A DNA stretch of 63,096 nucleotides, filler included, from Candidatus Woesearchaeota archaeon (lineage in GTDB: Archaea; Nanobdellota; Nanobdellia; Woesearchaeales; DATGWN01): assembly GCA_047603125.1 (NCBI GenBank). It is 9 parts of 9 records of this genome, joined end to end, with 100 filler letters (N's around TTAATTAATTAA, not from the genome) between each part and the next. Parts side by side here need not be neighbours in the genome. Positions count along the whole stretch, not along the records: positions 49,027 to 52,756 come from JBLKOU010000061.1; 8 more parts are not named here. One strand, given 5' to 3'. Under the pieces are notes generated by a model that was not told the origin of the DNA, did no database searches, and saw nothing but the letters and a program-made list of their open reading frames with translations. This document shows, piece after piece, positions 1 to 63,096 of this stretch. Numbering within the stretch: position 1 is the stretch's first letter; every line of letters starts with the position of its first letter. A program made the translations under genes and the position numbers.

Positions 1-60
1 CCACCGGCAGCAGCACCATTACCGCCACCACCACCGGCAGCAGCACCATTACCGCCACCA
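1..60. repeat. Exact 30-bp tandem repeat x2 (GGGNGAAAGG linker on minus strand)
   Basis: 1-30 identical to 31-60. Confidence 0.95.
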
Positions 61-1529
61 TCCTCTGGAGGCAGTATTGCTTCATTAGGAGGTAAATCTG
101 ATGCCTCTGCTAAAATACCACAAATGATTTGAACTAAATCAGTACAATCACTCAAACTTTCTCCTAAACCGACACAAGTAGAAATAAAGCCATGTATATC
201 CTGACAGACGCCACCACCTAGTTCAATCTCATCAAAGTTTGGACACATGTTAGGAGTTTCCTCATAATCATCAATAAGGTCGCATGTTCTTGCAACTGAA
301 AATCCAAAGCGAAATGACACCTCAAAAGGAGATAACCCTGACGCTGACTCAATACTTGCTGTTGTATCAACACAAGAAACAAGCAAATCCCCAGTATATG
401 ATGAACTAACTGCAACTTGATCTGAAATTGCAGCTGCATTAATGGAACTACCCTGTGCATTAGTCTCAGGTAAATCAACACCACTACTTCTATTAAATTC
501 CATGAGAGGAGAAACACCTTTTTTTGATAAATTGAGCACCTGCGGATCATAACCCAATGGTGCAAAAACAGGATTACATACACTTGCAAAATCAGTCGAA
601 GAGGGAGCAAAAGAAACAGTATCTTTTACATCATTCCAAGAACCAGATGGAATTGGCGGAATAGTGCGTAAATCTCTATTAACTGCAACACAGTGATTCG
701 TTGCGCGCATTTTTCGCACGTATGTATTATTAATCACAGTCGTCTCCAATTCAGGTTCAACACTACATTCAACTCCCGAACTATAAAAAACCACATCATT
801 TAAGTGTTGAGCAATAGTTTGGGAAGCTTGTTCTATGTGATTCTCATGCAAAAACATTGTTTGATTGATCCGCTCTTCAGAAATCAACTCAGTCTGTCCC
901 GCAATAGAAATACAAGTACACAAATACCCATGACACGGACGATTCATCACATCAAATAACTCAGTAAACATTAATTGAAGAGGATTTTGCGGATAATCAT
1001 CTAAACTCCACCTCTTTATTGCATTAAAAATATACCCGAACCTGTATGGAATATACTCCTCACGTGAAATATTAATTTCTTGAACAGTATCGCCAGTACG
1101 CATTCGAACACGCAAATCCGCAATATCTACCTGTATTCTATCATCCTCCAAATTCATAAGAGAAATATTCGGTTCAGAAATATGAGTTATAGAAGAATCC
1201 CGAACCTGTAATAAACGAAAGTATTCATCAAGAGTTTCTTGCACATAAAGTGTAAAACTATTTTCTAACTGATTATGGGTTGGAAATTGCTCTTCATTAC
1301 AATACAGTGCAATAGGCGTTTTATTATCAGGACCATAGACCATATTATTTATTGCAAACTCGCTCAAGCCGGTGTGAAGTCCTCGAGTGATTGCTACTTG
1401 AGATTCCGACTCAAATGCTGCCATACTATCAACATCCGGAGTAAAAACACCATACTGCGTAAATAACACACCCGTTGCAAAAATTGCTGCAACAACAAGA
1501 AGTGCTGCAGACGCGTTTGCTTTGCTCAT
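1..1529 (-). CDS. Secreted/surface protein, 3'-partial (runs off window), Cys-containing with Gly-rich linker
   Basis: Absent from the ORF track; translated by hand at both ends. ATG at 1529 gives MSKANASAALLVVAAIFATGVLF (signal/TM); TTTATAAA box at 1552-1559; same frame reads GGGNGAAAGG repeats at the window start. Confidence 0.8.
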   Translation of the reverse strand, partial: MSKANASAALLVVAAIFATGVLFTQYGVFTPDVDSMAAFESESQVAITRGLHTGLSEFAINNMVYGPDNKTPIALYCNEEQFPTHNQLENSFTLYVQETLDEYFRLLQVRDSSITHISEPNISLMNLEDDRIQVDIADLRVRMRTGDTVQEINISREEYIPYRFGYIFNAIKRWSLDDYPQNPLQLMFTELFDVMNRPCHGYLCTCISIAGQTELISEERINQTMFLHENHIEQASQTIAQHLNDVVFYSSGVECSVEPELETTVINNTYVRKMRATNHCVAVNRDLRTIPPIPSGSWNDVKDTVSFAPSSTDFASVCNPVFAPLGYDPQVLNLSKKGVSPLMEFNRSSGVDLPETNAQGSSINAAAISDQVAVSSSYTGDLLVSCVDTTASIESASGLSPFEVSFRFGFSVARTCDLIDDYEETPNMCPNFDEIELGGGVCQDIHGFISTCVGLGESLSDCTDLVQIICGILAEASDLPPNEAILPPEDGGGNGAAAGGGGGNGAAAG

Positions 1530-1613
1530 ACACTAACAACTGGCGTTTGATTTTATAAAGATTGTCTTTTTTGGCAGATATAGACCCTTTTTACGAGTTA
1601 ATCCTCAACAGTT

Positions 1614-4600
1614 TTATCGAGAAAAACGCGCAGTCACAGTATGCGACTCATCCATTGTAATCGTACATTCATATTCTGAACCATTGCAAGCACCGCCCCA
1701 GCCATCAAATTTACTATATCCCAACCACGTAGCCGGAGTCGCCGTCAAATGAACAACTGAACCATAAGAAATATCTTGAACTAGACGCGAACAATCTTCA
1801 TTACAATTACGTCCGGGGCTTACATCAATCGATCCAGATCCACTCTCTTTTATGACTGTCAACGTATAAGAATCTGGCGGAGGACATTCACCCCATCGCG
1901 GTTTTCGCTCATTTGGTAAATGTGTTGAAAATTCATGCGGTTCTGATTGAAAATTCTGTACGCACCAATTATTAATGTTGTGAGAAAACGGTGAACCTAT
2001 AAACATACGAGCCATGCCTGTGATTGGATTTATTGATTCAACAGAGGAAACATCCCAATTATTCAAAGGTCGATTAAAAGAAGAAGCATCCCGAAACATA
2101 GAATGCATGTTTTCTACAGAAGAAACATCCCAAACATTCAATGGCTGGTCAAAAGAACGCGCAGACCAAAACATTCCCCCCATATTCGTGACAGAAGAAA
2201 CATCCCAATTGTCCAAGGGTTGATTAAAAGAAGTAGCAAGCCGAAACATAAAAGCCATATCAGTTACAGAAGAAACATCCCAATTGTCCAAAGGTTGATC
2301 AAAAGAAGAAGCGCCCCTGAACATCCCACCCATATTCGTGACAGAAGAAACATCCCAATTGTCCAAGGGTTGATTAAAACTACTCGCACCAGCAAACATA
2401 TTCCACATATTCGTCACGGAAGAAACATCCCAATCATTTAAAGGTTGGTTGAAATCTCGTGCTCTTTCAAACATCCTGCTCATATCAGTTACAGAAGAAA
2501 CATCCCAACCCGAAATATCCATATCCGATACAAAATTAGAACCATACATACCTCTATTACTATGATAAAACATTCCACGCATATCTGTCACTGAAGACGT
2601 ATCCCAATACCCTATGTCTAGTTGCTCCGTAACCCAAGAAATAACTGGCGCATCTGTAAATAAACCTGCCATCGATTGTACTTGTCCAGTGAAAATATTA
2701 TTAGCATCATCAGTAAAAGTGAACATATTATCATTATCATCGTAAATGACAAAACGATACTCGTAGTTACCAATCGGGCACTGACTAGGATATGGACCCC
2801 TACACTCCCGAGCATTTTTTACACCGCCAAATAACATATGATCATCTACTATTAACATTCCATTACAACCGTCCCAACTACCAATCTTACCAACGTTACT
2901 AGGATTATAACAACGAGAATCCGCACGTTCAAAACTTCTCTCAGAAGATTGAGATTCTTCGAATGTTGCCCTAACAGAGCGATCCTTAGTTATTCTAAAA
3001 GAACAAACGGGGTTAAAACCCGCATCCGCACAATCACCTGCCCAGCCGGAAAATTGATGGCCAGGTTTCGGTATTGCTTTTAGTTCAACAAATGTTCCAC
3101 TTTCATATTCATTTAAAATTTCAGAACAAGAAGTACCACAATCATCTCCTGGTTCAATCTCAATGCTGCCCAAACCATCTTTTTTAACTCCTAACTCAAA
3201 TGCTTCATCAGAAACCTGAACAAAATCTGCACCTATGCCTCTCTGATCGCGAGAGCGAACTACCCGACAAACATTTCCAGAAGTTGAATGTCTACAACTT
3301 GATCCAGTCCAGCGTAAAAATTCATAACCAGGATCAGGTTGTGCATGTAGTGAAACAGTACCTGAACCAAGATTAACACTCCCTTCGCACACATCTCCAC
3401 AATTAATTCCTGCCAAACTTGAAATTATTGTTCCTGAACCTTGACCCACAGAAACAGATATTGTTATTTGTCTTTGTGTAAATGTCGCAGTTACTTCTCC
3501 CGATTCCGACATAGTTACAGTGCAAGTTGCTGAAGGCTCATCTTCGCAAACACCACCCCAACCAGAAAATTCATAGCGTGAACTAGGTTCTGCCTCCAAT
3601 GTAACAACTGTGTCTTTAGCATATTCGTTTAAAACCTCACTACAAGAAGTATCGCAATCTTCGCCTGAAGAAACACTAACAGTACCAGACTCTTGATCCC
3701 CTTTTTTAGTGACCCGCAACTCATACCGAGGTTGTGTCGGTTCATCTTCAAAAGAATAATATTGTTCCATAAATTCACTTGCAAAGTCTTTTTTATCAGA
3801 TGCATCGACCAATCCTCCCGATTGTTCTGTTGAAATAAGCACAAACATTTTTTCATTCTCCGTTTGATCAGAGCTCGCAAGCCATAGAAGAACACTAGTA
3901 CCAGAAGTTCGATAATCATTAAGCGTTAAATCCTCGCGAGTTTCAGACGTAAAATCTTCGAAAAAAGTATATAAAGTGTTATTTAAATCTTCATACGAGT
4001 CTTGTGCGTTATCCCCTGATACGACCACCATATATAAATGTGAAGCACCGTCTAAATAGTCTCCTGTAAAATCAATATCATCTATGTTATTTGTTTCTAC
4101 TAAACTACCAATTTGCAAAGGTAGATTATCTGACACAAGCTGATAAGAAAGAACCGAAGTAGGATATTGTGATTCGAATACACATTCGCCATCTTCTAAT
4201 ATTTGTCCTTCTTCACAAACGGGAAATAGATGCGATAAGTCAAACTGAAGATTTGAATCAGATCTCAAACACTCATCGTTAAAACAATCCATATCTGAAA
4301 TAAATTCAATATCTAGCCCATAGCTTTCTGCAGAAAGAATTTCAACAACAGGAATCGAATGTTCAATCGTTTTTGGACCTTCCGCATCATCTACACTATA
4401 CGTTTGTTCATACGTTTCACCATTAACAACCCAATTAATTGTGATATCGCCACGAAAGAAATTTCCCTCAACAGTTTCACTACGCCCATTTACTATTTGC
4501 GCCGATACAAAGAATTCATCCTCATAAATATCATATTCGATACCACGTAATTCAAACTGCGGTAAACACGAAGGACAATTTGCTAATTTATCCGCATCTG

Positions 4601-4706
4601 AACAAACGGAATCAGAACTACAAGTCTGTAAATCCACATCACAACCACTCAAAACGAGAAAGCCAAGCACTAAAAGTATAATGAAAAAGTAATTTTGCAT
4701 CTTCAT
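1614..4706 (-). CDS. Surface lipoprotein with InlB B-repeat-like domains and DUF285/BspA-like repeats
   Basis: Lipobox-like LSGC; several GxxFxGWxGxC...CTxTM beta domains; 25-aa WDVSSVTNM repeats. Confidence 0.85.
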   Translation of the reverse strand: MKMQNYFFIILLVLGFLVLSGCDVDLQTCSSDSVCSDADKLANCPSCLPQFELRGIEYDIYEDEFFVSAQIVNGRSETVEGNFFRGDITINWVVNGETYEQTYSVDDAEGPKTIEHSIPVVEILSAESYGLDIEFISDMDCFNDECLRSDSNLQFDLSHLFPVCEEGQILEDGECVFESQYPTSVLSYQLVSDNLPLQIGSLVETNNIDDIDFTGDYLDGASHLYMVVVSGDNAQDSYEDLNNTLYTFFEDFTSETREDLTLNDYRTSGTSVLLWLASSDQTENEKMFVLISTEQSGGLVDASDKKDFASEFMEQYYSFEDEPTQPRYELRVTKKGDQESGTVSVSSGEDCDTSCSEVLNEYAKDTVVTLEAEPSSRYEFSGWGGVCEDEPSATCTVTMSESGEVTATFTQRQITISVSVGQGSGTIISSLAGINCGDVCEGSVNLGSGTVSLHAQPDPGYEFLRWTGSSCRHSTSGNVCRVVRSRDQRGIGADFVQVSDEAFELGVKKDGLGSIEIEPGDDCGTSCSEILNEYESGTFVELKAIPKPGHQFSGWAGDCADAGFNPVCSFRITKDRSVRATFEESQSSERSFERADSRCYNPSNVGKIGSWDGCNGMLIVDDHMLFGGVKNARECRGPYPSQCPIGNYEYRFVIYDDNDNMFTFTDDANNIFTGQVQSMAGLFTDAPVISWVTEQLDIGYWDTSSVTDMRGMFYHSNRGMYGSNFVSDMDISGWDVSSVTDMSRMFERARDFNQPLNDWDVSSVTNMWNMFAGASSFNQPLDNWDVSSVTNMGGMFRGASSFDQPLDNWDVSSVTDMAFMFRLATSFNQPLDNWDVSSVTNMGGMFWSARSFDQPLNVWDVSSVENMHSMFRDASSFNRPLNNWDVSSVESINPITGMARMFIGSPFSHNINNWCVQNFQSEPHEFSTHLPNERKPRWGECPPPDSYTLTVIKESGSGSIDVSPGRNCNEDCSRLVQDISYGSVVHLTATPATWLGYSKFDGWGGACNGSEYECTITMDESHTVTARFSR
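2041..2610 (-). repeat. 75-bp coding tandem repeat (DUF285 units)
   Basis: acagaagaaacatccca-like motif at 2041, 2116, 2191, 2266, 2341, 2416, 2491, plus a degenerate unit near 2590. Confidence 0.9.
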
Positions 4707-4834
4707 ACGAGCTTTTCTGCAAAAACCCCTTTATATACTTTTCTGAAAAGACCGCATAGAAACCATTTCAAAAGTCGCAAAAAACAGCTCTAATACAAGG
4801 GTTGAAAAAGTTTGAACCATCCACAGAGGCGAAC

Positions 4835-5605
4835 CTAAGTGTTCTTACCAGATTCTCTCTCTTTTTTTGAATAGAGTAAAAATCCACCACCAACTAAAAA
4901 TATAAGTGCAAGCAACCCTATTATTGAATAAATCGTAGTCTTTACAAGATTTGAAGATTGCACATCCATGCGTGCTGATGAATCATCCCCATCAGTAATA
5001 TCGTCAGTAAAGTCTTCAGGAGGAACATCAGCAGCGTCATCTCTATCAGGACTCGTATCATCAGAAGTAGGTTCTTGAAGCGGAGAAGGCGATTCTAAAT
5101 CAGTAACTGAACGGTCTACAATTCGAACTTCACCAATATTTCCCGGACCTCTCGTACCAGAGGATGTCGAACTACTACCTTGTTCTTGAACCTTGTCATC
5201 TTTTTCTACAGAACTACCATGAACATCATAATAAAAATAAGCCCAATCGGTATTACTTGTATTAGACGTCACAAATAACAATTTTGTTGTCTCATTGTAG
5301 AGCGACTTATTTATATGCACCCAAATATTTAATTTTGAATCTCTAAACCAAAATCCTTCCGTTGCATCTAGAGTTATATTTTGAAATTCTCGGTCGAGTG
5401 AAGTATGATAAATACTCGCATCAAGCTCTGCAGGAACAGTATAATTACCAAACCAATAGCTCGAGTAAACACTACCGTTCAAAGTAGCTTCCGCGTATTC
5501 ATGAAATGAGTCTAATAATTGAACACCCATAACAACACAAGAACCATCCAAATATTCATACCCAACAGGGCAAACAAACTGACAAGACTCTAAACCTTCA
5601 GGCGA
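4835..5605 (-). CDS. Surface protein, 5'-partial, with acidic Ser/Pro/Asp linker and C-terminal TM anchor
   Basis: Frame open up to the gap; C-terminal hydrophobic helix followed by basic tail. Confidence 0.75.
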   Translation of the reverse strand, partial: SPEGLESCQFVCPVGYEYLDGSCVVMGVQLLDSFHEYAEATLNGSVYSSYWFGNYTVPAELDASIYHTSLDREFQNITLDATEGFWFRDSKLNIWVHINKSLYNETTKLLFVTSNTSNTDWAYFYYDVHGSSVEKDDKVQEQGSSSTSSGTRGPGNIGEVRIVDRSVTDLESPSPLQEPTSDDTSPDRDDAADVPPEDFTDDITDGDDSSARMDVQSSNLVKTTIYSIIGLLALIFLVGGGFLLYSKKERESGKNT

Positions 5606-5607
5606 TT

Positions 5608-5707
5608 NNNNNNNNNNNNNNNNNNNNNNNNNNNNNNNNNNNNNNNNNNNNTTAATTAATTAANNNNNNNNNNNNNNNNNNNNNNNNNNNNNNNNNNNNN
5701 NNNNNNN
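5608..5707. other. Artificial contig linker (also at 11226-11325, 16525-16624, 21390-21489, 48927-49026, 52757-52856, 56399-56498, 59795-59894)
   Basis: N-run, TTAATTAATTAA (stops in all six frames), N-run; 100 nt each. Confidence 0.98.
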
Positions 5708-5766
5708 TTTAATAAAAAATAGCCAACTGTCAAATGAAATTCCCGCACTAAATAGTTGACAAACTG

Positions 5767-6729
5767 TCAAACTTGGGATAAAAACGAACCTTTTTTTGTT
5801 TGAACACGCACTTGTGGCGCACTTACATGATAAGATAATGATTTAGGATCCGCTAACGTTAGCAATTCAGGATGATCTTCAATAAGACCTTCTTGTTTTC
5901 GCCTATCATACTCCTGCACTAAATACGAGCGCATGAGCGTATCTGGATGATTTGCATAAAAAGCACGTCCTTTGTGAAGTTTTCTAAAATCTTCTCCATC
6001 CCTTGCAAGAATTTGCTCTAAATCGACTTGTTTGGATAAATCACTCAATAATCGTTTTCGAATGTTTGCTCCCTCCGACTTTGTATACTCTGGAACTTCA
6101 ATTCCACGTAAACGACCACCGAGAGGATAGGTACTTCGAAACAATGTCGGCATAAGCGCCGTTGGTAAAATAAGCATATACTCAAAAGCACCCCTTGTAC
6201 CAATAAATTGCTTTGCTAAATTTGTCGGATTATCAATATCCCACTTAAATGAAGAATCAGCAGGCGTTCTGTAACGAGCAATTGCAAATTTACACTGAGC
6301 ATTCGTATCACCTTGGTCAATTGAGCGACTCAGCAAGTATAAATAATTCTCCATCTGTTCAGGTCCTGTTTGAACATAATTATAATCAGTAAACGCTTTG
6401 ATTTCTGTAAAAACCTTTCCAGCGCTTTGTGGACCTGCACGAAGACCCGGGTCCACACTATCAGGTAAGATATTTCGCACCTCACCCCAGGGAAACTCAA
6501 CGAGATTTTGAAAGCCCAAATCTGTTGGAAAACCACCATAAAGAGACGTATATGCGTGTTGAGTAAATGTCCCCATACCATGACGTCGGTGAGCAGAGCG
6601 TTTTCGTCCCACATCTCGATTTTGATTCGCTAGTTCTTCATCTCCAAATGGCAGAAGTTGTTGAGAACTGTAGAATTGCGGGGCAGAACGTAACGGATTA
6701 TACAACACCTTATTTGCTTGCCTCCCCAT
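5767..6729 (-). CDS. Hypothetical protein
   Basis: 320-aa ORF with TATA-like box about 30 nt upstream; no recognised motif. Confidence 0.7.
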   Translation of the reverse strand: MGRQANKVLYNPLRSAPQFYSSQQLLPFGDEELANQNRDVGRKRSAHRRHGMGTFTQHAYTSLYGGFPTDLGFQNLVEFPWGEVRNILPDSVDPGLRAGPQSAGKVFTEIKAFTDYNYVQTGPEQMENYLYLLSRSIDQGDTNAQCKFAIARYRTPADSSFKWDIDNPTNLAKQFIGTRGAFEYMLILPTALMPTLFRSTYPLGGRLRGIEVPEYTKSEGANIRKRLLSDLSKQVDLEQILARDGEDFRKLHKGRAFYANHPDTLMRSYLVQEYDRRKQEGLIEDHPELLTLADPKSLSYHVSAPQVRVQTKKGSFLSQV

Positions 6730-6853
6730 AGATGTATTTTTGAAGAATTCTATTTATATACTTTCAGGGAAAGAAGAATATATATTGTAGCATACATATT
6801 AAAACGCCACAATATCTTGTAGTTTGAAACACCATCGAGCGGTGATAAAAAAA

Positions 6854-6983
6854 TCCGCTCACCCGGATTTGAACCGGGAACCTCTCGGGAACTGCTCGCT
6901 GTGTTTTGTATCATTCATGCAATCTTCTTGCATCGTCAACAAACGACCTACAGCCAAGCGCTCTGCCGTTGAGCTATGAGCGG
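6854..6983 (-). tRNA. tRNA-Tyr(GTA) with 58-nt intron (6890-6947) at 37/38
   Basis: C1:G72 and A73; bulge-helix-bulge with CTGT/GCAG helix; TTCAAAT T-loop; TATA at 7009-7016. Confidence 0.95.
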
Positions 6984-7029
6984 ATAGTGATTGATGAACT
7001 GCAATCAATTTATAAAGTTTTTGTGAAAG

Positions 7030-7163
7030 TAGTCGACGACATTAATTTCGCATAACCCGGCGATTTCACGACAGTTGTCAAGTTTGCAAAATCAGAGCTG
7101 CATGAATCGCTCTGATTTTTGATTTTACGCCAAGGAGTTATGCTTTTCTTTTGCCGCTAACTA
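7030..7163 (-). repeat. Structured repeat subfamily A, short form (134 bp)
   Basis: Reverse complement of 54329-54462; TAGT...ACTA ends. Confidence 0.95.
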
Positions 7164-7209
7164 AAGACCCCCGCAATAAAAGCAGAATAAAACAAGATTC
7201 GAAGATACC

Positions 7210-8940
7210 CTATGCGCGAAAACGTTTCACCAATATTAGCGCACCAAAAAGAAGCAATAACCAACCAAACATAGACAGAATATATTGCACAAAAAACTCA
7301 TATTGCCCATAAAAAACTAATTGCTTGAACATTTGAGAACTCAAGTGCGCAGGAAAATTATCTGCAAAAAAATACATAAACGTACTCATGCGCTCTAATG
7401 GTAAAAGCATTCCTGAAACAAAAATAAAAAAGACCAGTAAAAATGTTGTTAGCAAAAGCGCAATTGATTCCTTTTGAATACTATATGCTAATAGCATCCC
7501 CAGTAATACAAAAAAAGAAATGGTTAATACCAAAACAAGCAAAATTTCAAATATAAATCTCTCAAACGATAATTGAAACAATAATGAACCTGCAACTAAT
7601 ACAAATACCACCGGAAGTAGCACAACGATCAGACAAGAAAAAAATACTGAAAAAAGATCAGAAAAAAATATTCCCCTTATTAAACGCAAACGTACATACG
7701 ATGAGCTATTTATTTGAACTAAACTAATGAAATTTGAAATAAGAAGCGAAAGAAAAATAGTTATGAGAAAAAGAATCGTAGGATAAATAGTTTGAAGACT
7801 GAGCATATTTAAACCCCTTACAACTAGTTGTGCTTGCTGTTGAGAATCCAACGATTCAAATTCATCAAGAAATTCATCATAATATGGAACATATGCAGGC
7901 TGCGCCTCATACGAAACCGGCTTCAAAAGCTGATCAATATTCACCGAGTCCACAGCCACAAAATCAGAGTTTAATCTCGCAAGTGATCGTGAATTTGTGC
8001 GCAATTGATTCTGAAATGCCGATAAATCAGCACTCATAGTATCGACCACGCGAATTTGATTATCTAAAAATGAAAGAAATGTCTCCAGACCATGCAATTT
8101 ATGATTATAATCCTCTAACTGCATGTTAAAAGATTCAAATTGTGAATTAATACCAAAATGGACAGTTCTTATTTGTGTACGAAACTGAGATATTGCTAAA
8201 AGCAAAGGTTCCTTTTGATATTCAGAAACATTCATATTCCAAAGAATTTGCTCAAAATCAAGTAAATTATCTTCAACCGAAAGCCAATGATTTGTCACCT
8301 GTTCACTCAAGTCTCTATTCACCCAATCCAAACGTTCTAAATCTTCTTTCATTACTCGAGATGTATCGCGCAATGTGTCTCTCGCAGCCTCTAGCTCAAT
8401 TTTAACTGAACGTAAAGTGTCCAAATATCTCGTAATGCTTTGGGCACTTTGTGAGAAAAAATCTTCGTACTGCACTATATTCTCATGCATATCAGAAAAA
8501 CCATCAAGCAACGACTCGGTTTGCTCACGAGACAACTCTTGATTTAACCCATCAATGGTCGCTTGAATTAATTGAAGAATTTCCCAAATCACTGGTTCAC
8601 GAGTATTATCATAATATACACGAATGTGGAAATTATCTTCAGACTCCACAACAACACAAACAAATTGAATGTGATTTTCTAATGCAAACAAACAATCCCC
8701 CAGATCTGAGTAATTGCTAAGCTGAAATTGAGTCTGAAAGCGCTGCTCATAATGAACAAAAACTGAATCTGAATCTTGCACCACCCCTATGGGAACTTTC
8801 ATCAAGCCCTCAGGATTAAATGATAAAAATATCAAACTGATAAGAACAAGTGGAACGACCACTAAGAGAGCAAGGTTTACTTTTCTTCTCAAAAAATTCT
8901 TTAAAATAGCTCCTATTAAATACCAACTAGTGTGAAACAT
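7210..8940 (-). CDS. ABC-2 type permease with long coiled-coil external domain
   Basis: N-terminal TM, coiled coil, C-terminal TM bundle with SGMLLP motif; adjacent to ABC ATPase. Confidence 0.85.
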   Translation of the reverse strand: MFHTSWYLIGAILKNFLRRKVNLALLVVVPLVLISLIFLSFNPEGLMKVPIGVVQDSDSVFVHYEQRFQTQFQLSNYSDLGDCLFALENHIQFVCVVVESEDNFHIRVYYDNTREPVIWEILQLIQATIDGLNQELSREQTESLLDGFSDMHENIVQYEDFFSQSAQSITRYLDTLRSVKIELEAARDTLRDTSRVMKEDLERLDWVNRDLSEQVTNHWLSVEDNLLDFEQILWNMNVSEYQKEPLLLAISQFRTQIRTVHFGINSQFESFNMQLEDYNHKLHGLETFLSFLDNQIRVVDTMSADLSAFQNQLRTNSRSLARLNSDFVAVDSVNIDQLLKPVSYEAQPAYVPYYDEFLDEFESLDSQQQAQLVVRGLNMLSLQTIYPTILFLITIFLSLLISNFISLVQINSSSYVRLRLIRGIFFSDLFSVFFSCLIVVLLPVVFVLVAGSLLFQLSFERFIFEILLVLVLTISFFVLLGMLLAYSIQKESIALLLTTFLLVFFIFVSGMLLPLERMSTFMYFFADNFPAHLSSQMFKQLVFYGQYEFFVQYILSMFGWLLLLFGALILVKRFRA

Positions 8941-8941
8941 T

Positions 8942-9667
8942 TTACGCTAAACCTCGATTTCCTAAAAACAGCGCATGTAAAAATGACTCTAAATTATGTA
9001 AACCGCTTTCCTTTAAAGATAACCTTATACGAAAATCATCATAAAAAGTACCCTCGTGAACCAATCCTAATTGTGAGCAGTGTTTGGCTAAATCTGAGAG
9101 AAGATGACTCGAGATTATTACTATTTTCCCTTCTTTACTTAAATATGAAATTATGTCCCAAACAAATAATTGCAATGAAACATCTATACCATTAAATGGC
9201 TCATCAAAAATCACCACATCAGGATTATGTATCAGCGATACCACTATATCAACCCTTTTTGCCATACCCCCGGATAATTGAGTTACTCGTTTATGCCTCG
9301 CGCCATTCAAATCTAATCTGCTCAATAACCAATTCATACGACGCTTCAACGCACTTTTATTCACCGACAAAAGCCTCCCAAAAAGTAAAATATTTTCTTC
9401 AACAGTTAAATGAGAGTATAATGAATTTTGCTGAGGAGAGTAACCGACATTAGTCCTCAACTGAAACGATTTATTATTTTTAATTAAAGAAACAGTACCT
9501 GAAGTTAAAGATAATTCGCCAATCAAACCCTTGATAAAAGTAGATTTACCCGCTCCTGAAAGACCCATGAGACCTAAAATATCGCCCGAAGTAAGAGTGA
9601 GATTTATGTGTTTTAATTGAAAAGACCCTTGTTTAAAAACACAATCCCTCACAACTAGCTTATTCAT
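8942..9667 (-). CDS. ABC transporter ATP-binding protein
   Basis: GLSGAGKS Walker A, LSGGM signature, IFDEP Walker B, SSH switch. Confidence 0.95.
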   Translation of the reverse strand: MNKLVVRDCVFKQGSFQLKHINLTLTSGDILGLMGLSGAGKSTFIKGLIGELSLTSGTVSLIKNNKSFQLRTNVGYSPQQNSLYSHLTVEENILLFGRLLSVNKSALKRRMNWLLSRLDLNGARHKRVTQLSGGMAKRVDIVVSLIHNPDVVIFDEPFNGIDVSLQLFVWDIISYLSKEGKIVIISSHLLSDLAKHCSQLGLVHEGTFYDDFRIRLSLKESGLHNLESFLHALFLGNRGLA

Positions 9668-9673
9668 TGTCGC

Positions 9674-11092
9674 TTACTTCTCACTAATCGTTCTCGTATG
9701 ACCAAAAGTTTCATACTTAATAACCGTTGGCGGAAGCTTTAAATCACCAAGTATGGAGAGTTTTGATTTAATAGTATAAGTAATGATTCGCTCCTCATAT
9801 GGATCAACACTTGAAAATTCCCACCGAGCAACCGTTCCTTTATGCGGATGCGTAATTATTTTTGCAGGGCGTAATGTACCCACAGCAAAGTCCTTTTCAA
9901 TTTCTGTTATGTTTGGAATTCTTTCAATAATTTTTACATCTTCAAGGTGTCGCTTCGTTCTATTCTTCACATCTAAAATAACTTTGATTTTCTTTATCGC
10001 ACCATCTGTTGAAACAGTCTCAATACGTTTGGTAATGATAATTGGTGAGCGAAACGTGTAATAGAGCACAAGTATCAAAACAACAATTGCCACACCCGTT
10101 GCTACAGAAAAGACAAAGGGTCGATAATTTCGAACAATGCTTAGCTCAATTCCAGCCCCAGGATCCAATGTGATTGAAAAGACTATATTTCCTTCCCCAT
10201 CAATAGTTTGAGACTGAAACGGAATATTTGATTGCGTAAATAAGCGCTCCATGAAATTTGTTTGAATAGTGACTACTTCTGTCGACTGCACATTCCCTCG
10301 ATTTCTCAATTGCACTACATAATCGTATCGCAAAAATTGTTGCTGATCAGTCAACACCGTTCGATGAAATTGTGGCTGGTATGACCGTATTCTCACAGGT
10401 ATCTTTTCAACCGTCCCAAGCGAAATATTATTTGCCGATAATATCACTTCAACCGAAAAATTTTGCTCAGGAGTTGTTGAATCAATTTCATAAGTAAAAT
10501 GTTGCTGAATCTGCTCCCGACCTTCTAAAACCATCGAAAATGACTCAGAAAAATGAGGACTGCGAAATGTCACTTCCAACGGGTCAATTAAAAGTGCATT
10601 TCTGTTAATAAATGTCAAACGAACATCAAATGGCCGACCCGGATTAATAACATTATCCTCACCAACACTAATGCCCGTATAAATTGAGGGTGTAAATGTT
10701 CTTGCCGTGTCAGAATGAATAACTATGTCAACATTTTGTGTATAGCGAAAATCAGTACCAATTGCTTGAACAGTTATCGGAACCGTATATCGAACACCTT
10801 TTGCCAATGAACTTGAAGGATCAAAAATGACTCGTAGAGTACGTGTCTCTCGCGCATCAACTCGAACAACAGACGAACCATAAAATAAGTTCCAAAGCGG
10901 ATCCGTCGTATAGATTGTATACCTATTCGATTGTATATCAAAGTTTGTAATTGTTAAATCAAATTCGGCGACTTCGTCCGAAAAAATTTGATTATTTACT
11001 GGCTCAATTGCCGTTATAAAGTTTGCTTGCGAAAAAACAGCTGTGCTCAAAAATATAATAAATACTATGTATAAGTAACTTCTTACGTTCAT
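9674..11092 (-). CDS. Membrane protein with Ig-like (S-layer/CARDB-type) domains
   Basis: Signal peptide, beta-rich repeats, one TM; start chosen at MNVRS. Confidence 0.7.
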   Translation of the reverse strand: MNVRSYLYIVFIIFLSTAVFSQANFITAIEPVNNQIFSDEVAEFDLTITNFDIQSNRYTIYTTDPLWNLFYGSSVVRVDARETRTLRVIFDPSSSLAKGVRYTVPITVQAIGTDFRYTQNVDIVIHSDTARTFTPSIYTGISVGEDNVINPGRPFDVRLTFINRNALLIDPLEVTFRSPHFSESFSMVLEGREQIQQHFTYEIDSTTPEQNFSVEVILSANNISLGTVEKIPVRIRSYQPQFHRTVLTDQQQFLRYDYVVQLRNRGNVQSTEVVTIQTNFMERLFTQSNIPFQSQTIDGEGNIVFSITLDPGAGIELSIVRNYRPFVFSVATGVAIVVLILVLYYTFRSPIIITKRIETVSTDGAIKKIKVILDVKNRTKRHLEDVKIIERIPNITEIEKDFAVGTLRPAKIITHPHKGTVARWEFSSVDPYEERIITYTIKSKLSILGDLKLPPTVIKYETFGHTRTISEK

Positions 11093-11502
11093 TATATAAC
11101 CCCTTATGAGTACCTGCATACTTTCGATTTAAATACTTTTCTTTTTCCGTGCTGTGTCGGATAAACCGGTAGAAATTCTTTAAAAAAAGTGAAACTATTT
11201 GATTTTAAAGAAAAGGACAGCCTTTNNNNNNNNNNNNNNNNNNNNNNNNNNNNNNNNNNNNNNNNNNNNTTAATTAATTAANNNNNNNNNNNNNNNNNNN
11301 NNNNNNNNNNNNNNNNNNNNNNNNNAAAAAAGCGCTATTTGGCAGTTCAACTCTCATGATATATGAGAAAGCAATGTCATTTATAAATGTTCTTATTTCA
11401 CCCCAGAATCCCGGAGACTCGTTTTTTTACCCGAGAATCCCGGTGTTTTACTTTAGCTTTTAAAACACAAACTACAAAAATCACCTCAAAACTCAACACG
11501 AT

Positions 11503-11880
11503 ATGTTTGATAGTCATCTAATAATTGAGCACACACTTGCACAGGCACACACGTATCAATATAGCACAAAACAAAAACATCGCATACAGGCACTCATAGA
11601 AGAAGTACTCGCCAGACCAGAATTTACACAAGTTCATCAGTGGAAAAAATACGGACTGTGGATTGGCTCATTTGATCCAATAGAGCACCCGAAAATACAA
11701 GAATCATTTACCTACAAACTCTCAAATAAAATCAGAGAAATACCACTTGATGCGCAGACTGCAATTGGCATCCTCCCACATAACGGATTAAGTTTTACAA
11801 AAAATGCGCGCACAATAGTGTTTCTCCCACAATATGCATTTAATGTACAGCAAGAACAATACGCGCGTTTTACCTTCTAA
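11503..11880 (+). CDS. Hypothetical protein
   Basis: 125-aa ORF. Confidence 0.6.
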   Translation: MFDSHLIIEHTLAQAHTYQYSTKQKHRIQALIEEVLARPEFTQVHQWKKYGLWIGSFDPIEHPKIQESFTYKLSNKIREIPLDAQTAIGILPHNGLSFTKNARTIVFLPQYAFNVQQEQYARFTF

Positions 11881-11883
11881 GCA

Positions 11884-11950
11884 TTTTTGCTGTAATTGTC
11901 AGTTGGAATCAGAAAATTCGACTGTATTCTCCACATCTGGACAAAAGAAA
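11884..11950 (+). repeat. Direct repeat F, left copy (flanks MNT-HEPN pair)
   Basis: TTTTTGCTGTAATT..CAGTTGGAATCAGAAA.ATTCGACT.TATTCTC matches 13100-13169. Confidence 0.9.
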
Positions 11951-11999
11951 GCGAAAAAAGGAACAAATTTTATAAATTATGGTTTTATACCATAATACT

Positions 12000-12569
12000 A
12001 TGGGCAAAAATGAGAAAGTCAAAATACTAGAACTATTAATAGAAAACAGGAATAAACAATATACCATTCGAGAAATTGCATTAGTACGAAACATTAACTA
12101 CAAATCCGCATATGAGGTGGTAAAAAAACTTGAAAAAGAAGGAAATATACGATTAGAAAAAATCGGACAAACATGTTTGACTCAGTTCAATAATATCTTA
12201 ACAAATTCAACCTATCTTGCTGAAAAAAACAGACTTGAAAAAGTACTTAAATGCAAGGATTTAAAGCTTATTTTTGAGGAATTGAAAAAAATTAATACAC
12301 AAGCAATTATTTTACTATTTGGATCATATGCTAAAGCAACACAAACAAAACAATCAGACATCGATTTATTAGTTATTACCGAGGACACAAACGAAATAGA
12401 ACGATCTATATCGTGGATCCCAAAAGACATCCACATTACAAAAATTTCATATAAAGAATTCGATCAAATGCTTAAATCAAAAGAATTCAGTGTTGTGAGC
12501 GAAGCTATGAAAAACAATATCATATTCCAAGGGATTGAGGATTACTATAGGTTCTTACAAAATGCTTGA
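12000..12569 (+). CDS. wHTH + minimal nucleotidyltransferase (MntA-like antitoxin)
   Basis: FGSYAK-x6-SDIDL motif; N-terminal HTH. Confidence 0.9.
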   Translation: MGKNEKVKILELLIENRNKQYTIREIALVRNINYKSAYEVVKKLEKEGNIRLEKIGQTCLTQFNNILTNSTYLAEKNRLEKVLKCKDLKLIFEELKKINTQAIILLFGSYAKATQTKQSDIDLLVITEDTNEIERSISWIPKDIHITKISYKEFDQMLKSKEFSVVSEAMKNNIIFQGIEDYYRFLQNA

Positions 12570-13071
12570 TGAGAAAAGAATAAAAGAAGTACAACAAAAT
12601 GTTGCACAATATTTACAAGAGGGTTTGCTCCAAAAAAGACAAGCAAACCAACAAGCAATTACTATTCTTGTTGAAAATGCAAGAAATAGCATTCAAGAAA
12701 CACGGAATGTTCAAACACCACTTTGGAAAATTGTCATATCTTATTATTCTATGTTTTATGTCGCAAATGCCGTTTTAGTTAAACTAGGGTACAAGGTAGG
12801 GGATAAAGTCGCTCATAAAGTTACTAGCGATGCGCTTATTGTATATGTTAAAGACCGATTAGCTATAGAATTATTAGATAGTTATCAAACAGCTCAAAGC
12901 GAAGCATTAGCAGGAATTAAGGCAAATGAATTAGTGAAATCTTTTGATTTAGAAAGAACGAAGCGAAGCATATTCCAATACACAACCACAAAAACCGTTA
13001 TGGAATCAAAAGCACAAACATCAGTAAAACGAGCACAAGAGTTTGTCGCAGAAATGATGAAATTACTGTAA
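12562..13071 (+). CDS. HEPN-domain protein (toxin partner)
   Basis: YYSMFY, H, R-x4-Y motif; overlaps the MNT stop. Confidence 0.85.
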   Translation: MLDEKRIKEVQQNVAQYLQEGLLQKRQANQQAITILVENARNSIQETRNVQTPLWKIVISYYSMFYVANAVLVKLGYKVGDKVAHKVTSDALIVYVKDRLAIELLDSYQTAQSEALAGIKANELVKSFDLERTKRSIFQYTTTKTVMESKAQTSVKRAQEFVAEMMKLL

Positions 13072-13099
13072 TAACCAGACCCGCTTTTCGTCCCAGGCC

Positions 13100-13169
13100 T
13101 TTTTGCTGTAATTACCAGTTGGAATCAGAAATATTCGACTATATTCTCAACACACCTGCGCAAAATAAA
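13100..13169 (+). repeat. Direct repeat F, right copy
   Basis: Matches 11884-11950 with a few substitutions and indels. Confidence 0.9.
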
Positions 13170-13357
13170 TCCAAAACACCAGGTTTACGCGCCACACTAA
13201 TTTTATTCGAGATACGGATGATGTTGTTGTAGATTCATAAAATTTTGGCTAACTCCCAGCTTTAGTTGCTGCTTTTAACAAAATTATAGGGTCTCGAGTT
13301 TTTTATACAATAATAGTATAAAGGTTTGCGTGTAACAGCTCGTCAACAATACACTCA

Positions 13358-14641
13358 TTACTCCCCATAGCTGCGTACTCGTAAAACTGCATCTGCAAGT
13401 GTACACAATTGTTGCTCTCCCGTATCTAATTGTTTGAGCATAACTTTCTTACTTTTCACTTCATCTTCTCCAATAATAGCAACAAAAGCAATGCCAAGCT
13501 TGTCTGCAAATTCAATATTTTTTTTCAAAGAACGGCCGTTGAGATCAATATCAGTTTTTATCCCACCTGCACGAAACTGCATCGCATATGAAATTGCATC
13601 AGGGAGTCGTTTCTTTCCCATCGCAATCACATACACTTGTGCGGCACTTGCGCGTTGTTTTGTTTTTGCATCACTTAGTATCGCATCAAGTAAGACATCC
13701 AAACCAAACGATGTTCCAACTGCAGCAATAGGTTGTTTGGTTGACGTGAACTGACCAACCATATCATCAAAACGACCGCCTGCTCCAACGGATGAAGTAA
13801 TTGTACTCTCCTTGAGATATACTTCCCAAACCGTACCCGTATAATAGGAGAGACCGCGAGCAAGTGTTACATCAAAAACTGCGTTTTTTACTCCAAATGC
13901 GCGTGCAAAAGAAAAACACTCAAGTAATTCTTTTACCCCTTGATTTTCAGGAAAGAGTTTTTGATAATCCTCAAGCGTTTTATTGGTGACCAAATCAAAC
14001 AATGTTTGTATTTGTTTAGATGAAAAACCTTTTTGTTCTAGTTCTTTTTTTACCCCGTCAGCCCCAATTTTTGCAAGTTTATCTAAGGAGAGTATTGCTG
14101 ATTCGCATATTTGTGGTGCAATCTTTGCTTCTTGCATGATTGCATCAAGGAGTTTTCTATTATTGACTTTAATTATAATATCTTTTTGTATGCTTGCAAA
14201 AAATGTTTCAATAAGTGCAAGGAGTTCTGCTTCAGCACTCACAGATGTAATTCCAACCACATCGACATCGCATTGATAAAATTCCCTATAACGACCTAAT
14301 TTTATCGGGCCATTTCTCCAAACGCGATCAATTTGATACCGCTTAAACGGTTTTTTGAGCTGAGGATTCATGGCAACAACACGAGCAAAGGGTACGGTTA
14401 AATCATAGCGAAGACCTAATTGACGATTGGCGTTATCAGTGAGTGTGAAAATTTCTTTTAAAATTTCCTCACCACCAGCAAATTTTGACGCCAGCGTGTC
14501 TTGCATTTCTAGGGCAGGCGTTTCGATTGGATTATATCCAAAGAGTTCAAAGACCTCCTTTAATTGTGCAATAAGTTTATTTCGAACAAGTGTTTGTTCA
14601 ACTAAAAAATCCCGTGTTCCTTTAACAGTTCGTAAATTCAT
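13358..14641 (-). CDS. hisS: Histidine--tRNA ligase
   Basis: KGTRDF, LRYDLTVP, GRYREFYQCD, RGLSYYTG, GGRFD. Confidence 0.98.
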   Translation of the reverse strand: MNLRTVKGTRDFLVEQTLVRNKLIAQLKEVFELFGYNPIETPALEMQDTLASKFAGGEEILKEIFTLTDNANRQLGLRYDLTVPFARVVAMNPQLKKPFKRYQIDRVWRNGPIKLGRYREFYQCDVDVVGITSVSAEAELLALIETFFASIQKDIIIKVNNRKLLDAIMQEAKIAPQICESAILSLDKLAKIGADGVKKELEQKGFSSKQIQTLFDLVTNKTLEDYQKLFPENQGVKELLECFSFARAFGVKNAVFDVTLARGLSYYTGTVWEVYLKESTITSSVGAGGRFDDMVGQFTSTKQPIAAVGTSFGLDVLLDAILSDAKTKQRASAAQVYVIAMGKKRLPDAISYAMQFRAGGIKTDIDLNGRSLKKNIEFADKLGIAFVAIIGEDEVKSKKVMLKQLDTGEQQLCTLADAVLRVRSYGE

Positions 14642-14923
14642 TGTTTCTCCTCAAAATCATTTCTATAGAAAAGACGCACATTAAAAAGGTTACTGATGAA
14701 GATAACCAGCACAATACTGTACAGATCCTCGTAAAAACCTTTTTTGCATACTCTCTACTACGACGGCATGCTATTTAAATGTTTGGGAAGAATTTATAAA
14801 CACCCTCCAAAACCGAATTAATAAATATTTCTCGAGGGGACAGTGTTTGAACTTAGTCCGATACATAAAACGCACTATTTCGGCGATTTTGCGACTGCTT
14901 GTAACGATTTTCAAACACTATCC

Positions 14924-15340
14924 TCAAGGGAGGGTTTTTCTGTTTTTCCAAATATAGGCACCTATTATTAAAGCACAAATATGTAAACAAAACAGTATAA
15001 AAATTGTAAAAAGTTCCACATGTATATTTATACCATAAAACGGAATAAACCAAATCGATTGGAATCCTCTTAGTAGTTGAGAAATAAACCCGAATATGCC
15101 TTCTCGATTTATGAAGTGCGTAAAAAAGAAAAAAGAGGAAATAATCAGTAGAAAATGTATTATATTAGAGAAAAAGATAAAAAATAGCTTTTTTTTATAA
15201 ACCCAAAAACCTAAACCTGCAAAGAGTAATGTGAATAAAATTATAACATAATCAAAAACTAAAAGTCCAGCCGCTAAATATAAAAGAGCAATTGCTACAT
15301 TCACACCGAATACCAATTTTAGAAACTTTTTAGTTACCAT
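14924..15340 (-). CDS. Small multi-TM membrane protein
   Basis: Four hydrophobic segments; TATA at 15363-15370. Confidence 0.7.
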   Translation of the reverse strand: MVTKKFLKLVFGVNVAIALLYLAAGLLVFDYVIILFTLLFAGLGFWVYKKKLFFIFFSNIIHFLLIISSFFFFTHFINREGIFGFISQLLRGFQSIWFIPFYGINIHVELFTIFILFCLHICALIIGAYIWKNRKTLP

Positions 15341-15383
15341 TTCCCGTTTAAGAAAAATGGTAATTATAAAGTTTTTGTAAGAA

Positions 15384-15559
15384 TAGTTAGCAGCAAAAGA
15401 AAAGCATAACTTTTTGGTGCAAAATCAAAAATCAGAGTGATTGTTTGAAAGCTTCTTTCAAACTTGAGGATGAGAATCCGAAAACAAGCAGCTCTGATTT
15501 TGCAAACTTGACAACTGTCGCGAAATCGCCGAGTTATGCGAAATTAATGTCGTCAACTA
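15384..15559 (+). repeat. Structured repeat subfamily A, long form (176 bp, with 42-nt insert)
   Basis: Aligns with 52860-53035 and 54329-54462. Confidence 0.95.
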
Positions 15560-15607
15560 ACATCTAAAAAAGAAACAATCATATATCAGTTGGTATCTAA
15601 TGGTAGC

Positions 15608-15853
15608 ATGAACACGCAAATAAACATCAGAGTTTCCCCAGAATTTCACAATTCCATGAAAACATATTCTCAAAAACATGGATATGGATCAGTCCAAGAT
15701 TTTATCAAAGAGACCATAAGAGAAAAATTATTTGAACAACCACCTGTAAACAAAGACGAATTTCAACTCGTCAAAAAACTCTTTGAGATCAGTGAAAAAA
15801 AATCACTCTATGGAACTGAAAAAGAGCTATTTGAGAAACTCCGGAGAAAGTAA
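15608..15853 (+). CDS. Ribbon-helix-helix antitoxin
   Basis: QINIRV...GYGSVQDFIKETIREK RHH pattern; directly upstream of RelE-like gene. Confidence 0.75.
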   Translation: MNTQINIRVSPEFHNSMKTYSQKHGYGSVQDFIKETIREKLFEQPPVNKDEFQLVKKLFEISEKKSLYGTEKELFEKLRRK

Positions 15854-15856
15854 TTC

Positions 15857-16139
15857 ATGGAGTATGAGCTTGTTCCAACTGCCTTTTTTCTTGAACAAGT
15901 AGACAGATGAAGCTGCCGCTTTAGTTGAAGAAAAACTGTCTTTAGCAAAACAGAATCCTTATCGTTTTAAACGAATTCAAGGATATTTTCTTTTTCGAAT
16001 TCGATTTGGAGACAAACGAAAAGAAAAGCGAATTATTTACTTAGTTGATAAGCCTGCTATTAAAGTTCTTTGTATTCTTGACAAAGATAACGAATACAAA
16101 CAATTACGAAATTTTTTGAAAAGACATGATTATCTGTGA
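15857..16139 (+). pseudogene. Frameshifted RelE/ParE-like toxin
   Basis: MEYELVPTAFFLEQVD then TGA; another frame continues DEAAALVEEKL..NPYRFKRI..LFRIRF..KRIIY to TGA at 16139. Confidence 0.75.
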
Positions 16140-16250
16140 ACAGATTTTTGCACAATCTGTCATATATTTCTAACCATCTGTAGAATCCAGTTTCAGTTGT
16201 TAACAAAATGTCGATAACTCAATACTATGCCCCAATTCTTTCTTTTTTTA

Positions 16251-16387
16251 CACTTATGCGAAGATCTCATCCCAGCTTCCCGGTGGGACATACGCCAAAA
16301 TTAGCCTGCAGACAATCGGCTAATTTTGTGATTTCGCTTCAAGGCATAAGTGCTTGCACAGTTTAGGTACGTCTATTCGAAGATACT
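16251..16387 (-). repeat. Structured repeat subfamily E, short form
   Basis: Reverse complement aligns to 52496-52677 except for a 44-nt insert. Confidence 0.92.
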
Positions 16388-16433
16388 GTCCAAAAAAATA
16401 CATTTATAAATATCCTACAACCAAACAAAAACT

Positions 16434-16524
16434 ATGCGCGAACGATATGATGTAAAACTCAAGTATTACCATCTTCTTGGTGTACTGACAGCCATTGCAC
16501 TTGTCCTCCAACCCTTTTTTGCAG
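16434..16524 (+). CDS. Membrane protein, 3'-partial
   Basis: MRERYDVKLKYYHLLGVLTAIALVLQPFF runs into the gap; TATA at 16403-16410. Confidence 0.55.
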
Positions 16525-16669
16525 NNNNNNNNNNNNNNNNNNNNNNNNNNNNNNNNNNNNNNNNNNNNTTAATTAATTAANNNNNNNNNNNNNNNNNNNN
16601 NNNNNNNNNNNNNNNNNNNNNNNNTAAAGAGCGATAAATATTTAAATGCTTCGGTTTATCTAATTATAT

Positions 16670-16930
16670 ATGGCACAAATTTTGATGATATACCACATCC
16701 CAAAGGGAGATGCTTCTACGCGAATCAGCTTTAACAGAAAATTGTTTCCTTATAGAGTTCAAGGTAATAGTGGAAAGTTCGACAAAAAAACAATCGGAAT
16801 TTTACAAAAATATGAGAAACCAGTTAGATCGTGCGTCATTTTTGACGATGTCAAAATTACTCAAGTGAAAAATCTGTGTAAGGAATTCAAAATCGCTGCT
16901 CAATTCTACAAAGTGGAAAAAATCAATTAA
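16670..16930 (+). CDS. Small protein, possibly Cas2/VapD-like ferredoxin fold
   Basis: ILMIYHIP..R..F.RKL..RS pattern; TATA upstream. Confidence 0.5.
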   Translation: MAQILMIYHIPKGDASTRISFNRKLFPYRVQGNSGKFDKKTIGILQKYEKPVRSCVIFDDVKITQVKNLCKEFKIAAQFYKVEKIN

Positions 16931-17042
16931 TAATTATCCGACACAGCATTTTTCCGACAGGTTCATATAAAAAAATAAGAAAAAAGAGAAATAAACTACT
17001 CTCTAAAAAACTATCAAATAGAAAAGACCAAGTACTACCCAC

Positions 17043-17369
17043 TTAAGAATAATCACGCCATGTGTGCTTACACTTCGTGCATTTGAGAAATTTCGTTGCT
17101 GGTTCATCACTTGCCCGTGTTTGAACAAGCCACCAATATGCCTTATCATTACCGCATTTTTCACACACTGCATCTGTTATAGACTGGGAAAGCTGATCAG
17201 AATCTTGCTCAACAACTTCAACAGTCTCTTTTGATTGAACTTCCTGAGTTATTTTAATATCCCCGCTTGTTGGCAACATATATGCACAAATAGGACAAGA
17301 AAGCACCACTCCTTTTTTCGGATCTTTTTTGGGTACAAGCATTGCACCGTCTTTTGGGCAAAATTTCAT
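17043..17369 (-). CDS. tfs: Transcription elongation factor TFS
   Basis: Two Zn ribbons; QTRASDEP acidic hairpin. Confidence 0.95.
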   Translation of the reverse strand: MKFCPKDGAMLVPKKDPKKGVVLSCPICAYMLPTSGDIKITQEVQSKETVEVVEQDSDQLSQSITDAVCEKCGNDKAYWWLVQTRASDEPATKFLKCTKCKHTWRDYS

Positions 17370-17407
17370 ATAAAGAGGAACCAGATAACTTGTTTATAAG
17401 TGTTTTG

Positions 17408-17550
17408 GAAGACGCAGCTTCATCCAAAAAATAAAAAAAGAGCACCTTGTAGCGAAATCAGAAAATTCAACGATTTATACAGTTGAATTTTCGCATAATT
17501 CTCAAAGCGGGACTCTTGAGCCAAATCTACGTGCTCATCTTTAAAAAACG
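17408..17550 (+). repeat. Structured repeat subfamily B (core 17440-17536)
   Basis: GAGCAC...CTCAAAGCGGGACTCTTGAG...GTGCTC shared with copies at 43.2 kb and 57.8 kb. Confidence 0.92.
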
Positions 17551-17583
17551 ATTAGTAGATGACCAGAAGAGACACCTACAAAA

Positions 17584-18342
17584 TCAAACTCCACCAAATA
17601 CAAACGCAAGAATCCACGTGGCAAATATTTTTACATAGCCCGCTAAAGGTATACGAAACATCGCACTCCCTAAATATTGGTCATACGATATGGACACTTC
17701 TTGACGAGGACCTGAACGGATACTGTCGCTATTATGATCCCCTTTGGTTTGAAAAACATACTCGCCATTTTCCATGCGAACATCAACTACTCGATGAATT
17801 ATGGGTATTCCATCCCCGCTTAAAAAGATAATAATTTCACCAACGTCAATATTCTCCGGCGCTTTTGAGCGAATAAGCATAACATCCCCCCTATTAAAAC
17901 CATTTGACAAGTAAAATCGGGAAAAATCCTGTAAAGAAATGTCTTTTTGCTCATACCACTCCCCGCAAAATTGCCAATATTCGCCTAGATCAAATTGCTG
18001 GCGACGTTCAACTTCAACACCACAAATCGCGTAGGAGGAATCTCGACGAAGACACTGCCCGTCTGAAAAGTATTGTAAACAATTACCCACACTTCGATGT
18101 TCCATACTCTCACTCACAACAGCAACAAGAGGAACAGGAGTCTGAAGTAACAAAGATAATCCCGGATAAAATAAAAACTGAATAACCAAGAGTGCGACTA
18201 CAATATTAACAATCCAACTCGCTGGAGAATCTTCATACCAATAAAACTGCCAAAATTTTTGCAATTGCTTCTTGAGACTTTGCCAGGTCATACCAAAAAA
18301 TGAAACCATCATGTTTAAAAAGTCTCTGCTTCTCTCATACAT
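17584..18342 (-). CDS. Signal peptidase I, archaeal Sec11 type
   Basis: SESMEH, GD, IIHRV, TKGD motifs. Confidence 0.92.
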   Translation of the reverse strand: MYERSRDFLNMMVSFFGMTWQSLKKQLQKFWQFYWYEDSPASWIVNIVVALLVIQFLFYPGLSLLLQTPVPLVAVVSESMEHRSVGNCLQYFSDGQCLRRDSSYAICGVEVERRQQFDLGEYWQFCGEWYEQKDISLQDFSRFYLSNGFNRGDVMLIRSKAPENIDVGEIIIFLSGDGIPIIHRVVDVRMENGEYVFQTKGDHNSDSIRSGPRQEVSISYDQYLGSAMFRIPLAGYVKIFATWILAFVFGGV

Positions 18343-18345
18343 ATC

Positions 18346-19275
18346 ATGCGAGAACGCAAAAAATTAACACAAACACAAGAACCACTCATTATTGGACACA
18401 AGCCTATCGTCATTACGCAATGTGTTAAATCAAATCGCATTAAAAAAAATAAACGCTGGGTACAAGTCGATCTCAAACAAGAACTCATCAGAGAAATTAG
18501 TAAAAAAATTCTTATTAACCCACACGCGCAAAATGAAAAAGTCACGATTAAAATTGATGATGAATTTGCAACAGTAACCATCAGCGCAACCATGCATAAA
18601 GAAAAACTCACACAAGAATATCAAATACCCTACACTATACACAAAGACATCGCACCGACATATGCAAAACAAGATGGTGAATCGTTTGACTGCATTGTTC
18701 ATCTCATTCATGCAAATGAACAGCTCCTTGATGCTTTTTTTACTCAGCTTGAAGCTCAAGAGGAAAAAGGCGTTCTTCTCACAAAAAAAGAGCAAAAAAA
18801 CGATAGTTATACCTTTCATCTCACCAAAAAAAATGCTGTACGCTCCATGATGACAAAATTACAAAGTCAATTCGGTGGGCAACTCAAAGCAGATATGCGT
18901 GTTGCCGGCTACGATCACGTCACAAGTAAACTTCGATCTCGCAGCACACTTACGCTTATTTGCTTTCCATTTCAAAAAAATGACTTTTTATTTGATGCTC
19001 AGCAACAACTCTACAGAGTTATGTCCGTGCAAACAACCGCAAAGCTACAAGCAATCGACGGGGATAAACAAACAATAACTACAGACCAAATACAAGACTT
19101 TACACTTGCAAAGCCACAAAAAACACAACTTACACAAATTCGTCCGCCCCACGCATTGCATCCCGATACTTTTGAAGAGCTTCCCGTGCGTGTATTACCA
19201 CATCAAACATTTACAGCTAAAAAAGAAATCCCCGTTATTTTCTATAATAATCAGCTTATCTACGTACCTATTTGA
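18346..19275 (+). CDS. NMD3 family ribosome-associated protein
   Basis: Overall layout, including FGG...GYD..T.K...R.T segment and C-terminal OB-like region; Zn-finger cysteines largely absent. Confidence 0.7.
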   Translation: MRERKKLTQTQEPLIIGHKPIVITQCVKSNRIKKNKRWVQVDLKQELIREISKKILINPHAQNEKVTIKIDDEFATVTISATMHKEKLTQEYQIPYTIHKDIAPTYAKQDGESFDCIVHLIHANEQLLDAFFTQLEAQEEKGVLLTKKEQKNDSYTFHLTKKNAVRSMMTKLQSQFGGQLKADMRVAGYDHVTSKLRSRSTLTLICFPFQKNDFLFDAQQQLYRVMSVQTTAKLQAIDGDKQTITTDQIQDFTLAKPQKTQLTQIRPPHALHPDTFEELPVRVLPHQTFTAKKEIPVIFYNNQLIYVPI

Positions 19276-20020
19276 GCGAAATCACATTTGAGCGCCCACG
19301 CCGTACTTTTTGAACAAGTCCTTTTTCAGTCATTTGCGAAATAACAAGTGACATTTTTGCTTCCGAAACAGTAAAAGACTTTCGCAATTGTTTTTGTGTA
19401 AGCGGTTGTTGTTTTTTTAATAACGAAATGATTTTATTCATCATAGCCTGATCAGGTAACGCTGATTGAGCAGTAGTTTCAACAACGGGCTCATGATCCG
19501 ATTTAAAACTAATGTTTGCAATCGTTTGCTCATCTTCAATATGCGTCATAGGACCAGTGACAAAAAAAGAAGTAGAGTTTTTTCTTCTTCGCTGCACAAA
19601 AACAAGAGTTGTACTAACAATGCTAATAAGTGCAAGCACCAGTATCGTCGACCAGATAAGTGTAAATCCGTGCCTTTCCAGCCAAGTTTGAGAAAACTCT
19701 TCTTGAAAATCAAAGTCAGGAAATAAAAACAAATCTCTGACAAACTCCCCTTCTCGCGGAATAATAATTGTTTCGCGAGCAATTTCTTTAGTAATATTAT
19801 TCTGTGTAAATTCAGCCCAAATTTCATAACTTCCCGGAGGAACAATAAAATGATACCCGCCAAATTGAGACACACGCATTTGCTCAGGTGTTGTATTAAT
19901 GTACACGACTGCTTTTTGAATCGGGTCTAAATTATGGTCGTAAATTACCCCTTCAATCTTTGCACCAAACGCACTGAAAGCTAGTACAAACACACAGAGA
20001 AAAAAAAGTATTTTGCGCAT
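19268..20020 (-). CDS. Membrane-anchored protein: carboxypeptidase-regulatory-like domain, TM, C-terminal wHTH
   Basis: VPPGSYEI beta domain; TQKQLRK..SEAKMS..GLV.K..RGRSN wHTH. Confidence 0.8.
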   Translation of the reverse strand: MRKILFFLCVFVLAFSAFGAKIEGVIYDHNLDPIQKAVVYINTTPEQMRVSQFGGYHFIVPPGSYEIWAEFTQNNITKEIARETIIIPREGEFVRDLFLFPDFDFQEEFSQTWLERHGFTLIWSTILVLALISIVSTTLVFVQRRRKNSTSFFVTGPMTHIEDEQTIANISFKSDHEPVVETTAQSALPDQAMMNKIISLLKKQQPLTQKQLRKSFTVSEAKMSLVISQMTEKGLVQKVRRGRSNVISLK

Positions 20021-20357
20021 AAATAGTCAAGAAAGACTTCGGATTTTTAAAAGTTCTCATAAAAATGCAAAATTAGCGTCGATTTTAGAAATTTAATACC
20101 CTTTTAGAGTCTTATTTTTAAGTTTTAAAGTTTTATATTATTTATTTTTTAGATATAAAGATTAAAATATCTTTTAAAAGGAGATTTTGAAGCATCAAAT
20201 AAGAATGTTTTTAAAGGGAATCCACTTAATTATGCTTAGTGGAATCAAAACGATTCCCATCGGTACAAACAAAGTTAGTCAGTCTGTGAAAGCACACGTT
20301 GTGCTTTTCTTTTTTTTTTCATTTTTTTCTCTAGATATGCGTCAGGATTTTAATCCA

Positions 20358-21389
20358 TCAAGGAGTATAGGTGCAACGAAAGCCATCATCAGAAAGCGAA
20401 CCCCAGAAGCCACCAAATATATCGACCCCTAAAAAACCACCATACATATAATGATTGCTGCCAACTTTTCCAAACCCATCAAATTGAACTAAATCTCCCC
20501 CGAACGCTCCCCCATTTTGAAAATTAAATATAGAGGGTTTTAAATATGGAAAAAAACTCAAAATGTAGTCATAGCAATACTCCGTCAGACCAGTATCAAA
20601 ATTGTCACAATAATCATTACTCAAATCTCCAGGATAAAGAACATAATAATAACCACCAGAAGGACCACTCACACTCGAAACATCAAACTCGATTATATTA
20701 TCCGCATTACCGACCCAATCCCAAATAACTTCACCATTAGAAAGAACAAAAATTCTTTTGTGATCCCGTTGAACAGAGTCCCAAGTATACGACATACCAA
20801 CATATCCTTCGACTCTTAAAGGACAATCATCATTATTTACATGATCTAAGGAAACAGAAAGATCACAATCAGCCGTGCCCGAATCTAAAACTGCCCCGTA
20901 AGCTCCAGACTCATCGACATTACCTCTCGCCAAAAAAATTTCTGGTTGTGAAGAATCTAGATTATTAATAGGTGTATGCAAAATATTTTCATTTATTTGC
21001 ATCCATTGTCTCGACGATAACAATGAATAGCCATTCTGTTCACACAAATCTTTTGCTTGAGATTTCGAATTTTCATTCGGTAATAACCACGGAATACCAT
21101 CCGGTTGTGAAACCGGCACACCCCCAACATTTTTTGCCTCATACTTCATCACACAAAAGTCATCTACAGTCGTCCCATCAGCTAAAACAAATCCACCAGG
21201 AACTGGTACAAAACCAGACGGACACTCAAAAGAAGACGCAGAACCAACGAGTTGCAAATCAGACCCACGCTGTGTTCGTTGTGTATTGGTTTGCACGTTT
21301 GTATAGCGAACTTCAATCGGATAAGAATACGCATCGATTGAAGTAACAGAATTACATTGAACTTGAACAGAAGAACCAGAGCGAAGTTG
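20358..21389 (-). CDS. Surface protein with FGE-sulfatase/C-type-lectin-like domain, 5'-partial
   Basis: CPSGFVPVPG, FCVMKYEAK, DWVGN, terminal GFRC; frame open to the gap. Confidence 0.8.
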   Translation of the reverse strand, partial: QLRSGSSVQVQCNSVTSIDAYSYPIEVRYTNVQTNTQRTQRGSDLQLVGSASSFECPSGFVPVPGGFVLADGTTVDDFCVMKYEAKNVGGVPVSQPDGIPWLLPNENSKSQAKDLCEQNGYSLLSSRQWMQINENILHTPINNLDSSQPEIFLARGNVDESGAYGAVLDSGTADCDLSVSLDHVNNDDCPLRVEGYVGMSYTWDSVQRDHKRIFVLSNGEVIWDWVGNADNIIEFDVSSVSGPSGGYYYVLYPGDLSNDYCDNFDTGLTEYCYDYILSFFPYLKPSIFNFQNGGAFGGDLVQFDGFGKVGSNHYMYGGFLGVDIFGGFWGSLSDDGFRCTYTP

Positions 21390-21489
21390 NNNNNNNNNNN
21401 NNNNNNNNNNNNNNNNNNNNNNNNNNNNNNNNNTTAATTAATTAANNNNNNNNNNNNNNNNNNNNNNNNNNNNNNNNNNNNNNNNNNNN

Positions 21490-24400
21490 AACTCAATAAA
21501 GTCGCGCAAGTCATTGTAGACAACATGGCGCTCAATATTACCTGCAAGTGTCGCATCATTGAGTTTATTAAATGTGAATGGAACATAATCTTGCGGTTTC
21601 TCACTCACAGTCACAGTCACAAGATCCTCAACTGTATGAATGCCATCGCTTGTTGTTATAGTAATCTGTGTTTGCCCTACGCTCACACCTTCACACAGTA
21701 GATGACTACTACTTGCAACGCGACATGTTGCAATAGACGTATCGCCATCAGCAACACTAAATGTCAGAGGATCAGAGTCTGGATCAACAGCAAAATTTTT
21801 CAAATCATAGACAACTCGTTTATCCCCTACCTTTATATTAATATCAGGATAGTTAGTTACCGGAGGTCGATTCTCAATGACTTTCTCAACGAAAACAGTC
21901 ATGCTCTGCGTTTGTTGTGTCTTGCCATCATCTGCACGGATGCTCAGTGTACTTGAACCATCTTCATTGCGATTGACATCACAAACTAAGGAAAATTGTT
22001 CAATAAAACAATGAACCAGGTTTGAATTGGATTGCAAAACCACACTAAATGAAACTGTTTCTTTTGAGCCAAACTCAATAAAGTCGCGCAAGTCATTGTA
22101 GACAACATGGCGCTCAATATTACCTGCAAGTGTCGCATCATTGAGTTTGGAAAAATGAAATGGCGTGTAGCTCTTTTGTACAAAAACAGTGAATGTTCTT
22201 TCAAGCTTTGTTGTTCCATCATCAATTGAAATGGAAAGCTGGCTTTGACCATCCTCGTCTTTTTGCACAAAACAAGTAAATCGACCACCAAATTGTTCAC
22301 AATCAACTAAATCAGTATTTGATTGCGTAAGTGAAAATTCGTATCGTCGATCTCTGTCTGAAACATATGATAAAATATCAGAAATTATTCTGTGCTCAGC
22401 TACGGAACCATCCAGTGTGAAATCTTCAATGGGATCAAATGTGAAGGGAACATAGCCTTGCTCCAAATGAATTCTCATAGAAGCTGTTGCAGAGAGTTTT
22501 CCATCTGTTGCTCGAAAATACAATATTGTTACTCCCGTTTTTCCTTGCGAAACTGAACAACTCAATCTTGTCTGGGAATCAAGAGAACAACTTACTAAAT
22601 CATTTCGAGATTGCGACTCAAGTGTAATTTTGAGTTCATCACCATCAGGATCTGTTACAAAATCACTTATTCGAATAATATTTTCATATAACGAGTGATT
22701 ATTATATAAGACTCTTCCAGGTATTGAAGAAAATACCGGTGGTCGATTAACATCAACTTGCTCTACAAATATTGTAACAGTTTGTGTTGCAGCTTTTGAC
22801 CCATCACTTGCTGTGAAAACTACTTGACTTTGTCCATCTTTATTTTCTTTGACTTCACAACTCAGATATGAGCCAAATAAGGAACATTCAACTAAATCTC
22901 TATTACTTTGGTGTGCAATTCCAAATGTCAATGCATCACCATCTGGATCAGAGGCATAATTATTCAAGTTTAAAATATTTGCATGATGCGTAATATCTCC
23001 TCGTAAGAAAATGTCTGAAATATCCTCAAAAACTGGCGGACGATTAGCATCAAGAACATCTATATCCCAAGTAAAAGATACTGCATCAGTTCCATCTGTT
23101 ACTTCAAATCCAACTGTTGAACTTCCGGTTGTTACAGAAGATAATGCCAACGTTCCGCTTTGTAGATGGTAAATTGAAGTATTTTTTTTATAAATCCACG
23201 CTCCTTTGAAAAAAACATCATAGGCTATGTCAATCCATTCATCTTTTTTGAAAGAATAAAACCAAACTTGTGGATCTTTTTTTCCATGTATATAATACCA
23301 TTTTTCATCTCCCTCCTCAAAAGAAACAGCGTGTTTATTTAAAAAATTTTCAAAAGTCTGTTCATATTCAGGCGGCATAAGAAACCACTGTTGTGAGAGA
23401 ATGTTTGGCAAGTGACAATCGACTTTCCCTAATTGTGTATCAGCAAGCGTACAGTCTACCAGTTGTGAATTTGTTTGAGATGTAATTGTATATGTTAACT
23501 CATCACCATCCGGATCGAAAACATAATTGTCTAAAATGATCGCATTTGGATATTGAGATTGATTATTCAATAATGTTTTTTTTGGAAGTGCGCTTACTAT
23601 TGGCGGCGCATTTGGATCAGGATCGGGATCAACTGTTTTTTCACCCTTCACATAAATTGTTTGAGAAACAGTATCATCTAAATTTGCATCATAAGGGCAC
23701 GTATCTACAACTGCACGCGCACTTATTGAATAATATCCTTTTTGTGTTGGGATGAAACTTGTTTGTGTACGAATAAATTGATCATCTTGAGAATGTTGTG
23801 CAATGTTTTTAACTTCGCTATGAACAACCGCACCGTCTTTTTTTACTGTAAATTCAACTGAAAAGGGTGTTGTTTTTAATTCACCAAATTCATTATAAAA
23901 ATTTGCAAGCGCATCAACATACGCTGTTACTGTTTGACCAACTTCTGGCTCTACAGGGCTTGCATATAAATCTTGAGCAAGGGCATAACACATGTTTGTT
24001 GAACCCTCATTAATAACACTGAATTGTTTGCTCGAGCTATGTTCTTGATAATCAAGACATTTTGCATCAGGGACTTGTGTTCGTACTCTCGCGCTATAGG
24101 CTCCGACTTGTTCAGGAATCCATTCAAATTGTATGTGTTCATATTCAGAATATGGAATCGAAACCACTTTTTCTTGTTGGTCAACGACCGCACCTGTGGA
24201 ATCCAAAATGTCTAAAATAATTTTTGTTTGAACCGAATAATGTGATTGTAATTCATCAGGTATATATTCAATTGGACCTGCATTTTTAATTGCCGCATGT
24301 GCTTTAGAGTCAAGCGCAGTCACGATGTCAACCATTACTGGCTGATTTGGATAAACTGTATTTGTTACAGAAAAAGTATCTATGGGCGAACGACACATAT

Positions 24401-24791
24401 CAATTTTACTCAAATATACTGTTGTCATACCATGACCACTACCTTGCGGAGCCAAAGTTACTTCATAAGGAACGTATCCCTCTTTGTAATAAAAGACACC
24501 GTAACTAAAATCCCCGTATAATGGTGGGTTTGTTGGATAATCTAGCACCAGTTGATGAGTATGGGTATGTTTTGGTTGATTTGACCATAACGCATCTGTA
24601 ACAAAAGAACAAGAATGATCCCCGCAAATATATCCTCTTGCTTGAAAACCTGTTACTGGCTGATTAGTGAATTGATTCTGAGCATCTACAGATAAAACTG
24701 CTTTAAATGCTGTATTCGTCTGCAACATATCTGAATGAACCGCGGCTAATGCAAATAGTAATACAAAAAGGAATAAAATTATTTTTTTCAT
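21490..24791 (-). CDS. Large secreted protein with tandem cadherin/Ig-like (DPDGD) repeats, 3'-partial
   Basis: Signal peptide MKKIILFLF; repeated NxPP...DPDGDxL...SDG units; truncated at the gap. Confidence 0.85.
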
Positions 24792-25969
24792 GGCTGACCT
24801 CCAGGCCCTTTGCCAATAATGTTCAATGACCCTCCTAATGAAGTAGCATCCGAACCTGGAATATACCAAATAACTGGAGTATTTATATGCCGTTTCCCGT
24901 CATCAAGAGATTCTTCCAAACTAAAGCCAGTCCCGTCATAGAGAATTGAACCAAAATTACTATCGCTTGAAAATAATTTCAGTACAGTATCCGGGTTATT
25001 CGGATCTTGAACAGAGAAGCTGTTTTTGTATCCTTCTCGTACAAGTTGCGCAAATGCATCTTGAATTTGATCGGTAGTTAGCGTGCCATGATATTGCAAT
25101 GAACCAGGTACTTGTTGTTTTTCTTGTCCGCTATGGTTGACTAAGTAGTTTAATCCAAGTGAACCTGCAAGAATCCCAGGATGTGCACCTGCAAGTAAAC
25201 CTACACCACCAAGAACACCATTTTCAAAAAGATGTGTCCGCCCAACATTGCTGTTTAAAGCCACTTCGTACGCCTGATCCCCTGCAGTTATAGTTGTTTT
25301 AGCAGTTGTTTGCACTCCTCTTCGATACATTCGAGTTTGCTCATCAACTTGTGTTGTGATTGCACTTGAAGTTTCTGGATTTGAAAGTAAAACCGCGTAA
25401 ATTCCACCCGGTGTTTGCCAAAGAGTGAGATTATGTTCATCGCCTAAATAAGTATCATTTACGAATTCTGAGAAAGGCATTCTATGTGAAGAATCAGCCC
25501 CATATTGAATGATACCATCATCTCTTTTCGTACTTTGGACGTTTGCTCGATTTATCACTAATCCTGCATATGGATCAATTGTAATAGATGTAGGTATTTT
25601 TGATATTTGTGAACCAATTTCTTGAGATTGATCAGCAACCTGACCTACACGAGTTTCTAAATCAGACAGAGCCGAGCTTGCATCACGAACACCACGTGCA
25701 GTTTCCAATGCTTGATTTGCATTTCGTTCTAATCGTTCATACACTGTTTTTGGTGCATACGACGTATCCGACAGAGATGTCGCTTGTAATTGTTCTAATA
25801 CCGCAGATGTCGGATCTTTAAGCATCACTTCAACTTGAGCAGGTTGCATTGCAATTTGTGGTTGTTCGTTTTGTGAGCATGTTGTTGTATATAATCCAAG
25901 TGCGGTGTATCCTGCACCAAATGCGAGTGCTGTTTTAGCTGCAGTTGTTGCTTTTGATTTGAATGTCAT
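24788..25969 (-). CDS. Hypothetical membrane-anchored coiled-coil protein
   Basis: N-terminal hydrophobic segment, coiled coil, glycine-zipper-like stretch. Confidence 0.75.
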   Translation of the reverse strand: MTFKSKATTAAKTALAFGAGYTALGLYTTTCSQNEQPQIAMQPAQVEVMLKDPTSAVLEQLQATSLSDTSYAPKTVYERLERNANQALETARGVRDASSALSDLETRVGQVADQSQEIGSQISKIPTSITIDPYAGLVINRANVQSTKRDDGIIQYGADSSHRMPFSEFVNDTYLGDEHNLTLWQTPGGIYAVLLSNPETSSAITTQVDEQTRMYRRGVQTTAKTTITAGDQAYEVALNSNVGRTHLFENGVLGGVGLLAGAHPGILAGSLGLNYLVNHSGQEKQQVPGSLQYHGTLTTDQIQDAFAQLVREGYKNSFSVQDPNNPDTVLKLFSSDSNFGSILYDGTGFSLEESLDDGKRHINTPVIWYIPGSDATSLGGSLNIIGKGPGGQP

Positions 25970-27609
25970 TAGTTTCTCCCTCCAAATGAACGAGCAATCA
26001 AATATCTTGTTTTATCAGAGTCCCATGTTACTTTTCCAAGCAATAAATTATGACGAAACTCTTCCAAACTGTCCCCGTATCCTTTTTCTCGAGCGGCATT
26101 GTAAACATCTGTTACTGATTGGCCCATTAATCTTGACCCACCAAGTCCGAGCGGATCTGAGATTGGTTCTTGATTGTAAACAGTTTGTGTTCGTGTTGTC
26201 GTTCCACGACCTGCACGTCGAACAATGTTTCGTTCATTTTCAACTGTTTGTACACCAACAACTGAGTATGCAGGTGAGAGTTGTGTTAATGTATCTGTAT
26301 CGACAGCATTGCTCCCTTCATATTTTTGTAATACATCCGCTGTAGATTGTACTTGTTCTTTTGCAGACTCAAGGTTATCACCAATTAAACCTAATGATGT
26401 TTCAAGATTTCCAATTCGGGTCTGCCCGTCTGCAAGTACCTTGTTTGCTGCTTTGGATAATTCAAACTGACTGTCTAATGAATCAACAATGTCTTTTTTG
26501 ACCGCATCTTGACTCTTCGCCACACGATCCATTATGGATTGATCTCTTTGTGAGAGAGCATCAGCTATTGCTTGCGTGTCATAGTGATTATCAATGACAA
26601 CGACTTGTGGATCAGGCTGAACAAACTCAGGTTGATCTGTTTTGTGAGTATAATGATACGTTCCTGCACCAACTAAGGCTGCAAGTCCAAATAATCCGTA
26701 ACCTGCATATTTTCTTAATGTGTTTTTTGCAGAAGAGAAAAGGCCTATTGGTTTTGGTTCATATGTTTTTCCTTCTTCTTTTTTTGGTTCAGCTTTATTA
26801 AGATGTGGTGGTTCAATAGGAATTGAAGCGTATGTTGGTTTAAATCCCGGAACGAAAGGTATAACAGTATCAGATTCATTTCCAATATATTCATAAGGCG
26901 TATTTTTTCTTAACTGTTTTGAGACAGATAATCTTTGAGCAGCGCGTTTTCTCATTTGTGGCGGAGTATATTGTCCTCTCCAAATCTCTCTTGCAATTTG
27001 CGAAGGTGATTTTCCTTCAAAATCAAGCTCTTTTCCTTGATAGACTCCTTTCCAACTTTGTCTTTCTTCCGGCGTTATGCCTGATTCGATTTTGGGATAT
27101 GTTCGTTGTTGCTCTACTCGTGAATCAAGAGAATCTTGTTGTGGTATTTGATCTGGCGCAGCTGCAGGTTGTGCACTTTGAACACGTTGTGCAATTCCCT
27201 CTCCAGGTTGTTGGTATGATACTAATAATGAATCAATATCATTTAACTTATTTTTGAGTCCACGTAATTTTTGCGTTCCATGCGTTTTTGCAAAATACTT
27301 ATGACCCTCTACTCCGCTTACATAATCGCGTAACTCAGATGCAAGCTTTTGTGCATGTTCATAAGTAAGAGAACCGTCGTTGAGACCTTGCTCAATTGCC
27401 AAGTTCATATTGTGAAATTGCCCGTCTGCTTTTTTCAAACGATCGTCCCATTTGTAACATGTCGCATCTCGTTTAAACTCCCCATCTTGGAATTTTCTTC
27501 CTAAGAAAGTATCCGATAACCCTCGTGCAAAGTCTTGAACTTGTGAATTGTTTTGTAGATATGTAAAATTTTCGCGCAAATTATTCATCGCTGTCGTATA
27601 TGAAGTCAT
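25969..27609 (-). CDS. Hypothetical single-TM coiled-coil protein
   Basis: 546-aa ORF with central TM; stop overlaps the downstream start. Confidence 0.75.
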   Translation of the reverse strand: MTSYTTAMNNLRENFTYLQNNSQVQDFARGLSDTFLGRKFQDGEFKRDATCYKWDDRLKKADGQFHNMNLAIEQGLNDGSLTYEHAQKLASELRDYVSGVEGHKYFAKTHGTQKLRGLKNKLNDIDSLLVSYQQPGEGIAQRVQSAQPAAAPDQIPQQDSLDSRVEQQRTYPKIESGITPEERQSWKGVYQGKELDFEGKSPSQIAREIWRGQYTPPQMRKRAAQRLSVSKQLRKNTPYEYIGNESDTVIPFVPGFKPTYASIPIEPPHLNKAEPKKEEGKTYEPKPIGLFSSAKNTLRKYAGYGLFGLAALVGAGTYHYTHKTDQPEFVQPDPQVVVIDNHYDTQAIADALSQRDQSIMDRVAKSQDAVKKDIVDSLDSQFELSKAANKVLADGQTRIGNLETSLGLIGDNLESAKEQVQSTADVLQKYEGSNAVDTDTLTQLSPAYSVVGVQTVENERNIVRRAGRGTTTRTQTVYNQEPISDPLGLGGSRLMGQSVTDVYNAAREKGYGDSLEEFRHNLLLGKVTWDSDKTRYLIARSFGGRN

Positions 27610-27751
27610 TAGTAATCCCCCTATTTCAAATCACTATCACTATTTGAAAGTAAAAACAGAAACGTTTAATGATTTAAATAGTTTACTACTTTAAAGTGTT
27701 ATAAATACTTGCTGGGAACGTGACTATAATTCATTAAAAATGTTAGAAAAA

Positions 27752-27870
27752 GTGTAAACAGCAAGGTATCTTCCCGTACATAAGTACAGTACAAATATCC
27801 ACGCAGGCTTGCTTAACTACCGTGTTCGAAATGGGAACGGGTGTACCCAAACCGCTATGGCCGTTTACAT
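27752..27870 (-). rRNA. rrf: 5S rRNA (stand-alone)
   Basis: GGCCATAGCG...CCCGTTCCCATTTCGAACACGG.AGTTAAG; terminal helix TGTAAAC/GTTTACA; own TATA at 27891-27898 and T-tract. Confidence 0.95.
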
Positions 27871-27969
27871 ATGAGTGGAATAATGACTTGTTTATAAATG
27901 TGATGGTTTTGTGGGGGGAGGAAAAATGAGAAAAAGAACACACTTTTTATGAATATTCAAAAACCCTTA

Positions 27970-28998
27970 TCACTTAATTAAGCGCTTTTTTGTTAATCGA
28001 GAAACTAAGCTTAATCTTTGTTTTACCTCATTTGAATCAAAAGGCGTTTCTTTCAACCCGTTTTCAGAAAAATTAACCTGTGAACTATGATATGCCCAAA
28101 GAAAGAATTTATAAGAATCTGTGAGTTCATCAAGCTCAGTATCAGTTAAAGTGAGCAAGCCCTCTACATCTAAATCAAATAATCTATTTACAGTATTGTA
28201 TGAAAGGGACTCTAAAAAGACCTTCTTTCCTAAAATAGGACGGTCACTATTTCTAAAAAAATCAACTAAATCTCTCCCTAAGGCAAATTGAACTGCTCGC
28301 AAAGGACCTTGCTTAAATCCATTTTCATAATTACCATCATAATATGCTATACCCGATTCAGTATCAAATTGTTTTATTTTTTTTCCTTTAAAATGTGAAA
28401 CACCAGTTTTCGTTGTTGTTTGATGATATTTCCAGCGCTCTTGCGTTCTTCGGTAAATCTTTCGTTTTAAAGTTGCATCTTGCAATTCAGTAAGAAAATA
28501 TTCCTTTAAAGAATCACTCAAATGCATGTTTCCCCAGACAAAACGCGCATCTAAAATTCGACTAGTCGCATAATATTTAAATTGACCCGCCTCACCACGT
28601 TTAAAGCGCGTTACATACATAGGTTCAGTTCCTGGAACTTTTATTGCACGAATTGAATCAAAGAGCTCTTCAGTTAAGGTTTTTTGAGAAAAATCGCGTA
28701 AATGACTTTCCAGACAAGAACCACTTAATAGATTCTCAGAAACAATTTCTATTTCAAAAGGTGAAACACCTCCTTTTTCTCTTCTGGCATCACTACCAAC
28801 AACCACTATTGCGTTTTCCTTGGCAAAATCAGTATCTAACCCCTGAAATAATGTTTTTATGGATCGTAAATAAAAATCATTGAATGAAAGGAGCTTTTCA
28901 AAATATTGACTATGTGTTTGTGAAAGCGGTCTTAGATATGCATGTTTCTCTTTTAATGAAGTTTTAAATGGATTCATATAGAGGGGATACCAGCTCAA
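27970..28998 (-). CDS. Nucleotidyltransferase-like protein (GlnD/GlnE/DUF294-like), degenerate motif
   Basis: VVVGSDARRE, ARFVWG, KQGPLR. Confidence 0.55.
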   Translation of the reverse strand: MSWYPLYMNPFKTSLKEKHAYLRPLSQTHSQYFEKLLSFNDFYLRSIKTLFQGLDTDFAKENAIVVVGSDARREKGGVSPFEIEIVSENLLSGSCLESHLRDFSQKTLTEELFDSIRAIKVPGTEPMYVTRFKRGEAGQFKYYATSRILDARFVWGNMHLSDSLKEYFLTELQDATLKRKIYRRTQERWKYHQTTTKTGVSHFKGKKIKQFDTESGIAYYDGNYENGFKQGPLRAVQFALGRDLVDFFRNSDRPILGKKVFLESLSYNTVNRLFDLDVEGLLTLTDTELDELTDSYKFFLWAYHSSQVNFSENGLKETPFDSNEVKQRLSLVSRLTKKRLIK

Positions 28999-29037
28999 TA
29001 TTTAAAGTTTCCTGAATTTATCACTTAGGAGTGTCTA

Positions 29038-29826
29038 CTATGCCAACTTAAACAACTTTCTAAAAGTCAAAGAAAATATAAGGGAGAAGACAATGTATGC
29101 ACCAATACCAGCAAATGTTGTAAATCCAAGAGGAAGAATTTCCATCTTTTCATAATTAACTCGAAAAATCTGAAAAACACCCTCATTTACGCGCCTGTCC
29201 GGCGTTCGCTCAGTGATACTTGGATCTATTCGAACCCGTTGATCAAGCTCATATTCTTTATGGGTAAAGGTGAGATTATGCTCACCAACATCACCTGAAA
29301 GCTCAAAGGTGGCACGCATATAGTCCCGTTTAAACATAAACCCATGGCGTGCTGGCTCCAATCCTTGTTCTTGCTCACCGAATGTTGATGAATTCATAAA
29401 TACAGAGCCACTGACATATTCTGGTAAAAACACACTCACCGAAAACGGTTCATCTGCTTGTAAAGGAACATAAACTAAATGCGTGGCAATCCATGCAAAT
29501 AAAATTAATAGAGGAATCATTGTCACAAATGCAGGTTTAATCATCTCAGGAAATAACTGTCCTTGGGATTGCATGATCTGTTTGTGCAACTTCATCATTT
29601 TCTGAGGATCATCTTTACTTGCACGCATCTTTTTTTGCAATTTCGACATTTTTTCTCGTATTGCTTTGACTTTATGCTGATCCACTAATTTTTTCTGTAA
29701 GAATACATGAACAAGACTTACAAATAAAGAAATAACAATGATTGCAAATAATGGGCTAATGGATGCGAGTGGTAAAAGAATCGGATCAACTATACTAGAC
29801 ACCACACCCCCTATTGTTTCAATCAT
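29038..29826 (-). CDS. EMC3/TMCO1 (DUF106) Oxa1-superfamily insertase
   Basis: TM, coiled coil, TM layout; conserved position after secY. Confidence 0.88.
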   Translation of the reverse strand: MIETIGGVVSSIVDPILLPLASISPLFAIIVISLFVSLVHVFLQKKLVDQHKVKAIREKMSKLQKKMRASKDDPQKMMKLHKQIMQSQGQLFPEMIKPAFVTMIPLLILFAWIATHLVYVPLQADEPFSVSVFLPEYVSGSVFMNSSTFGEQEQGLEPARHGFMFKRDYMRATFELSGDVGEHNLTFTHKEYELDQRVRIDPSITERTPDRRVNEGVFQIFRVNYEKMEILPLGFTTFAGIGAYIVFSLIFSLTFRKLFKLA

Positions 29827-29836
29827 TTTGTTGTAT

Positions 29837-31207
29837 TTACCGTTTGCCCATAAATCGTTGCACTATTGGACTCATGTCCGCCAAATGCTGTCTTGTAATA
29901 TCTTCATAAAACTTGTAAACAATCATAACTGCAAGTAAAAGACCAGTTCCACTTGTCAATGCACCGGTAACATCTGCTGCAGCTGCTAAAAATCCAACTG
30001 TTAGACCTCCCATAATCGTTAGAGGACCAATATATCGCTTCAAAATATGCTCAATAATTCGAGGATCTTTTCGAAAACCACTTAGTTGTAATCCACTTGC
30101 CATAATTTGCTTTGCCTGACTATGTGCATCCATACCTGCAGACTGCATCCAAAACCACGCAAAAACCATTGCACCAAGCATGAGAACAATGGTATAAAAG
30201 ACTGCTTGTACATACAAGAGCGGATCAATTCCAAATGTTCCTGCACGAAGTATTGTCGGAATCAAATCAGGTGGCGAAAACCACTGTGATAAATCAAAAG
30301 CTAAATTAAATCGTTCGCGAACAAATCCTGACAAAATCGTAATATTTGCAAGAAGTGCTGCAATTAAAATAACTGGAATAACTGATGTATAAATAAAATT
30401 TAGTGGCCAGCGCATACCATATCCACCCACGCGACTAAAAGAAAGAGGAATTTCCACTTTCATTGACTGGAACCATACAACCATTGCAAAAATCAAAAAT
30501 GTAGTAATAATTGCACTCGTACGTATAATAATTTCTCCCGTATCACCTTGTCCGAGAGCCATGACAATTGCAGGCAATGCACCGACCGGATACTCCGCTC
30601 CATCTGCGACAAAAACAGAGAATGTTTGAACAAATAAACTCTGTGAAACTCCTGCTGCAATAAAAAGACTGATACCTGAACCAATACCCCATTTATTGAG
30701 TAATTCATCCATGTATAAAATTAAGAGACCACCTAAGATTAACTGCATGACTAAAACACTCTGCATGAGTGTGTAAAAGCTTGTCCCTGCGACTTCTTCA
30801 TATGGCGTTAGTCCACCTAGACCAACATAGATTATTGACTCTACCAGTATAAAACCAATGGCAAGTAACTTTTGTAAACCTTGAAATCGAACTTTTCCTT
30901 CCTGTGTATTTGTATCAATCTTAAGAATACCTGAACCCTTTAATAACTGTAAAATGATTGAAGATGTAACAATGGGACCGATACCAAGCGTGATTAATGA
31001 GCCAAACTCAGCTGCTAAAATAACTGCCAGCGCTTCAAATTGGGATGAACTTGCTGCACTCAAACCATATAAAGGCACATGTTTAAGAATAAAATAGGCG
31101 AGAAGGACAATAAATGTCCATTTCATCTTCGTCTTAAACGGAAGCTTTTTTTCCGTCGGACCTTTAATTTGCGGTAAAAAACGCAATATGGAATCGAGTA
31201 AACTCAT
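29837..31207 (-). CDS. secY: Preprotein translocase SecY
   Basis: LGIGPIVTSSII, GIGSGISLFI, SGTGLLL. Confidence 0.98.
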   Translation of the reverse strand: MSLLDSILRFLPQIKGPTEKKLPFKTKMKWTFIVLLAYFILKHVPLYGLSAASSSQFEALAVILAAEFGSLITLGIGPIVTSSIILQLLKGSGILKIDTNTQEGKVRFQGLQKLLAIGFILVESIIYVGLGGLTPYEEVAGTSFYTLMQSVLVMQLILGGLLILYMDELLNKWGIGSGISLFIAAGVSQSLFVQTFSVFVADGAEYPVGALPAIVMALGQGDTGEIIIRTSAIITTFLIFAMVVWFQSMKVEIPLSFSRVGGYGMRWPLNFIYTSVIPVILIAALLANITILSGFVRERFNLAFDLSQWFSPPDLIPTILRAGTFGIDPLLYVQAVFYTIVLMLGAMVFAWFWMQSAGMDAHSQAKQIMASGLQLSGFRKDPRIIEHILKRYIGPLTIMGGLTVGFLAAAADVTGALTSGTGLLLAVMIVYKFYEDITRQHLADMSPIVQRFMGKR

Positions 31208-31209
31208 TT

Positions 31210-31653
31210 TTAGTTCTCAGTTACTGTAACTGACCCATTTGCTTTATTAAGTTTTTCAATTGCCTTTTGAGATGCACTCTCAACAGTCACATGTAAAGGA
31301 ATCGTTACAGAACCGCCTGCCAGAAGCTTACTGTACTTTGTTTTTGTTAAATCAACCTTATACCCTTGACCATCTTTGACTGCTATTTTTGAATCTACAT
31401 ATGTTTGTATATTTGAAGCAATTGTTGAAACATTAATTGCATTGACTACTTCTCGTTGAATTGGAGTAAACCCATGTTTTCCAAAATATTTTGTATTATG
31501 TGAGATTGATGGTTTTTTCGTATCAGCTCGCTTACCTGAACCAGCCATTCCACGACCACCGCGACTTCCAGCACCTCGATGCTTTTTTTTCTCCCCATAG
31601 CCATGAGTCCAACTTCCCCGATGTCGACTATTTTTTGATCTTTTCTGAAACAT
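31210..31653 (-). CDS. rpl15: 50S ribosomal protein uL15
   Basis: RGSWTHGYG..RGAGSRGGRG. Confidence 0.95.
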   Translation of the reverse strand: MFQKRSKNSRHRGSWTHGYGEKKKHRGAGSRGGRGMAGSGKRADTKKPSISHNTKYFGKHGFTPIQREVVNAINVSTIASNIQTYVDSKIAVKDGQGYKVDLTKTKYSKLLAGGSVTIPLHVTVESASQKAIEKLNKANGSVTVTEN

Positions 31654-31666
31654 TATCTTTCTCCCC

Positions 31667-32038
31667 CTATACCATTCGTTTGAGCAAATCATTGATTGCT
31701 TCTTTTCGATCGCCTAATGCACCACCAACAGAAAATGGCTTTTTAATACCCTTGCGCTCAAATCCTTGGCGCGGCGGAGCTAACCGAATATACTTTTTAT
31801 TTTGTTCTTTGCGTTTTTCTAATAAGCTCACAACTTCTTGACTTACTGGCCCATATGTTGCATATCCTTGAATTCGCTTAAGCATACCTAATACTTGCGG
31901 TGTTGCCTGTACAAGAACACAATTATGTTGATTTGGTAAATTCAACAACTCAAATGTCTTTCGAACATCTGGCTTTAATCCTGTATTACCCCGAATGCGA
32001 ACAACGGCATACAATGGCGCTTGCTGACTCTCACTCAT
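31667..32038 (-). CDS. rpl30: 50S ribosomal protein uL30
   Basis: AVVRIRG, RLAPPRQG, INDLLKRM. Confidence 0.95.
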   Translation of the reverse strand: MSESQQAPLYAVVRIRGNTGLKPDVRKTFELLNLPNQHNCVLVQATPQVLGMLKRIQGYATYGPVSQEVVSLLEKRKEQNKKYIRLAPPRQGFERKGIKKPFSVGGALGDRKEAINDLLKRMV

Positions 32039-32759
32039 TTTGTTGTTCCTCCGCAACACGTGCAGCGGACTTGACTATTCCAAGTGCTCGCTTTTGCTCA
32101 GGTGTAACTTTCATTGCACTGAGTTTTTTCAAAGCATCATAACATGCTTTTACAACGTTAATTTTTGTGCTTGTTTTCCCTCGCATCCGGGACCACACAT
32201 CCTGAATTCCTGCAAGTTCTAAAATTTTCGCACATTCTTTTTCAATAACCAGACCCGCACCCTTTGGCGCTGGCATAAGTGTTAATTCAACAGAACCACA
32301 TTTTCCTGTTACTGCAAATGGAATTGAGTTTTGCTCTACAACAGTAACTTGCCAACTTCCACTTCCTCGAGGAACATGAATCATGTTTAATTTTGCATTT
32401 CGCACAGCTTTTTCTCTTGCAGGGACTGTTTCTTTACTTTTACCTGCTCCTACACCAACAAAGCCGTCTTTATTTCCAACAGCTGCATATGTTGTAAAGC
32501 TTGGTTTATTCCCTTCTTTTGTTTTTTTCTGTGTTTGTTTAAATGCTCGTCGTTGACCACCACCAAATTTTCCTTTCGATTGACCAACTAGTAATAATTC
32601 ACTTTCTAACTGCGGGAATAATGTATCAATAATTTCAGGCTCAACTATACGAAAACCATTTTCAAAGATATATTGTGGATCGAGAATTTCACCCGCTTGA
32701 ACTTTTTTACCAATTACTGTTTTTGGTACCCAATCTTGTTTTTGCTCTGTTTGCATCAT
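32031..32759 (-). CDS. rps5: 30S ribosomal protein uS5
   Basis: WVPKT.G, GKCGSV, PAPKGAGL. Confidence 0.97.
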   Translation of the reverse strand: MMQTEQKQDWVPKTVIGKKVQAGEILDPQYIFENGFRIVEPEIIDTLFPQLESELLLVGQSKGKFGGGQRRAFKQTQKKTKEGNKPSFTTYAAVGNKDGFVGVGAGKSKETVPAREKAVRNAKLNMIHVPRGSGSWQVTVVEQNSIPFAVTGKCGSVELTLMPAPKGAGLVIEKECAKILELAGIQDVWSRMRGKTSTKINVVKACYDALKKLSAMKVTPEQKRALGIVKSAARVAEEQQNE

Positions 32760-33343
32760 TTTTTCGTAGCCATTATTTTTTCTTTCACAGCTGTATAGAC
32801 TGCTTGCATTTCCTCTGGCTTTATGTTTTGTTTAATATATGCGCTGAATTGTTTTTCATATCGCGCTTTATCTGATTGAATAGTCTTTGCAAATGATTGT
32901 ATATGCTCTCCTGATGTTCGTGAATCTGATGGAAGGACTTTTGTATCAACATTTAATTTTAAGCCACCATCACGTGCACCTTTAATTGTTGCATACAATC
33001 GCGAATGTGTTGTAACGTATTGTAAACCAAAGTCGACAATAACTTCACTCACGCCTTTTTCTTGTGCCTTTTTTGCAATTAATACGCCTGTTAAATATGC
33101 ACAAGGAATATTACCATTAACTACCGGTAAACCAAACTTTTTCAAATCGTATGATTGTGCCGTTGTAATAATGTGATCACCATCAGGTTTGTATTCTACA
33201 ATTTGAACAATTATATTTTGTAACGATCGACGAACAACCAAACGAGGTTTTTTTGAAACAAGTAATGATAATCGTTTTTTATAGTCCGTTACTTGTTCTC
33301 GTTTTCTTCTTAGTGGGACTGTATAATTCCTATTTTTTGCCAT
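32756..33343 (-). CDS. rpl18: 50S ribosomal protein uL18
   Basis: RRKRE..TDYKKRL, RLVVRRS, AYLTG. Confidence 0.97.
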   Translation of the reverse strand: MAKNRNYTVPLRRKREQVTDYKKRLSLLVSKKPRLVVRRSLQNIIVQIVEYKPDGDHIITTAQSYDLKKFGLPVVNGNIPCAYLTGVLIAKKAQEKGVSEVIVDFGLQYVTTHSRLYATIKGARDGGLKLNVDTKVLPSDSRTSGEHIQSFAKTIQSDKARYEKQFSAYIKQNIKPEEMQAVYTAVKEKIMATKK

Positions 33344-33347
33344 GGTA

Positions 33348-33803
33348 TCACTTCTTTGCTAAAAACAATTCCTGTTCTTGAACATACTGTTTAATATGCC
33401 GTCTATTTCTAAAAAAATTACCCTTTGATTTTGTATACAGTTGTCGATATGTACTCGCGGTAATGCGATTATTATCTCGAAGCTGTTTTAACAAATCTCT
33501 TTGAAGTCGTAATTTAATCATCCATGTTTCTTTGGTATCACTTCGTGCTTTTGCTGTTCCTTTTCGAGAACCCAAGCCTTTTCGCAAACCTTTTGCTTTT
33601 TGTTTTGCAATATGACGTGCTCGAACACGGGACTGAGCATTTGGTTGAGCGAGTCGAATAGACCGACTACTAATCAAATCCTTAATGTCTGCTCGTGTCA
33701 ACGCTTCTTTAATTGTTGATAATTTATCAACATCAAAGACAATGTGTTTTGATGAACACTTTAATATGTCTGCGGCAATTCGTTTTTGAGCTGTAAACTT
33801 CAT
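33348..33803 (-). CDS. rpl19e: 50S ribosomal protein eL19
   Basis: QKRIAA, GSRKGTAKAR, KGNFF. Confidence 0.97.
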   Translation of the reverse strand: MKFTAQKRIAADILKCSSKHIVFDVDKLSTIKEALTRADIKDLISSRSIRLAQPNAQSRVRARHIAKQKAKGLRKGLGSRKGTAKARSDTKETWMIKLRLQRDLLKQLRDNNRITASTYRQLYTKSKGNFFRNRRHIKQYVQEQELFLAKK

Positions 33804-33806
33804 TTT

Positions 33807-34409
33807 CTATTGACTCTTTGTTATTAGTACTTTGTCCTGCTCTTTTTTGAGCGTTTCTTTGTCCGAAGGTTCCTTTTCTGACTTTTGTTCAGATTTTTCG
33901 GTTTTTGTTGTTTTTTGCTCAGTTTTTTTCGAATCTGTTTTTTTCTGAGATTCTTTTTTACGCGCTTCGCGTTTTTGTTCACGTTTCTTTTGTTTTTTCT
34001 TACGAGCACTGAGCTGCTCTTTTATACTTGCAATTTGTGCATCGATATCATATGCCAATGGCAATGACTTTTCTTTTGCAAATTCTAAAAATTCTAAACG
34101 CTTTTTCGAACCCAATGTGGAACCAAAAACACCAATCTGGTTTTTCTCTAGTTGAGTAATTTGATCTTTTGTGAAGATAACAATTTGTTTTTTTCCATCC
34201 GCTTGTAATCCGCGAACTGCTTTGGGATATCCATATCCTGTTTTAATAATACCAAGTCTTCCTCGAACTTGATTTCCTTGTTTATTATGTACACCCTTTG
34301 GCTTTCGATATCCGGAACGTGAAATTCTCTTAATATGAGTCGATTGTAATCTTCGAAATACCGGTCGTTTCTTTTTTAATGCATCTTTTACGTTTAATAG
34401 TTCCTTCAT
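33807..34409 (-). CDS. rpl32e: 50S ribosomal protein eL32 with Lys/Glu-rich C-terminal extension
   Basis: KRPVFRR, RKPKG.HNK, GYG. Confidence 0.93.
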   Translation of the reverse strand: MKELLNVKDALKKKRPVFRRLQSTHIKRISRSGYRKPKGVHNKQGNQVRGRLGIIKTGYGYPKAVRGLQADGKKQIVIFTKDQITQLEKNQIGVFGSTLGSKKRLEFLEFAKEKSLPLAYDIDAQIASIKEQLSARKKKQKKREQKREARKKESQKKTDSKKTEQKTTKTEKSEQKSEKEPSDKETLKKEQDKVLITKSQ

Positions 34410-34412
34410 CGT

Positions 34413-34958
34413 CTACACTTCCTTACCAGCTTTTTCTACAATAAAGATTCCATCTTGGAAAATCCGTCGGTCTCTATTTGTTATTCTGGTTAATTTTTCT
34501 AACTCTGCAGCAATTTGTCCTGCAAGTTCTTTATTTACTGATTCTACATTAATAAACTCCCCGTCAAGTGTTACTTTTGCTCCCGGTTTTAATGTGAGTT
34601 TTCTCGGGACGGTTTCACCAAGAAAGTTTTTCAGCTCAAACACATCTCCTTTTACTGAAGCACTCATCGGAAAGTGTCCCGAACAAATCTTTAATTTATA
34701 AACAAATGATTCACTTGCACCCTTTACTAAGTTTCGAATATGCGCTGCAAATGTTTTAATGTGCATTTTTTCACGGCGACCCACTTGATTTGAAGTTACA
34801 ATAACAAAACCATCCTCTGTGCGAACAGTCAAATTTGGATGCATGAGTACTTTAGACACTTCTCCTGCAGGACCTTTTGCCGTTACTTTAAAATTATCAA
34901 CTGTGACAGTAACATCCTTTGCAAGTTCAATTTTTTCTTCTAATTGGTTTTCAGTCAT
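34413..34958 (-). CDS. rpl6: 50S ribosomal protein uL6
   Basis: HFPM, NFLGE, DRRIFQDGIFI. Confidence 0.97.
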   Translation of the reverse strand: MTENQLEEKIELAKDVTVTVDNFKVTAKGPAGEVSKVLMHPNLTVRTEDGFVIVTSNQVGRREKMHIKTFAAHIRNLVKGASESFVYKLKICSGHFPMSASVKGDVFELKNFLGETVPRKLTLKPGAKVTLDGEFINVESVNKELAGQIAAELEKLTRITNRDRRIFQDGIFIVEKAGKEV

Positions 34959-34959
34959 T

Positions 34960-35352
34960 TTAATAACAATACATCATCAGCTTTCCGCCAATGCTTTTTT
35001 CTTTTGCTTGATCAAGTGTCATGATACCTTGTGACGTTGTAACAATAATAACTCCAAATCCTTGTGCAGGTAAATACTTCACTTCCCAGTCAACAGCTTG
35101 TTCATATCCAAAACTATATCGTGGTTTAATTACACCTGTTTTGTTTATCATTTGAAAATTTCGTAAAATGATATGATCGCCTCGACCATCACTTACTTTC
35201 TCATAGTCTTGAATGTAATTTTTTTCTTTGAGTATCTGTAAAATTGTTTGAATTTCCTTATTAATTGGTTTTATAATAAGCTCATCCTTTCCAACAGTTA
35301 TTGCGTTTTGTATTTTTGAAAGCATAGTTGCTAACGGATCATTTAGTGCCAT
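34960..35352 (-). CDS. rps8: 30S ribosomal protein uS8
   Basis: INKTGVIKPR, LPAQGFG, TTSQGIM. Confidence 0.97.
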   Translation of the reverse strand: MALNDPLATMLSKIQNAITVGKDELIIKPINKEIQTILQILKEKNYIQDYEKVSDGRGDHIILRNFQMINKTGVIKPRYSFGYEQAVDWEVKYLPAQGFGVIIVTTSQGIMTLDQAKEKSIGGKLMMYCY

Positions 35353-35361
35353 TTTATTCTC

Positions 35362-35592
35362 CTAATTATATTTTTTAAACCCAATCTTGGTTGCCATTTC
35401 TCGAAACTGTTGTCGACAAACACCTAAATTATATTTGCTGATATGTCCACCAACACGTCCTGTTACTTTACAACGACGTAATGCTCGACCACATGTTCTT
35501 TGCTTAGGGGAGCTGTGTTTCAAGTATTTTTTCAGTTTCACGGGTTTGACTCGAAGCTGTTTGAATACTTTTTTGTAATATGATTGTGTCAT
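35362..35592 (-). CDS. rps14: 30S ribosomal protein uS14
   Basis: CRQQFRE.A.KIGFKK. Confidence 0.95.
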   Translation of the reverse strand: MTQSYYKKVFKQLRVKPVKLKKYLKHSSPKQRTCGRALRRCKVTGRVGGHISKYNLGVCRQQFREMATKIGFKKYN

Positions 35593-35593
35593 T

Positions 35594-36124
35594 TTATTCC
35601 TCCTCTATCTCCTCTTGTAAGAGCTCCACACCAAATGTTTCTTGCATGTATGCAATCGCATCATCTTGTGTTATTTTTTGTGCAGTTCCTAATTTTGCAG
35701 GTTTATACATTCGTGATTTTACACGGTTTCCTGGTCGAGCAAGTGTTATACAAACTTGCAGTCCAATTATTCCAATCTTTGGATCGTATTCAACACCAGG
35801 AATATCAATACATTCGTTAATTCCAAACGAAACATTCCCATTTGTGTCAAAATTATTTTTTCCCAATTTGTTATCTTTGGCAACGAGCAATCGTTTTGCA
35901 AGTTCAATAGCATCATTTGAACGCACTGTTACTTTTGTACCAATAGGAAGACCTTTTCTCAAGCTCCATTGCGCAACTCGCAATTGTGTTTTTGTCTTGA
36001 CAACTTTGCGTTTTGTGATTTGTTCTAATAACTTTACAGACTTTTCTAGTCTATCGTGATCAGTTCCACAACCACAATTGAGTGTGACTTTTTCTATTTT
36101 AATTTGTTTCATTACAGACGTCAT
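35594..36124 (-). CDS. rpl5: 50S ribosomal protein uL5
   Basis: IEKVTLN, GNVSFGI, YDPKIGIIG. Confidence 0.97.
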   Translation of the reverse strand: MTSVMKQIKIEKVTLNCGCGTDHDRLEKSVKLLEQITKRKVVKTKTQLRVAQWSLRKGLPIGTKVTVRSNDAIELAKRLLVAKDNKLGKNNFDTNGNVSFGINECIDIPGVEYDPKIGIIGLQVCITLARPGNRVKSRMYKPAKLGTAQKITQDDAIAYMQETFGVELLQEEIEEE

Positions 36125-36810
36125 TTTGTACTCACCGTGATTTCCGGCTGTTTCTCTCCGACAACGAATGCATAGGATTTGAGTGTTTCTATTTTTCTTC
36201 CTGCAACATTTACTGTGAGATTTTGACCATCTACTTGTTCAATCGTTCCAACTTCACCAATATGACGGCCACCTATAAACTGAACACATTTCCCTTTTTC
36301 AAAGCTTAAGTGTTTGCTTATTTTGCCCTTTTGATCAACTAATAATGTATCTCCAACTTTGTATGCTTTTTCATCACAGAGCATTGTTCTCCCATTTAAA
36401 AATCCAAGCTGAACTTTACCACCACGAACAAACACTTTTCGTTCAATTCGTAACGCACGTACATCTTTTTCTTTTGATGGAATTTCGATAATATGCATCT
36501 TCCCATCAACACCTAGTGTCATACGATAGGAAGCATCACTATTTGTGAATGTAATTACATCATATAAACCTACAGGATACGCTTTTTCCTTTCGTTTTTT
36601 TCCGTCAATTGTCACTGCGCCGCTAATCATAAGTTGTTTTACCTGTTTTGTCGTTTCACAAACTCCTAACATTGATTTGAAAACAAGGGATGAAGGTAAA
36701 CTTAATTCTAATTGCTTTCCTGCATCAGGTCGTACTATAAATACGCTTGATTTTCTTCTATGAGGCCAAGTTCGTGGCGCTGAAATTCGTTTTAAGTGAT
36801 TTTTTACCAT
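36121..36810 (-). CDS. rps4e: 30S ribosomal protein eS4
   Basis: HLKRISAPRTW, GGRHIG. Confidence 0.97.
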   Translation of the reverse strand: MVKNHLKRISAPRTWPHRRKSSVFIVRPDAGKQLELSLPSSLVFKSMLGVCETTKQVKQLMISGAVTIDGKKRKEKAYPVGLYDVITFTNSDASYRMTLGVDGKMHIIEIPSKEKDVRALRIERKVFVRGGKVQLGFLNGRTMLCDEKAYKVGDTLLVDQKGKISKHLSFEKGKCVQFIGGRHIGEVGTIEQVDGQNLTVNVAGRKIETLKSYAFVVGEKQPEITVSTK

Positions 36811-37194
36811 TTATTTTCCACCTGTTTTCTTACTCATACGTTTTTTCTCATCCTTTAATTCAAGGATTTGCACATTCGATGGGTGAATGGGATATCGTAC
36901 TGATGAGCCATCCTTTTTTTGTAATTCTGCTTTTTGCACAACGATGCGCGCTTCTTTTACAAAAACTTTGTCTACTTGACCAACATGGCCTTTGAATTGT
37001 CCTCGTAATACTTTAACTTTGTCCCCTTTTCGGACACGAAGTGTTGGAATTTTATGCTTTGCGCGCAACTCTTTTGAAAGAGGTGCATGCAAAAATGTAC
37101 CACGAACATGAAGCGGCGCATTATACACATATTTTCTTTGTTTACGAGGTTGTGAGCTTGATTTCCATGTTTTACTAAATGCTACTTGAACCAT
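36811..37194 (-). CDS. rpl24: 50S ribosomal protein uL24
   Basis: QPRKQRK..NAPLH, KOW motif, IHPSN. Confidence 0.97.
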   Translation of the reverse strand: MVQVAFSKTWKSSSQPRKQRKYVYNAPLHVRGTFLHAPLSKELRAKHKIPTLRVRKGDKVKVLRGQFKGHVGQVDKVFVKEARIVVQKAELQKKDGSSVRYPIHPSNVQILELKDEKKRMSKKTGGK

Positions 37195-37195
37195 T

Positions 37196-37597
37196 TTATA
37201 ATACCATATTTGCTACTTTACCAATCGCCGGCCATCGTTCAACCGATTCTTTTGCAATTGGTCCCTTAAAGATTGTTCCTTTCGGGTTTCCTTTTTCATC
37301 TTTGAGTACAACAACACTATTATCTTCAAACTTAACACGCATACCATCCACTCGACGATATTCTTTTGCTTGTCTGACAACAACAGCAGGCACAACTTTA
37401 CTTCGCATATCGGGTTTTCCGCTTACTACAGATACCATAACCATGTCGCCAACGCCAGCCGCAGGAATTCTTCCCTTTACTGTACGCATGCCTTTTACAC
37501 CGACAATTTGTACTACTTTTGCTCCACTATTATCACAAGTCTGAACTTTCGAACCCACTTGCAAACCTCGTGTTACTGACGCTCTTACTCCTTTCAT
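37196..37597 (-). CDS. rpl14: 50S ribosomal protein uL14
   Basis: DNSGAK, FEDNS, GPIAKE. Confidence 0.97.
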   Translation of the reverse strand: MKGVRASVTRGLQVGSKVQTCDNSGAKVVQIVGVKGMRTVKGRIPAAGVGDMVMVSVVSGKPDMRSKVVPAVVVRQAKEYRRVDGMRVKFEDNSVVVLKDEKGNPKGTIFKGPIAKESVERWPAIGKVANMVL

Positions 37598-37929
37598 TTT
37601 GACTCCACTATACGAACAATTGTCATACTTTTTGTTTTACTAATTGGTCGACAACCAATAAATTCAACAACATCGCCAACTTTTGCTGCAATAACTGCAG
37701 GGTTGTGTACTTTGAAACGTGATATTTTTTTCTGATATCGTTTATATTTGGCAACAAATACTTGGCGCGGTACTTCTACAATAGCTGAAAGCTGTGCAGA
37801 TGCGCTGACAACTGTTCCTTTCATAATATTTCCTCGAACTTTCAAGGAACTATGAAATGGACAGTGTTTGTCCGGTGTTGCATCCGATTTTGGTGCCTGA
37901 ATGTTATATCCTATTGTTTTTGATTCCAT
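37594..37929 (-). CDS. rps17: 30S ribosomal protein uS17
   Basis: CPFH, CRPISKTK. Confidence 0.96.
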   Translation of the reverse strand: MESKTIGYNIQAPKSDATPDKHCPFHSSLKVRGNIMKGTVVSASAQLSAIVEVPRQVFVAKYKRYQKKISRFKVHNPAVIAAKVGDVVEFIGCRPISKTKSMTIVRIVESK

Positions 37930-37934
37930 GGTTA

Positions 37935-38249
37935 CTATCCCTTTATGATTATTGACTGTGCATCAAACCCGATGACAACGAGTGCATCTTTTATTTTTGC
38001 CACGTGATCACCTTGCAATTCTATCATATTTGATTTGAATGTGCCACCACATGCAAATTTTGCCTTGAGTTTTTTTGCTATGTCTTTGATATCGATGTCT
38101 TTGCCATCAATACCTTCAATGACTGTGTATGGTTTTCCGAATTTCTTTTTTATTTTTGAAACCGTTATTTGTTGATCTTGTTTAGCGATCATATCGCCAA
38201 CATTAAGCTCTTTTGGTAAACCGAACTTGTCTAAAAGTTCATCATCCAT
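37935..38249 (-). CDS. Translation initiation factor aIF1/SUI1
   Basis: GLPKEL, KFACGGT, IELQGDH. Confidence 0.95.
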   Translation of the reverse strand: MDDELLDKFGLPKELNVGDMIAKQDQQITVSKIKKKFGKPYTVIEGIDGKDIDIKDIAKKLKAKFACGGTFKSNMIELQGDHVAKIKDALVVIGFDAQSIIIKG

Positions 38250-38445
38250 TACGACGTACCTCACGAATTTTTAATTCAGTTAATATTTTTGCAATTGATT
38301 TTCGCACATTCCGAATTTGTGCGGAATTTTTTGGTGCACTGCCTGTTGCAACTTGTGCACGTAATTTAATTAATTCAAGGCGCAAGTCCTTTTGTTTTTT
38401 TTCTAATTCTTCAAGCTGCAAATCTTTTAAATCTTTAAATTTCAT
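38242..38445 (-). CDS. rpl29: 50S ribosomal protein uL29
   Basis: IRNVRKSIAKILT; operon position. Confidence 0.95.
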   Translation of the reverse strand: MKFKDLKDLQLEELEKKQKDLRLELIKLRAQVATGSAPKNSAQIRNVRKSIAKILTELKIREVRRNG

Positions 38446-39347
38446 TGTGTATCTCCTTTCTCTTGCGTTTTCTGCTCAGGTTTGGCAGAATCAGTCGAGT
38501 CTTTGGATGTTTCTTCTTTGACAGCGGTTTTTGTAGTTACTTTAGCGGTTTTTTTGGTTGTTTTCTTCGTTGTTTTAGCCGCTTTCTTGGTTGCTTTTTT
38601 CGTTGCTGTTTTTTTTGACGCAGGTTTTTTTTCTGTTTTTTTCTCGTCTTTATCCAATGCTTCACTTACACTTTCCTGCGCTTGTTTTTCAAGTTGCTGA
38701 GCTTCTTTTTTTGCAACTTGAACATCTGCAGGTTCTTGTGTTTGTGCATCTTCAATCAAAATTTGAATTTTATCAGGTAAGACCAATGTTTTTGGCATAA
38801 CACGAACTTGAATTCCAACAACACCCGTTTTTAATTTTGCCTGTGTGTACGCAATATCAACGCCAGTTGTTGCAAGGTCGCCGCATTTTTTCAAATATCC
38901 CATGTAAAATCGCCATGTTCGCGCACGAGATGAAGGAAGTTTTCCTGAAATTAAAATTTCAATACCTGCTGCCCCATTTCGAATTGCTGCTTCCATCGCA
39001 CTATATCCAATTCCTTTAAATCGTTGTGATCCATATCGCTCCATTTGATAAGCAATATTTTCTGCAATTAATTGCGAATTCGTATAAATATCTTTGACTT
39101 CCGTTATTTCAATTTGAGGATTTTCAAGCTTAAACTTTGTTTTCAACACTTTTGTTAGCTTTTTGATATTTGCACCCTTCGAACCAACAATAAGACCTGG
39201 TCTTGAAGCATGAATGATGATTTTCTCACCAAGTGGTGTCTTTTGCATCTGTGTCTTTGAGTGACCTACACGACTGAGTGTCTGACGAATATAATCTTCT
39301 ACTAAAAACTCCTGCATTTTTTCATCAACAATTTTTCGTTCAATCAT
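38442..39347 (-). CDS. rps3: 30S ribosomal protein uS3 with Lys/Thr/Ala-rich tail
   Basis: RPGLIVG.KG, GIEILISGKL, K.GVVGI. Confidence 0.97.
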   Translation of the reverse strand: MIERKIVDEKMQEFLVEDYIRQTLSRVGHSKTQMQKTPLGEKIIIHASRPGLIVGSKGANIKKLTKVLKTKFKLENPQIEITEVKDIYTNSQLIAENIAYQMERYGSQRFKGIGYSAMEAAIRNGAAGIEILISGKLPSSRARTWRFYMGYLKKCGDLATTGVDIAYTQAKLKTGVVGIQVRVMPKTLVLPDKIQILIEDAQTQEPADVQVAKKEAQQLEKQAQESVSEALDKDEKKTEKKPASKKTATKKATKKAAKTTKKTTKKTAKVTTKTAVKEETSKDSTDSAKPEQKTQEKGDTQ

Positions 39348-39786
39348 GTTTTTTCCCCTCACTTACGACAATCTCAATATGCGTGTTTTTTGCCGTTCGT
39401 CCTCGAAACCGGCCTGGTCGAGGATTTTGCGGACCCTTTTGTATAACAATATTGAATATGTATAATGACTCTTCATTTAGCGATTTATCTTTCGCGTTGG
39501 AGACAACTAATTCAAGTGCCTTAAGCATCGATTGTGCTGCTTTAATGGGAAAACGACCAGGACCTACTCGACCTTTTTTATGACCGACGTCACCATTAAA
39601 TCGTCTGTATGCAACAGGCTGCTTAGCATCAATGACATTTTGCAAATAAACTCGTGCTTTTGCAACGGGTTTTTTACGAATTGCATTTGCAATTTCAATA
39701 GATTGTTTTACTGAAATTGATTGCGAGAGCACGACTGCTCGAGCCATTGCGTCCGTCATATTTTGCGTACTGTATTTATATGTCAT
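39340..39786 (-). CDS. rpl22: 50S ribosomal protein uL22
   Basis: GRFPIKAA, THIEIVV. Confidence 0.96.
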   Translation of the reverse strand: MTYKYSTQNMTDAMARAVVLSQSISVKQSIEIANAIRKKPVAKARVYLQNVIDAKQPVAYRRFNGDVGHKKGRVGPGRFPIKAAQSMLKALELVVSNAKDKSLNEESLYIFNIVIQKGPQNPRPGRFRGRTAKNTHIEIVVSEGKKHD

Positions 39787-39796
39787 AATTATCTAC

Positions 39797-40183
39797 CTAT
39801 TTTTTGGACTGGTTTGCAGTTCCCCTGCTCGCACCTACTCCCGCTGAACCATGTGTTACACGCTTTCGCGTAAAAACATATTCGCCAAGTCGATGTCCAA
39901 TCATTTCAGGACGTATTTCTACATCATCAAATGTTGAGCCCTTGTGCACCTTTACAATTTTTCCAACCATATTTGGAAGGATAACTGCATCCCGACAATG
40001 TGTTTTCACTGTCTTTTTTGATTGTAATTTCTGGTACAATATTTTTTCCTCGGCCGTAAAACCCCGAGAAAGTTTTCTTCGAACGCTCGAAGGTAAAAGT
40101 ACTAATAAATCACTGTCGGAGAGCTGTTGTAACTCCTCGAGTGTTTTTCCACGATATTTGAATATTTTTTTTGCCATCTGCAT
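39797..40183 (-). CDS. rps19: 30S ribosomal protein uS19
   Basis: YRGKTLEEL, KTHCRD, EMIGHRLGE. Confidence 0.97.
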   Translation of the reverse strand: MQMAKKIFKYRGKTLEELQQLSDSDLLVLLPSSVRRKLSRGFTAEEKILYQKLQSKKTVKTHCRDAVILPNMVGKIVKVHKGSTFDDVEIRPEMIGHRLGEYVFTRKRVTHGSAGVGASRGTANQSKK

Positions 40184-40187
40184 TCAC

Positions 40188-40901
40188 CTATTTCTTTGTT
40201 CGACCTGTTCGTCTTGCCGCCACCATACCAACTTTTCTTCCAGCAGGTGCATGTCTGGAAACAGGCATTGCTTTTGATTTACGAAGTGTACGTTTATTAC
40301 CATACGGGTGATCAACCGCATTCATCGCTGAAGCAGAAACTTTTGGATATAAATGGTTTCGCGCTCGCATCTTAAAGTGCATAATACCTGCCTTCAAGAG
40401 TGGTTTTTCAACACGACCACCGCCAGCCAAAATTCCAACTCCTGCCCGACAGGATTCATTGAAAACTTTTTGTTTTTTTGACGGGAGTCGTACAACAACA
40501 CCTGCTTCTGTTTTTGAAATAATACGAGCAAATGTTCCTGAAGCACGAACAAATTTTCCGCCATCTCCTGGTTGCCCTTCAATATTATAAACTAAAGTTC
40601 CTTCCGGAATATCTTTTAATGTGACTATGTTTCCCGGCTTTGCATCTTGCGATCCTGCACTCACAACATCACCAACTTGCAAACCTTCATGTGCAAGTAA
40701 TAAGGCTAATTCGCCCGTATCAAACTCAACACGCGCTAATGGTGTTGTGTGCGCTGCGCAGTGGATTAAATCAACTACAATTCCTTGCGTTGAATCTTGT
40801 GATAATGCAGGATGTTTTGCTTCCCCTTTGAAATTAAAACTATGAGCGCGATACCTCATCGAGCCGCTTCCACGTCTTTGTGTTATAATTCGTTTACCCA
40901 T
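40188..40901 (-). CDS. rpl2: 50S ribosomal protein uL2
   Basis: MGKRI..QRRG, AMNAVDHPYG. Confidence 0.98.
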   Translation of the reverse strand: MGKRIITQRRGSGSMRYRAHSFNFKGEAKHPALSQDSTQGIVVDLIHCAAHTTPLARVEFDTGELALLLAHEGLQVGDVVSAGSQDAKPGNIVTLKDIPEGTLVYNIEGQPGDGGKFVRASGTFARIISKTEAGVVVRLPSKKQKVFNESCRAGVGILAGGGRVEKPLLKAGIMHFKMRARNHLYPKVSASAMNAVDHPYGNKRTLRKSKAMPVSRHAPAGRKVGMVAARRTGRTKK

Positions 40902-40910
40902 CGTGTATAC

Positions 40911-41162
40911 CTATAAGAGTCCTAAACTTGTCGCAACATCAATTGCAGGCGTCTCACTTGCAAATGCAACATATGCGCGCTTATTTCCATCGCGAGTTAT
41001 CATTGTTCGAACCGCCGAGACTTTCGCCGAAAACATCGACTCTAATTCAGCTCTGACTTCTTTTTTTGTTGCTTTTCTTTGCACAACAAAAATCAATGTA
41101 TTTTCACTTTCCATTAAACGAAGTGATTTTTCATTTGATAAAGGATATAATATTACTGCCAT
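40911..41162 (-). CDS. rpl23: 50S ribosomal protein uL23
   Basis: NTLIFVV, KRAYV, A.DVA..LG. Confidence 0.96.
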   Translation of the reverse strand: MAVILYPLSNEKSLRLMESENTLIFVVQRKATKKEVRAELESMFSAKVSAVRTMITRDGNKRAYVAFASETPAIDVATSLGLL

Positions 41163-41163
41163 T

Positions 41164-41970
41164 TTACATGTATAGCTTTTGCTCCGCTAATTTTTTCATT
41201 GCAGATTCCGTGAAAAGTGTAATCCTTCCTGGAGCACTGCCCGGCGCTAAAATTGACGCGTTTAAGTTGGTAACTGTTGCGATTTGCACACCCGGTATAT
41301 TTCTTGCCGCAAGTTTTGCTTGGCATGAATCCGAAACAACTAAAAGAGGACCGACTTTTGTCTTATATCGTCGACCACGCATTGTTCCTTTCCCTGCACG
41401 AACTTTACGAATAGATGATCTTGTCAGCTCATCAACAAAACCAAGTGCTTTGAACGCTTCAACAACATCTTTTGTTTTTGCTAATGACTCCATGTCATCT
41501 GAAACAACAAACGGATATGTTTGTGGTAGTTTATGTCCACGCTGTGCGACTAAATCTTTATTCAGTGTTGCAGCAAGTGCACACCGAATTGCTTTTTGTC
41601 GCTCTGCATCGTTAATACTAATTGTGAGAATTTTATCGGATTTTGGAGGATGCGCCTGTCGGCCACCCACTGTTCCTGGAGCAAATGCACCAACCCAGTA
41701 CATCTGCGAACCATTTCGAGAGAGTGTTTTTCGAGGAACACGAGAAATTCCCTTTCCATAAGCACCTTTATACTTTCGTCGGCGTCTTGATAACTTTGTA
41801 CTATGCTGTTTTCCAGCAAGCTCAAACGCACCATATGGTTGACGAGAATTTAACTGTATTGCACGAACCGCGCGCGAAATTAAATCTTGACGAACTGGTT
41901 CTTGAAATTGTGCAGGCACTTGAATTGAACCCGTCTTTTCATTTTTTGTATTGTAAATATCAAGTTTCAT
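41164..41970 (-). CDS. rpl4: 50S ribosomal protein uL4
   Basis: GGRQAHPP, RAGKGTMRGRRYK, LAPG..PGR. Confidence 0.97.
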   Translation of the reverse strand: MKLDIYNTKNEKTGSIQVPAQFQEPVRQDLISRAVRAIQLNSRQPYGAFELAGKQHSTKLSRRRRKYKGAYGKGISRVPRKTLSRNGSQMYWVGAFAPGTVGGRQAHPPKSDKILTISINDAERQKAIRCALAATLNKDLVAQRGHKLPQTYPFVVSDDMESLAKTKDVVEAFKALGFVDELTRSSIRKVRAGKGTMRGRRYKTKVGPLLVVSDSCQAKLAARNIPGVQIATVTNLNASILAPGSAPGRITLFTESAMKKLAEQKLYM

Positions 41971-41971
41971 T

Positions 41972-42952
41972 TTAATTTTGAGCCGCCGTAGTAATTGCAT
42001 CAATTGCAGGCGCGTCCCCTCCTAATTTTTTGCTTGGTCGTGAAGCAGGTGTTAAAAGAACAAGCCGTTTTTTTGGACCAGCCACTGAACCAGAAACAAG
42101 AATATATGTCGTTTTTACAACACCATATCGAACAATACCGCCTTGCGGATTGACTTTTGAAACATCATCGCCAATAAATAATAATTTTTTATTGTGTTCT
42201 GTTCGTAAGTGATACCCTGTTTGACCAGCGTAGGCAATTCTATACATTACATGACCTTGTGCTTTCCAACCACCAAGTGAACCGGGACCACGTCGTGTTT
42301 TTTCAGACTTTTGTTGTCGAAGAGAAACACCAAATCGTTTTACAGGACCTTGATAACCTTTCCCTTTTGTTACTGCATGAACATCCAATAAATCTCCAGG
42401 CGCATACACATCTGAAACCGCAATAGATTTACCTAATTGTTCTTTTGCATACGCAATTTGCTGCTCAATCGAGCCTTGAATTGGTAACTCAAAGATATCT
42501 GCAACTTTTTTTGCAAATCCAGTCGCTTTTGGTTGTGTTGCAACAATGAGTCGAACGAACGAAAGTGAATCCTGGGATGGTTCTTTTGTCTCAGCCGTTT
42601 TTTTTGCTTCACCAAGTCGTTTTTTCACTTCAACTGGAAGCTTTTTTGCATTTTGCTGATAGACTGTTTTAAACCCATCTTGTGTTTGAGAATAGTATCG
42701 AAAACCAATAACAGAAATTGGCGGACACTCAAGAATTGTTACGGGGACCGAAAGTGCTTGACCCTTCGTTAACGATGTTTTTCGATTGTCAGTATATTGA
42801 ACTTGCGTCATGCCCGCTTTATATGCTGCAAAACCGACTACGCCGTCCTTTGCAGTTTGAGCAAAAAACCGCACTCGCGGAGTTTCCTTTTTAGCTCGAA
42901 CTCGAGGCCAATATTGCATACTTCCATGTCTTGGATTTCCTGTTTTTGCCAT
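41972..42952 (-). CDS. rpl3: 50S ribosomal protein uL3
   Basis: PRHGS, YKAGMT, TKGKGYQGPVKR. Confidence 0.98.
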   Translation of the reverse strand: MAKTGNPRHGSMQYWPRVRAKKETPRVRFFAQTAKDGVVGFAAYKAGMTQVQYTDNRKTSLTKGQALSVPVTILECPPISVIGFRYYSQTQDGFKTVYQQNAKKLPVEVKKRLGEAKKTAETKEPSQDSLSFVRLIVATQPKATGFAKKVADIFELPIQGSIEQQIAYAKEQLGKSIAVSDVYAPGDLLDVHAVTKGKGYQGPVKRFGVSLRQQKSEKTRRGPGSLGGWKAQGHVMYRIAYAGQTGYHLRTEHNKKLLFIGDDVSKVNPQGGIVRYGVVKTTYILVSGSVAGPKKRLVLLTPASRPSKKLGGDAPAIDAITTAAQN

Positions 42953-43117
42953 AGTATCATCACATTATTGACATAATAACCTAAAAATTACCCCAGATCT
43001 GATTACAATTTGAATCAGCCTATTGATGAGTTACGGTTGGGAACCGCCCCTTTTCAGGCTTTTTGTCCTATTCATACAACATAATTTGTACGAGTATACG
43101 GGTGGAACACCGACCCC

Positions 43118-43131
43118 TTTATAAAAGTTGT
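43118..43131 (-). promoter_or_regulatory. TATA box (with upstream BRE region) of the ribosomal protein operon
   Basis: TTTATAAA at 43125-43118; implies a 5' leader of about 140 nt before rpl3. Confidence 0.65.
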
Positions 43132-43133
43132 GG

Positions 43134-43278
43134 GAAGACGCACAGGTTTGAAAAATAAGAAAGAAGAGCACCTTGCAGCAAAATCAGAAAATTTGGTGAT
43201 TCTTGCAACCAAATTTTTGCAAGATACTCAAAGCGGGACTCTTGAGCCAAATCTGCGTGCTCTTTTTTGAAAAACAAT
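43134..43278 (+). repeat. Structured repeat subfamily B (core 43161-43267)
   Basis: Aligns to 17408-17550 and 57797-57930. Confidence 0.92.
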
Positions 43279-43327
43279 TTTCCATATAAAACTCAGAAAA
43301 TGAATATATCCAGAAGAGAATACTCTC

Positions 43328-44038
43328 TTAATCAGCCATCTCTTTATCGACAGGAAGCCCGTCGACTTCAATTGTTTCTGTATTTCTTCGAATTTCTCGC
43401 AGAGCCTTTGCTGCAGACTCAAAGTCTTGTGTGACGCGCGCAGTGTGCAAACTTTTGAGCGCATCTCTTAGATCAGATATTCCAAATTCACTTAAAGAAA
43501 CAAATGCATAATGCAGATCTGTTAACCTATCACGAGTAATTTTTAATGTGCAAAGATCATAATGAAGCGAATCGTACATCGCAGACTGTTCATAATTTCC
43601 CCCTCGCCTAACCCAATCATCACCCAATCTTTGTAAAATAGAACTGGATTCTTGCAATGAATTGCCTGCACGCGCACGTTCTAAAATAAACCTACTTAAT
43701 GTCTTTTTTCCTGGGAAAGAAGAACTACTAGCAAAAGAACTTCTACGCGTATTTAAGTCATCTAGGATACTCAACGAATGTTGCGCCCTATAAATAAATT
43801 TATCAACATCCCTTAATAAATACTCGCCAGCTCGTAAATAAAATTGAGAATCTACTAAAGGCGCCCTCCCATAATTACTCCGAAGAATATGGCCCATTAG
43901 TGTTGGAACGTTAGGACCATCACCTAATAAACCAGTTGTTGTGTTATACCCCACACTATTTTGAGGAAAAAGTACTTTAAATAACCGCTCATCTCTTCGA
44001 ATCTCTTCGCGTATAGTTTCTAGATTAATATTCGCCAC
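43328..44038 (-). CDS. Hypothetical helical protein
   Basis: 236-aa ORF with GTG start and TATA-like box upstream. Confidence 0.65.
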   Translation of the reverse strand: MANINLETIREEIRRDERLFKVLFPQNSVGYNTTTGLLGDGPNVPTLMGHILRSNYGRAPLVDSQFYLRAGEYLLRDVDKFIYRAQHSLSILDDLNTRRSSFASSSSFPGKKTLSRFILERARAGNSLQESSSILQRLGDDWVRRGGNYEQSAMYDSLHYDLCTLKITRDRLTDLHYAFVSLSEFGISDLRDALKSLHTARVTQDFESAAKALREIRRNTETIEVDGLPVDKEMAD

Positions 44039-44160
44039 TAAATTGTAAGAAAATAATATATTTTTAAATATGTGTATTTTGAAGGATATAAATTCTCTTT
44101 TGAAAATCTTTCAATAAATCAAGCAAAGAGTTCTTAAGCCAGAAACTTATTTGTATCAAT

Positions 44161-44799
44161 ATGCAAGCACAAGAACGACTCCTTACATATGGCGCGCAAT
44201 CACTCACAAATGCCGAGCTTATTGCACTCATTGTTCGCACAGGATATAAAGACACGCCGGTAAGAAAAGTATCGCAGCTGATTGAAAAATTATTACAAAC
44301 ACAGCATCAAACCATCACTATTGCACAGCTTCGTCAAATTCCCGGCATCGGAGTGGTGAAAGCCTGCAAAATTCTCGCATTATTAGAATTTCAAAAACGC
44401 CAGACATTGCCTGCAATAACAGGTGATTTTTCCAGTGCAAAAAAGATTTTTTTGTATTTTCAACAGTATTTTTTACATAAAAAACAAGAGGAATTCATCG
44501 TTGTCTATTTAACAAATAAACTCAAAAGTATTGCAATTGAAACTGTGTTTAAAGGCACGCTTAATTCTGTTAATATTCACCCGAGAGAAATTTATGTTCG
44601 CGCAATAAAGCATCAAGCATACGCCATCATCGTCGTTCACAATCATCCTTCCGGCGACCCCCTCCCATCTGAAGAAGATATTCAAATGACAAAAACACTC
44701 ATACGGGTTGGAGAACTTGTCGGCATTCCGCTTCTTGATCACGTCATTATTGGGCACGCTTCTTTTTGGAATTATGAGCAGACTCTTGATAGTGCATAA
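44161..44799 (+). CDS. radC: RadC/JAB family protein
   Basis: ERLL..G...L...EL, HhH, HPRE, HNHPSGD..PS.ED, LLDHVII. Confidence 0.95.
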   Translation: MQAQERLLTYGAQSLTNAELIALIVRTGYKDTPVRKVSQLIEKLLQTQHQTITIAQLRQIPGIGVVKACKILALLEFQKRQTLPAITGDFSSAKKIFLYFQQYFLHKKQEEFIVVYLTNKLKSIAIETVFKGTLNSVNIHPREIYVRAIKHQAYAIIVVHNHPSGDPLPSEEDIQMTKTLIRVGELVGIPLLDHVIIGHASFWNYEQTLDSA

Positions 44800-46171
44800 A
44801 ACGCGCTTTTGCATACGCTACAGGATTTTTTACTTTTTGTGAGAGTGTATCTGATACATCACCAACAATGTCTTTATACACAGAATTATCAAAATTTGGC
44901 GGAAGGAGTTTTCTATCTTTTAAATAGCGAACTTGTCCAAGCAAATATTGCTCACGAAGAGGTTGGGGATGTTTTTCATTCCATTCTCGTAAGCGAACAA
45001 CAATTTCATCATAAGAATACCCGACCGATTGCAAAAAATAAGCCAAAATGAACACCGCACGCTTTTTTCCGTCTTGCAAGGGTTGGAGCATTGCTTGAAT
45101 TTGCGGAGGAAAACAATGTTCTGGAATTTTTTCTAACAATTCAGATTGTTCTTGCGCACGTTTTTGTTGGCGCTCTTTTTCTTGTTGCTGCAAATACGAG
45201 TCTTTGACAATTTGTTTATGTTGCGCATCCAGTGCATCAATGAGTAAACGCATCGCTTGGTCTGTTTGAACATCTCTATTTAAAAACGAAAATCGAGATG
45301 TTGCTTGTGTTTTTACATCTGCAATTGTTCGATCAAACTGTAAGACTTTTTTTGGGTTTATTGGTAAGGAAACAAGTCCACTTTTTTCATTTAAACTATA
45401 GACTTGTCGATACAAATGCCTAGAAGTTAATAATATGGTATCAATTTCAACAATCTCAAAAGGATTGAGTTGTTTGTCCGCAGGTACTTCAAAATCAAAA
45501 AGTTGTGCAATATATTCAACGAGTGCTGTTTTTTCAAAGGAAGTTTGTTTTTGATAAAATTCTAATATGTCTTCACGCAAACGTTTTTCTATGAGCGTTT
45601 GCAATAATAGCGCAATTGCTCGCGGGGCTTGTGGAAATAATAGCCTGGTTTCTTGATCTCCAACTGTTTTTGGAAATGCCTCAAAAGGAATTGCAATATG
45701 AAATCCCTTGTTTCCTGAGAATTTACAGCTCACACTTTGCACATCGTATAGATAGAGCGCTTGGATGATGAGATGCGCCGCTAATTTGGAAATCTCAAAC
45801 TCATCGCAATCAATATCGAGAATTAAATCCCACCCTTTTCGCATTTGAGAGAGTTCTTGTTTTGAAAGATGCGTGCTGATTCTTAAAGGATCATCCCAGA
45901 GCTCTTCAGATGCATGAAATGATGTGACACCTGCTTTTACTTGAGATATAATGTCGTCTTTATAGACAATTACATCAGGTCGTTTCGCATACCCTTTGCC
46001 ACCAAAAGAGCCAACGACTTCTTTATGTTGAGAATTTTCCACTATTGCCTGCAATACTTCTTTTCGAGAATAATGCTTTTGTACTAGTTCCTTATCGAGC
46101 TCTTTATAGGTTGCCACAAGAAAAGAAAAGTGGTATTTGAATAAAAAACTATTGTTTCTTGTTTTATACAC
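44747..46171 (-). CDS. Fused DNA primase (PriS catalytic domain + PriL C-terminal domain), DPANN type
   Basis: WDLILDID, KFSGNKGFH, EIDT, SLNEKS, then FPP..DGKKR..WN...KNP; true start may be GTG at 46117. Confidence 0.9.
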   Translation of the reverse strand: MYKTRNNSFLFKYHFSFLVATYKELDKELVQKHYSRKEVLQAIVENSQHKEVVGSFGGKGYAKRPDVIVYKDDIISQVKAGVTSFHASEELWDDPLRISTHLSKQELSQMRKGWDLILDIDCDEFEISKLAAHLIIQALYLYDVQSVSCKFSGNKGFHIAIPFEAFPKTVGDQETRLLFPQAPRAIALLLQTLIEKRLREDILEFYQKQTSFEKTALVEYIAQLFDFEVPADKQLNPFEIVEIDTILLTSRHLYRQVYSLNEKSGLVSLPINPKKVLQFDRTIADVKTQATSRFSFLNRDVQTDQAMRLLIDALDAQHKQIVKDSYLQQQEKERQQKRAQEQSELLEKIPEHCFPPQIQAMLQPLQDGKKRAVFILAYFLQSVGYSYDEIVVRLREWNEKHPQPLREQYLLGQVRYLKDRKLLPPNFDNSVYKDIVGDVSDTLSQKVKNPVAYAKARFMHYQESAHNSKKKRAQ

Positions 46172-46204
46172 CTATATGATAAAATAAAAGTTGCTCTTTT
46201 TTTT

Positions 46205-47515
46205 CTACTCCTGAAGTTGATACACATAGCGAAAGCTTTTCGAATATAATAACTCGCCACAGGATAATTCAAAATCAGTATATGCATAGTTAGCATTACT
46301 AGTATTACAGTACAGTAATTGTTCTCTTGCGGCACTCGACCTGTGTTGATCAAAATATACTGTTGCAATTGGCTTGTGTCCGGAAATCGGGTACACTCCC
46401 ACTCCTTGATAGGGAGCAGTGAGCACTGTGCCTGACGGATAATTTTCAAGCTGTTTTAAATTATGATAATCAATCTGATCTATAAAAGCGTCCCTATCCT
46501 GCATTAAAGAAGGTTGTAAAAATGCAAGGATAAGAATGATAGGAATAATCCATGCTTGAGATTTTTGTAAAGAGTGTAAACCCACGATTGCTAAAAATAA
46601 TAAAGAAACGCAAAAATAAAAAAACACTCGCTGATATGGAACGAGGGGGGAAAACGAAAACAAATGGAAAAACGCTATCCAAATTGCAAGAAATAATGAA
46701 ATAAAGAGTATTCCAAAACGACCTGATTTAATTATGTAGAAAATCCCCGGAATAACTAATATCAAAACCAACCAATGAAGAAGTTCCCAAGGCATATTTA
46801 CAAGCTCAACAACACCCCAGCCTTTTTTAAAGAGTAATGAAGAGAATGTTCTCTCGACAACATAGAGAATTGATAGTCCTCCAATTACTAACATTGTCGG
46901 CATGCTTACATGAACATATTTTTTTTCTTTTATGAGTGAGTACACTAACATTGGTAAAAAAATCATTGCACTGAGTGGATACATGGCTCCTGAAATTATA
47001 TATACTACCCAAAAATACAAAGCAGTTTTTTTCTTTTTGTAAAGCCACAAGTACCAAAAGAGAAGATAGAAAAATACTAAACTCAGTGTTGCACCCAACG
47101 GAACTAAAAAATCCTTGCCCAGTAAATTAAAAGATGAACCAAATAAGGAAAATAATGCAACTGAACCGACCGCCGTTTTTGTAGTAAATAGGTGTTTTAC
47201 AAGAATATAAAGGGCAGCACTTGAGAAAAGTGCAAAAACTGCAGGCAAATACACGCTGAGAGGAACCGCATGATAAAAAAACCACAAGGGTAACAGTAGT
47301 ATATGAAACCCAATACGATAACTGTTTACATTTAAACTAAAATGGCCATCAAAGAGCTTTCGTGATTCTTCTAAATGATGCCACTCATCCACATGAATCG
47401 GTAAATATAATGGATCGCGAGCAAAGAGTGTGGTAAGAAACACAGTGATAAAACCCACAACTAATAAAACATGCCAGAATATATTCTCTTTTTTGTTCTT
47501 ATTTTTTGTTTTCAT
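46205..47515 (-). CDS. Polytopic GT-C-like membrane glycosyltransferase
   Basis: DEWHH motif after TM1; many TM segments; next to a GT4 gene. Confidence 0.65.
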   Translation of the reverse strand: MKTKNKNKKENIFWHVLLVVGFITVFLTTLFARDPLYLPIHVDEWHHLEESRKLFDGHFSLNVNSYRIGFHILLLPLWFFYHAVPLSVYLPAVFALFSSAALYILVKHLFTTKTAVGSVALFSLFGSSFNLLGKDFLVPLGATLSLVFFYLLFWYLWLYKKKKTALYFWVVYIISGAMYPLSAMIFLPMLVYSLIKEKKYVHVSMPTMLVIGGLSILYVVERTFSSLLFKKGWGVVELVNMPWELLHWLVLILVIPGIFYIIKSGRFGILFISLFLAIWIAFFHLFSFSPLVPYQRVFFYFCVSLLFLAIVGLHSLQKSQAWIIPIILILAFLQPSLMQDRDAFIDQIDYHNLKQLENYPSGTVLTAPYQGVGVYPISGHKPIATVYFDQHRSSAAREQLLYCNTSNANYAYTDFELSCGELLYSKSFRYVYQLQE

Positions 47516-48584
47516 GTATTATTGCTCGAATCTGTTTTGTGAAATGACGACTGTCAAACTTGCTTGCTTGTTGTTTGCACACTTTTGGGTTGCAAGGTTT
47601 GAAATGCTCAATTGCTCTTATAAGTTTTTTTACAGTAATAGCATCAACGAGATATCCTGTTTTTTTATCGATAATACTCTCTTTGTATCTCCCCTCATTT
47701 GGTGCGATGACTGTTTTACCATGTGCCATTGCTTCAACGACAGTCATGCCAAAATCTTCATCTTTTGCAGTAGTAATAAATCCTTTGCAATTTGCGTAGA
47801 GTTTTTGTAAATCTTTCTCACTCACCCAACTTTTAATTTGGACATTTGCGGGTTTTGATTGTTGAATTTTATTTGCATATGTTTGAAAATGCTTTGCGTT
47901 TTCATAACTTCCCACAATAAAAAGCTCCTCGTTTGGCAATTTTTCAAACGCTTTTAGTTGTAATTCTACACGTTTATGTGTGATTAATCTATTCACCGAG
48001 AGCCAGTATGATTGAGTATTTTCATTTTTTGCTTGCGAGTGGATTTTTTGAATAGGTGGATAAACAACTCGGGCATCTCGACACAAATACTTCAGTACTC
48101 TTTTTTTTGTGTTTTTCGAATTACAAAGAATTGTTTGTACTTTTTGAGAATAACCACGAACCAGAAATCTCATAAAAGTCGCCCAAAGACTAAACAAGGA
48201 TTGTTTTCCAAAGGGGACAATATTTTTTTTGGTAAACTCATACAAATCAAAAAGCTCGCGCATTGGGGAGTGTACATACCAAATATCCACAGGAATAGTT
48301 TTTGCTGCAGATATTGCCCAATCACCTGCAACAATATATGTATCATATTTTGGAAATGAAAAGAATCGAAATCGCATCATTGCGGCTTGTTGTCGGTATG
48401 GCGGATTTACGGGGATTTTTCCTATTGAGAAAATATTGTTTGTAGGAAAGCCCATCGTTTTTATAATTTTTTTATTTACATTTGTTGTATAAATATCTGC
48501 TTTCAACTCTTTTGCAAGTATCAAAACAACTTTTTCTGCCCCGCCTATCACATCCATCGACGTATGAAGTATTGCGATTTTCAT
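47499..48584 (-). CDS. Glycosyltransferase family 4
   Basis: GGAEKV, EDFGMTVVEAMAHG. Confidence 0.93.
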   Translation of the reverse strand: MKIAILHTSMDVIGGAEKVVLILAKELKADIYTTNVNKKIIKTMGFPTNNIFSIGKIPVNPPYRQQAAMMRFRFFSFPKYDTYIVAGDWAISAAKTIPVDIWYVHSPMRELFDLYEFTKKNIVPFGKQSLFSLWATFMRFLVRGYSQKVQTILCNSKNTKKRVLKYLCRDARVVYPPIQKIHSQAKNENTQSYWLSVNRLITHKRVELQLKAFEKLPNEELFIVGSYENAKHFQTYANKIQQSKPANVQIKSWVSEKDLQKLYANCKGFITTAKDEDFGMTVVEAMAHGKTVIAPNEGRYKESIIDKKTGYLVDAITVKKLIRAIEHFKPCNPKVCKQQASKFDSRHFTKQIRAIIHENKK

Positions 48585-48925
48585 TTATCTAAAAGAATAT
48601 TTTGAACTTCCTTAATTGTTTTTACCATTTTGTGAAGAGTTTTTTTCACTACAATGTCATCCATTTCTTTCCCATAGTAAATAAGAGAATTTCTTTTATA
48701 TCTAAAATCATCAAATAATTGAAATAGGCTAACATCCTTTAAAACGTCTCTTATGTAGTATCCTATACATATATGATTTTCAACTTTAAACCCGTCAAGA
48801 AGTAGTTTTGCATGTAATAATTCAATTAGCGAGCTATAATATCCTTCAAATACATAATTTAAAAACCTCTCATCCTTATTTGTCTCTAAGAAACTGATTC
48901 TATTACTCGCTGTTTTTTCTAAATT
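48581..48925 (-). CDS. HEPN-domain protein, 5'-partial
   Basis: Absent from the ORF track; hand translation ...FEGYYSSLIELLHA..DGFKVENHIC...FDDFRYKRNSLIYYG; stop overlaps the GT4 ATG. Confidence 0.75.
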   Translation of the reverse strand, partial: NLEKTASNRISFLETNKDERFLNYVFEGYYSSLIELLHAKLLLDGFKVENHICIGYYIRDVLKDVSLFQLFDDFRYKRNSLIYYGKEMDDIVVKKTLHKMVKTIKEVQNILLDK

Positions 48926-49049
48926 CNNNNNNNNNNNNNNNNNNNNNNNNNNNNNNNNNNNNNNNNNNNNTTAATTAATTAANNNNNNNNNNNNNNNNNN
49001 NNNNNNNNNNNNNNNNNNNNNNNNNNTAAAACTATCTGAAAATGATTTT

Positions 49050-49225
49050 TATTGAAAGTTTCGCGGGTATAATGCCCCGGACTTCAGTCCGCAAACTCTC
49101 AATTCAAAAGTTCGCAATTACTAGAGAAGTGAAATACCTCGCTCTTTTAGGGCGGGAATACCTAGAAAGTTTTCTAGGTTTGAAAAATTTGTGTTTTTCA
49201 ATTAGCTTCGAGCAGCGAACTTTTG
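49050..49225 (-). mobile_element. Repeat C, palindromic non-autonomous element with IS200/IS605-like hairpins
   Basis: Aligns to 57932-58062 plus a ~45-nt double-hairpin insert. Confidence 0.65.
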
Positions 49226-49675
49226 CTATTCAGCTCTCATTCTATGAAAGTAAGACTGATCAATAATGAGTTGCAAGCGCTTTGAGATAGGTTGTCGTGG
49301 CAATATTCCTAATACTGCGTAACTAAATTTTTTCAAATCTTTAGTGTACAAAGCTTTTCGCACATCTTCTTGCTGCTTTGGAGTGCCGAGAAGAACTAAT
49401 TCTGCTCGAAATTTTTGTTTGGGTTGGCTTGAAGCACAGACTGTTTGCGCAATTTCTTCTAAACGCTCACACAGTGTTTCGTCAAATGCTGTAACTGTTG
49501 TAGTAAAGTCATAATAAGACCTCCCGTGAACTTCGACCTCGTATACTAAATCATTTAAGAACGCATCATACACATATGCTTTGGGCTTTATTTCATGTAT
49601 CCAATTTTTAATAGTGGGTGAGAGTGCTACTAATCCGATTCGTGTTGTGTTTGGAATTTTATACATTGTTCTCAA
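49226..49675 (-). CDS. Hypothetical protein (paralog of 49689-50246)
   Basis: TTRIGLVAL...QSYFHR. Confidence 0.75.
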   Translation of the reverse strand: MRTMYKIPNTTRIGLVALSPTIKNWIHEIKPKAYVYDAFLNDLVYEVEVHGRSYYDFTTTVTAFDETLCERLEEIAQTVCASSQPKQKFRAELVLLGTPKQQEDVRKALYTKDLKKFSYAVLGILPRQPISKRLQLIIDQSYFHRMRAE

Positions 49676-49688
49676 GCGCTCATTGTCA

Positions 49689-50246
49689 TTAGTCTTCCAT
49701 TAAGCCATCAATTCCGTATTGCCTGTGAAACAGTGATTGATTGACTGCTTTTTTTAAGCGAGGAGGCAATTCAGGAGCTCTCGGGTCAATAACATATGTA
49801 GACATGGAGTAAAAAAGTGTGCTAGAACAGTCTCCGTATCGCCGTTGAATTTCTCGTACTAACATTTGCACTGGTTTTTTATGTTGATATTCTGATACTA
49901 ATGCAAGTTCAACTTTAGTCTCGTGTTGAAAACCTGGGTTTCTCATTTTTTTTCCTACTGACGTTAACTGGTTGCGTAACATTTTCACATTATCATAAGA
50001 TTTCAAAAATTCTTCGGGAGCTTTGTGTAGACTATCCAGTGCATCCTCAATAAATACTTCGTATGGCCAAGCTCGAGGTTCTACTTGCGCTAAATAATCC
50101 ATGACTGAATCTTGTAAAGCGACAAGCCCGACGCGAGTTGTTTGTTGTGCGTTTTGGCGATATGTTTCAGCATTATTTTCGTGTGAATGCTTTGTCTTAC
50201 CTTTATTCACAAATTCTTCAAAAGGCGGGAAATCATCTATCATCAC
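49689..50246 (-). CDS. Hypothetical protein (paralog of 49226-49675)
   Basis: TTRVGLVAL...QSLFHR. Confidence 0.75.
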   Translation of the reverse strand: MMIDDFPPFEEFVNKGKTKHSHENNAETYRQNAQQTTRVGLVALQDSVMDYLAQVEPRAWPYEVFIEDALDSLHKAPEEFLKSYDNVKMLRNQLTSVGKKMRNPGFQHETKVELALVSEYQHKKPVQMLVREIQRRYGDCSSTLFYSMSTYVIDPRAPELPPRLKKAVNQSLFHRQYGIDGLMED

Positions 50247-50264
50247 TGTTGAGGGAATACTAAC

Positions 50265-50747
50265 TTACTTAAAAAGATTACTCTTGCTTTTTCTCACCAT
50301 CTCAATGGCTTTGAGGTGATGGATACTAAAATTTTTAGACGTGATTTTGGAGAGCTCCATCCATTTGCACTGTCGAATTTCTTTTCGAAAAATATAGCGT
50401 TTATCGTGCTTTGCCAAATCAGTCACAAAAAAGAATCGCTTTAGACTATTCTCAAATTGTTTTGTATCGCGAGCATACACCTGACATTCATATTCGATAA
50501 GCTTTTTACCAATTGAAGCAATAGTAAACCCCGTCTCCTCGCGCAATTCACGAAGCAATCCGCTTTTATACGTTTCCCCTTTTTCTTGATGACCACCGGG
50601 CAATTCAAAACGCTTACACCAAGTTGATTGAACGACAAGAATGCGAGAACCGTCTAAAATGATTGCGTGATTGCAAATGGTGCGATGGATTGTATGTCCC
50701 GTTGGGTCATAGGAATTTTGATCCCTGTCAAGATACGTTAGAGTAAT
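50265..50747 (-). CDS. NUDIX hydrolase (start uncertain, possibly ATT)
   Basis: PGG-x4-E-x7-RELREETG Nudix box; frame open to 50753. Confidence 0.85.
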   Translation of the reverse strand: MTLTYLDRDQNSYDPTGHTIHRTICNHAIILDGSRILVVQSTWCKRFELPGGHQEKGETYKSGLLRELREETGFTIASIGKKLIEYECQVYARDTKQFENSLKRFFFVTDLAKHDKRYIFRKEIRQCKWMELSKITSKNFSIHHLKAIEMVRKSKSNLFK

Positions 50748-51070
50748 TTTAATTCACCTACAATTCTATCAATTGCATCATCATCATCAGGTCCTATACT
50801 TGCGCAAGTAACAGTTCCCGGTTCTACCACTGTGTGGCCTGCATCTGTAATAACTGCTGTTGTTAATCCCTGATCTTTTGCAAGCTGTATATATTTATAG
50901 AGTTCTTTTTGATCGGAAACTTTGATAACAATTTTCACCTGTCCGGCATGGCGCCATTCTCGCGTATTATCAGACTTTAATGCTCCTTCGACTGCAGCAT
51001 GAGCAACTTGTGCTGCAAGCTTTCCCTTAGGCAATTGCAAATCAGTGCGAACGAGAATGACTTGCTTCAT
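50738..51070 (-). CDS. pth2: Peptidyl-tRNA hydrolase Pth2
   Basis: KQVILVRTDL..GKLAAQVAHA, DAGHT, IGP. Confidence 0.97.
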   Translation of the reverse strand: MKQVILVRTDLQLPKGKLAAQVAHAAVEGALKSDNTREWRHAGQVKIVIKVSDQKELYKYIQLAKDQGLTTAVITDAGHTVVEPGTVTCASIGPDDDDAIDRIVGELKLL

Positions 51071-51447
51071 TTTCGTCGCTTCATTGAATTTGGCAAGTCA
51101 ATAACATACTTACCCTCCTCGAGTCTATAGACGAGTGGGTGTTTTTTATTGAATAATGCAACCAAATCTAATTCAAACTTACCGGGCTTGAGAACTTTTA
51201 CCGATTCAATGTCAAGAATAACGGGGATGGTTTTATCAATTTCATCTCCGATAATATCGTAAATATCTTTTTCAATTTTTTCACGATCTTTAGAAGTGAG
51301 ATTTTTATGAACCTTATCATGTTTGAGCCGGTCAATTTGATCGCGTCTGACATAGTAGAAAAGCTTAGCACCACAGCTACACCCAGTCAGGATGTGCTGA
51401 TCGCCATCCTCATACATTTTTCCGCAGCGTACGCATTGATGTGGCAT
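51067..51447 (-). CDS. oapC: OapC Zn-ribbon protein (DUF2072)
   Basis: MPHQCVRCG, ILTGCSCG, GKFELDL, EGKYVIDL. Confidence 0.9.
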   Translation of the reverse strand: MPHQCVRCGKMYEDGDQHILTGCSCGAKLFYYVRRDQIDRLKHDKVHKNLTSKDREKIEKDIYDIIGDEIDKTIPVILDIESVKVLKPGKFELDLVALFNKKHPLVYRLEEGKYVIDLPNSMKRRK

Positions 51448-51448
51448 A

Positions 51449-51823
51449 TTATTTTTTCACAGTATATAATTGAATTTTGTTAGGGTCTTGCTTAATTTCA
51501 CGAACAATCGTTGCAGGACCGATAATTGTCATTCCGTGGCTATCTCCAAGGAGCATGCTTGCTAGATGTTTTCGAATTTTTGCACCAAATGAATCACCAA
51601 CATTTGAGGGATTGATTGTTGCAAGCTCAATTCCTTTGAATTTTCGATTGATTTGCTCCATTGTTTTTCGAATGAGAGCGGCCTCTTCTACTTTTTTGAG
51701 CCGTCCTTCTAAGAGTGCAATCTTATCATCTTTTGCAATATTGAGCAAATATTCAATTCTTTGTTCCTCACTCAACGAAGAAATTTCATTGTATGGAACA
51801 TATTGGAGGACGATGTCTTTCAT
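51449..51823 (-). CDS. oapB: OapB (DUF2073)
   Basis: LEGRL...EE..LI..TM, F.GIE, TIIGPA. Confidence 0.9.
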   Translation of the reverse strand: MKDIVLQYVPYNEISSLSEEQRIEYLLNIAKDDKIALLEGRLKKVEEAALIRKTMEQINRKFKGIELATINPSNVGDSFGAKIRKHLASMLLGDSHGMTIIGPATIVREIKQDPNKIQLYTVKK

Positions 51824-52449
51824 TTTACAAGTTCAAACAAAGCTTCATAGAGCTGGTCAACATTTTTACCATGTTTTGCGGAAATTCCGACAACTTTGTA
51901 TTGGGGAAATGCAGCTTCAATGCGTTTGACATCTGATTTTTTCAAATCAACCTTGTTTGCACCAATGAGCACAGGAATGTCTCTTGCAGCTAAATTTCCA
52001 ATAATTGTGATATTTACTTGTGTATAGGGGTCAGTTGTTGAATCAAGAACAACGATGACTGCATCCATATCATCAAGCCATTTAATAGAGTCAATAACAC
52101 CCTTTGTCGCTTCTTTTGAGCGAACCTTTGCTTCTTTTTCTTTAAGACCAAAGCGCAAAAATTCTTCATAATCGATTTTTGTTGCAATACCCGGTGTATC
52201 TACTAAGTTAAATGCAATTTCCCGACCCTTTGATTTGATAACAATCTCTTCTTTAATTTGAATTTCACGCGTTTCATGCGCCATATGAGAAACTGAACCC
52301 ATCTCTTCGCCCAACCAATCCATACAAATTCGATTCGCAAGCGTCGTTTTACCCCCATTGGGTGGTCCGTATAATCCTAATTTTATCTTTTTTTTCTTCT
52401 TAAATCCTGAGAAGAACCTGTCTAGCAATGAATTAAATAGTTTTAGCAT
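51820..52449 (-). CDS. oapA: OapA Era-like GTPase
   Basis: GPPNGGKTTLAN, HETR, DTPG, DPYTQVN, NKVD. Confidence 0.92.
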   Translation of the reverse strand: MLKLFNSLLDRFFSGFKKKKKIKLGLYGPPNGGKTTLANRICMDWLGEEMGSVSHMAHETREIQIKEEIVIKSKGREIAFNLVDTPGIATKIDYEEFLRFGLKEKEAKVRSKEATKGVIDSIKWLDDMDAVIVVLDSTTDPYTQVNITIIGNLAARDIPVLIGANKVDLKKSDVKRIEAAFPQYKVVGISAKHGKNVDQLYEALFELVK

Positions 52450-52495
52450 ACTATGTGAGGCTGATTGCAACTTTATAAATGTTATTGTTTGATAT

Positions 52496-52677
52496 AGTAT
52501 CTCCGAATAGACGTACCTAAACTGTACAAGCACTTATGCCTTGAAGCGAAATCACAAAATTAGCCGACTGTCTGCAGGCTAATTTTGGCGTATATCTCAC
52601 CGGGAAGGTTGAAAGTAACGTCTTCAACCTTGAAGACTTTAGTCTGAAAAGCTGGGATGAAATCTTCGCATAAGTGC
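52496..52677 (+). repeat. Structured repeat subfamily E, long form (44-nt insert at 52607-52650)
   Basis: Aligns to the reverse complement of 16251-16387. Confidence 0.92.
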
Positions 52678-52859
52678 AAAAGAAGAGAGAATCTTCTGCT
52701 CTGCATCGCTTATTGGAGCACCAAACAACGGCTTTGATTTCTTCCATTTTTCTAATNNNNNNNNNNNNNNNNNNNNNNNNNNNNNNNNNNNNNNNNNNNN
52801 TTAATTAATTAANNNNNNNNNNNNNNNNNNNNNNNNNNNNNNNNNNNNNNNNNNNNATT

Positions 52860-53035
52860 TAGTTAGCGGTAAAAGAAAAGCATAACTCCTTGGCGTGAAA
52901 CCAAAAATCAGAGTGATTGTTTGAAAGCCTCTTTCAAACTTGAGGATGAGAATCTGAAAACATGCAGCTCTGATTTTGCAAACTTGACAACTGTCGTGAA
53001 ATCGCCGAGTTATGCGAAATTAATGCCGTCGACTA
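52860..53035 (+). repeat. Structured repeat subfamily A, long form
   Basis: Aligns to 15384-15559. Confidence 0.95.
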
Positions 53036-53083
53036 ATTGTTCCATGTTTAATGAGATTTGTAAATTTGAGCTTCACCGAGTAA

Positions 53084-53150
53084 TTGTTTTTTAAAGAAGA
53101 GCACGCAGATTTTGCTGTAAGGTGCTCTTCTTTTTTTGGGTGGAGCCCTC
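53084..53150 (-). repeat. Subfamily B internal-deletion derivative
   Basis: AAAGAAGAGCAC CTT ACAG CAAAAT CTGC GTGCTCTTCTTT with B-type flanks. Confidence 0.8.
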
Positions 53151-53192
53151 AAATCTGTAACATTTATAAACTCACAGATGCCAAAAAGAGGT

Positions 53193-53984
53193 ATGGTTTT
53201 AGAACTGCTCTTAAATCCAAAAATTGAACGTGCGCATAAGAGTAAGTTTGTTCTTGTTGGTTTTTTATATACATTGCTTGCATGTGGTATTGCGCTCTTA
53301 GTCTTTCCCTCGCAAAGCAGCATTTTAAGCGTTTTTTTAGTGGTGCTTAGTGTCGCACCCTTCATGTATCATATGCTTGAGCGGGAAGAAATAAAGGAAC
53401 TGTCTTTTATTCATCCAGGGCAATTATTAAAGGAATATGGAAATATCATTTCTGTTTTGTTATTGCTGTTTTTAGGCATTGTTTTAGGATATACGATAAT
53501 GTATCTGTATAATCCCGATAGTGCGCTCTTTGAGCTGCAACGTCCATATATAGAAAATCGGCAGGTTCCTACGCCTGAGCATTTTGAGAGCATTTTTTTG
53601 AATAATGTTATTGTCTTGCTTATCTGCGGGGCGTTTGCGTTTTTCTTTGGTTTTGGTGCTATTTTTGTGATAACCTGGAATGCGACCATTTTAAGTTTAG
53701 CCATTGGCTCATCCATTGTTTATGCGGGTGAGACGGGGAGTGTACTTGCGTTTTTTATTGCATTTTTTCAATTCATCCCCCATGGTATATTTGAAATAGG
53801 TGCGTATTTTTTAGCAGGAATGGGTGGCTCATTTATTTCTTTTGGTATTATTCATAAAGAATATACACAGGGATTATTCTCAAAGACACTCTCGGATGGT
53901 TTTTTTCTCTTTTTTTTAGCCATTATTTGTTTAGTCTTTGCAACATTTATTGAAATAATGGTGTATCCATTACTGTTCATGTGA
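53193..53984 (+). CDS. SpoIIM/DUF95 family membrane protein
   Basis: IFLNN, WNA, PHGIFE, A..IE. Confidence 0.9.
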   Translation: MVLELLLNPKIERAHKSKFVLVGFLYTLLACGIALLVFPSQSSILSVFLVVLSVAPFMYHMLEREEIKELSFIHPGQLLKEYGNIISVLLLLFLGIVLGYTIMYLYNPDSALFELQRPYIENRQVPTPEHFESIFLNNVIVLLICGAFAFFFGFGAIFVITWNATILSLAIGSSIVYAGETGSVLAFFIAFFQFIPHGIFEIGAYFLAGMGGSFISFGIIHKEYTQGLFSKTLSDGFFLFFLAIICLVFATFIEIMVYPLLFM

Positions 53985-54053
53985 GGATTTTTTATTTTGT
54001 AGTGGCACTGTATAAAGAAAATCTTTATAAATGGGATTTCCACAAAAGTATGT

Positions 54054-54308
54054 ATGGTAATGACAAGACAGCTGTGGCGGACAAAATATCCTTGGATTTT
54101 GGTGATGTATATTTTTGCGTTTGGTGTATTTATTGGTCTTATGAAAATGAACCTGCAGACAAATACGGGATTAATTTCAGCTGATTTAGTTAATTTTTAT
54201 ATGAATTTACTCATGATGTTAATTTTTACCAGTTATGTATTTTTATTTATATTCTATATTTACGGTGTGCGTCCTTTGGAGTTGGAGCATCATTTTCGCC
54301 GCCGCTAA
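54054..54308 (+). CDS. Small two-TM membrane protein
   Basis: Two hydrophobic helices; TATA about 30 nt upstream. Confidence 0.7.
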   Translation: MVMTRQLWRTKYPWILVMYIFAFGVFIGLMKMNLQTNTGLISADLVNFYMNLLMMLIFTSYVFLFIFYIYGVRPLELEHHFRRR

Positions 54309-54328
54309 ATTCTTTTTTTTCTTACATG

Positions 54329-54462
54329 TAGTTAGCGGCAAAAGAAAAGCATAACTCCTTGGCGTAAAATCAAAAATCAGAGCGATTCATGCAGCTCTGA
54401 TTTTGCAAACTTGACAACTGTCGTGAAATCGCCGGGTTATGCGAAATTAATGTCGTCGACTA
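54329..54462 (+). repeat. Structured repeat subfamily A, short form
   Basis: Reverse complement of 7030-7163. Confidence 0.95.
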
Positions 54463-54508
54463 ATGAGTCGTTAGGTTTATATACGATTGACGTGTTCAAG
54501 GTAGTATA

Positions 54509-55915
54509 ATGGCAAAAAGTGATTTAGGAATTACCGTCTCAAAACAAGAAGACATTGCACAGTGGTATGAGCAAATTTGTTTGAAGTCGCAAATTGCAGA
54601 TTTTGGTGATGTACGAGGAACAATCGTCATTCGAGCACGTGGATATTACATGTGGGAGCAAATACAGGCATTTGTAAATGAACAAATTGTTCGAGCGCTT
54701 AATGTTGATAATTGTTATTTTCCATTATTTATTCCTGAACGGTTTTTTGTTAAAGAAGCAGAGCATGCAAAAGGGTTTGCTCCGGAGCTTGCTTGGGTGA
54801 CAACTTCACAGGGTGAGGGTGGGGAGAAAGCAATCATTCGCCCGACGTCTGAGACAATAATTGTGGATAATATGCGAAAATGGCTTCGAAATTATAGACA
54901 ATTACCTATCAAAGTCAATCAATGGGCAAATGTGGTTCGCTGGGAAGTCAAACAAACAAAATTATTTTTACGTGGTCGAGAATTTTTGTGGCAGGAAGGG
55001 CATTGTATTTACCAAACACAAGAAGAGTGTGAGGCTGATGTAAAGCAGGTTTTATCGTTATATGAAAAATTATGTTCGGATGTGTTAGCACTTCCTGTTT
55101 TTGCAGGTGAAAAATCGCCAATGGAGCGCTTTCCTGGAGCAAAAAAAACATTTGGAATCGAATCAATTATGCCTGATGGAAAGTCATTGCAGATGGGAAC
55201 ATCGCATTATTTAGGACAAGGGTTTATGGAAGCATTTGATGTAAAGTTTATGGGTTCAGATGGGCAAGAACATTATCCTCATTACAATTCGTGGGGTGTT
55301 TCAACACGGCTTTTAGGAGCAGTAATTATGATGCACTCGGATGATCGCGGTCTTGTTTTACCACCCAAATTAGCAAAGCAAAAAGTAGTTGTTATACCCG
55401 TAAAAGAAGATGATGTTGAATATGCAAATACTGTAGCAGCATCTTGTGGTGCAATGCTTGATGATAGAGAAGGATATTCGCTTGGGTTTAAGCTCTCAGA
55501 CACAGAACTGCAAGGAATTCCGTTGACAATTATCATCGGTGCGCGCGAGCGAGAAACAAAAATGGCAACAGTAAAAGCTCGAGATACGGGTGAGAAAGTT
55601 CAAGTTCCAGTTGCCGATGTTCCGTCTTTTGTTCATGAGCAGCTCGAACAAATGCACACAAGATTATTTGAAAAGGCAAAAGAATGGATGGATTCTTGTA
55701 TTGTGGATGTGCAAACTCAAGATGAATTTGAAGTCCAATTACAAGCGGGAAAGACCGTTCGGGCGTATTTTAGTGGTGATGAGACAGCTGAAGAACAATT
55801 AAAAGAACGATTGGGTATTACGAGTCGTTTATTACAAGAAGCAAAAACGCCGGGTGTATGCATTCTTACGGGTAAAAAAACGCAAACGATTGCAACATTT
55901 GGAAAAAGTTACTAA
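54509..55915 (+). CDS. proS: Proline--tRNA ligase (archaeal/eukaryotic type)
   Basis: RPTSET, VVRWE, REFLWQEGH, SWGVSTR, terminal KSY. Confidence 0.98.
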   Translation: MAKSDLGITVSKQEDIAQWYEQICLKSQIADFGDVRGTIVIRARGYYMWEQIQAFVNEQIVRALNVDNCYFPLFIPERFFVKEAEHAKGFAPELAWVTTSQGEGGEKAIIRPTSETIIVDNMRKWLRNYRQLPIKVNQWANVVRWEVKQTKLFLRGREFLWQEGHCIYQTQEECEADVKQVLSLYEKLCSDVLALPVFAGEKSPMERFPGAKKTFGIESIMPDGKSLQMGTSHYLGQGFMEAFDVKFMGSDGQEHYPHYNSWGVSTRLLGAVIMMHSDDRGLVLPPKLAKQKVVVIPVKEDDVEYANTVAASCGAMLDDREGYSLGFKLSDTELQGIPLTIIIGARERETKMATVKARDTGEKVQVPVADVPSFVHEQLEQMHTRLFEKAKEWMDSCIVDVQTQDEFEVQLQAGKTVRAYFSGDETAEEQLKERLGITSRLLQEAKTPGVCILTGKKTQTIATFGKSY

Positions 55916-55917
55916 TC

Positions 55918-56398
55918 ATGCATCAATTAAGGATTGAAAATTGGTCAAATGAAATAGCATCTCAAGGATTGGAGCAGTTTATTCAGACTCGATGTACGCG
56001 AATTAGAAAATCGTGTGCGCAGTTTCAATTTTATGCAGATATGCTCTTTGTTACGTATCAAGAACTAAAAGACGAAGAATCTGAATACTTGCATCATTTG
56101 CCTACGCTTTTTTCAACGGAACATGAGGATTTTTATAATCCTGAATTAGTTGAGAAATTGCAGACGCGTTATTCTCAATCACAACTAGATTTAATTGCTT
56201 TGTCCTGGACAAAACGGTTTGATGTTTCTCGCTCATTTTTGTATTTAACAAGATCTGCTCGGGCATATGAAGTAAGTGTTCGTTTATTTGATCAGTCTTG
56301 GAATGGTTTTTTAGATGTGATTGGAAATAAATTAACGAATCGGGGAGAGTATATGCGTCACAAATGGAAAACTCGAAGAGGGTGGATTAAAGTTAGTG
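55918..56398 (+). CDS. Hypothetical protein, 3'-partial
   Basis: ORF runs into the gap. Confidence 0.6.
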
Positions 56399-56571
56399 NN
56401 NNNNNNNNNNNNNNNNNNNNNNNNNNNNNNNNNNNNNNNNNNTTAATTAATTAANNNNNNNNNNNNNNNNNNNNNNNNNNNNNNNNNNNNNNNNNNNNTG
56501 CTCTTTTTTATTTTTTAAATCAGCTCTAGAATCTGATAATTTTATAAACTCACCTTACTTGGCTAGTTTCT

Positions 56572-57207
56572 ATGAATGCGCTTATGAGTCTGTTGTTAAA
56601 TATTGTTCTTCCAATTATCATTCTCCAACGATTTTCGCATATATCTCCTGTTCTTGTGCTCTGTATTGCTTTATTATTTCCAATCACCTACGGGTGTATT
56701 CGTTTGTATAAGAATAATACCTTTGATATTATTGCAATACTGGGAATTGTGAGCATTCTTCTCACAGGTGTTATCGGGGTTTTTGCACTTGATAATCAAT
56801 ATTTAGCGATAAAAGAAGCAGCTATACCGGGTGTTTTGACTTTGTTAATTTTTATCAGTGTTATTTTGAAATTTCCACTTTTAGAGAAAATAACGGCAAA
56901 ATTTGTGGATACTTCCTCATTAAAAAACAATAAACAATACAAGCAAAAATGCCAACGACTTACATGGTATTTATTAATCCCATTTGTTTTTTCAACCATC
57001 ACTAATTATTTTCTTACACAAGCCATTGTTAGCGCACCTTCTGGAACACAGGAATTTAATGCACAAATTGCAACACTAACCTGGGTCAGTGTTGGAGTCA
57101 TTGCTGTTCCAGCAACAATAGTAATGATGTTTATTTTTTACTCACTCATTTCTTTTATTGAAAAACATACAAATAAAGATTTTGAATCATTGCTTAAAAA
57201 ACAATGA
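56572..57207 (+). CDS. VC0807-like membrane protein
   Basis: NIVLP.IIL, LTG.IG, AIKEAAIP, GT.EFN. Confidence 0.8.
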   Translation: MNALMSLLLNIVLPIIILQRFSHISPVLVLCIALLFPITYGCIRLYKNNTFDIIAILGIVSILLTGVIGVFALDNQYLAIKEAAIPGVLTLLIFISVILKFPLLEKITAKFVDTSSLKNNKQYKQKCQRLTWYLLIPFVFSTITNYFLTQAIVSAPSGTQEFNAQIATLTWVSVGVIAVPATIVMMFIFYSLISFIEKHTNKDFESLLKKQ

Positions 57208-57760
57208 GGGGAACGATACTATCTGTAAACCACACTGCAAGTAATGCAACAAAAATAAAACGGATTGTTCGAGGCAAAAACATAATAAGCCAAATTTCTT
57301 TATGTGATAAGTGGTAAATACCACCAAGATAAGGAATGTATGGAACAGGACTCAATGAGCCTATAAAAAGTGCCCATTTGCCATAATGTTGATTCTCCAT
57401 AAATTTTTTATACTTTTTTTTGCCAAGCATAAATTTAACACCTTTTGAGCCAAATTTTCTTCCTATATACACACAAAAATATCCGGAAAGATAGCTTCCC
57501 AATAATACTAAGATAAGAATAATGTAAATAGAATGCTCACCATTAACAATCCCTAATATGAGCGGTACATCTGGCCCAACGGGTTGTAGGAGTGTGTCAA
57601 GAACAAAAGAGCCTATGAAAATACCAACTAGCCCATACTCTGATGCAAGAAACTCTGAAAACTCTTGAATGTAGACGGTGAGAAAAAAACCAAGAACAAA
57701 CATCAACACAATAAAAATAATAAATCCAAATCCGACTTTTTCGAGTATTTTTGACTTCAC
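57194..57760 (-). CDS. DedA/VTT family membrane protein
   Basis: P.GPD, Y.IGRKFG, SPVPY, R.IRF. Confidence 0.85.
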   Translation of the reverse strand: MKSKILEKVGFGFIIFIVLMFVLGFFLTVYIQEFSEFLASEYGLVGIFIGSFVLDTLLQPVGPDVPLILGIVNGEHSIYIILILVLLGSYLSGYFCVYIGRKFGSKGVKFMLGKKKYKKFMENQHYGKWALFIGSLSPVPYIPYLGGIYHLSHKEIWLIMFLPRTIRFIFVALLAVWFTDSIVPLIVF

Positions 57761-57796
57761 AAGAGTATTTATGTGTCTTCTTTTAAAAACTTATAT

Positions 57797-57930
57797 GAAA
57801 ACGAGGCTTCATCTAAAAATAAGAAAAAAGAGCACTTTGTAGTAAAATCCGAAAAGGCGTAGCCGAATTTTCGCATAATACTCAAAGCGGGACTCTTGAG
57901 CAAAATCTGCGTGCTCTTTTTTGAAAAATA
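57797..57930 (+). repeat. Structured repeat subfamily B (core 57824-57922)
   Basis: Aligns to the 17.4 kb and 43.2 kb copies; P3 arm replaced. Confidence 0.92.
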
Positions 57931-57931
57931 A

Positions 57932-58062
57932 CAAAAGTTCGCTGCTCGAAGCTATCCCGCCCTAAAGGGAAGGGGTATTACGCTTCTCACCTAATCGCGA
58001 ACTTTTGAATTGAGAGTTTGCGGACTGAAGTCCAGGGTATTGTACCCGCGAAACTCTCAATA
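57932..58062 (+). mobile_element. Repeat C, palindromic non-autonomous element with IS200/IS605-like hairpins
   Basis: CAAAAGTTCGC/GCGAACTTTTG and TTGAGAGTTT/AAACTCTCAA stems enclosing CCCTAAAGGG and GGACTGAAGTCC hairpins. Confidence 0.65.
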
Positions 58063-58086
58063 ATAATTAGATGGAATTAGTACTAT

Positions 58087-58782
58087 CTAGCCCACATAAG
58101 ACATAGATTTTTTTTCTTTTTCAGAAAGTGATTTTTGAGAGTTTTCCATGAGCATTTTTAGCTTTTTCTCAAAAACGACTGCTTGCTCTTCAAGTGGGTG
58201 TGGATCAACTTGTAATCCTAAATTAGCATCTAATACTTGTATAACAGCCGCAGCTGCATTACTATCTGGTAATTGTGAATGGGTGGTCGCAAAGTACGCA
58301 GTAATATTAAGATCCTTTGCTTTTGTCATAAGTGCTCCACTAACACCCATAACAATTCCTTCCTCAAGTGGTTTTGCTTGTGTGATGCTTCCCTCTTGAT
58401 GTGTTGTATAATAATAGATTTTTGGTTCTGTTGCCTGTGCATCAATGACTCCTTCTAAACAAATCACTTGCCACGCATCTAGTTGTTTTGCCAGTTCAAT
58501 GAGAATATTTGCAATATCCCACTCAAGTCCATCAAGTTTTGCAATAACATGAACGATGACTAAATTATGTTTTTTATTATAATAAATTCCAATTGGATCA
58601 ATAATTTTTCCTTTGTGAATTGCAATCATCGGTTGTGCTTTTTCAAATACCACGCGACCGATTTTTACAGTCTCTAAATGTTCGAGTAAGAATTCAGTTG
58701 TGATTGTTCCAATTAAACCAAGTGTAGGAAAGCCCCCGACAATATTTGGTTTTTCAGGGTACTGCTCTAAATGTATATGCAT
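58087..58782 (-). CDS. PAC2 family proteasome assembly chaperone
   Basis: GFP..GLIGTI, G.VMGVSGAL, PDS.AAA. Confidence 0.9.
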   Translation of the reverse strand: MHIHLEQYPEKPNIVGGFPTLGLIGTITTEFLLEHLETVKIGRVVFEKAQPMIAIHKGKIIDPIGIYYNKKHNLVIVHVIAKLDGLEWDIANILIELAKQLDAWQVICLEGVIDAQATEPKIYYYTTHQEGSITQAKPLEEGIVMGVSGALMTKAKDLNITAYFATTHSQLPDSNAAAAVIQVLDANLGLQVDPHPLEEQAVVFEKKLKMLMENSQKSLSEKEKKSMSYVG

Positions 58783-58880
58783 GTCTGCTTTTTATGAATG
58801 ACCATATTTAAATGTTTGTGTAATCATATGATGATTCAAACGAGAAGCTTTATAAATACGTGGTAGCCTTCCAAAAATAT

Positions 58881-58952
58881 GCCTCAGTAGCTCAGTGGTA
58901 GAGCACCTGACTTGTAATCAGGAGGTCGAGGGTTCAAGTCCCTCTTGAGGCT
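58881..58952 (+). tRNA. tRNA-Thr(TGT)
   Basis: Cloverleaf with CCTGA-CTTGTAA-TCAGG arm; T73; TATA at 58849-58856. Confidence 0.97.
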
Positions 58953-58964
58953 TGGTTTTTTTCT

Positions 58965-59486
58965 CTATGTATTATTGTAATGTACATTAACAAAATCATC
59001 TAGTCGCCCATTACAGGGTAGTCTACATGTATTGCACTCACCCATAATTTTTTGAACCGCAAGTTGACGAGTAGCTAATTGTAAGTAATGTTGTCTTTCT
59101 TGTTCATTGAGTCGCAATAATGGGTGTAAACTATTTTGCACAGTTCCAATAATGTACATTCTTCCAACACCAAGTGAGTTTCTAAATGTGCGTTGATTCT
59201 CTTCCCAGAAAGTCCCTGTGATTGGTTGACCTGCTTCATGTAGTCTTGCTCTATCTCGAAGGCCAATTCGCAATGCATAAATATTCATTCCTTGATGGAT
59301 TCTATCACCGTCTTGTTCACAAAGTGTTTGTAAATTAGGAGCCCACTTGTCTGTAAGCAAGTCCCTTGGTGTTACTGGACTAAAATCATCTTGTGGTTGT
59401 CCGATGCTGTATGCAAAATTAGGGGCTGCAAGAATATTGGCATAGTGGCGCAATGCAGCCATTTGTGGTGTATGTGCTGTATTCAT
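58965..59486 (-). CDS. Hypothetical protein between two tRNA-Thr genes
   Basis: 173-aa ORF with C-terminal CxxCxxxC; own TATA. Confidence 0.65.
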   Translation of the reverse strand: MNTAHTPQMAALRHYANILAAPNFAYSIGQPQDDFSPVTPRDLLTDKWAPNLQTLCEQDGDRIHQGMNIYALRIGLRDRARLHEAGQPITGTFWEENQRTFRNSLGVGRMYIIGTVQNSLHPLLRLNEQERQHYLQLATRQLAVQKIMGECNTCRLPCNGRLDDFVNVHYNNT

Positions 59487-59600
59487 AGACGTAATTTTTA
59501 TCTATTTGTATTTATAAACTCAATGGGTTTTCTTTGATATAAATATACCAAAGAAGAAATAAGAAATTTTATAAATAACCCACCAGCCATGCTCTATGTC

Positions 59601-59672
59601 GCCTCAGTAGCTCAGCGGTAGAGCGGCTGCCTAGTAAGCAGCAGGTCGGGGGTTCAATTCCCTCCTGAGGCT
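59601..59672 (+). tRNA. tRNA-Thr(AGT)
   Basis: Cloverleaf with GCTGC-CTAGTAA-GCAGC arm; anticodon AGT at 59633-59635; TATA at 59568-59575; T-tract follows. Confidence 0.93.
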
Positions 59673-59894
59673 TTTTTCTGGTTTATTTCGCAGAGTAGTT
59701 TTCTGTAACCATAATTTAGTACGTAAAAAGTTAGGTTTTTACCATTCTTAGATTTTGAAAGATATTTTTCCCTTGTAATTTCCAAGTATGTATTNNNNNN
59801 NNNNNNNNNNNNNNNNNNNNNNNNNNNNNNNNNNNNNNTTAATTAATTAANNNNNNNNNNNNNNNNNNNNNNNNNNNNNNNNNNNNNNNNNNNN

Positions 59895-60159
59895 AAGAAG
59901 AGAGAATCTTCTGCTCTGCATCGCTTATTGGAGCACCAAACAACGGCTTTGATTTCTTCCATTTTTCTAATAAATCTTGTAAAGAGGTTTTGGAATACGC
60001 AAGAGTATCAAGATATAAATCAAAAGTCATATCTTTATCAAATTCAAGTATATCTACCAGATTTAGATGCTATTCATTGGCATCTGAATGTGATGCCATA
60101 TTCTTCGGATAATTTTTTTTAGAAGCAATTTCTGAGAGGTATTGATATAAGTGTTTCAT
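59895..60159 (-). pseudogene. Probable gene remnant with in-frame TAG (60070-60072)
   Basis: ATG at 60159, TAG after 29 codons, then continues in frame (HLNLVDILEFDKDMTFDL...) into the contig end. Confidence 0.4.
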
Positions 60160-60209
60160 ACTATCACTTCTAACCAAACTTTTATATACTCTTCAACTAA
60201 AAATAAGTT

Positions 60210-61364
60210 ATGAAAATTTACTTAGGAATTTTTTTCTACCTAATTATATTAACTGCGTGTTCTATTGAAAATGATTTAACAGAATCCGATTTTATTGAAA
60301 ATACACTTCATAGGTTTATGGTTGATAGTGAAATTGATGAGAGTGAATATGTATTTCATTTTACTTTAGAATTAAAATTTCCGCTTGAAGCTCATAGCAC
60401 ACAGGTTGAAAATTACACAGGTTTTATTCCTGAAGACATTATACTTAAAGAAGTAACTGAAAATGGTGAAATTCTTAGAGACATAGGAACATTGCACCAC
60501 GTCGTGGGAGATGAAAGAAAATTTCACCTTGAAGGGAGTACTTATATAGAGATTGAGAGATTTACTGGAACGTATGTAATACCGTGGTCTGGTGAGAGAA
60601 CAAGACATGTTATATTTATTTTTGAAAGAAATAACACCTTATATAAAAGTACGCCATATTCATTTGACTATGAAAGGCTTTCTCTTCATCACAAAAGATT
60701 TGTTAGAATTCAAGAAGAGGGTCCCAAACCAAATCCACCATCATTTTGGCGAAGTGAAGAAACAAATACATTTGAAGTATTTGTTAACGCAAAGGAAATT
60801 ATGGATGTAGATGGTCAAATTCCATTATCTGTATCACTTGAAGAGATAGATAAAGATGAAACGCTTATACAAAAAATTGTTAATTTAAATTTATCCGAAG
60901 GGTCATATCGTGGAATTATTGATATTCCTAAAAGTGATAGGAGCATACGTTATTTTCGTGCAAGTCTAGAAAGAACAACTGGTGAAATTGCGCAGAGTAA
61001 TCCTACCCGCATATACTATGAGGTGGAGATAATACCTATTATTACAGGTGAAGAAAAACGTGCTCAGAATAGAGTGGAAGATAATGGTGAACTTTTCTAC
61101 CCTGATGAAATTGATGTCTGTTTTGCTCAAAAAACACCTTCAGAACGAATTGCACAGATATTGAATGAACAACAACTAAAAGCAATACCTCCATTATCCT
61201 CCGGTTCTTATGAAATACATGATCAGTGTTTTTGGCTTTTGTTGTATAATCAGCGTCTCGAAACAGCAGAAGATACTATTACACTTGCACAAAAGCTCAT
61301 GGATTATGAAGAAATTCTATTCGCATTACCTAACTATTTAATACAAACTACTGTCCAAGAATGA
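60210..61364 (+). CDS. Acidic lipoprotein
   Basis: LTAC lipobox; two similar Ig-like segments; C-terminal YPDEIDV.F...A.PNY. Confidence 0.75.
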   Translation: MKIYLGIFFYLIILTACSIENDLTESDFIENTLHRFMVDSEIDESEYVFHFTLELKFPLEAHSTQVENYTGFIPEDIILKEVTENGEILRDIGTLHHVVGDERKFHLEGSTYIEIERFTGTYVIPWSGERTRHVIFIFERNNTLYKSTPYSFDYERLSLHHKRFVRIQEEGPKPNPPSFWRSEETNTFEVFVNAKEIMDVDGQIPLSVSLEEIDKDETLIQKIVNLNLSEGSYRGIIDIPKSDRSIRYFRASLERTTGEIAQSNPTRIYYEVEIIPIITGEEKRAQNRVEDNGELFYPDEIDVCFAQKTPSERIAQILNEQQLKAIPPLSSGSYEIHDQCFWLLLYNQRLETAEDTITLAQKLMDYEEILFALPNYLIQTTVQE

Positions 61365-61409
61365 TGAAAGTTGAGGAATTTGTCTAATAAGCTTTCGTTA
61401 ATTTTTATT

Positions 61410-61709
61410 CTATTCGAATTCAACAATAACACTATTTGTATCAATGACTATTCTTTTCTTACCAATTTCTGCCTTACGCACATTATTCTTTTGTACGGAT
61501 TGCTTCTTGAACTGAGTTTATATTTCTTGTGCAACTGACTTAAAATCTAGTTCAGTTATCTTTACCTTTCTAAATAAAAATCTTTCTTTAACAAGGAACG
61601 CACTAAATTGCTTTCCTGGGTTTAATTTTGCAATACTTTGGACTTTAGAGAAAAAATAACCCCAAAAAAGACACAAACCATTTATATGCGAACATCTCAA
61701 AAGAGACAA
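61410..61709 (-). pseudogene. Decayed AbrB-PIN (VapBC-like) remnant
   Basis: LNPGKQF..FLFRKV..DF, internal TAA, then KRIVIDTN truncated by TAG. Confidence 0.45.
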
Positions 61710-61710
61710 A

Positions 61711-62805
61711 ATGAATAAGGGGTGGTTTCTCCTAGTTAGTATTTTTCTTGGTTGTGTACAGGTCTTTAGCTCATCTCACTCCGCGGATCATTCTTTTGGC
61801 CCTTCTTTTCCCCTTGAATATGTCTCGCAAGAATACTATGTACTTGTTGGCGCAGGACTTCTAGTAGCAATGGTTTTTGCAACGCTACTGCTCGAGTCAA
61901 ACGTGCAAAAAATAAGCCTTAAAGCAAATAAAACGGTAAGTCTCGTTTTATTAGGTGTGGCAAGTTCGCTCCCTCTAATAATTATTTCAATTACAAGTGC
62001 GCTCAGTGGCAATACCACCATTGCGCTTGTAAGCATTATTGGCACAAATATAGCAAATATTACGCTCGTTTTAGGGCTTTTAGGACTCTTAAAACCACTT
62101 TCTATAGGAAAAAACTTTTTGATTGGCGTATGTGCGTTTATTACGCTCCTAGCCCTCACAGCTCTCTTTTTTGTTAGTGTCGCAACACCCTTTGATCAGC
62201 AAGCTTCACCAATTATTGATCAAAAAAGCGAGGCATTTTTAGAAATAAAAGACGTGTTTTGGTTGGTAGTCATTTTTTTTATATTTCTTGTTCTTGTACA
62301 AAAATTCTTTCATCAAATTCCTGTAGAAAATGTGCAATTTTCTCTTCTTGGAGCAACGCTAAAATCACTTTTATATGGAACATTTGTTTGTTGGAGTGCA
62401 TTTGAGGCAACAAGAATTTTTATTTTGATAGCACAAATCAATAATGTGCCTGATATAATTATTGCAACAACACTCGTTTTAATTGGAACATCGCTTCCTG
62501 AGCTCTCTGTTGGACTCGCAGCAATCGTAAAAAAACATGACGTTGATGTGTCGAGTAATCTTATAATGAGTGTGCTGGTTAATTTAGTTGTTCCTATAAG
62601 TTTGATTCTTGCGATTACCAAAACAATGGTTGTTGAAGATTTTATTCTATCGTATCACATTCCCTTTCTTTTACTGAGCTTTTTATTTGCCATAGGCTGC
62701 CTCTATTCTCGAGTAGATTTTCTTGGAAGGTTTAAGAGTCTCTTGCTCATTGGTTTATATGTTCTGTTCATCGTCGGTCTTTCTGTTGATTTTCATTTTT
62801 TTTGA
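61711..62805 (+). CDS. CaCA family cation/Ca2+ antiporter (YrbG-like)
   Basis: Alpha repeats ASSLP..IGTNIAN and GTSLPEL..SN. Confidence 0.88.
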   Translation: MNKGWFLLVSIFLGCVQVFSSSHSADHSFGPSFPLEYVSQEYYVLVGAGLLVAMVFATLLLESNVQKISLKANKTVSLVLLGVASSLPLIIISITSALSGNTTIALVSIIGTNIANITLVLGLLGLLKPLSIGKNFLIGVCAFITLLALTALFFVSVATPFDQQASPIIDQKSEAFLEIKDVFWLVVIFFIFLVLVQKFFHQIPVENVQFSLLGATLKSLLYGTFVCWSAFEATRIFILIAQINNVPDIIIATTLVLIGTSLPELSVGLAAIVKKHDVDVSSNLIMSVLVNLVVPISLILAITKTMVVEDFILSYHIPFLLLSFLFAIGCLYSRVDFLGRFKSLLLIGLYVLFIVGLSVDFHFF

Positions 62806-62854
62806 ACTAGAAAATGGACGTGTCAAAAATTACATGAAAAGTATACTGACATCC

Positions 62855-62954
62855 TTGCTACTGCACGGCGATTTCACGACAGCTGTCTTTTCTGCGTCGA
62901 AGCACCTGCATGAATCGGCACTTCTCCTGATTTTACGCCAAGGTGCAGTAGCAA
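62855..62954 (-). repeat. Structured repeat subfamily D (diverged relative of A)
   Basis: 12-bp closing stem TTGCTACTGCAC/GTGCAGTAGCAA; shares CTTGGCGTAAAATC, GATTCATGCA and GTCGTGAAATCGCC with A. Confidence 0.88.
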
Positions 62955-63096
62955 TCTTTTTTGTTTTTCGGACATTGCTAGAAAAACTCAATATTTAAAA
63001 ACCACTATTCCTAGCAGGTAATTATGATTGTATGTTAAACCCCGCATTTTTTATTATAGTTTAAAAAACTATAATTGGTGATAAAAAATGACAGGG

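Follow-up and report, generated by a model that had tools for sequence, protein, structure and literature searches.

The window analysed here, a stretch of 63,096 nt from Candidatus Woesearchaeota archaeon (GCA_047603125.1), is not one stretch of the genome: nine contigs (C40, C41, C42, C44, C47, C48, C52, C56 and C58) are joined in it by N44-TTAATTAATTAA-N44 linkers. It carries dispersed copies of repeat families A, B, D, E and N (Table 1), several of them at contig ends, where the assembly was broken by the repeats. The repeat units extend beyond the fold described below and have inverted-repeat ends: family A measures 134 or 176 bp and family B about 153 or 194 bp.

Table 1. Repeat copies and insertion sequence remnants in the window
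Feature	Coordinates	Strand	Details
Family A MITE, short form (134 bp)	7030..7163	-	Fold and R1 match 7053-7140 (C41:1346-1433); bordered by 3-bp duplication AAG/CTT
Family N MITE, ends GACAGTGTTTGAA	14839..14922	-	C42:3514-3597; 5′ two-thirds of fold lost; 8-bp duplication with one mismatch
Family A MITE, long form (176 bp)	15384..15559	+	Fold and R1 match 15407-15536; 42-nt two-hairpin insert in P3 loop
Family E element	16250..16388	-	Fold 16250-16353 (R1 match 16254-16349); terminal repeat CAGTATCTTCGAAT at 16375-16388
Family B MITE, short form	17416..17564	+	Fold and R1 match 17440-17536; outer ends similar to GGCTTCATCC / GGATGAAGCC
Family B fold	43166..43262	+	R1 match; outer arms degenerate
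Decayed ISH3-like insertion sequence, left part	52495..52756	+	Terminal repeat 52495-52508; E fold 52530-52677 (R1 match 52534-52673) with 44-nt two-hairpin insert in P4, then minus-strand remnants of transposase C-terminus
Family A MITE, long form	52860..53035	+	R1 match 52883-53012; starts contig C52; 3-bp duplication ATT
Family B remnant	53068..53146 (about)	-	Both arms and P1 retained, most of fold deleted (direct sequence reading)
Family A MITE, short form	54329..54462	+	R1 match 54352-54439; 3-bp duplication ATG
Final bases of B copy	56499..56512	-	Cut by contig start; remainder at end of contig C60
Family B copy, P3 shortened	57805..57916	+	R1 match 57830-57916; right arm replaced by a family R copy
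Same decayed insertion sequence, continuation	59895..60165	-	59895-59971 identical to 52680-52756 (contig overlap); transposase remnants match residues 301-351 and 22-64, one stop; right terminal repeat not found here
Family D element	62855..62954	-	R1 match 62861-62948; 12-bp P1 forms the inverted-repeat ends

Inspection of the sequences and matches to a covariance model, R1 (built from 16 copies; 97 positions, 26 pairs), established that all repeat sites listed in the first-pass annotation contain what was described there. At two of them, 53093 and 56499, this holds for the B sequence and not for the full fold, one copy being internally deleted and the other cut by the contig end. The N copy was absent from that list. 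R1 matched ten copies over their full length in the window (4 A, 3 B, 2 E and 1 D) and 103 in the 1.116 Mb draft genome, of which four overlapped a called ORF by at least 30 nt. Matches were also obtained in six of nine other genomes of the same family and in one of 71 genomes from other families of the order. In this genome such elements reach a density of about 90 per Mb and a share of about 1.5%. Family R, another abundant repeat of this genome, has a different fold and also folds strongly (z = -5.7).

A shared, covarying three-way junction

An internal module of about 90-100 nt is common to all families and is predicted to fold as a three-way (Y-shaped) junction. Individual foldings and R1 both recovered the layout originally proposed: P1, a CTT bulge, a 4-bp P2, RAAATC, P3, a GC linker, P4, P2′ and P1′, with P3 loops that resemble one another (GATTnnTnCA). 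The proposal that stems change while pairing is kept was borne out as well: both sides vary in 24 of the 26 base pairs, and cells changed on both sides numbered 426 against 130 in shuffles, none of the 500 shuffles reaching the observed value. Overall, 90.7% of cells were paired, compared with 61% in shuffles; as a control, sliding the partners by 1-3 columns lowered paired cells to 32-46%. Comparison of 23 sub-lineages showed conserved junction and loop letters between variable stems, conservation reaching 90% or more at CCTTG, at GATT and T.CA within the P3 loop, at the G that follows P3 and at the CG where P2′ and P1′ meet. Nor did the module match any known family at gathering score in Rfam 15, in keeping with the first description: across the whole window, 5S rRNA and three tRNAs were the sole matches, and the best E-values from permissive scans (0.82 for 52450-54550 and 0.65 for 17350-17650) lay far below gathering scores.

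The covariation might instead be a neutral by-product of a functionless fold, as MITEs have a palindromic construction and their hairpins may have been kept perfect through template switching or gene conversion. The absence of orientation bias and the partly mutational look of the G-T excess (both below) agree with this, as does the strong folding of family R in the same genome. We nevertheless hold it to be unlikely, since the same architecture and unpaired letters persist in at least 23 sub-lineages, at least four end classes and eight genomes, with every stem sequence different. Moreover, all 17 B-type end pairs (at most one mismatch) enclose the fold, and the one N copy with a deleted core is single-copy.

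Element ends, target-site duplications and an ISH3-like parent

The families differ in their terminal inverted repeats: TAGTTAGCGGC / GTCGTCGACTA for A, GGCTTCATCCAA / TTGGATGAAGCC for B, GGTTTGTGTAAAAA for F and GACAGTGTTTGAA for N. Their MITEs are non-coding, multi-copy and 134-195 bp long. Family A is flanked by duplications of 3 bp in 18 of 21 copies and of 4 bp in two. For family B we found 9 bp in 14 of 29 copies (one mismatch allowed), 8 bp in one, 7 bp in one and, with boundaries held fixed, no duplication in 11. Family F duplicates 9 bp, and family N 8 bp in both copies scored and likewise in its long copy. The same associations were seen in relatives, where TAGTTAGCGAC ends come with a 3-bp duplication (G046 and G006) and GGCTTCATCC ends with a 9-bp one (G007). 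Family-specific ends with fixed duplication lengths suggest that DDE transposases, provided in trans, made staggered cuts, and the three lengths would require transposases of more than one type. Over 94 nt, twenty A copies share 96-100% identity with the window copy; this near-identity suggests a recent burst. In two DNA runs, no contig skipped either A copy of contig C52.

A parent was found for the E-type fold, which in relatives sits within a 1270-bp insertion sequence encoding an ISH3-like DDE transposase. At locus L024, perfect 15-nt inverted repeats (1461-1475 and 2716-2730) enclose an ORF scoring 56.9 bits against PF01609 (DDE_Tnp_1), above the cut-off of 23. Its best NCBIfam model is ISH3 (NF033541) at 107.9 bits; as this is below the curated cut-off of 225, the transposase is a distant ISH3 relative rather than a member of the model. 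The fold (1497-1600) is on the opposite strand to the ORF, the module being bordered by one terminal repeat on one side and by the transposase gene's conserved end on the other, with its CTT strand antisense to the last codons. G005 and L057 show the same arrangement, and ends like CAGTATCTCCGAAT are common to L024, the G005 copy and the E copies of the window.

In this genome, the E-type insertion sequence is represented by remnants only, and PF01609 has no match. Neither PF12762 nor PF13359 matched in ten genomes of the family, and an autonomous element with A, B, F or N ends was not found in this genome or the family genomes searched. Since draft genomes probably lack short multi-copy contigs, this absence is weak evidence. 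Among 79 metagenome loci with distant transposase homologues (26-35% identity), none had an R1 match.

It is highly probable that the elements are MITEs and insertion sequences with a shared structured module, a judgement that concerns what the elements are and extends to no particular function of the module. They are an unusual form of familiar mobile DNA.

The first reading had also offered a substrate for an HUH-type mobiliser, which the ends and duplications do not support. Single-stranded DNA substrates of a Y1 transposase, like REP/BIME with RAYTs or the IS200/IS605-derived PATEs, would be hairpin-rich and strand-asymmetric, as these elements are, and the genome does contain one Y1_Tnp match (44.4 bits). 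HUH elements, however, are not known to have target-site duplications or terminal inverted repeats, both of which are present here, and the E fold sits within a DDE element. In addition, the genome shows no HUH trace other than this Y1 match, a fragment of 67 residues that ends just past the HUH motif, in a region stop-rich in all frames and more than about 8 kb from the nearest fold. Searches for mobiliser genes likewise found no intact Y1, TnpB or reverse transcriptase. We thus regard an HUH origin as extremely improbable.

Insertion at the upstream edge of promoters

Gene positions were derived from crude calls (ATG-started ORFs of at least 100 aa). ORFs were called on both sides of 81 copies, of which 33 occupy divergent, 45 tandem and 3 convergent gaps; the tandem gaps hold 23 antisense and 22 sense copies, that is, no orientation preference. 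The distance from element end to facing start codon was 42-49 nt in 24 of 60 cases; either element end and each of families A, B, F and N showed the peak, and 21 of 37 testable elements fell in this range against 2.0 expected. In the window, the minus-strand gene 17043-17369 has its start codon (17369) about 47 nt from the left end of the B copy at 17416..17564. Genome-wide, 226 of 954 genes have a TTTAWA motif that begins 28-30 nt ahead of the ATG. The insertions are thus located just upstream of BRE/TATA, mostly of leaderless genes and in either orientation. Different families re-use the same spot, as with the 9-bp target GTTGTGAAA taken by a B copy and an F copy. Promoter-edge targeting of this kind would be undescribed in archaea within the literature searched; selection acting on a compact genome, rather than targeting, could also account for part of this positioning.

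Location between gene ends and the next promoter would also suit a host processing or termination signal, such as a bulge-helix site for tRNA splicing endonuclease or a bidirectional terminator, that makes insertions harmless. B copies have T6 runs after P1 on both strands, and the 3-nt bulge beside a 4-bp helix resembles half of a bulge-helix-bulge. The archaeal motif has a 3-nt bulge on either strand, in both cases 3′ of a 4-bp helix. The bulge of the CTT strand is 5′ of its helix, the wrong handedness for the canonical motif derived from tRNA introns, and the other strand forms no second bulge or inner helix; family A lacks T runs on the CTT strand, and little read-through is expected for the 33 copies between divergent promoters. 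Such a signal is therefore very unlikely. The elements do not have the structure of a bulge-helix-bulge intron, the single bulge being 5′ of the helix on the favoured strand.

Strand asymmetry, RNA and possible roles of the module

The reported excess of same-strand G-T mismatches, counted on the CTT strand, was confirmed: mismatch cells of P1-P3 comprise 84 G-T and 19 A-C, in 41 and 15 distinct contexts respectively. Selection need not be its full cause, as part of the excess may be mutational: among 42 B copies, unpaired columns show more C>T than G>A changes (49 vs 13) and more A>G than T>C changes (40 vs 15). Two metatranscriptome libraries yielded RNA contigs that include A, B and F copies, one 197-nt contig spanning the A copy at 54329..54462 without mismatch (54327-54523); these contigs carry no strand information and transcript ends are not derivable from them. 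Element depth is close to the level of a single gene in the metatranscriptome libraries and 20-40 times higher in the DNA libraries.

Strong covariation, conserved unpaired letters, the one-strand G-T excess, presence in RNA libraries and an apical domain variable in P3 or P4, as in many RNAs, are all compatible with a multicopy structured ncRNA gene family, possibly a self-cleaving ribozyme, spreading as an RNA gene. This proposal of the first-pass annotation found no support as a stand-alone family and is in our view highly improbable: the elements have terminal inverted repeats and fixed duplications, show no orientation bias relative to genes, and include one subfamily that belongs to a DDE-bearing insertion sequence. 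Furthermore, inspection revealed no recognisable archaeal promoter positioned to transcribe P1, RNA depth per copy is far under gene level, the best Rfam E-value is 0.65, and the junction strands are unlike the hammerhead core.

As for the module of these MITEs and insertion sequences, it would act as a single strand, RNA or single-stranded DNA, in the CTT sense, and the elements would keep it out of a need in cis. Our leading, tentative suggestion is that it may be a regulatory or insulating structure at the transposase-distal end, for example an antisense, terminator-like or protein-binding RNA; we consider this possible without expecting it. A bolder alternative is that the module helps to choose the promoter-edge target. 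In its specific form, CTT-sense RNA or single-stranded DNA would be a cofactor directing integration by different DDE transposases to the upstream edge of promoters, about 45 nt before the start codon, and may bind TFB/TBP, the pre-initiation complex or the transposases. Such a role would explain the common fold and common spot despite 3-, 8- and 9-bp duplications; at present we judge it distinctly unlikely.

Should the elements require the fold in cis, it would represent a rare structured single-stranded element that serves DDE-type transposons and is common to several transposon lineages. For the annotation of DPANN genomes, the elements matter in that they break assemblies, resemble ncRNA genes and occupy a large fraction of promoters.

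ISH3-family insertion sequences (NF033541, PF01609/PF04693) are archaeal DDE elements, and the E-type parent resembles them in its 15-nt inverted repeats, its length of about 1.27 kb and its single DDE_Tnp_1 transposase; a structured module over the non-conserved tail of the transposase ORF is not known from ISH3. The IS903, ISH1 and IS1031 groups of the IS5 family make 9-, 8- and 3-bp duplications, and IS903 ends start with GGCTTTG (ISfinder). Here the duplication is 9 bp in B and F, 8 bp in N and 3 bp in A, and B ends start with GGCTT. The assignment would be one by family traits, as no IS5-type transposase was found in the ten genomes searched.

RNA-OUT of IS10, like other regulatory RNAs of transposon ends, is structured. 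The module is likewise predicted to be structured, and it lies at a transposon end in antisense overlap with the transposase gene; unlike RNA-OUT, it overlaps the 3′ rather than the 5′ end of the gene and is also retained in MITEs whose stems differ from any known transposase gene. Among eukaryotic retroelements, Ty3 inserts at Pol III start sites, and TRE5-A integrates upstream of tRNA genes at a distance of about 48 bp. Insertion in either orientation, at a set distance from a factor-bound promoter, is common to both cases, whereas the present elements are archaeal DNA transposons, and selection may take the place of targeting.

Prokaryotic MITEs include the Correia elements of Neisseria, RUP and BOX of pneumococcus and the SM MITEs of Sulfolobus. 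Like them, the elements studied here are small, non-coding and intergenic, occur in multiple copies and have terminal inverted repeats and target-site duplications. A prokaryote-wide MITE census (Nucleic Acids Res 2024, PMC11602168) gives 105 MITEs per Mb for one genome of Woesearchaea, and the literature searched yielded no description of a shared module or fixed-distance insertion in archaeal MITEs. In contrast to the known MITEs, one covarying module here spans families with differing ends and duplication lengths, and the elements insert at a constant distance ahead of start codons.

A covarying module common to the dispersed repeats

The first-pass annotation had listed dispersed repeats with one common fold, and a direct check of all of its sites found the described repeat at each. 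The site at 56499, rightly called partial, preserves the tail of a B copy, and the body of this copy is found at the end of contig C60; that at 53093 is indeed a B copy with both arms kept, but its fold is mostly deleted. From window and genome we took 16 short-form copies, aligned them (alignment A1) and built from them a covariance model of the fold (R1; 97 positions and 26 pairs in stems P1–P4). R1 matched 10 full copies in the window and 103 in the genome at E <= 0.01, and BLAST with the ten window copies as queries gave 106 genome loci.

Covariation was then measured on 56 R1 matches, drawn from the window, from contigs outside it and from seven further genomes. Paired cells amounted to 90.7%, against 61.1% after shuffling and 32–46% with partners slid by 1–3 columns, in an alignment that was fitted to R1 and hence somewhat favours structure. 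Both sides had changed in 24 of the 26 pairs, as the annotation had claimed of the stems, and none of 500 shuffles reached the observed covariation score. P4 fell into two alignment registers and was only 70.6% paired. Conservation of 90% or more across 23 sub-lineages was seen for CCTTG, which runs from the last P1 pair through the bulge to the first P2 pair, for the GATT and T.CA of the P3 loop, for the G that follows P3 and for the CG where P2' meets P1'. An Rfam scan, at gathering and at permissive thresholds, returned no match for the repeats, which the annotation had not recognised as a known family.

Several readings of the fold were tried and rejected. By eye, a hammerhead in the 42-nt insert (TTGA-hairpin-GAAAA) was discarded, with the 4-bp hairpin as helix II and the seven letters 5' of the hairpin misfitting CUGANGA, as was a K-turn at the CTT bulge or in the M-family P3 loop, where the tandem G-A beside a 3-nt bulge is missing. 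A1 shows no supporting covariation for a pseudoknot between AAATC (J2/3) and GATT (P3 loop), and a bulge-helix-bulge intron has the wrong handedness. Nor is the fold a coding sequence: transposase homologues traverse it in differing frames. Fold energies compared between strands were mixed and gave no discrimination.

Element ends and the parent insertion sequence

Alignment of the flanks showed that the repeat unit exceeds the fold and is bounded by outer inverted repeats, then by direct repeats of the target. Target-site duplications were scored by script with fixed element boundaries. Family A (134 bp; 176 bp with insert) had 3 bp in 18 of 21 copies, 4 bp in two and 1 bp in one. Family B (about 153 or 194 bp) had 9 bp in 14 of 29 copies, one mismatch allowed; one copy each had 8, 7, 3 and 1 bp, and 11 had none at these fixed boundaries. 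Family N (151 bp) showed an 8-bp duplication in 2/2, likewise in a long and in a core-deleted copy, and family F one of 9 bp after a one-base boundary shift, by reading of the sequence. Relatives shared end classes and duplication lengths, TAGTTAGCGAC with 3 bp (genomes G046 and G006) and GGCTTCATCC with 9 bp (G007), on fold stems that differ. Twenty A copies were 96–100% identical to the window copy over the 94 nt compared; identity among B copies was about 73–92%. Inverted-repeat ends and target duplications are what defines a MITE mobilised by a DDE transposase. The annotation had proposed, from the covarying single-stranded structure, the substrate of an HUH-type mobiliser; we score this lower than the regulatory role considered below.

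An optional 42-nt module (hairpin, TTGA, 4-bp hairpin, GAAAA) sits in the P3 loop between GATT and nATGCA, in long forms of families A, B, D, F, G and H. Its 48 descriptor matches comprised 33 inside model matches, in one constant orientation, ten in F or truncated copies and 5 apparently due to chance; none was free-standing. In the E copy at 52530 a variant of this design occupies the P4 loop, its stems altered by three compensatory changes, and copies of families J and N and of G007 have a different two-hairpin insert, also at the P3 site.

Of 25 ORFs beside fold copies in relatives, one was a transposase (PF01609, 56.9 bits), the others being housekeeping or without match. The element at L024, a locus of another genome, is 1270 bp long with perfect 15-nt inverted repeats; among NCBIfam models its transposase scores highest with ISH3, at 107.9 bits where the curated cut-off is 225. 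Its E-type fold lies between one terminal repeat and the transposase gene, on the opposite strand. The same arrangement was found in a second insertion-sequence copy in genome G005 (two in-frame stops) and in a metagenome copy, L057 (65% identical; weak fold match, 27.5 bits). Among 80 metagenome loci with transposase homologues, L057 alone had an R1 match, which the 79 more distant ones (26–35% identity) lacked. The transposase ORF continues through the fold. The conserved protein ends ..EQKILSSF in 73 homologues, and the tails that follow diverge (e.g. LHQSAN..ISLQGISAC, FPCH..CMNQAE) and use different fold frames, so the overlap is incidental.

The source genome holds the parent as remnants only; the right terminal repeat of its decayed ISH3-like copy was not found. 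Searches of this genome or its family detected no transposase for families A, B, F and N, and no reverse transcriptase or TnpB, mobiliser genes that the annotation had suggested looking for. Those for DDE_Tnp_1, IS1595 and DDE_4 gave none, except an ISH3-like gene in two relatives. A scan of a genome-contig collection with the single transposase as query matched the query's own record alone, and viral contigs, scanned for exact A and B arms, gave 0 matches. Pairing of A, B, F, N or E ends into long elements in the source genome was at chance level at two mismatches and nil at one. This genome contains no contigs under 2.5 kb and homologues usually occur on contigs of 1.2–1.5 kb; collapsed insertion-sequence contigs of that size would be lost, so the absence of a transposase is weak evidence. 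As for Y1 genes, a fragment outside the window is a pseudogene-like relic in a stop-rich gap.

Coordinates of features (window positions unless a contig or locus is named)
Feature	Position	Strand	Observation
Repeat-containing ORF	1614-4706	-	1030 codons; 75-bp tandem repeats x5 at 2041-2529, identity 66-83%; probably a repeat-built surface protein
Rfam tRNA match	6854-6983	-	51.5 bits, span 130 nt; no ARAGORN call; ~45 nt from A copy at 7030; probably an intron-containing tRNA
E-type terminal-repeat lookalike	7197-7210	-	Lone; GGGTATCTTCGAAT, 2 mismatches; ~35 nt from A copy at 7030; perhaps left by an earlier insertion there
5S rRNA gene	27753-27868	-	
Family R	49046-49231	-	
Family R	57925-58065	+	
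Decayed ISH3-like copy	52495-52756 and 59972-60165		Internal deletion, one stop
Overlap of two contigs	52680-52756 and 59895-59971		77 identical bases, beside an element copy
RNA-library match	54327-54523		Exact match to 197-nt contig; A copy plus unique flank
tRNA-Thr (TGT)	58881-58952	+	
tRNA-Thr (AGT)	59601-59672	+	Spacing between the two genes 720 nt
..ATGTTAAACCCCGCATTTTTTAT..	63020-63096		Contig end
Element end sequences			TAGTTAGCGGC, GGCTTCATCC, GGTTTGTGTAAAAA, GACAGTGTTTGAA
L024 inverted repeats	L024 1461-1475 and 2716-2730		
L024 E-type fold	L024 1497-1600		
Head-to-head fold copies	L048 (G008:C192) 392-483	+	Locus in a relative; sub-lineages of the two copies differ; spacer 0; just upstream of eRF1 gene
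Head-to-head fold copies	L048 (G008:C192) 484-575	-	
Y1 (IS200/IS605-type HUH) transposase fragment	G000 C25:38117-38290	-	67 residues; ends just past HVH motif

Insertion sites, assembly and other repeats

Gene calls were crude (ATG-started ORFs of at least 100 aa; 973 genes). ORFs flanked 81 of the 103 copies on both sides, in 33 divergent, 45 tandem and 3 convergent gaps, and four copies overlapped an ORF by at least 30 nt. For 54 A, B, F and N copies with both ends defined, the distance from element end to facing start was 42–49 nt in 24 of 60 cases, with a mode at 44–46; the peak is present in each of these families and the gene faces either element end. Among copies flanked by an ORF on each side and faced by one or more starts, 21 of 37 fell at this distance, against 2.0 expected from uniform placement in the same gaps. 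Genome-wide, 226 of 954 genes have a TTTAWA starting 28–30 nt ahead of the ATG, and most mRNAs thus appear to be leaderless. The end of the element would presumably lie some 8–9 nt upstream of the expected BRE position. One 9-bp target was used successively by a B copy and an F copy, A and B copies were found abutting, and no joint skipping an element was seen in the read-library contigs, where gaps in RNA-library cover are uninformative. The promoter-edge position may be due to targeting or to strong selection on a compact genome, with targeting favoured by how sharp the peak is. The elements are DDE-type MITEs with a decayed ISH3-like parent, a common covarying module and promoter-edge insertion.

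The draft genome (70 contigs, 1,115,666 bp, 36% G+C) shows archaeal traits: TATA boxes 28–30 nt before start codons, eRF1 genes in relatives and an ISH3-like transposase. The window, 63,096 bases long, is not one continuous genome stretch; it is composed of nine contigs, C40, C41, C42, C44, C47, C48, C52, C56 and C58, linked by N44-TTAATTAATTAA-N44, and this linker is what the window repeat search returned as its largest family, D1. Contig ends hold several element copies and two contigs overlap by 77 bases next to one, so the repeats broke the assembly.

A second abundant repeat, family R (about 190–200 bp; self-BLAST cover 19–36), folds strongly into a different two-domain structure (159 nt, -54.4 kcal/mol, z = -5.7) and in some places substitutes one arm of a B copy. 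A 76–80-nt sequence (..ATGTTAAACCCCGCATTTTTTAT..) stands at at least 7 contig ends, among them those of C1, C2, C11, C21, C34, C39 and C63, and the related ..ATGTTAAACCTCGCATGTTTTTAT.. at seven further ends. The pair may mark both termini of a multi-copy insertion sequence with an unassembled or unbinned body.

Strand asymmetry, transcripts and role of the module

The annotation had read most stem mismatches as G-T on one strand. In P1–P3 of 116 distinct sequences the excess favoured the bulge-bearing (CTT) strand, with 84 G-T against 19 A-C cells, or 41 against 15 by distinct position and context; the 56-sequence alignment gave 35 against 6. This strand runs antisense to the transposase gene in the full insertion sequence. 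Among 42 B copies, the unpaired columns showed C>T 49 against G>A 13 and A>G 40 against T>C 15, counted as cells and not as independent events, so the G-T asymmetry may stem in part from strand-biased mutation instead of selection on pairing. Whichever the cause, the strandedness is intrinsic to the element and host gene orientation is no explanation. In tandem gaps the CTT strand was antisense to the genes in 23 copies and sense in 22. A host processing or termination signal is among the readings we score lower than a regulatory structure.

Element contigs occur in two metatranscriptome libraries, as an A copy with flank (table) and as F and B long forms. Elements had RNA-library depths of 1.4–2.9, similar to single genes (0.9–6), and DNA-library depths of 72–198 against 3–6 for unique sequence. 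From this contrast the RNA signal, on contigs that carry neither strand nor ends, is unlikely to be DNA carry-over, and expression per copy is low. A free RNA gene or ribozyme, the other proposal of the first-pass annotation, is likewise scored lower.

All 17 B-type end pairs found at no more than one mismatch enclose a fold, and the one N copy that has lost its core is present just once, which hints weakly at a cis requirement for the fold. The module would act single-stranded and would be retained because successful elements need it; a neutral by-product is again scored lower. We tentatively favour a structure with a regulatory or insulating role, placed at the transposase-distal end, a reading that we still consider doubtful, and, more boldly, the module could help select the promoter-edge target. 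In the open-access literature on archaeal MITEs we found neither a shared structured core nor promoter-edge insertion described. As to abundance, a MITE census gives 105 MITEs per Mb for a Woesearchaea genome (PMC11602168).

Follow-up and report, generated by a model that had tools for sequence, protein, structure and literature searches.

Folded repeat elements of a woesearchaeal genome carry about fifty still smaller inserts, double-hairpin modules of 42-52 nt, for which the site is the apical loop of the hairpin P3, with YGATT on the 5' side and NATGCA on the 3' side; one module (module E) occupies the loop of P4 instead. The modules stand in a fixed orientation, are not accompanied by a target duplication, and have conserved stems with variation confined to their loops. 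Their inserted state is derived, they are spread across host families, and their sequences are lineage-specific. We tentatively favour, at somewhat less than even confidence, a loop-targeted copy-in on single-stranded DNA, after which the modules would hitch-hike on the host element.

The window (the whole stretch of DNA analysed, 63,096 nt) comes from the assembly of a Candidatus Woesearchaeota archaeon (1.116 Mb, 36% G+C, 70 contigs) and consists of nine contigs (C40, C41, C42, C44, C47, C48, C52, C56 and C58) joined by N...TTAATTAATTAA...N linkers. It is the nested repeats that fragment the assembly, and contig C52 opens with a long A copy.

Host cores and the modules in their loops

Alignment of 20 empty cores from eight families gave one architecture, in which a 10-bp closing helix (P1) is followed by a CTT bulge, a 4-bp P2, the P3 hairpin with its loop GATT-NATGCA, and a variable P4 hairpin. 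Compensatory changes were found in 20 of the 23 predicted core pairs (20 cores, 8 families), and the loop GATT-NATGCA and the stretch CCTTG are invariant. The covariance model built from this 20-core alignment located 105 cores in the genome, and cores also in six of the nine other genomes of the family; no Rfam family matched the host elements at gathering or E-value thresholds. The cores, modules and joins of the window are:

15402-15540, plus strand: long A host core (C42:4077-4215), whole repeat 15381-15561
15443-15484, plus strand: module A, 42 nt, in the P3 loop of this long A host, with GATT and CAAGCA on either side
52878-53016, plus strand: second long A host core, at the start of contig C52 (C52:22-160)
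52919-52960, plus strand: second window copy of module A, 42 nt, flanked by GATT and CATGCA, 95% identical to the first
54347-54443, plus strand: short A host core, empty and contiguous across GATT/CATGCA (C52:1491-1587), whole repeat 54326-54464
7049-7145, minus strand: another short A host core, empty site (C41:1342-1438)
17435-17540, plus strand: F1 host core, empty GATT/TATACA (C44:811-916)
43161-43266, plus strand: F1 host core, empty GATT/CTTGCA (C47:21672-21777)
62857-62953, minus strand: F4 host core, empty GATT/CATGCA (C58:2963-3059)
52530-52677, plus strand: long E host core, from the P1 5' strand GCACTTATGC to the P1 3' strand GCATAAGTGC (hit of model R1, C48:3508-3647)
52607-52650, plus strand: module E, 44 nt, a 7-bp hairpin with a 9-nt loop, TTGA, a 4-bp hairpin with a TTTA loop, and GAAAA
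16250-16354, minus strand: short E host core, empty P4 loop CCGGGAAGCTGGG (C42:4925-5029)
5593-5716, 11211-11334, 16510-16633, 21375-21498, 48912-49035, 52742-52865, 56384-56507 and 59780-59903: artificial joins

Several features of the cores and their surroundings were observed in passing. The top three or four base pairs of P3 are hypervariable in F1 and mostly compensated (for example, at 17435-17540 and 43161-43266), so that 46 copies with about 85% identity elsewhere display 12 different P3 5' stem types. In core C25:7907-7982 a deletion between two TGCAG repeats has removed the 5' half of P3, and core C53:21050-21176 has an extra hairpin of about 30 nt between P2 and P3. About 70 nt from a short A element, an Rfam tRNA match (6854-6983, minus strand; 130 nt, 51.5 bits) received no call from ARAGORN and is probably an archaeal tRNA gene with an intron. 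At 2041-2529 a 75-nt unit stands five times in tandem, the copies being 66-83% alike.

Module A consists of a 9-bp hairpin, TTGA, a 4-bp hairpin and GAAAA, and in the two window copies reads GTTTGAAAG-loop-CTTTCAAAC, TTGA, GGAT-loop-ATCY, GAAAA; its two ends, GTTTG... and ...GAAAA, do not form an inverted repeat. BLAST recovered 44 distinct copies genome-wide. The sequence pattern matched 40 times in the genome compared with none for the reversed control pattern, and a scan with the grammar alone returned 43 genome hits compared with 3, 0 and 3 in three shuffled genomes. Every one of the 44 copies lies in the P3 apical loop of a folded repeat core, and all 39 filled A copies have the same orientation relative to the host. 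Among the 43 copies matched by regular expression, the 5' flank is GATT in 39, GCTT in two and AATT in two, and the 3' flank carries TGCA, TGTA or TACA in 36. GATT occurs 13,421 times in the genome, counting both strands, and none of the approximately 13,300 sites outside cores is used by module A. At two of the copies (C1:50830 and C10:8708) another inserted element replaces the 3' part of the host, beside or in the P3 loop that holds module A, and the P3 loop looks like a general landing spot for repeat elements.

Module E occurs once in the genome, where it fills the P4 loop of the long E host and lacks any donor; the P3 loop of the same host is empty (GACTGTCTGCAG). Comparison with the short E copy gives a clean 44-nt indel in the P4 loop with a 2-nt AA ambiguity at its border, and the flanks, GGGAA|GC, are unlike those of module A. 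Modules A and E have a common grammar and differ at three compensatory pairs. Contig C48 ends 106 bases beyond the module. A 44-nt skip at 52604-52649, seen in Logan contigs, is the paralogous short E copy, whose C42 flanks match the loose ends, and was ruled out as a polymorphism on that ground. The 77 bases that end C48 recur unchanged as the start of C58 (52680-52756 and 59895-59971), an assembly-graph overlap, so the long E element probably continues into C58.

The sequence-only reading of this DNA had proposed that module A is inserted in the P3 loop after GATT and module E in the P4 loop, with one grammar and covarying stems, and that empty-site copies are present in the window. The counts and indel given above agree with these proposals, as do the three compensatory pairs and the short A repeat at 54326-54464, which runs continuously across GATT/CATGCA; the proposed genome-wide search also recovered further copies, though of A and not of the single-copy E. 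Its idea that the modules enter different sites stands for E, which chose another loop, and fails within A, all copies of which share one loop position.

Two further modules use the same loop. Module B (52 nt) occupies the site GATT|(C/T)ATGCA in a seventh host family, with three filled and three empty copies, and has two 9-bp hairpins, both perfect, together with an ATC linker and a GTTT tail. Its copies lie outside the window:

C25:20858-20909: module B
C3:620-671, minus strand: module B
C55:10189-10240: module B, with the loop of the second hairpin inverted

Module C, a double hairpin of about 50 nt unrelated to A, is found at the same GATT loop site in a genome of another genus (G004), as eight in-core copies in four host families (L092-L097, L108 and L109) with matching empties (L098, L100 and L102). 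Two module-C-like double hairpins lie outside cores, in unrelated surroundings (L110, G004:C30; L111, G003:C25). Modules A, B and C are all pairs of perfect hairpins with unrelated end sequences, and the set A, E, B and C begins with GTTTG, GGTTG, GTTGA or CAYG.

Sequence variation in module A is concentrated in its loops. In the 36 copies that are 42 nt long, departures from the consensus number 11, 9 and 19 at loop positions 11, 31 and 32, respectively, and no other position has more than three. The second loop is mostly GNRA-like (GAGA, GAAA, GGGA, GGAA and GTGA), with GATA in 3 of the 36. Stem changes include sense-strand G-T wobbles in nine copies at five positions, compared with one or two true mismatches, and in the copy on C60 the hairpin loop is inverted in place (CTT to AAG). 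Predicted folds of cores with the module retain P3 and add two independent hairpins. The loop-confined variation and the wobbles point to selection on a fold of one strand, which may be single-stranded DNA or RNA.

If that strand were RNA, the modules could act as facultative peripheral domains of a functional RNA transcribed from the core, retained because the RNA performs better, or differently, when it has them, and moved between copies by recombination. The strong covariation of the core (20 of 23 pairs compensated, eight families), the restriction of variation to positions 11, 31 and 32, the mostly GNRA-like second loop and the G-U-compatible stem changes on the sense strand are all in line with such a role. 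We nevertheless consider it improbable: the elements have no Rfam match, modules A, B and C have no common motif and so no apparent common RNA function, about half of the cores do without a module, the GATA loops break the GNRA pattern, and hairpins of single-stranded DNA would produce the same variation.

Filled and empty forms and the spread of module A

Pairing of flank BLAST hits identified filled and empty hosts of module A. There are 83 such hosts in six families (39 filled and 44 empty), and each family contains both states:

F1: 25 filled, 21 empty
F2: 6 filled, 2 empty
Family A: 3 filled, 17 empty
F4: 3 filled, 2 empty
F5: 1 filled, 1 empty
F4b: 1 filled, 1 empty

No target duplication is present in exact filled/empty pairs. 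In F2, A and F4b the flanking bases are identical in the filled and empty forms; the borders of the insert are thus exact and no duplication accompanies it. The earlier proposal of insertion without duplication is borne out by pairs in six families for module A, one for B and four for C, and comparison of filled with empty sites gives the target consensus, YGATT followed by NATGCA in the P3 loop.

Module identity is nearly constant across these families, at 93.4% between families (420 pairs, 24 of them identical) and 93.7% within them (321 pairs), while the host flanks diverge, with 56.6% identity between families (maximum 72%) and 85.3% within. Since the modules stay alike as their flanks diverge, module A has spread horizontally between host families, and the suggestion that a very small unit nests in larger repeats (93% alike in flanks 57% alike) is supported. 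In the F1 host tree, which has no well-supported branch, the filled state is unclustered, with 15 changes compared with a shuffled mean of 15.4; a single origin of the filled state within F1 would still be compatible with this poorly supported tree. Six of the 12 P3 stem types occur in both filled and empty states. Perfect P3 stems are present in 11 of 25 filled and 13 of 21 empty copies, which gives filled copies no clear excess of mismatches, and no conversion tract is therefore visible. In Logan contigs covering 20 kb of C39, none of three filled sites showed a 42-nt skip.

Related genomes carry the empty state. In short cores read from G002, G004, G006 and G007, the P3 loop is empty in 10 of 10, and E-like cores from the same four genomes have the empty P4 loop CCGGGAAGCTGG in 3 of 3. 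Module A is absent from nine genomes of the family and from 300 genomes of the order, and its pattern gave no hits in JGI metagenome contigs and viral contigs. The grammar pattern gave 43 single hits in a genome contig collection, of which L026 and L017 look coding and the others were judged from their titles to be chance matches. On the empty loops of relatives and the absence of module A from related genomes, we take the empty state to be ancestral and the modules to be recent, derived insertions.

The reverse polarity, in which long forms are ancestral and short forms arose by precise deletion of an internal segment, is by comparison very improbable. Deletions between short repeats do occur in cores, as between the TGCAG repeats of C25:7907-7982, and the C55 copy of module A has GTTTG on both sides, which could serve such a deletion. 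Most module A copies, however, have no direct repeats at their borders. No part of the core is better conserved than the empty loop GATT-NATGCA, both within the genome and in four other genomes, module A is missing from all 309 related genomes, and modules 93% alike sit in families whose flanks are only 57% alike. With the loops empty in the cores of relatives as well, the long forms are not ancestral.

Routes of insertion

The route that we tentatively favour is a copy-in on the folded single strand of a host core, in which template switching would be anchored on the few conserved bases of the loop and would require no transposase of the module's own. The copying route between cores would be template switching or short-patch conversion, the event would take place on folded single-stranded DNA, and new module sequences would originate on the spot, for instance through fold-back synthesis at the loop. 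The modules would then multiply passively whenever the host element is copied. In-place inversion of a hairpin loop is a classic mark of template switching in quasi-palindromes, and the modules themselves bear this signature in the inverted loops of the C60 copy of A and the C55 copy of B. Copy-in is favoured because no enzyme tracks the modules, because they are confined to cores that share the loop, and because of these loop inversions.

Three observations are weak points of this route. Cross-family template switching would rest on only four to six shared bases per side; module E lies in another loop with other flanks and has no genomic donor; and the two solo C-like double hairpins outside cores are not predicted by homology-anchored copying. 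Moreover, the 70-contig assembly breaks at repeats, and an enzyme gene may lie in unassembled sequence. Given module E without a donor, the solo copies and the short anchors, enzyme-driven single-strand insertion stays the main rival to copy-in.

A related reading, which we regard as unlikely, makes the modules loop-homing mini-elements: a structure-specific activity that nicks and joins single strands would place 42-52-nt double hairpins after YGATT, the core would be a landing pad, and a new module would arise in each lineage. The modules would then be the smallest site-specific mobile DNA so far seen in a cellular genome.

The rival itself, a modified form of what the sequence-only reading had put forward, invokes an HUH-type (Y1 or Rep-like) endonuclease that acts in trans, nicks the folded P3 loop after YGATT and joins a single-stranded module circle. 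Several features recall such enzymes: insertion without duplication 3' of a conserved tetranucleotide, always in the same orientation; a hairpin at either end of the module; and a target displayed in a hairpin loop, the kind of place where rolling-circle origins are nicked. Because a duplex circle of 42 bp would be physically implausible, an excised intermediate would need to be single-stranded; the G-T wobbles in nine copies compared with one or two mismatches suggest one functional strand; and the placement of module E in another loop, together with the two solo copies, fits true transposition better than homology copying. The genome also holds a remnant IS200-type TnpA, its only Y1_Tnp match, whose N-terminal part (HVHLFV) and C-terminal part (catalytic-Tyr region) are about 210 nt apart with A+T-rich DNA between them:

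C25:38117-38290 (minus strand) and about 210 bases downstream (L001 1148-1653): split IS200-type TnpA

The distribution and architecture of the candidates argue against this mechanism. The Y1_Tnp gene is broken in the genome (G000) and none was found in the module-C genome (G004); intact genes occur in G001, which has no cores, and in G008, which has two. No TnpB was found, and searches with Rep_1 and Viral_Rep came back empty, with control genomes equally silent. In IS608, left cleavage falls 19 nt and right cleavage 10 nt away from the foot of the hairpin, and a guide of 4 nt precedes each foot on its 5' side (PMC3201880). In the modules, the left hairpin starts at base 1 and leaves no room for an IS608-type guide and spacer, just 5 nt follow the second hairpin at the right end, and the palindromic stems are perfect. 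No end sequence is common to modules A, B and C, none of the approximately 13,300 GATT sites outside cores has been used, and the assembly contains no abutted-end junction of the kind expected of a circle or tandem. IS200/IS605 elements pass through such a single-strand circle and favour the lagging-strand template. For these reasons the HUH (Y1) mechanism proposed earlier does not hold up well, and we now judge it unlikely.

The single IS110-family (DEDD) transposase of the genome, an intact gene of 337 amino acids (C64:126-1139, L071), was weighed as another possible mobiliser. IS110-family enzymes insert without duplication into hairpin-type repeats and target REP and attC hairpins. Their known intermediates, however, are duplex circles, which cannot be 42 bp; the gene is absent from G004 and G003, where module C is found, and from all nine other genomes of the family; and comparison of the gene end with module A yields only a 9-nt match at chance level. 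We find this source hardly credible. The gene is followed by a G+C-richer non-coding stretch, a candidate guide RNA.

Other readings were tried and rejected. Archaeal introns have a bulge-helix-bulge (BHB) motif of 3-4-3 geometry that spans both junctions. A splicing endonuclease gene is present in the genome, but a 3-4-3 BHB can form at none of the 39 filled sites in either of two mirror geometries, and an archaeal BHB intron was rejected on this count. No RVT_1 match to a reverse transcriptase was found. A K-turn or hammerhead-like reading of TTGA-hairpin-GAAAA was dismissed by eye, with the CUGA core missing and modules B and C lacking the motif. A classical DDE-derived MITE does not fit, as the module has neither terminal inverted repeats nor a target-site duplication. 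The integron attC consensus comprises the core pair GTTRRRY/RYYYAAC, extrahelical bases and recombination at G|TT; only the first hairpin of module B reads GTTGAAC...GTTCAAC, with A, C and E not doing so, and exchange at G|TT would predict junctions other than those observed. REP sequences are short palindromes tagged GTAG or CGTC at one end and accompanied by a RAYT gene (PMC3733652); a REP/RAYT origin was rejected, since the module ends carry neither tag and the genome has no intact Y1 gene.

The modules form a second layer of parasitism inside the miniature repeats that fill tiny DPANN genomes, and they probably propagate as parasites on a parasite. This layer is confined to one loop of 10 bases that is at the same time the best conserved piece of the host, and the loop is a concrete target for finding a protein or process that acts on cores. 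The filled/empty pairs amount to a natural assay for insertion without duplication and without a known transposase, and, owing to the strict site rule and the lineage-specific modules, the mechanism can be put to the test.

Comparison with known systems

Archaeal tRNA introns pose the same open problem, as do mitochondrial hairpin elements. Transposition of tRNA introns involves near-identical small inserts in divergent hosts and a route thought to act at the DNA level (PMC4090602). These introns resemble the modules in being archaeal, tens of bases long, and placed at precise positions in structured hosts without duplication. They differ in being bounded by BHB motifs and spliced from tRNA, whereas the hosts of the modules are repeat elements and not tRNA genes.

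IS200/IS605 elements, their PATE derivatives and REP/RAYT share with the modules the absence of a duplication, strand- and orientation-specific insertion 3' of a fixed tetranucleotide, and hairpins near both ends. Unlike these elements, the modules are without a working Y1 and without guide and spacer geometry, and their hairpins are perfect palindromes instead of imperfect ones. They also use one specific loop rather than any tetranucleotide, and at 42-52 nt are far smaller.

ERIC/IRU long forms, BIMEs, BOX and Correia variants are palindromic repeats with an optional block at a fixed site, and, like the module hosts, they have long and short forms that differ by an internal block. Such blocks are not known to move between unrelated families. 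The modules differ in that the same module occurs in six families and different modules occupy one site.

Mitochondrial elements are, with archaeal tRNA introns and single-strand HUH elements, the closest parallels, although by the comparisons made here the modules belong to none of these systems. Yeast mitochondrial GC42 is 42 nt long and makes an AG target-site duplication (PMC4478555). GC clusters and mitochondrial double-hairpin elements resemble the modules as tiny non-coding hairpins with filled and empty sites and no enzyme of their own, and differ from them in being organellar, in having dispersed sites, and in sharing no sequence relation. The mitochondrial double-hairpin elements are said to have been described by Paquin et al. 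in 2000, and sponge RHEs are likewise tiny, non-coding, hairpin-forming elements known from filled and empty sites. The modules agree with the description of double-hairpin elements and GC clusters in being shorter than 80 nt, in folding into hairpins and in having filled and empty sites, a likeness of kind only. Literature searches on MITEs with DPANN or Woesearchaeota and on double-hairpin elements turned up no account of such nested modules in archaea. The modules are tiny, hairpin-forming, non-autonomous inserts of a known kind, in which the strict site rule and the lineage-specific versions are unusual.
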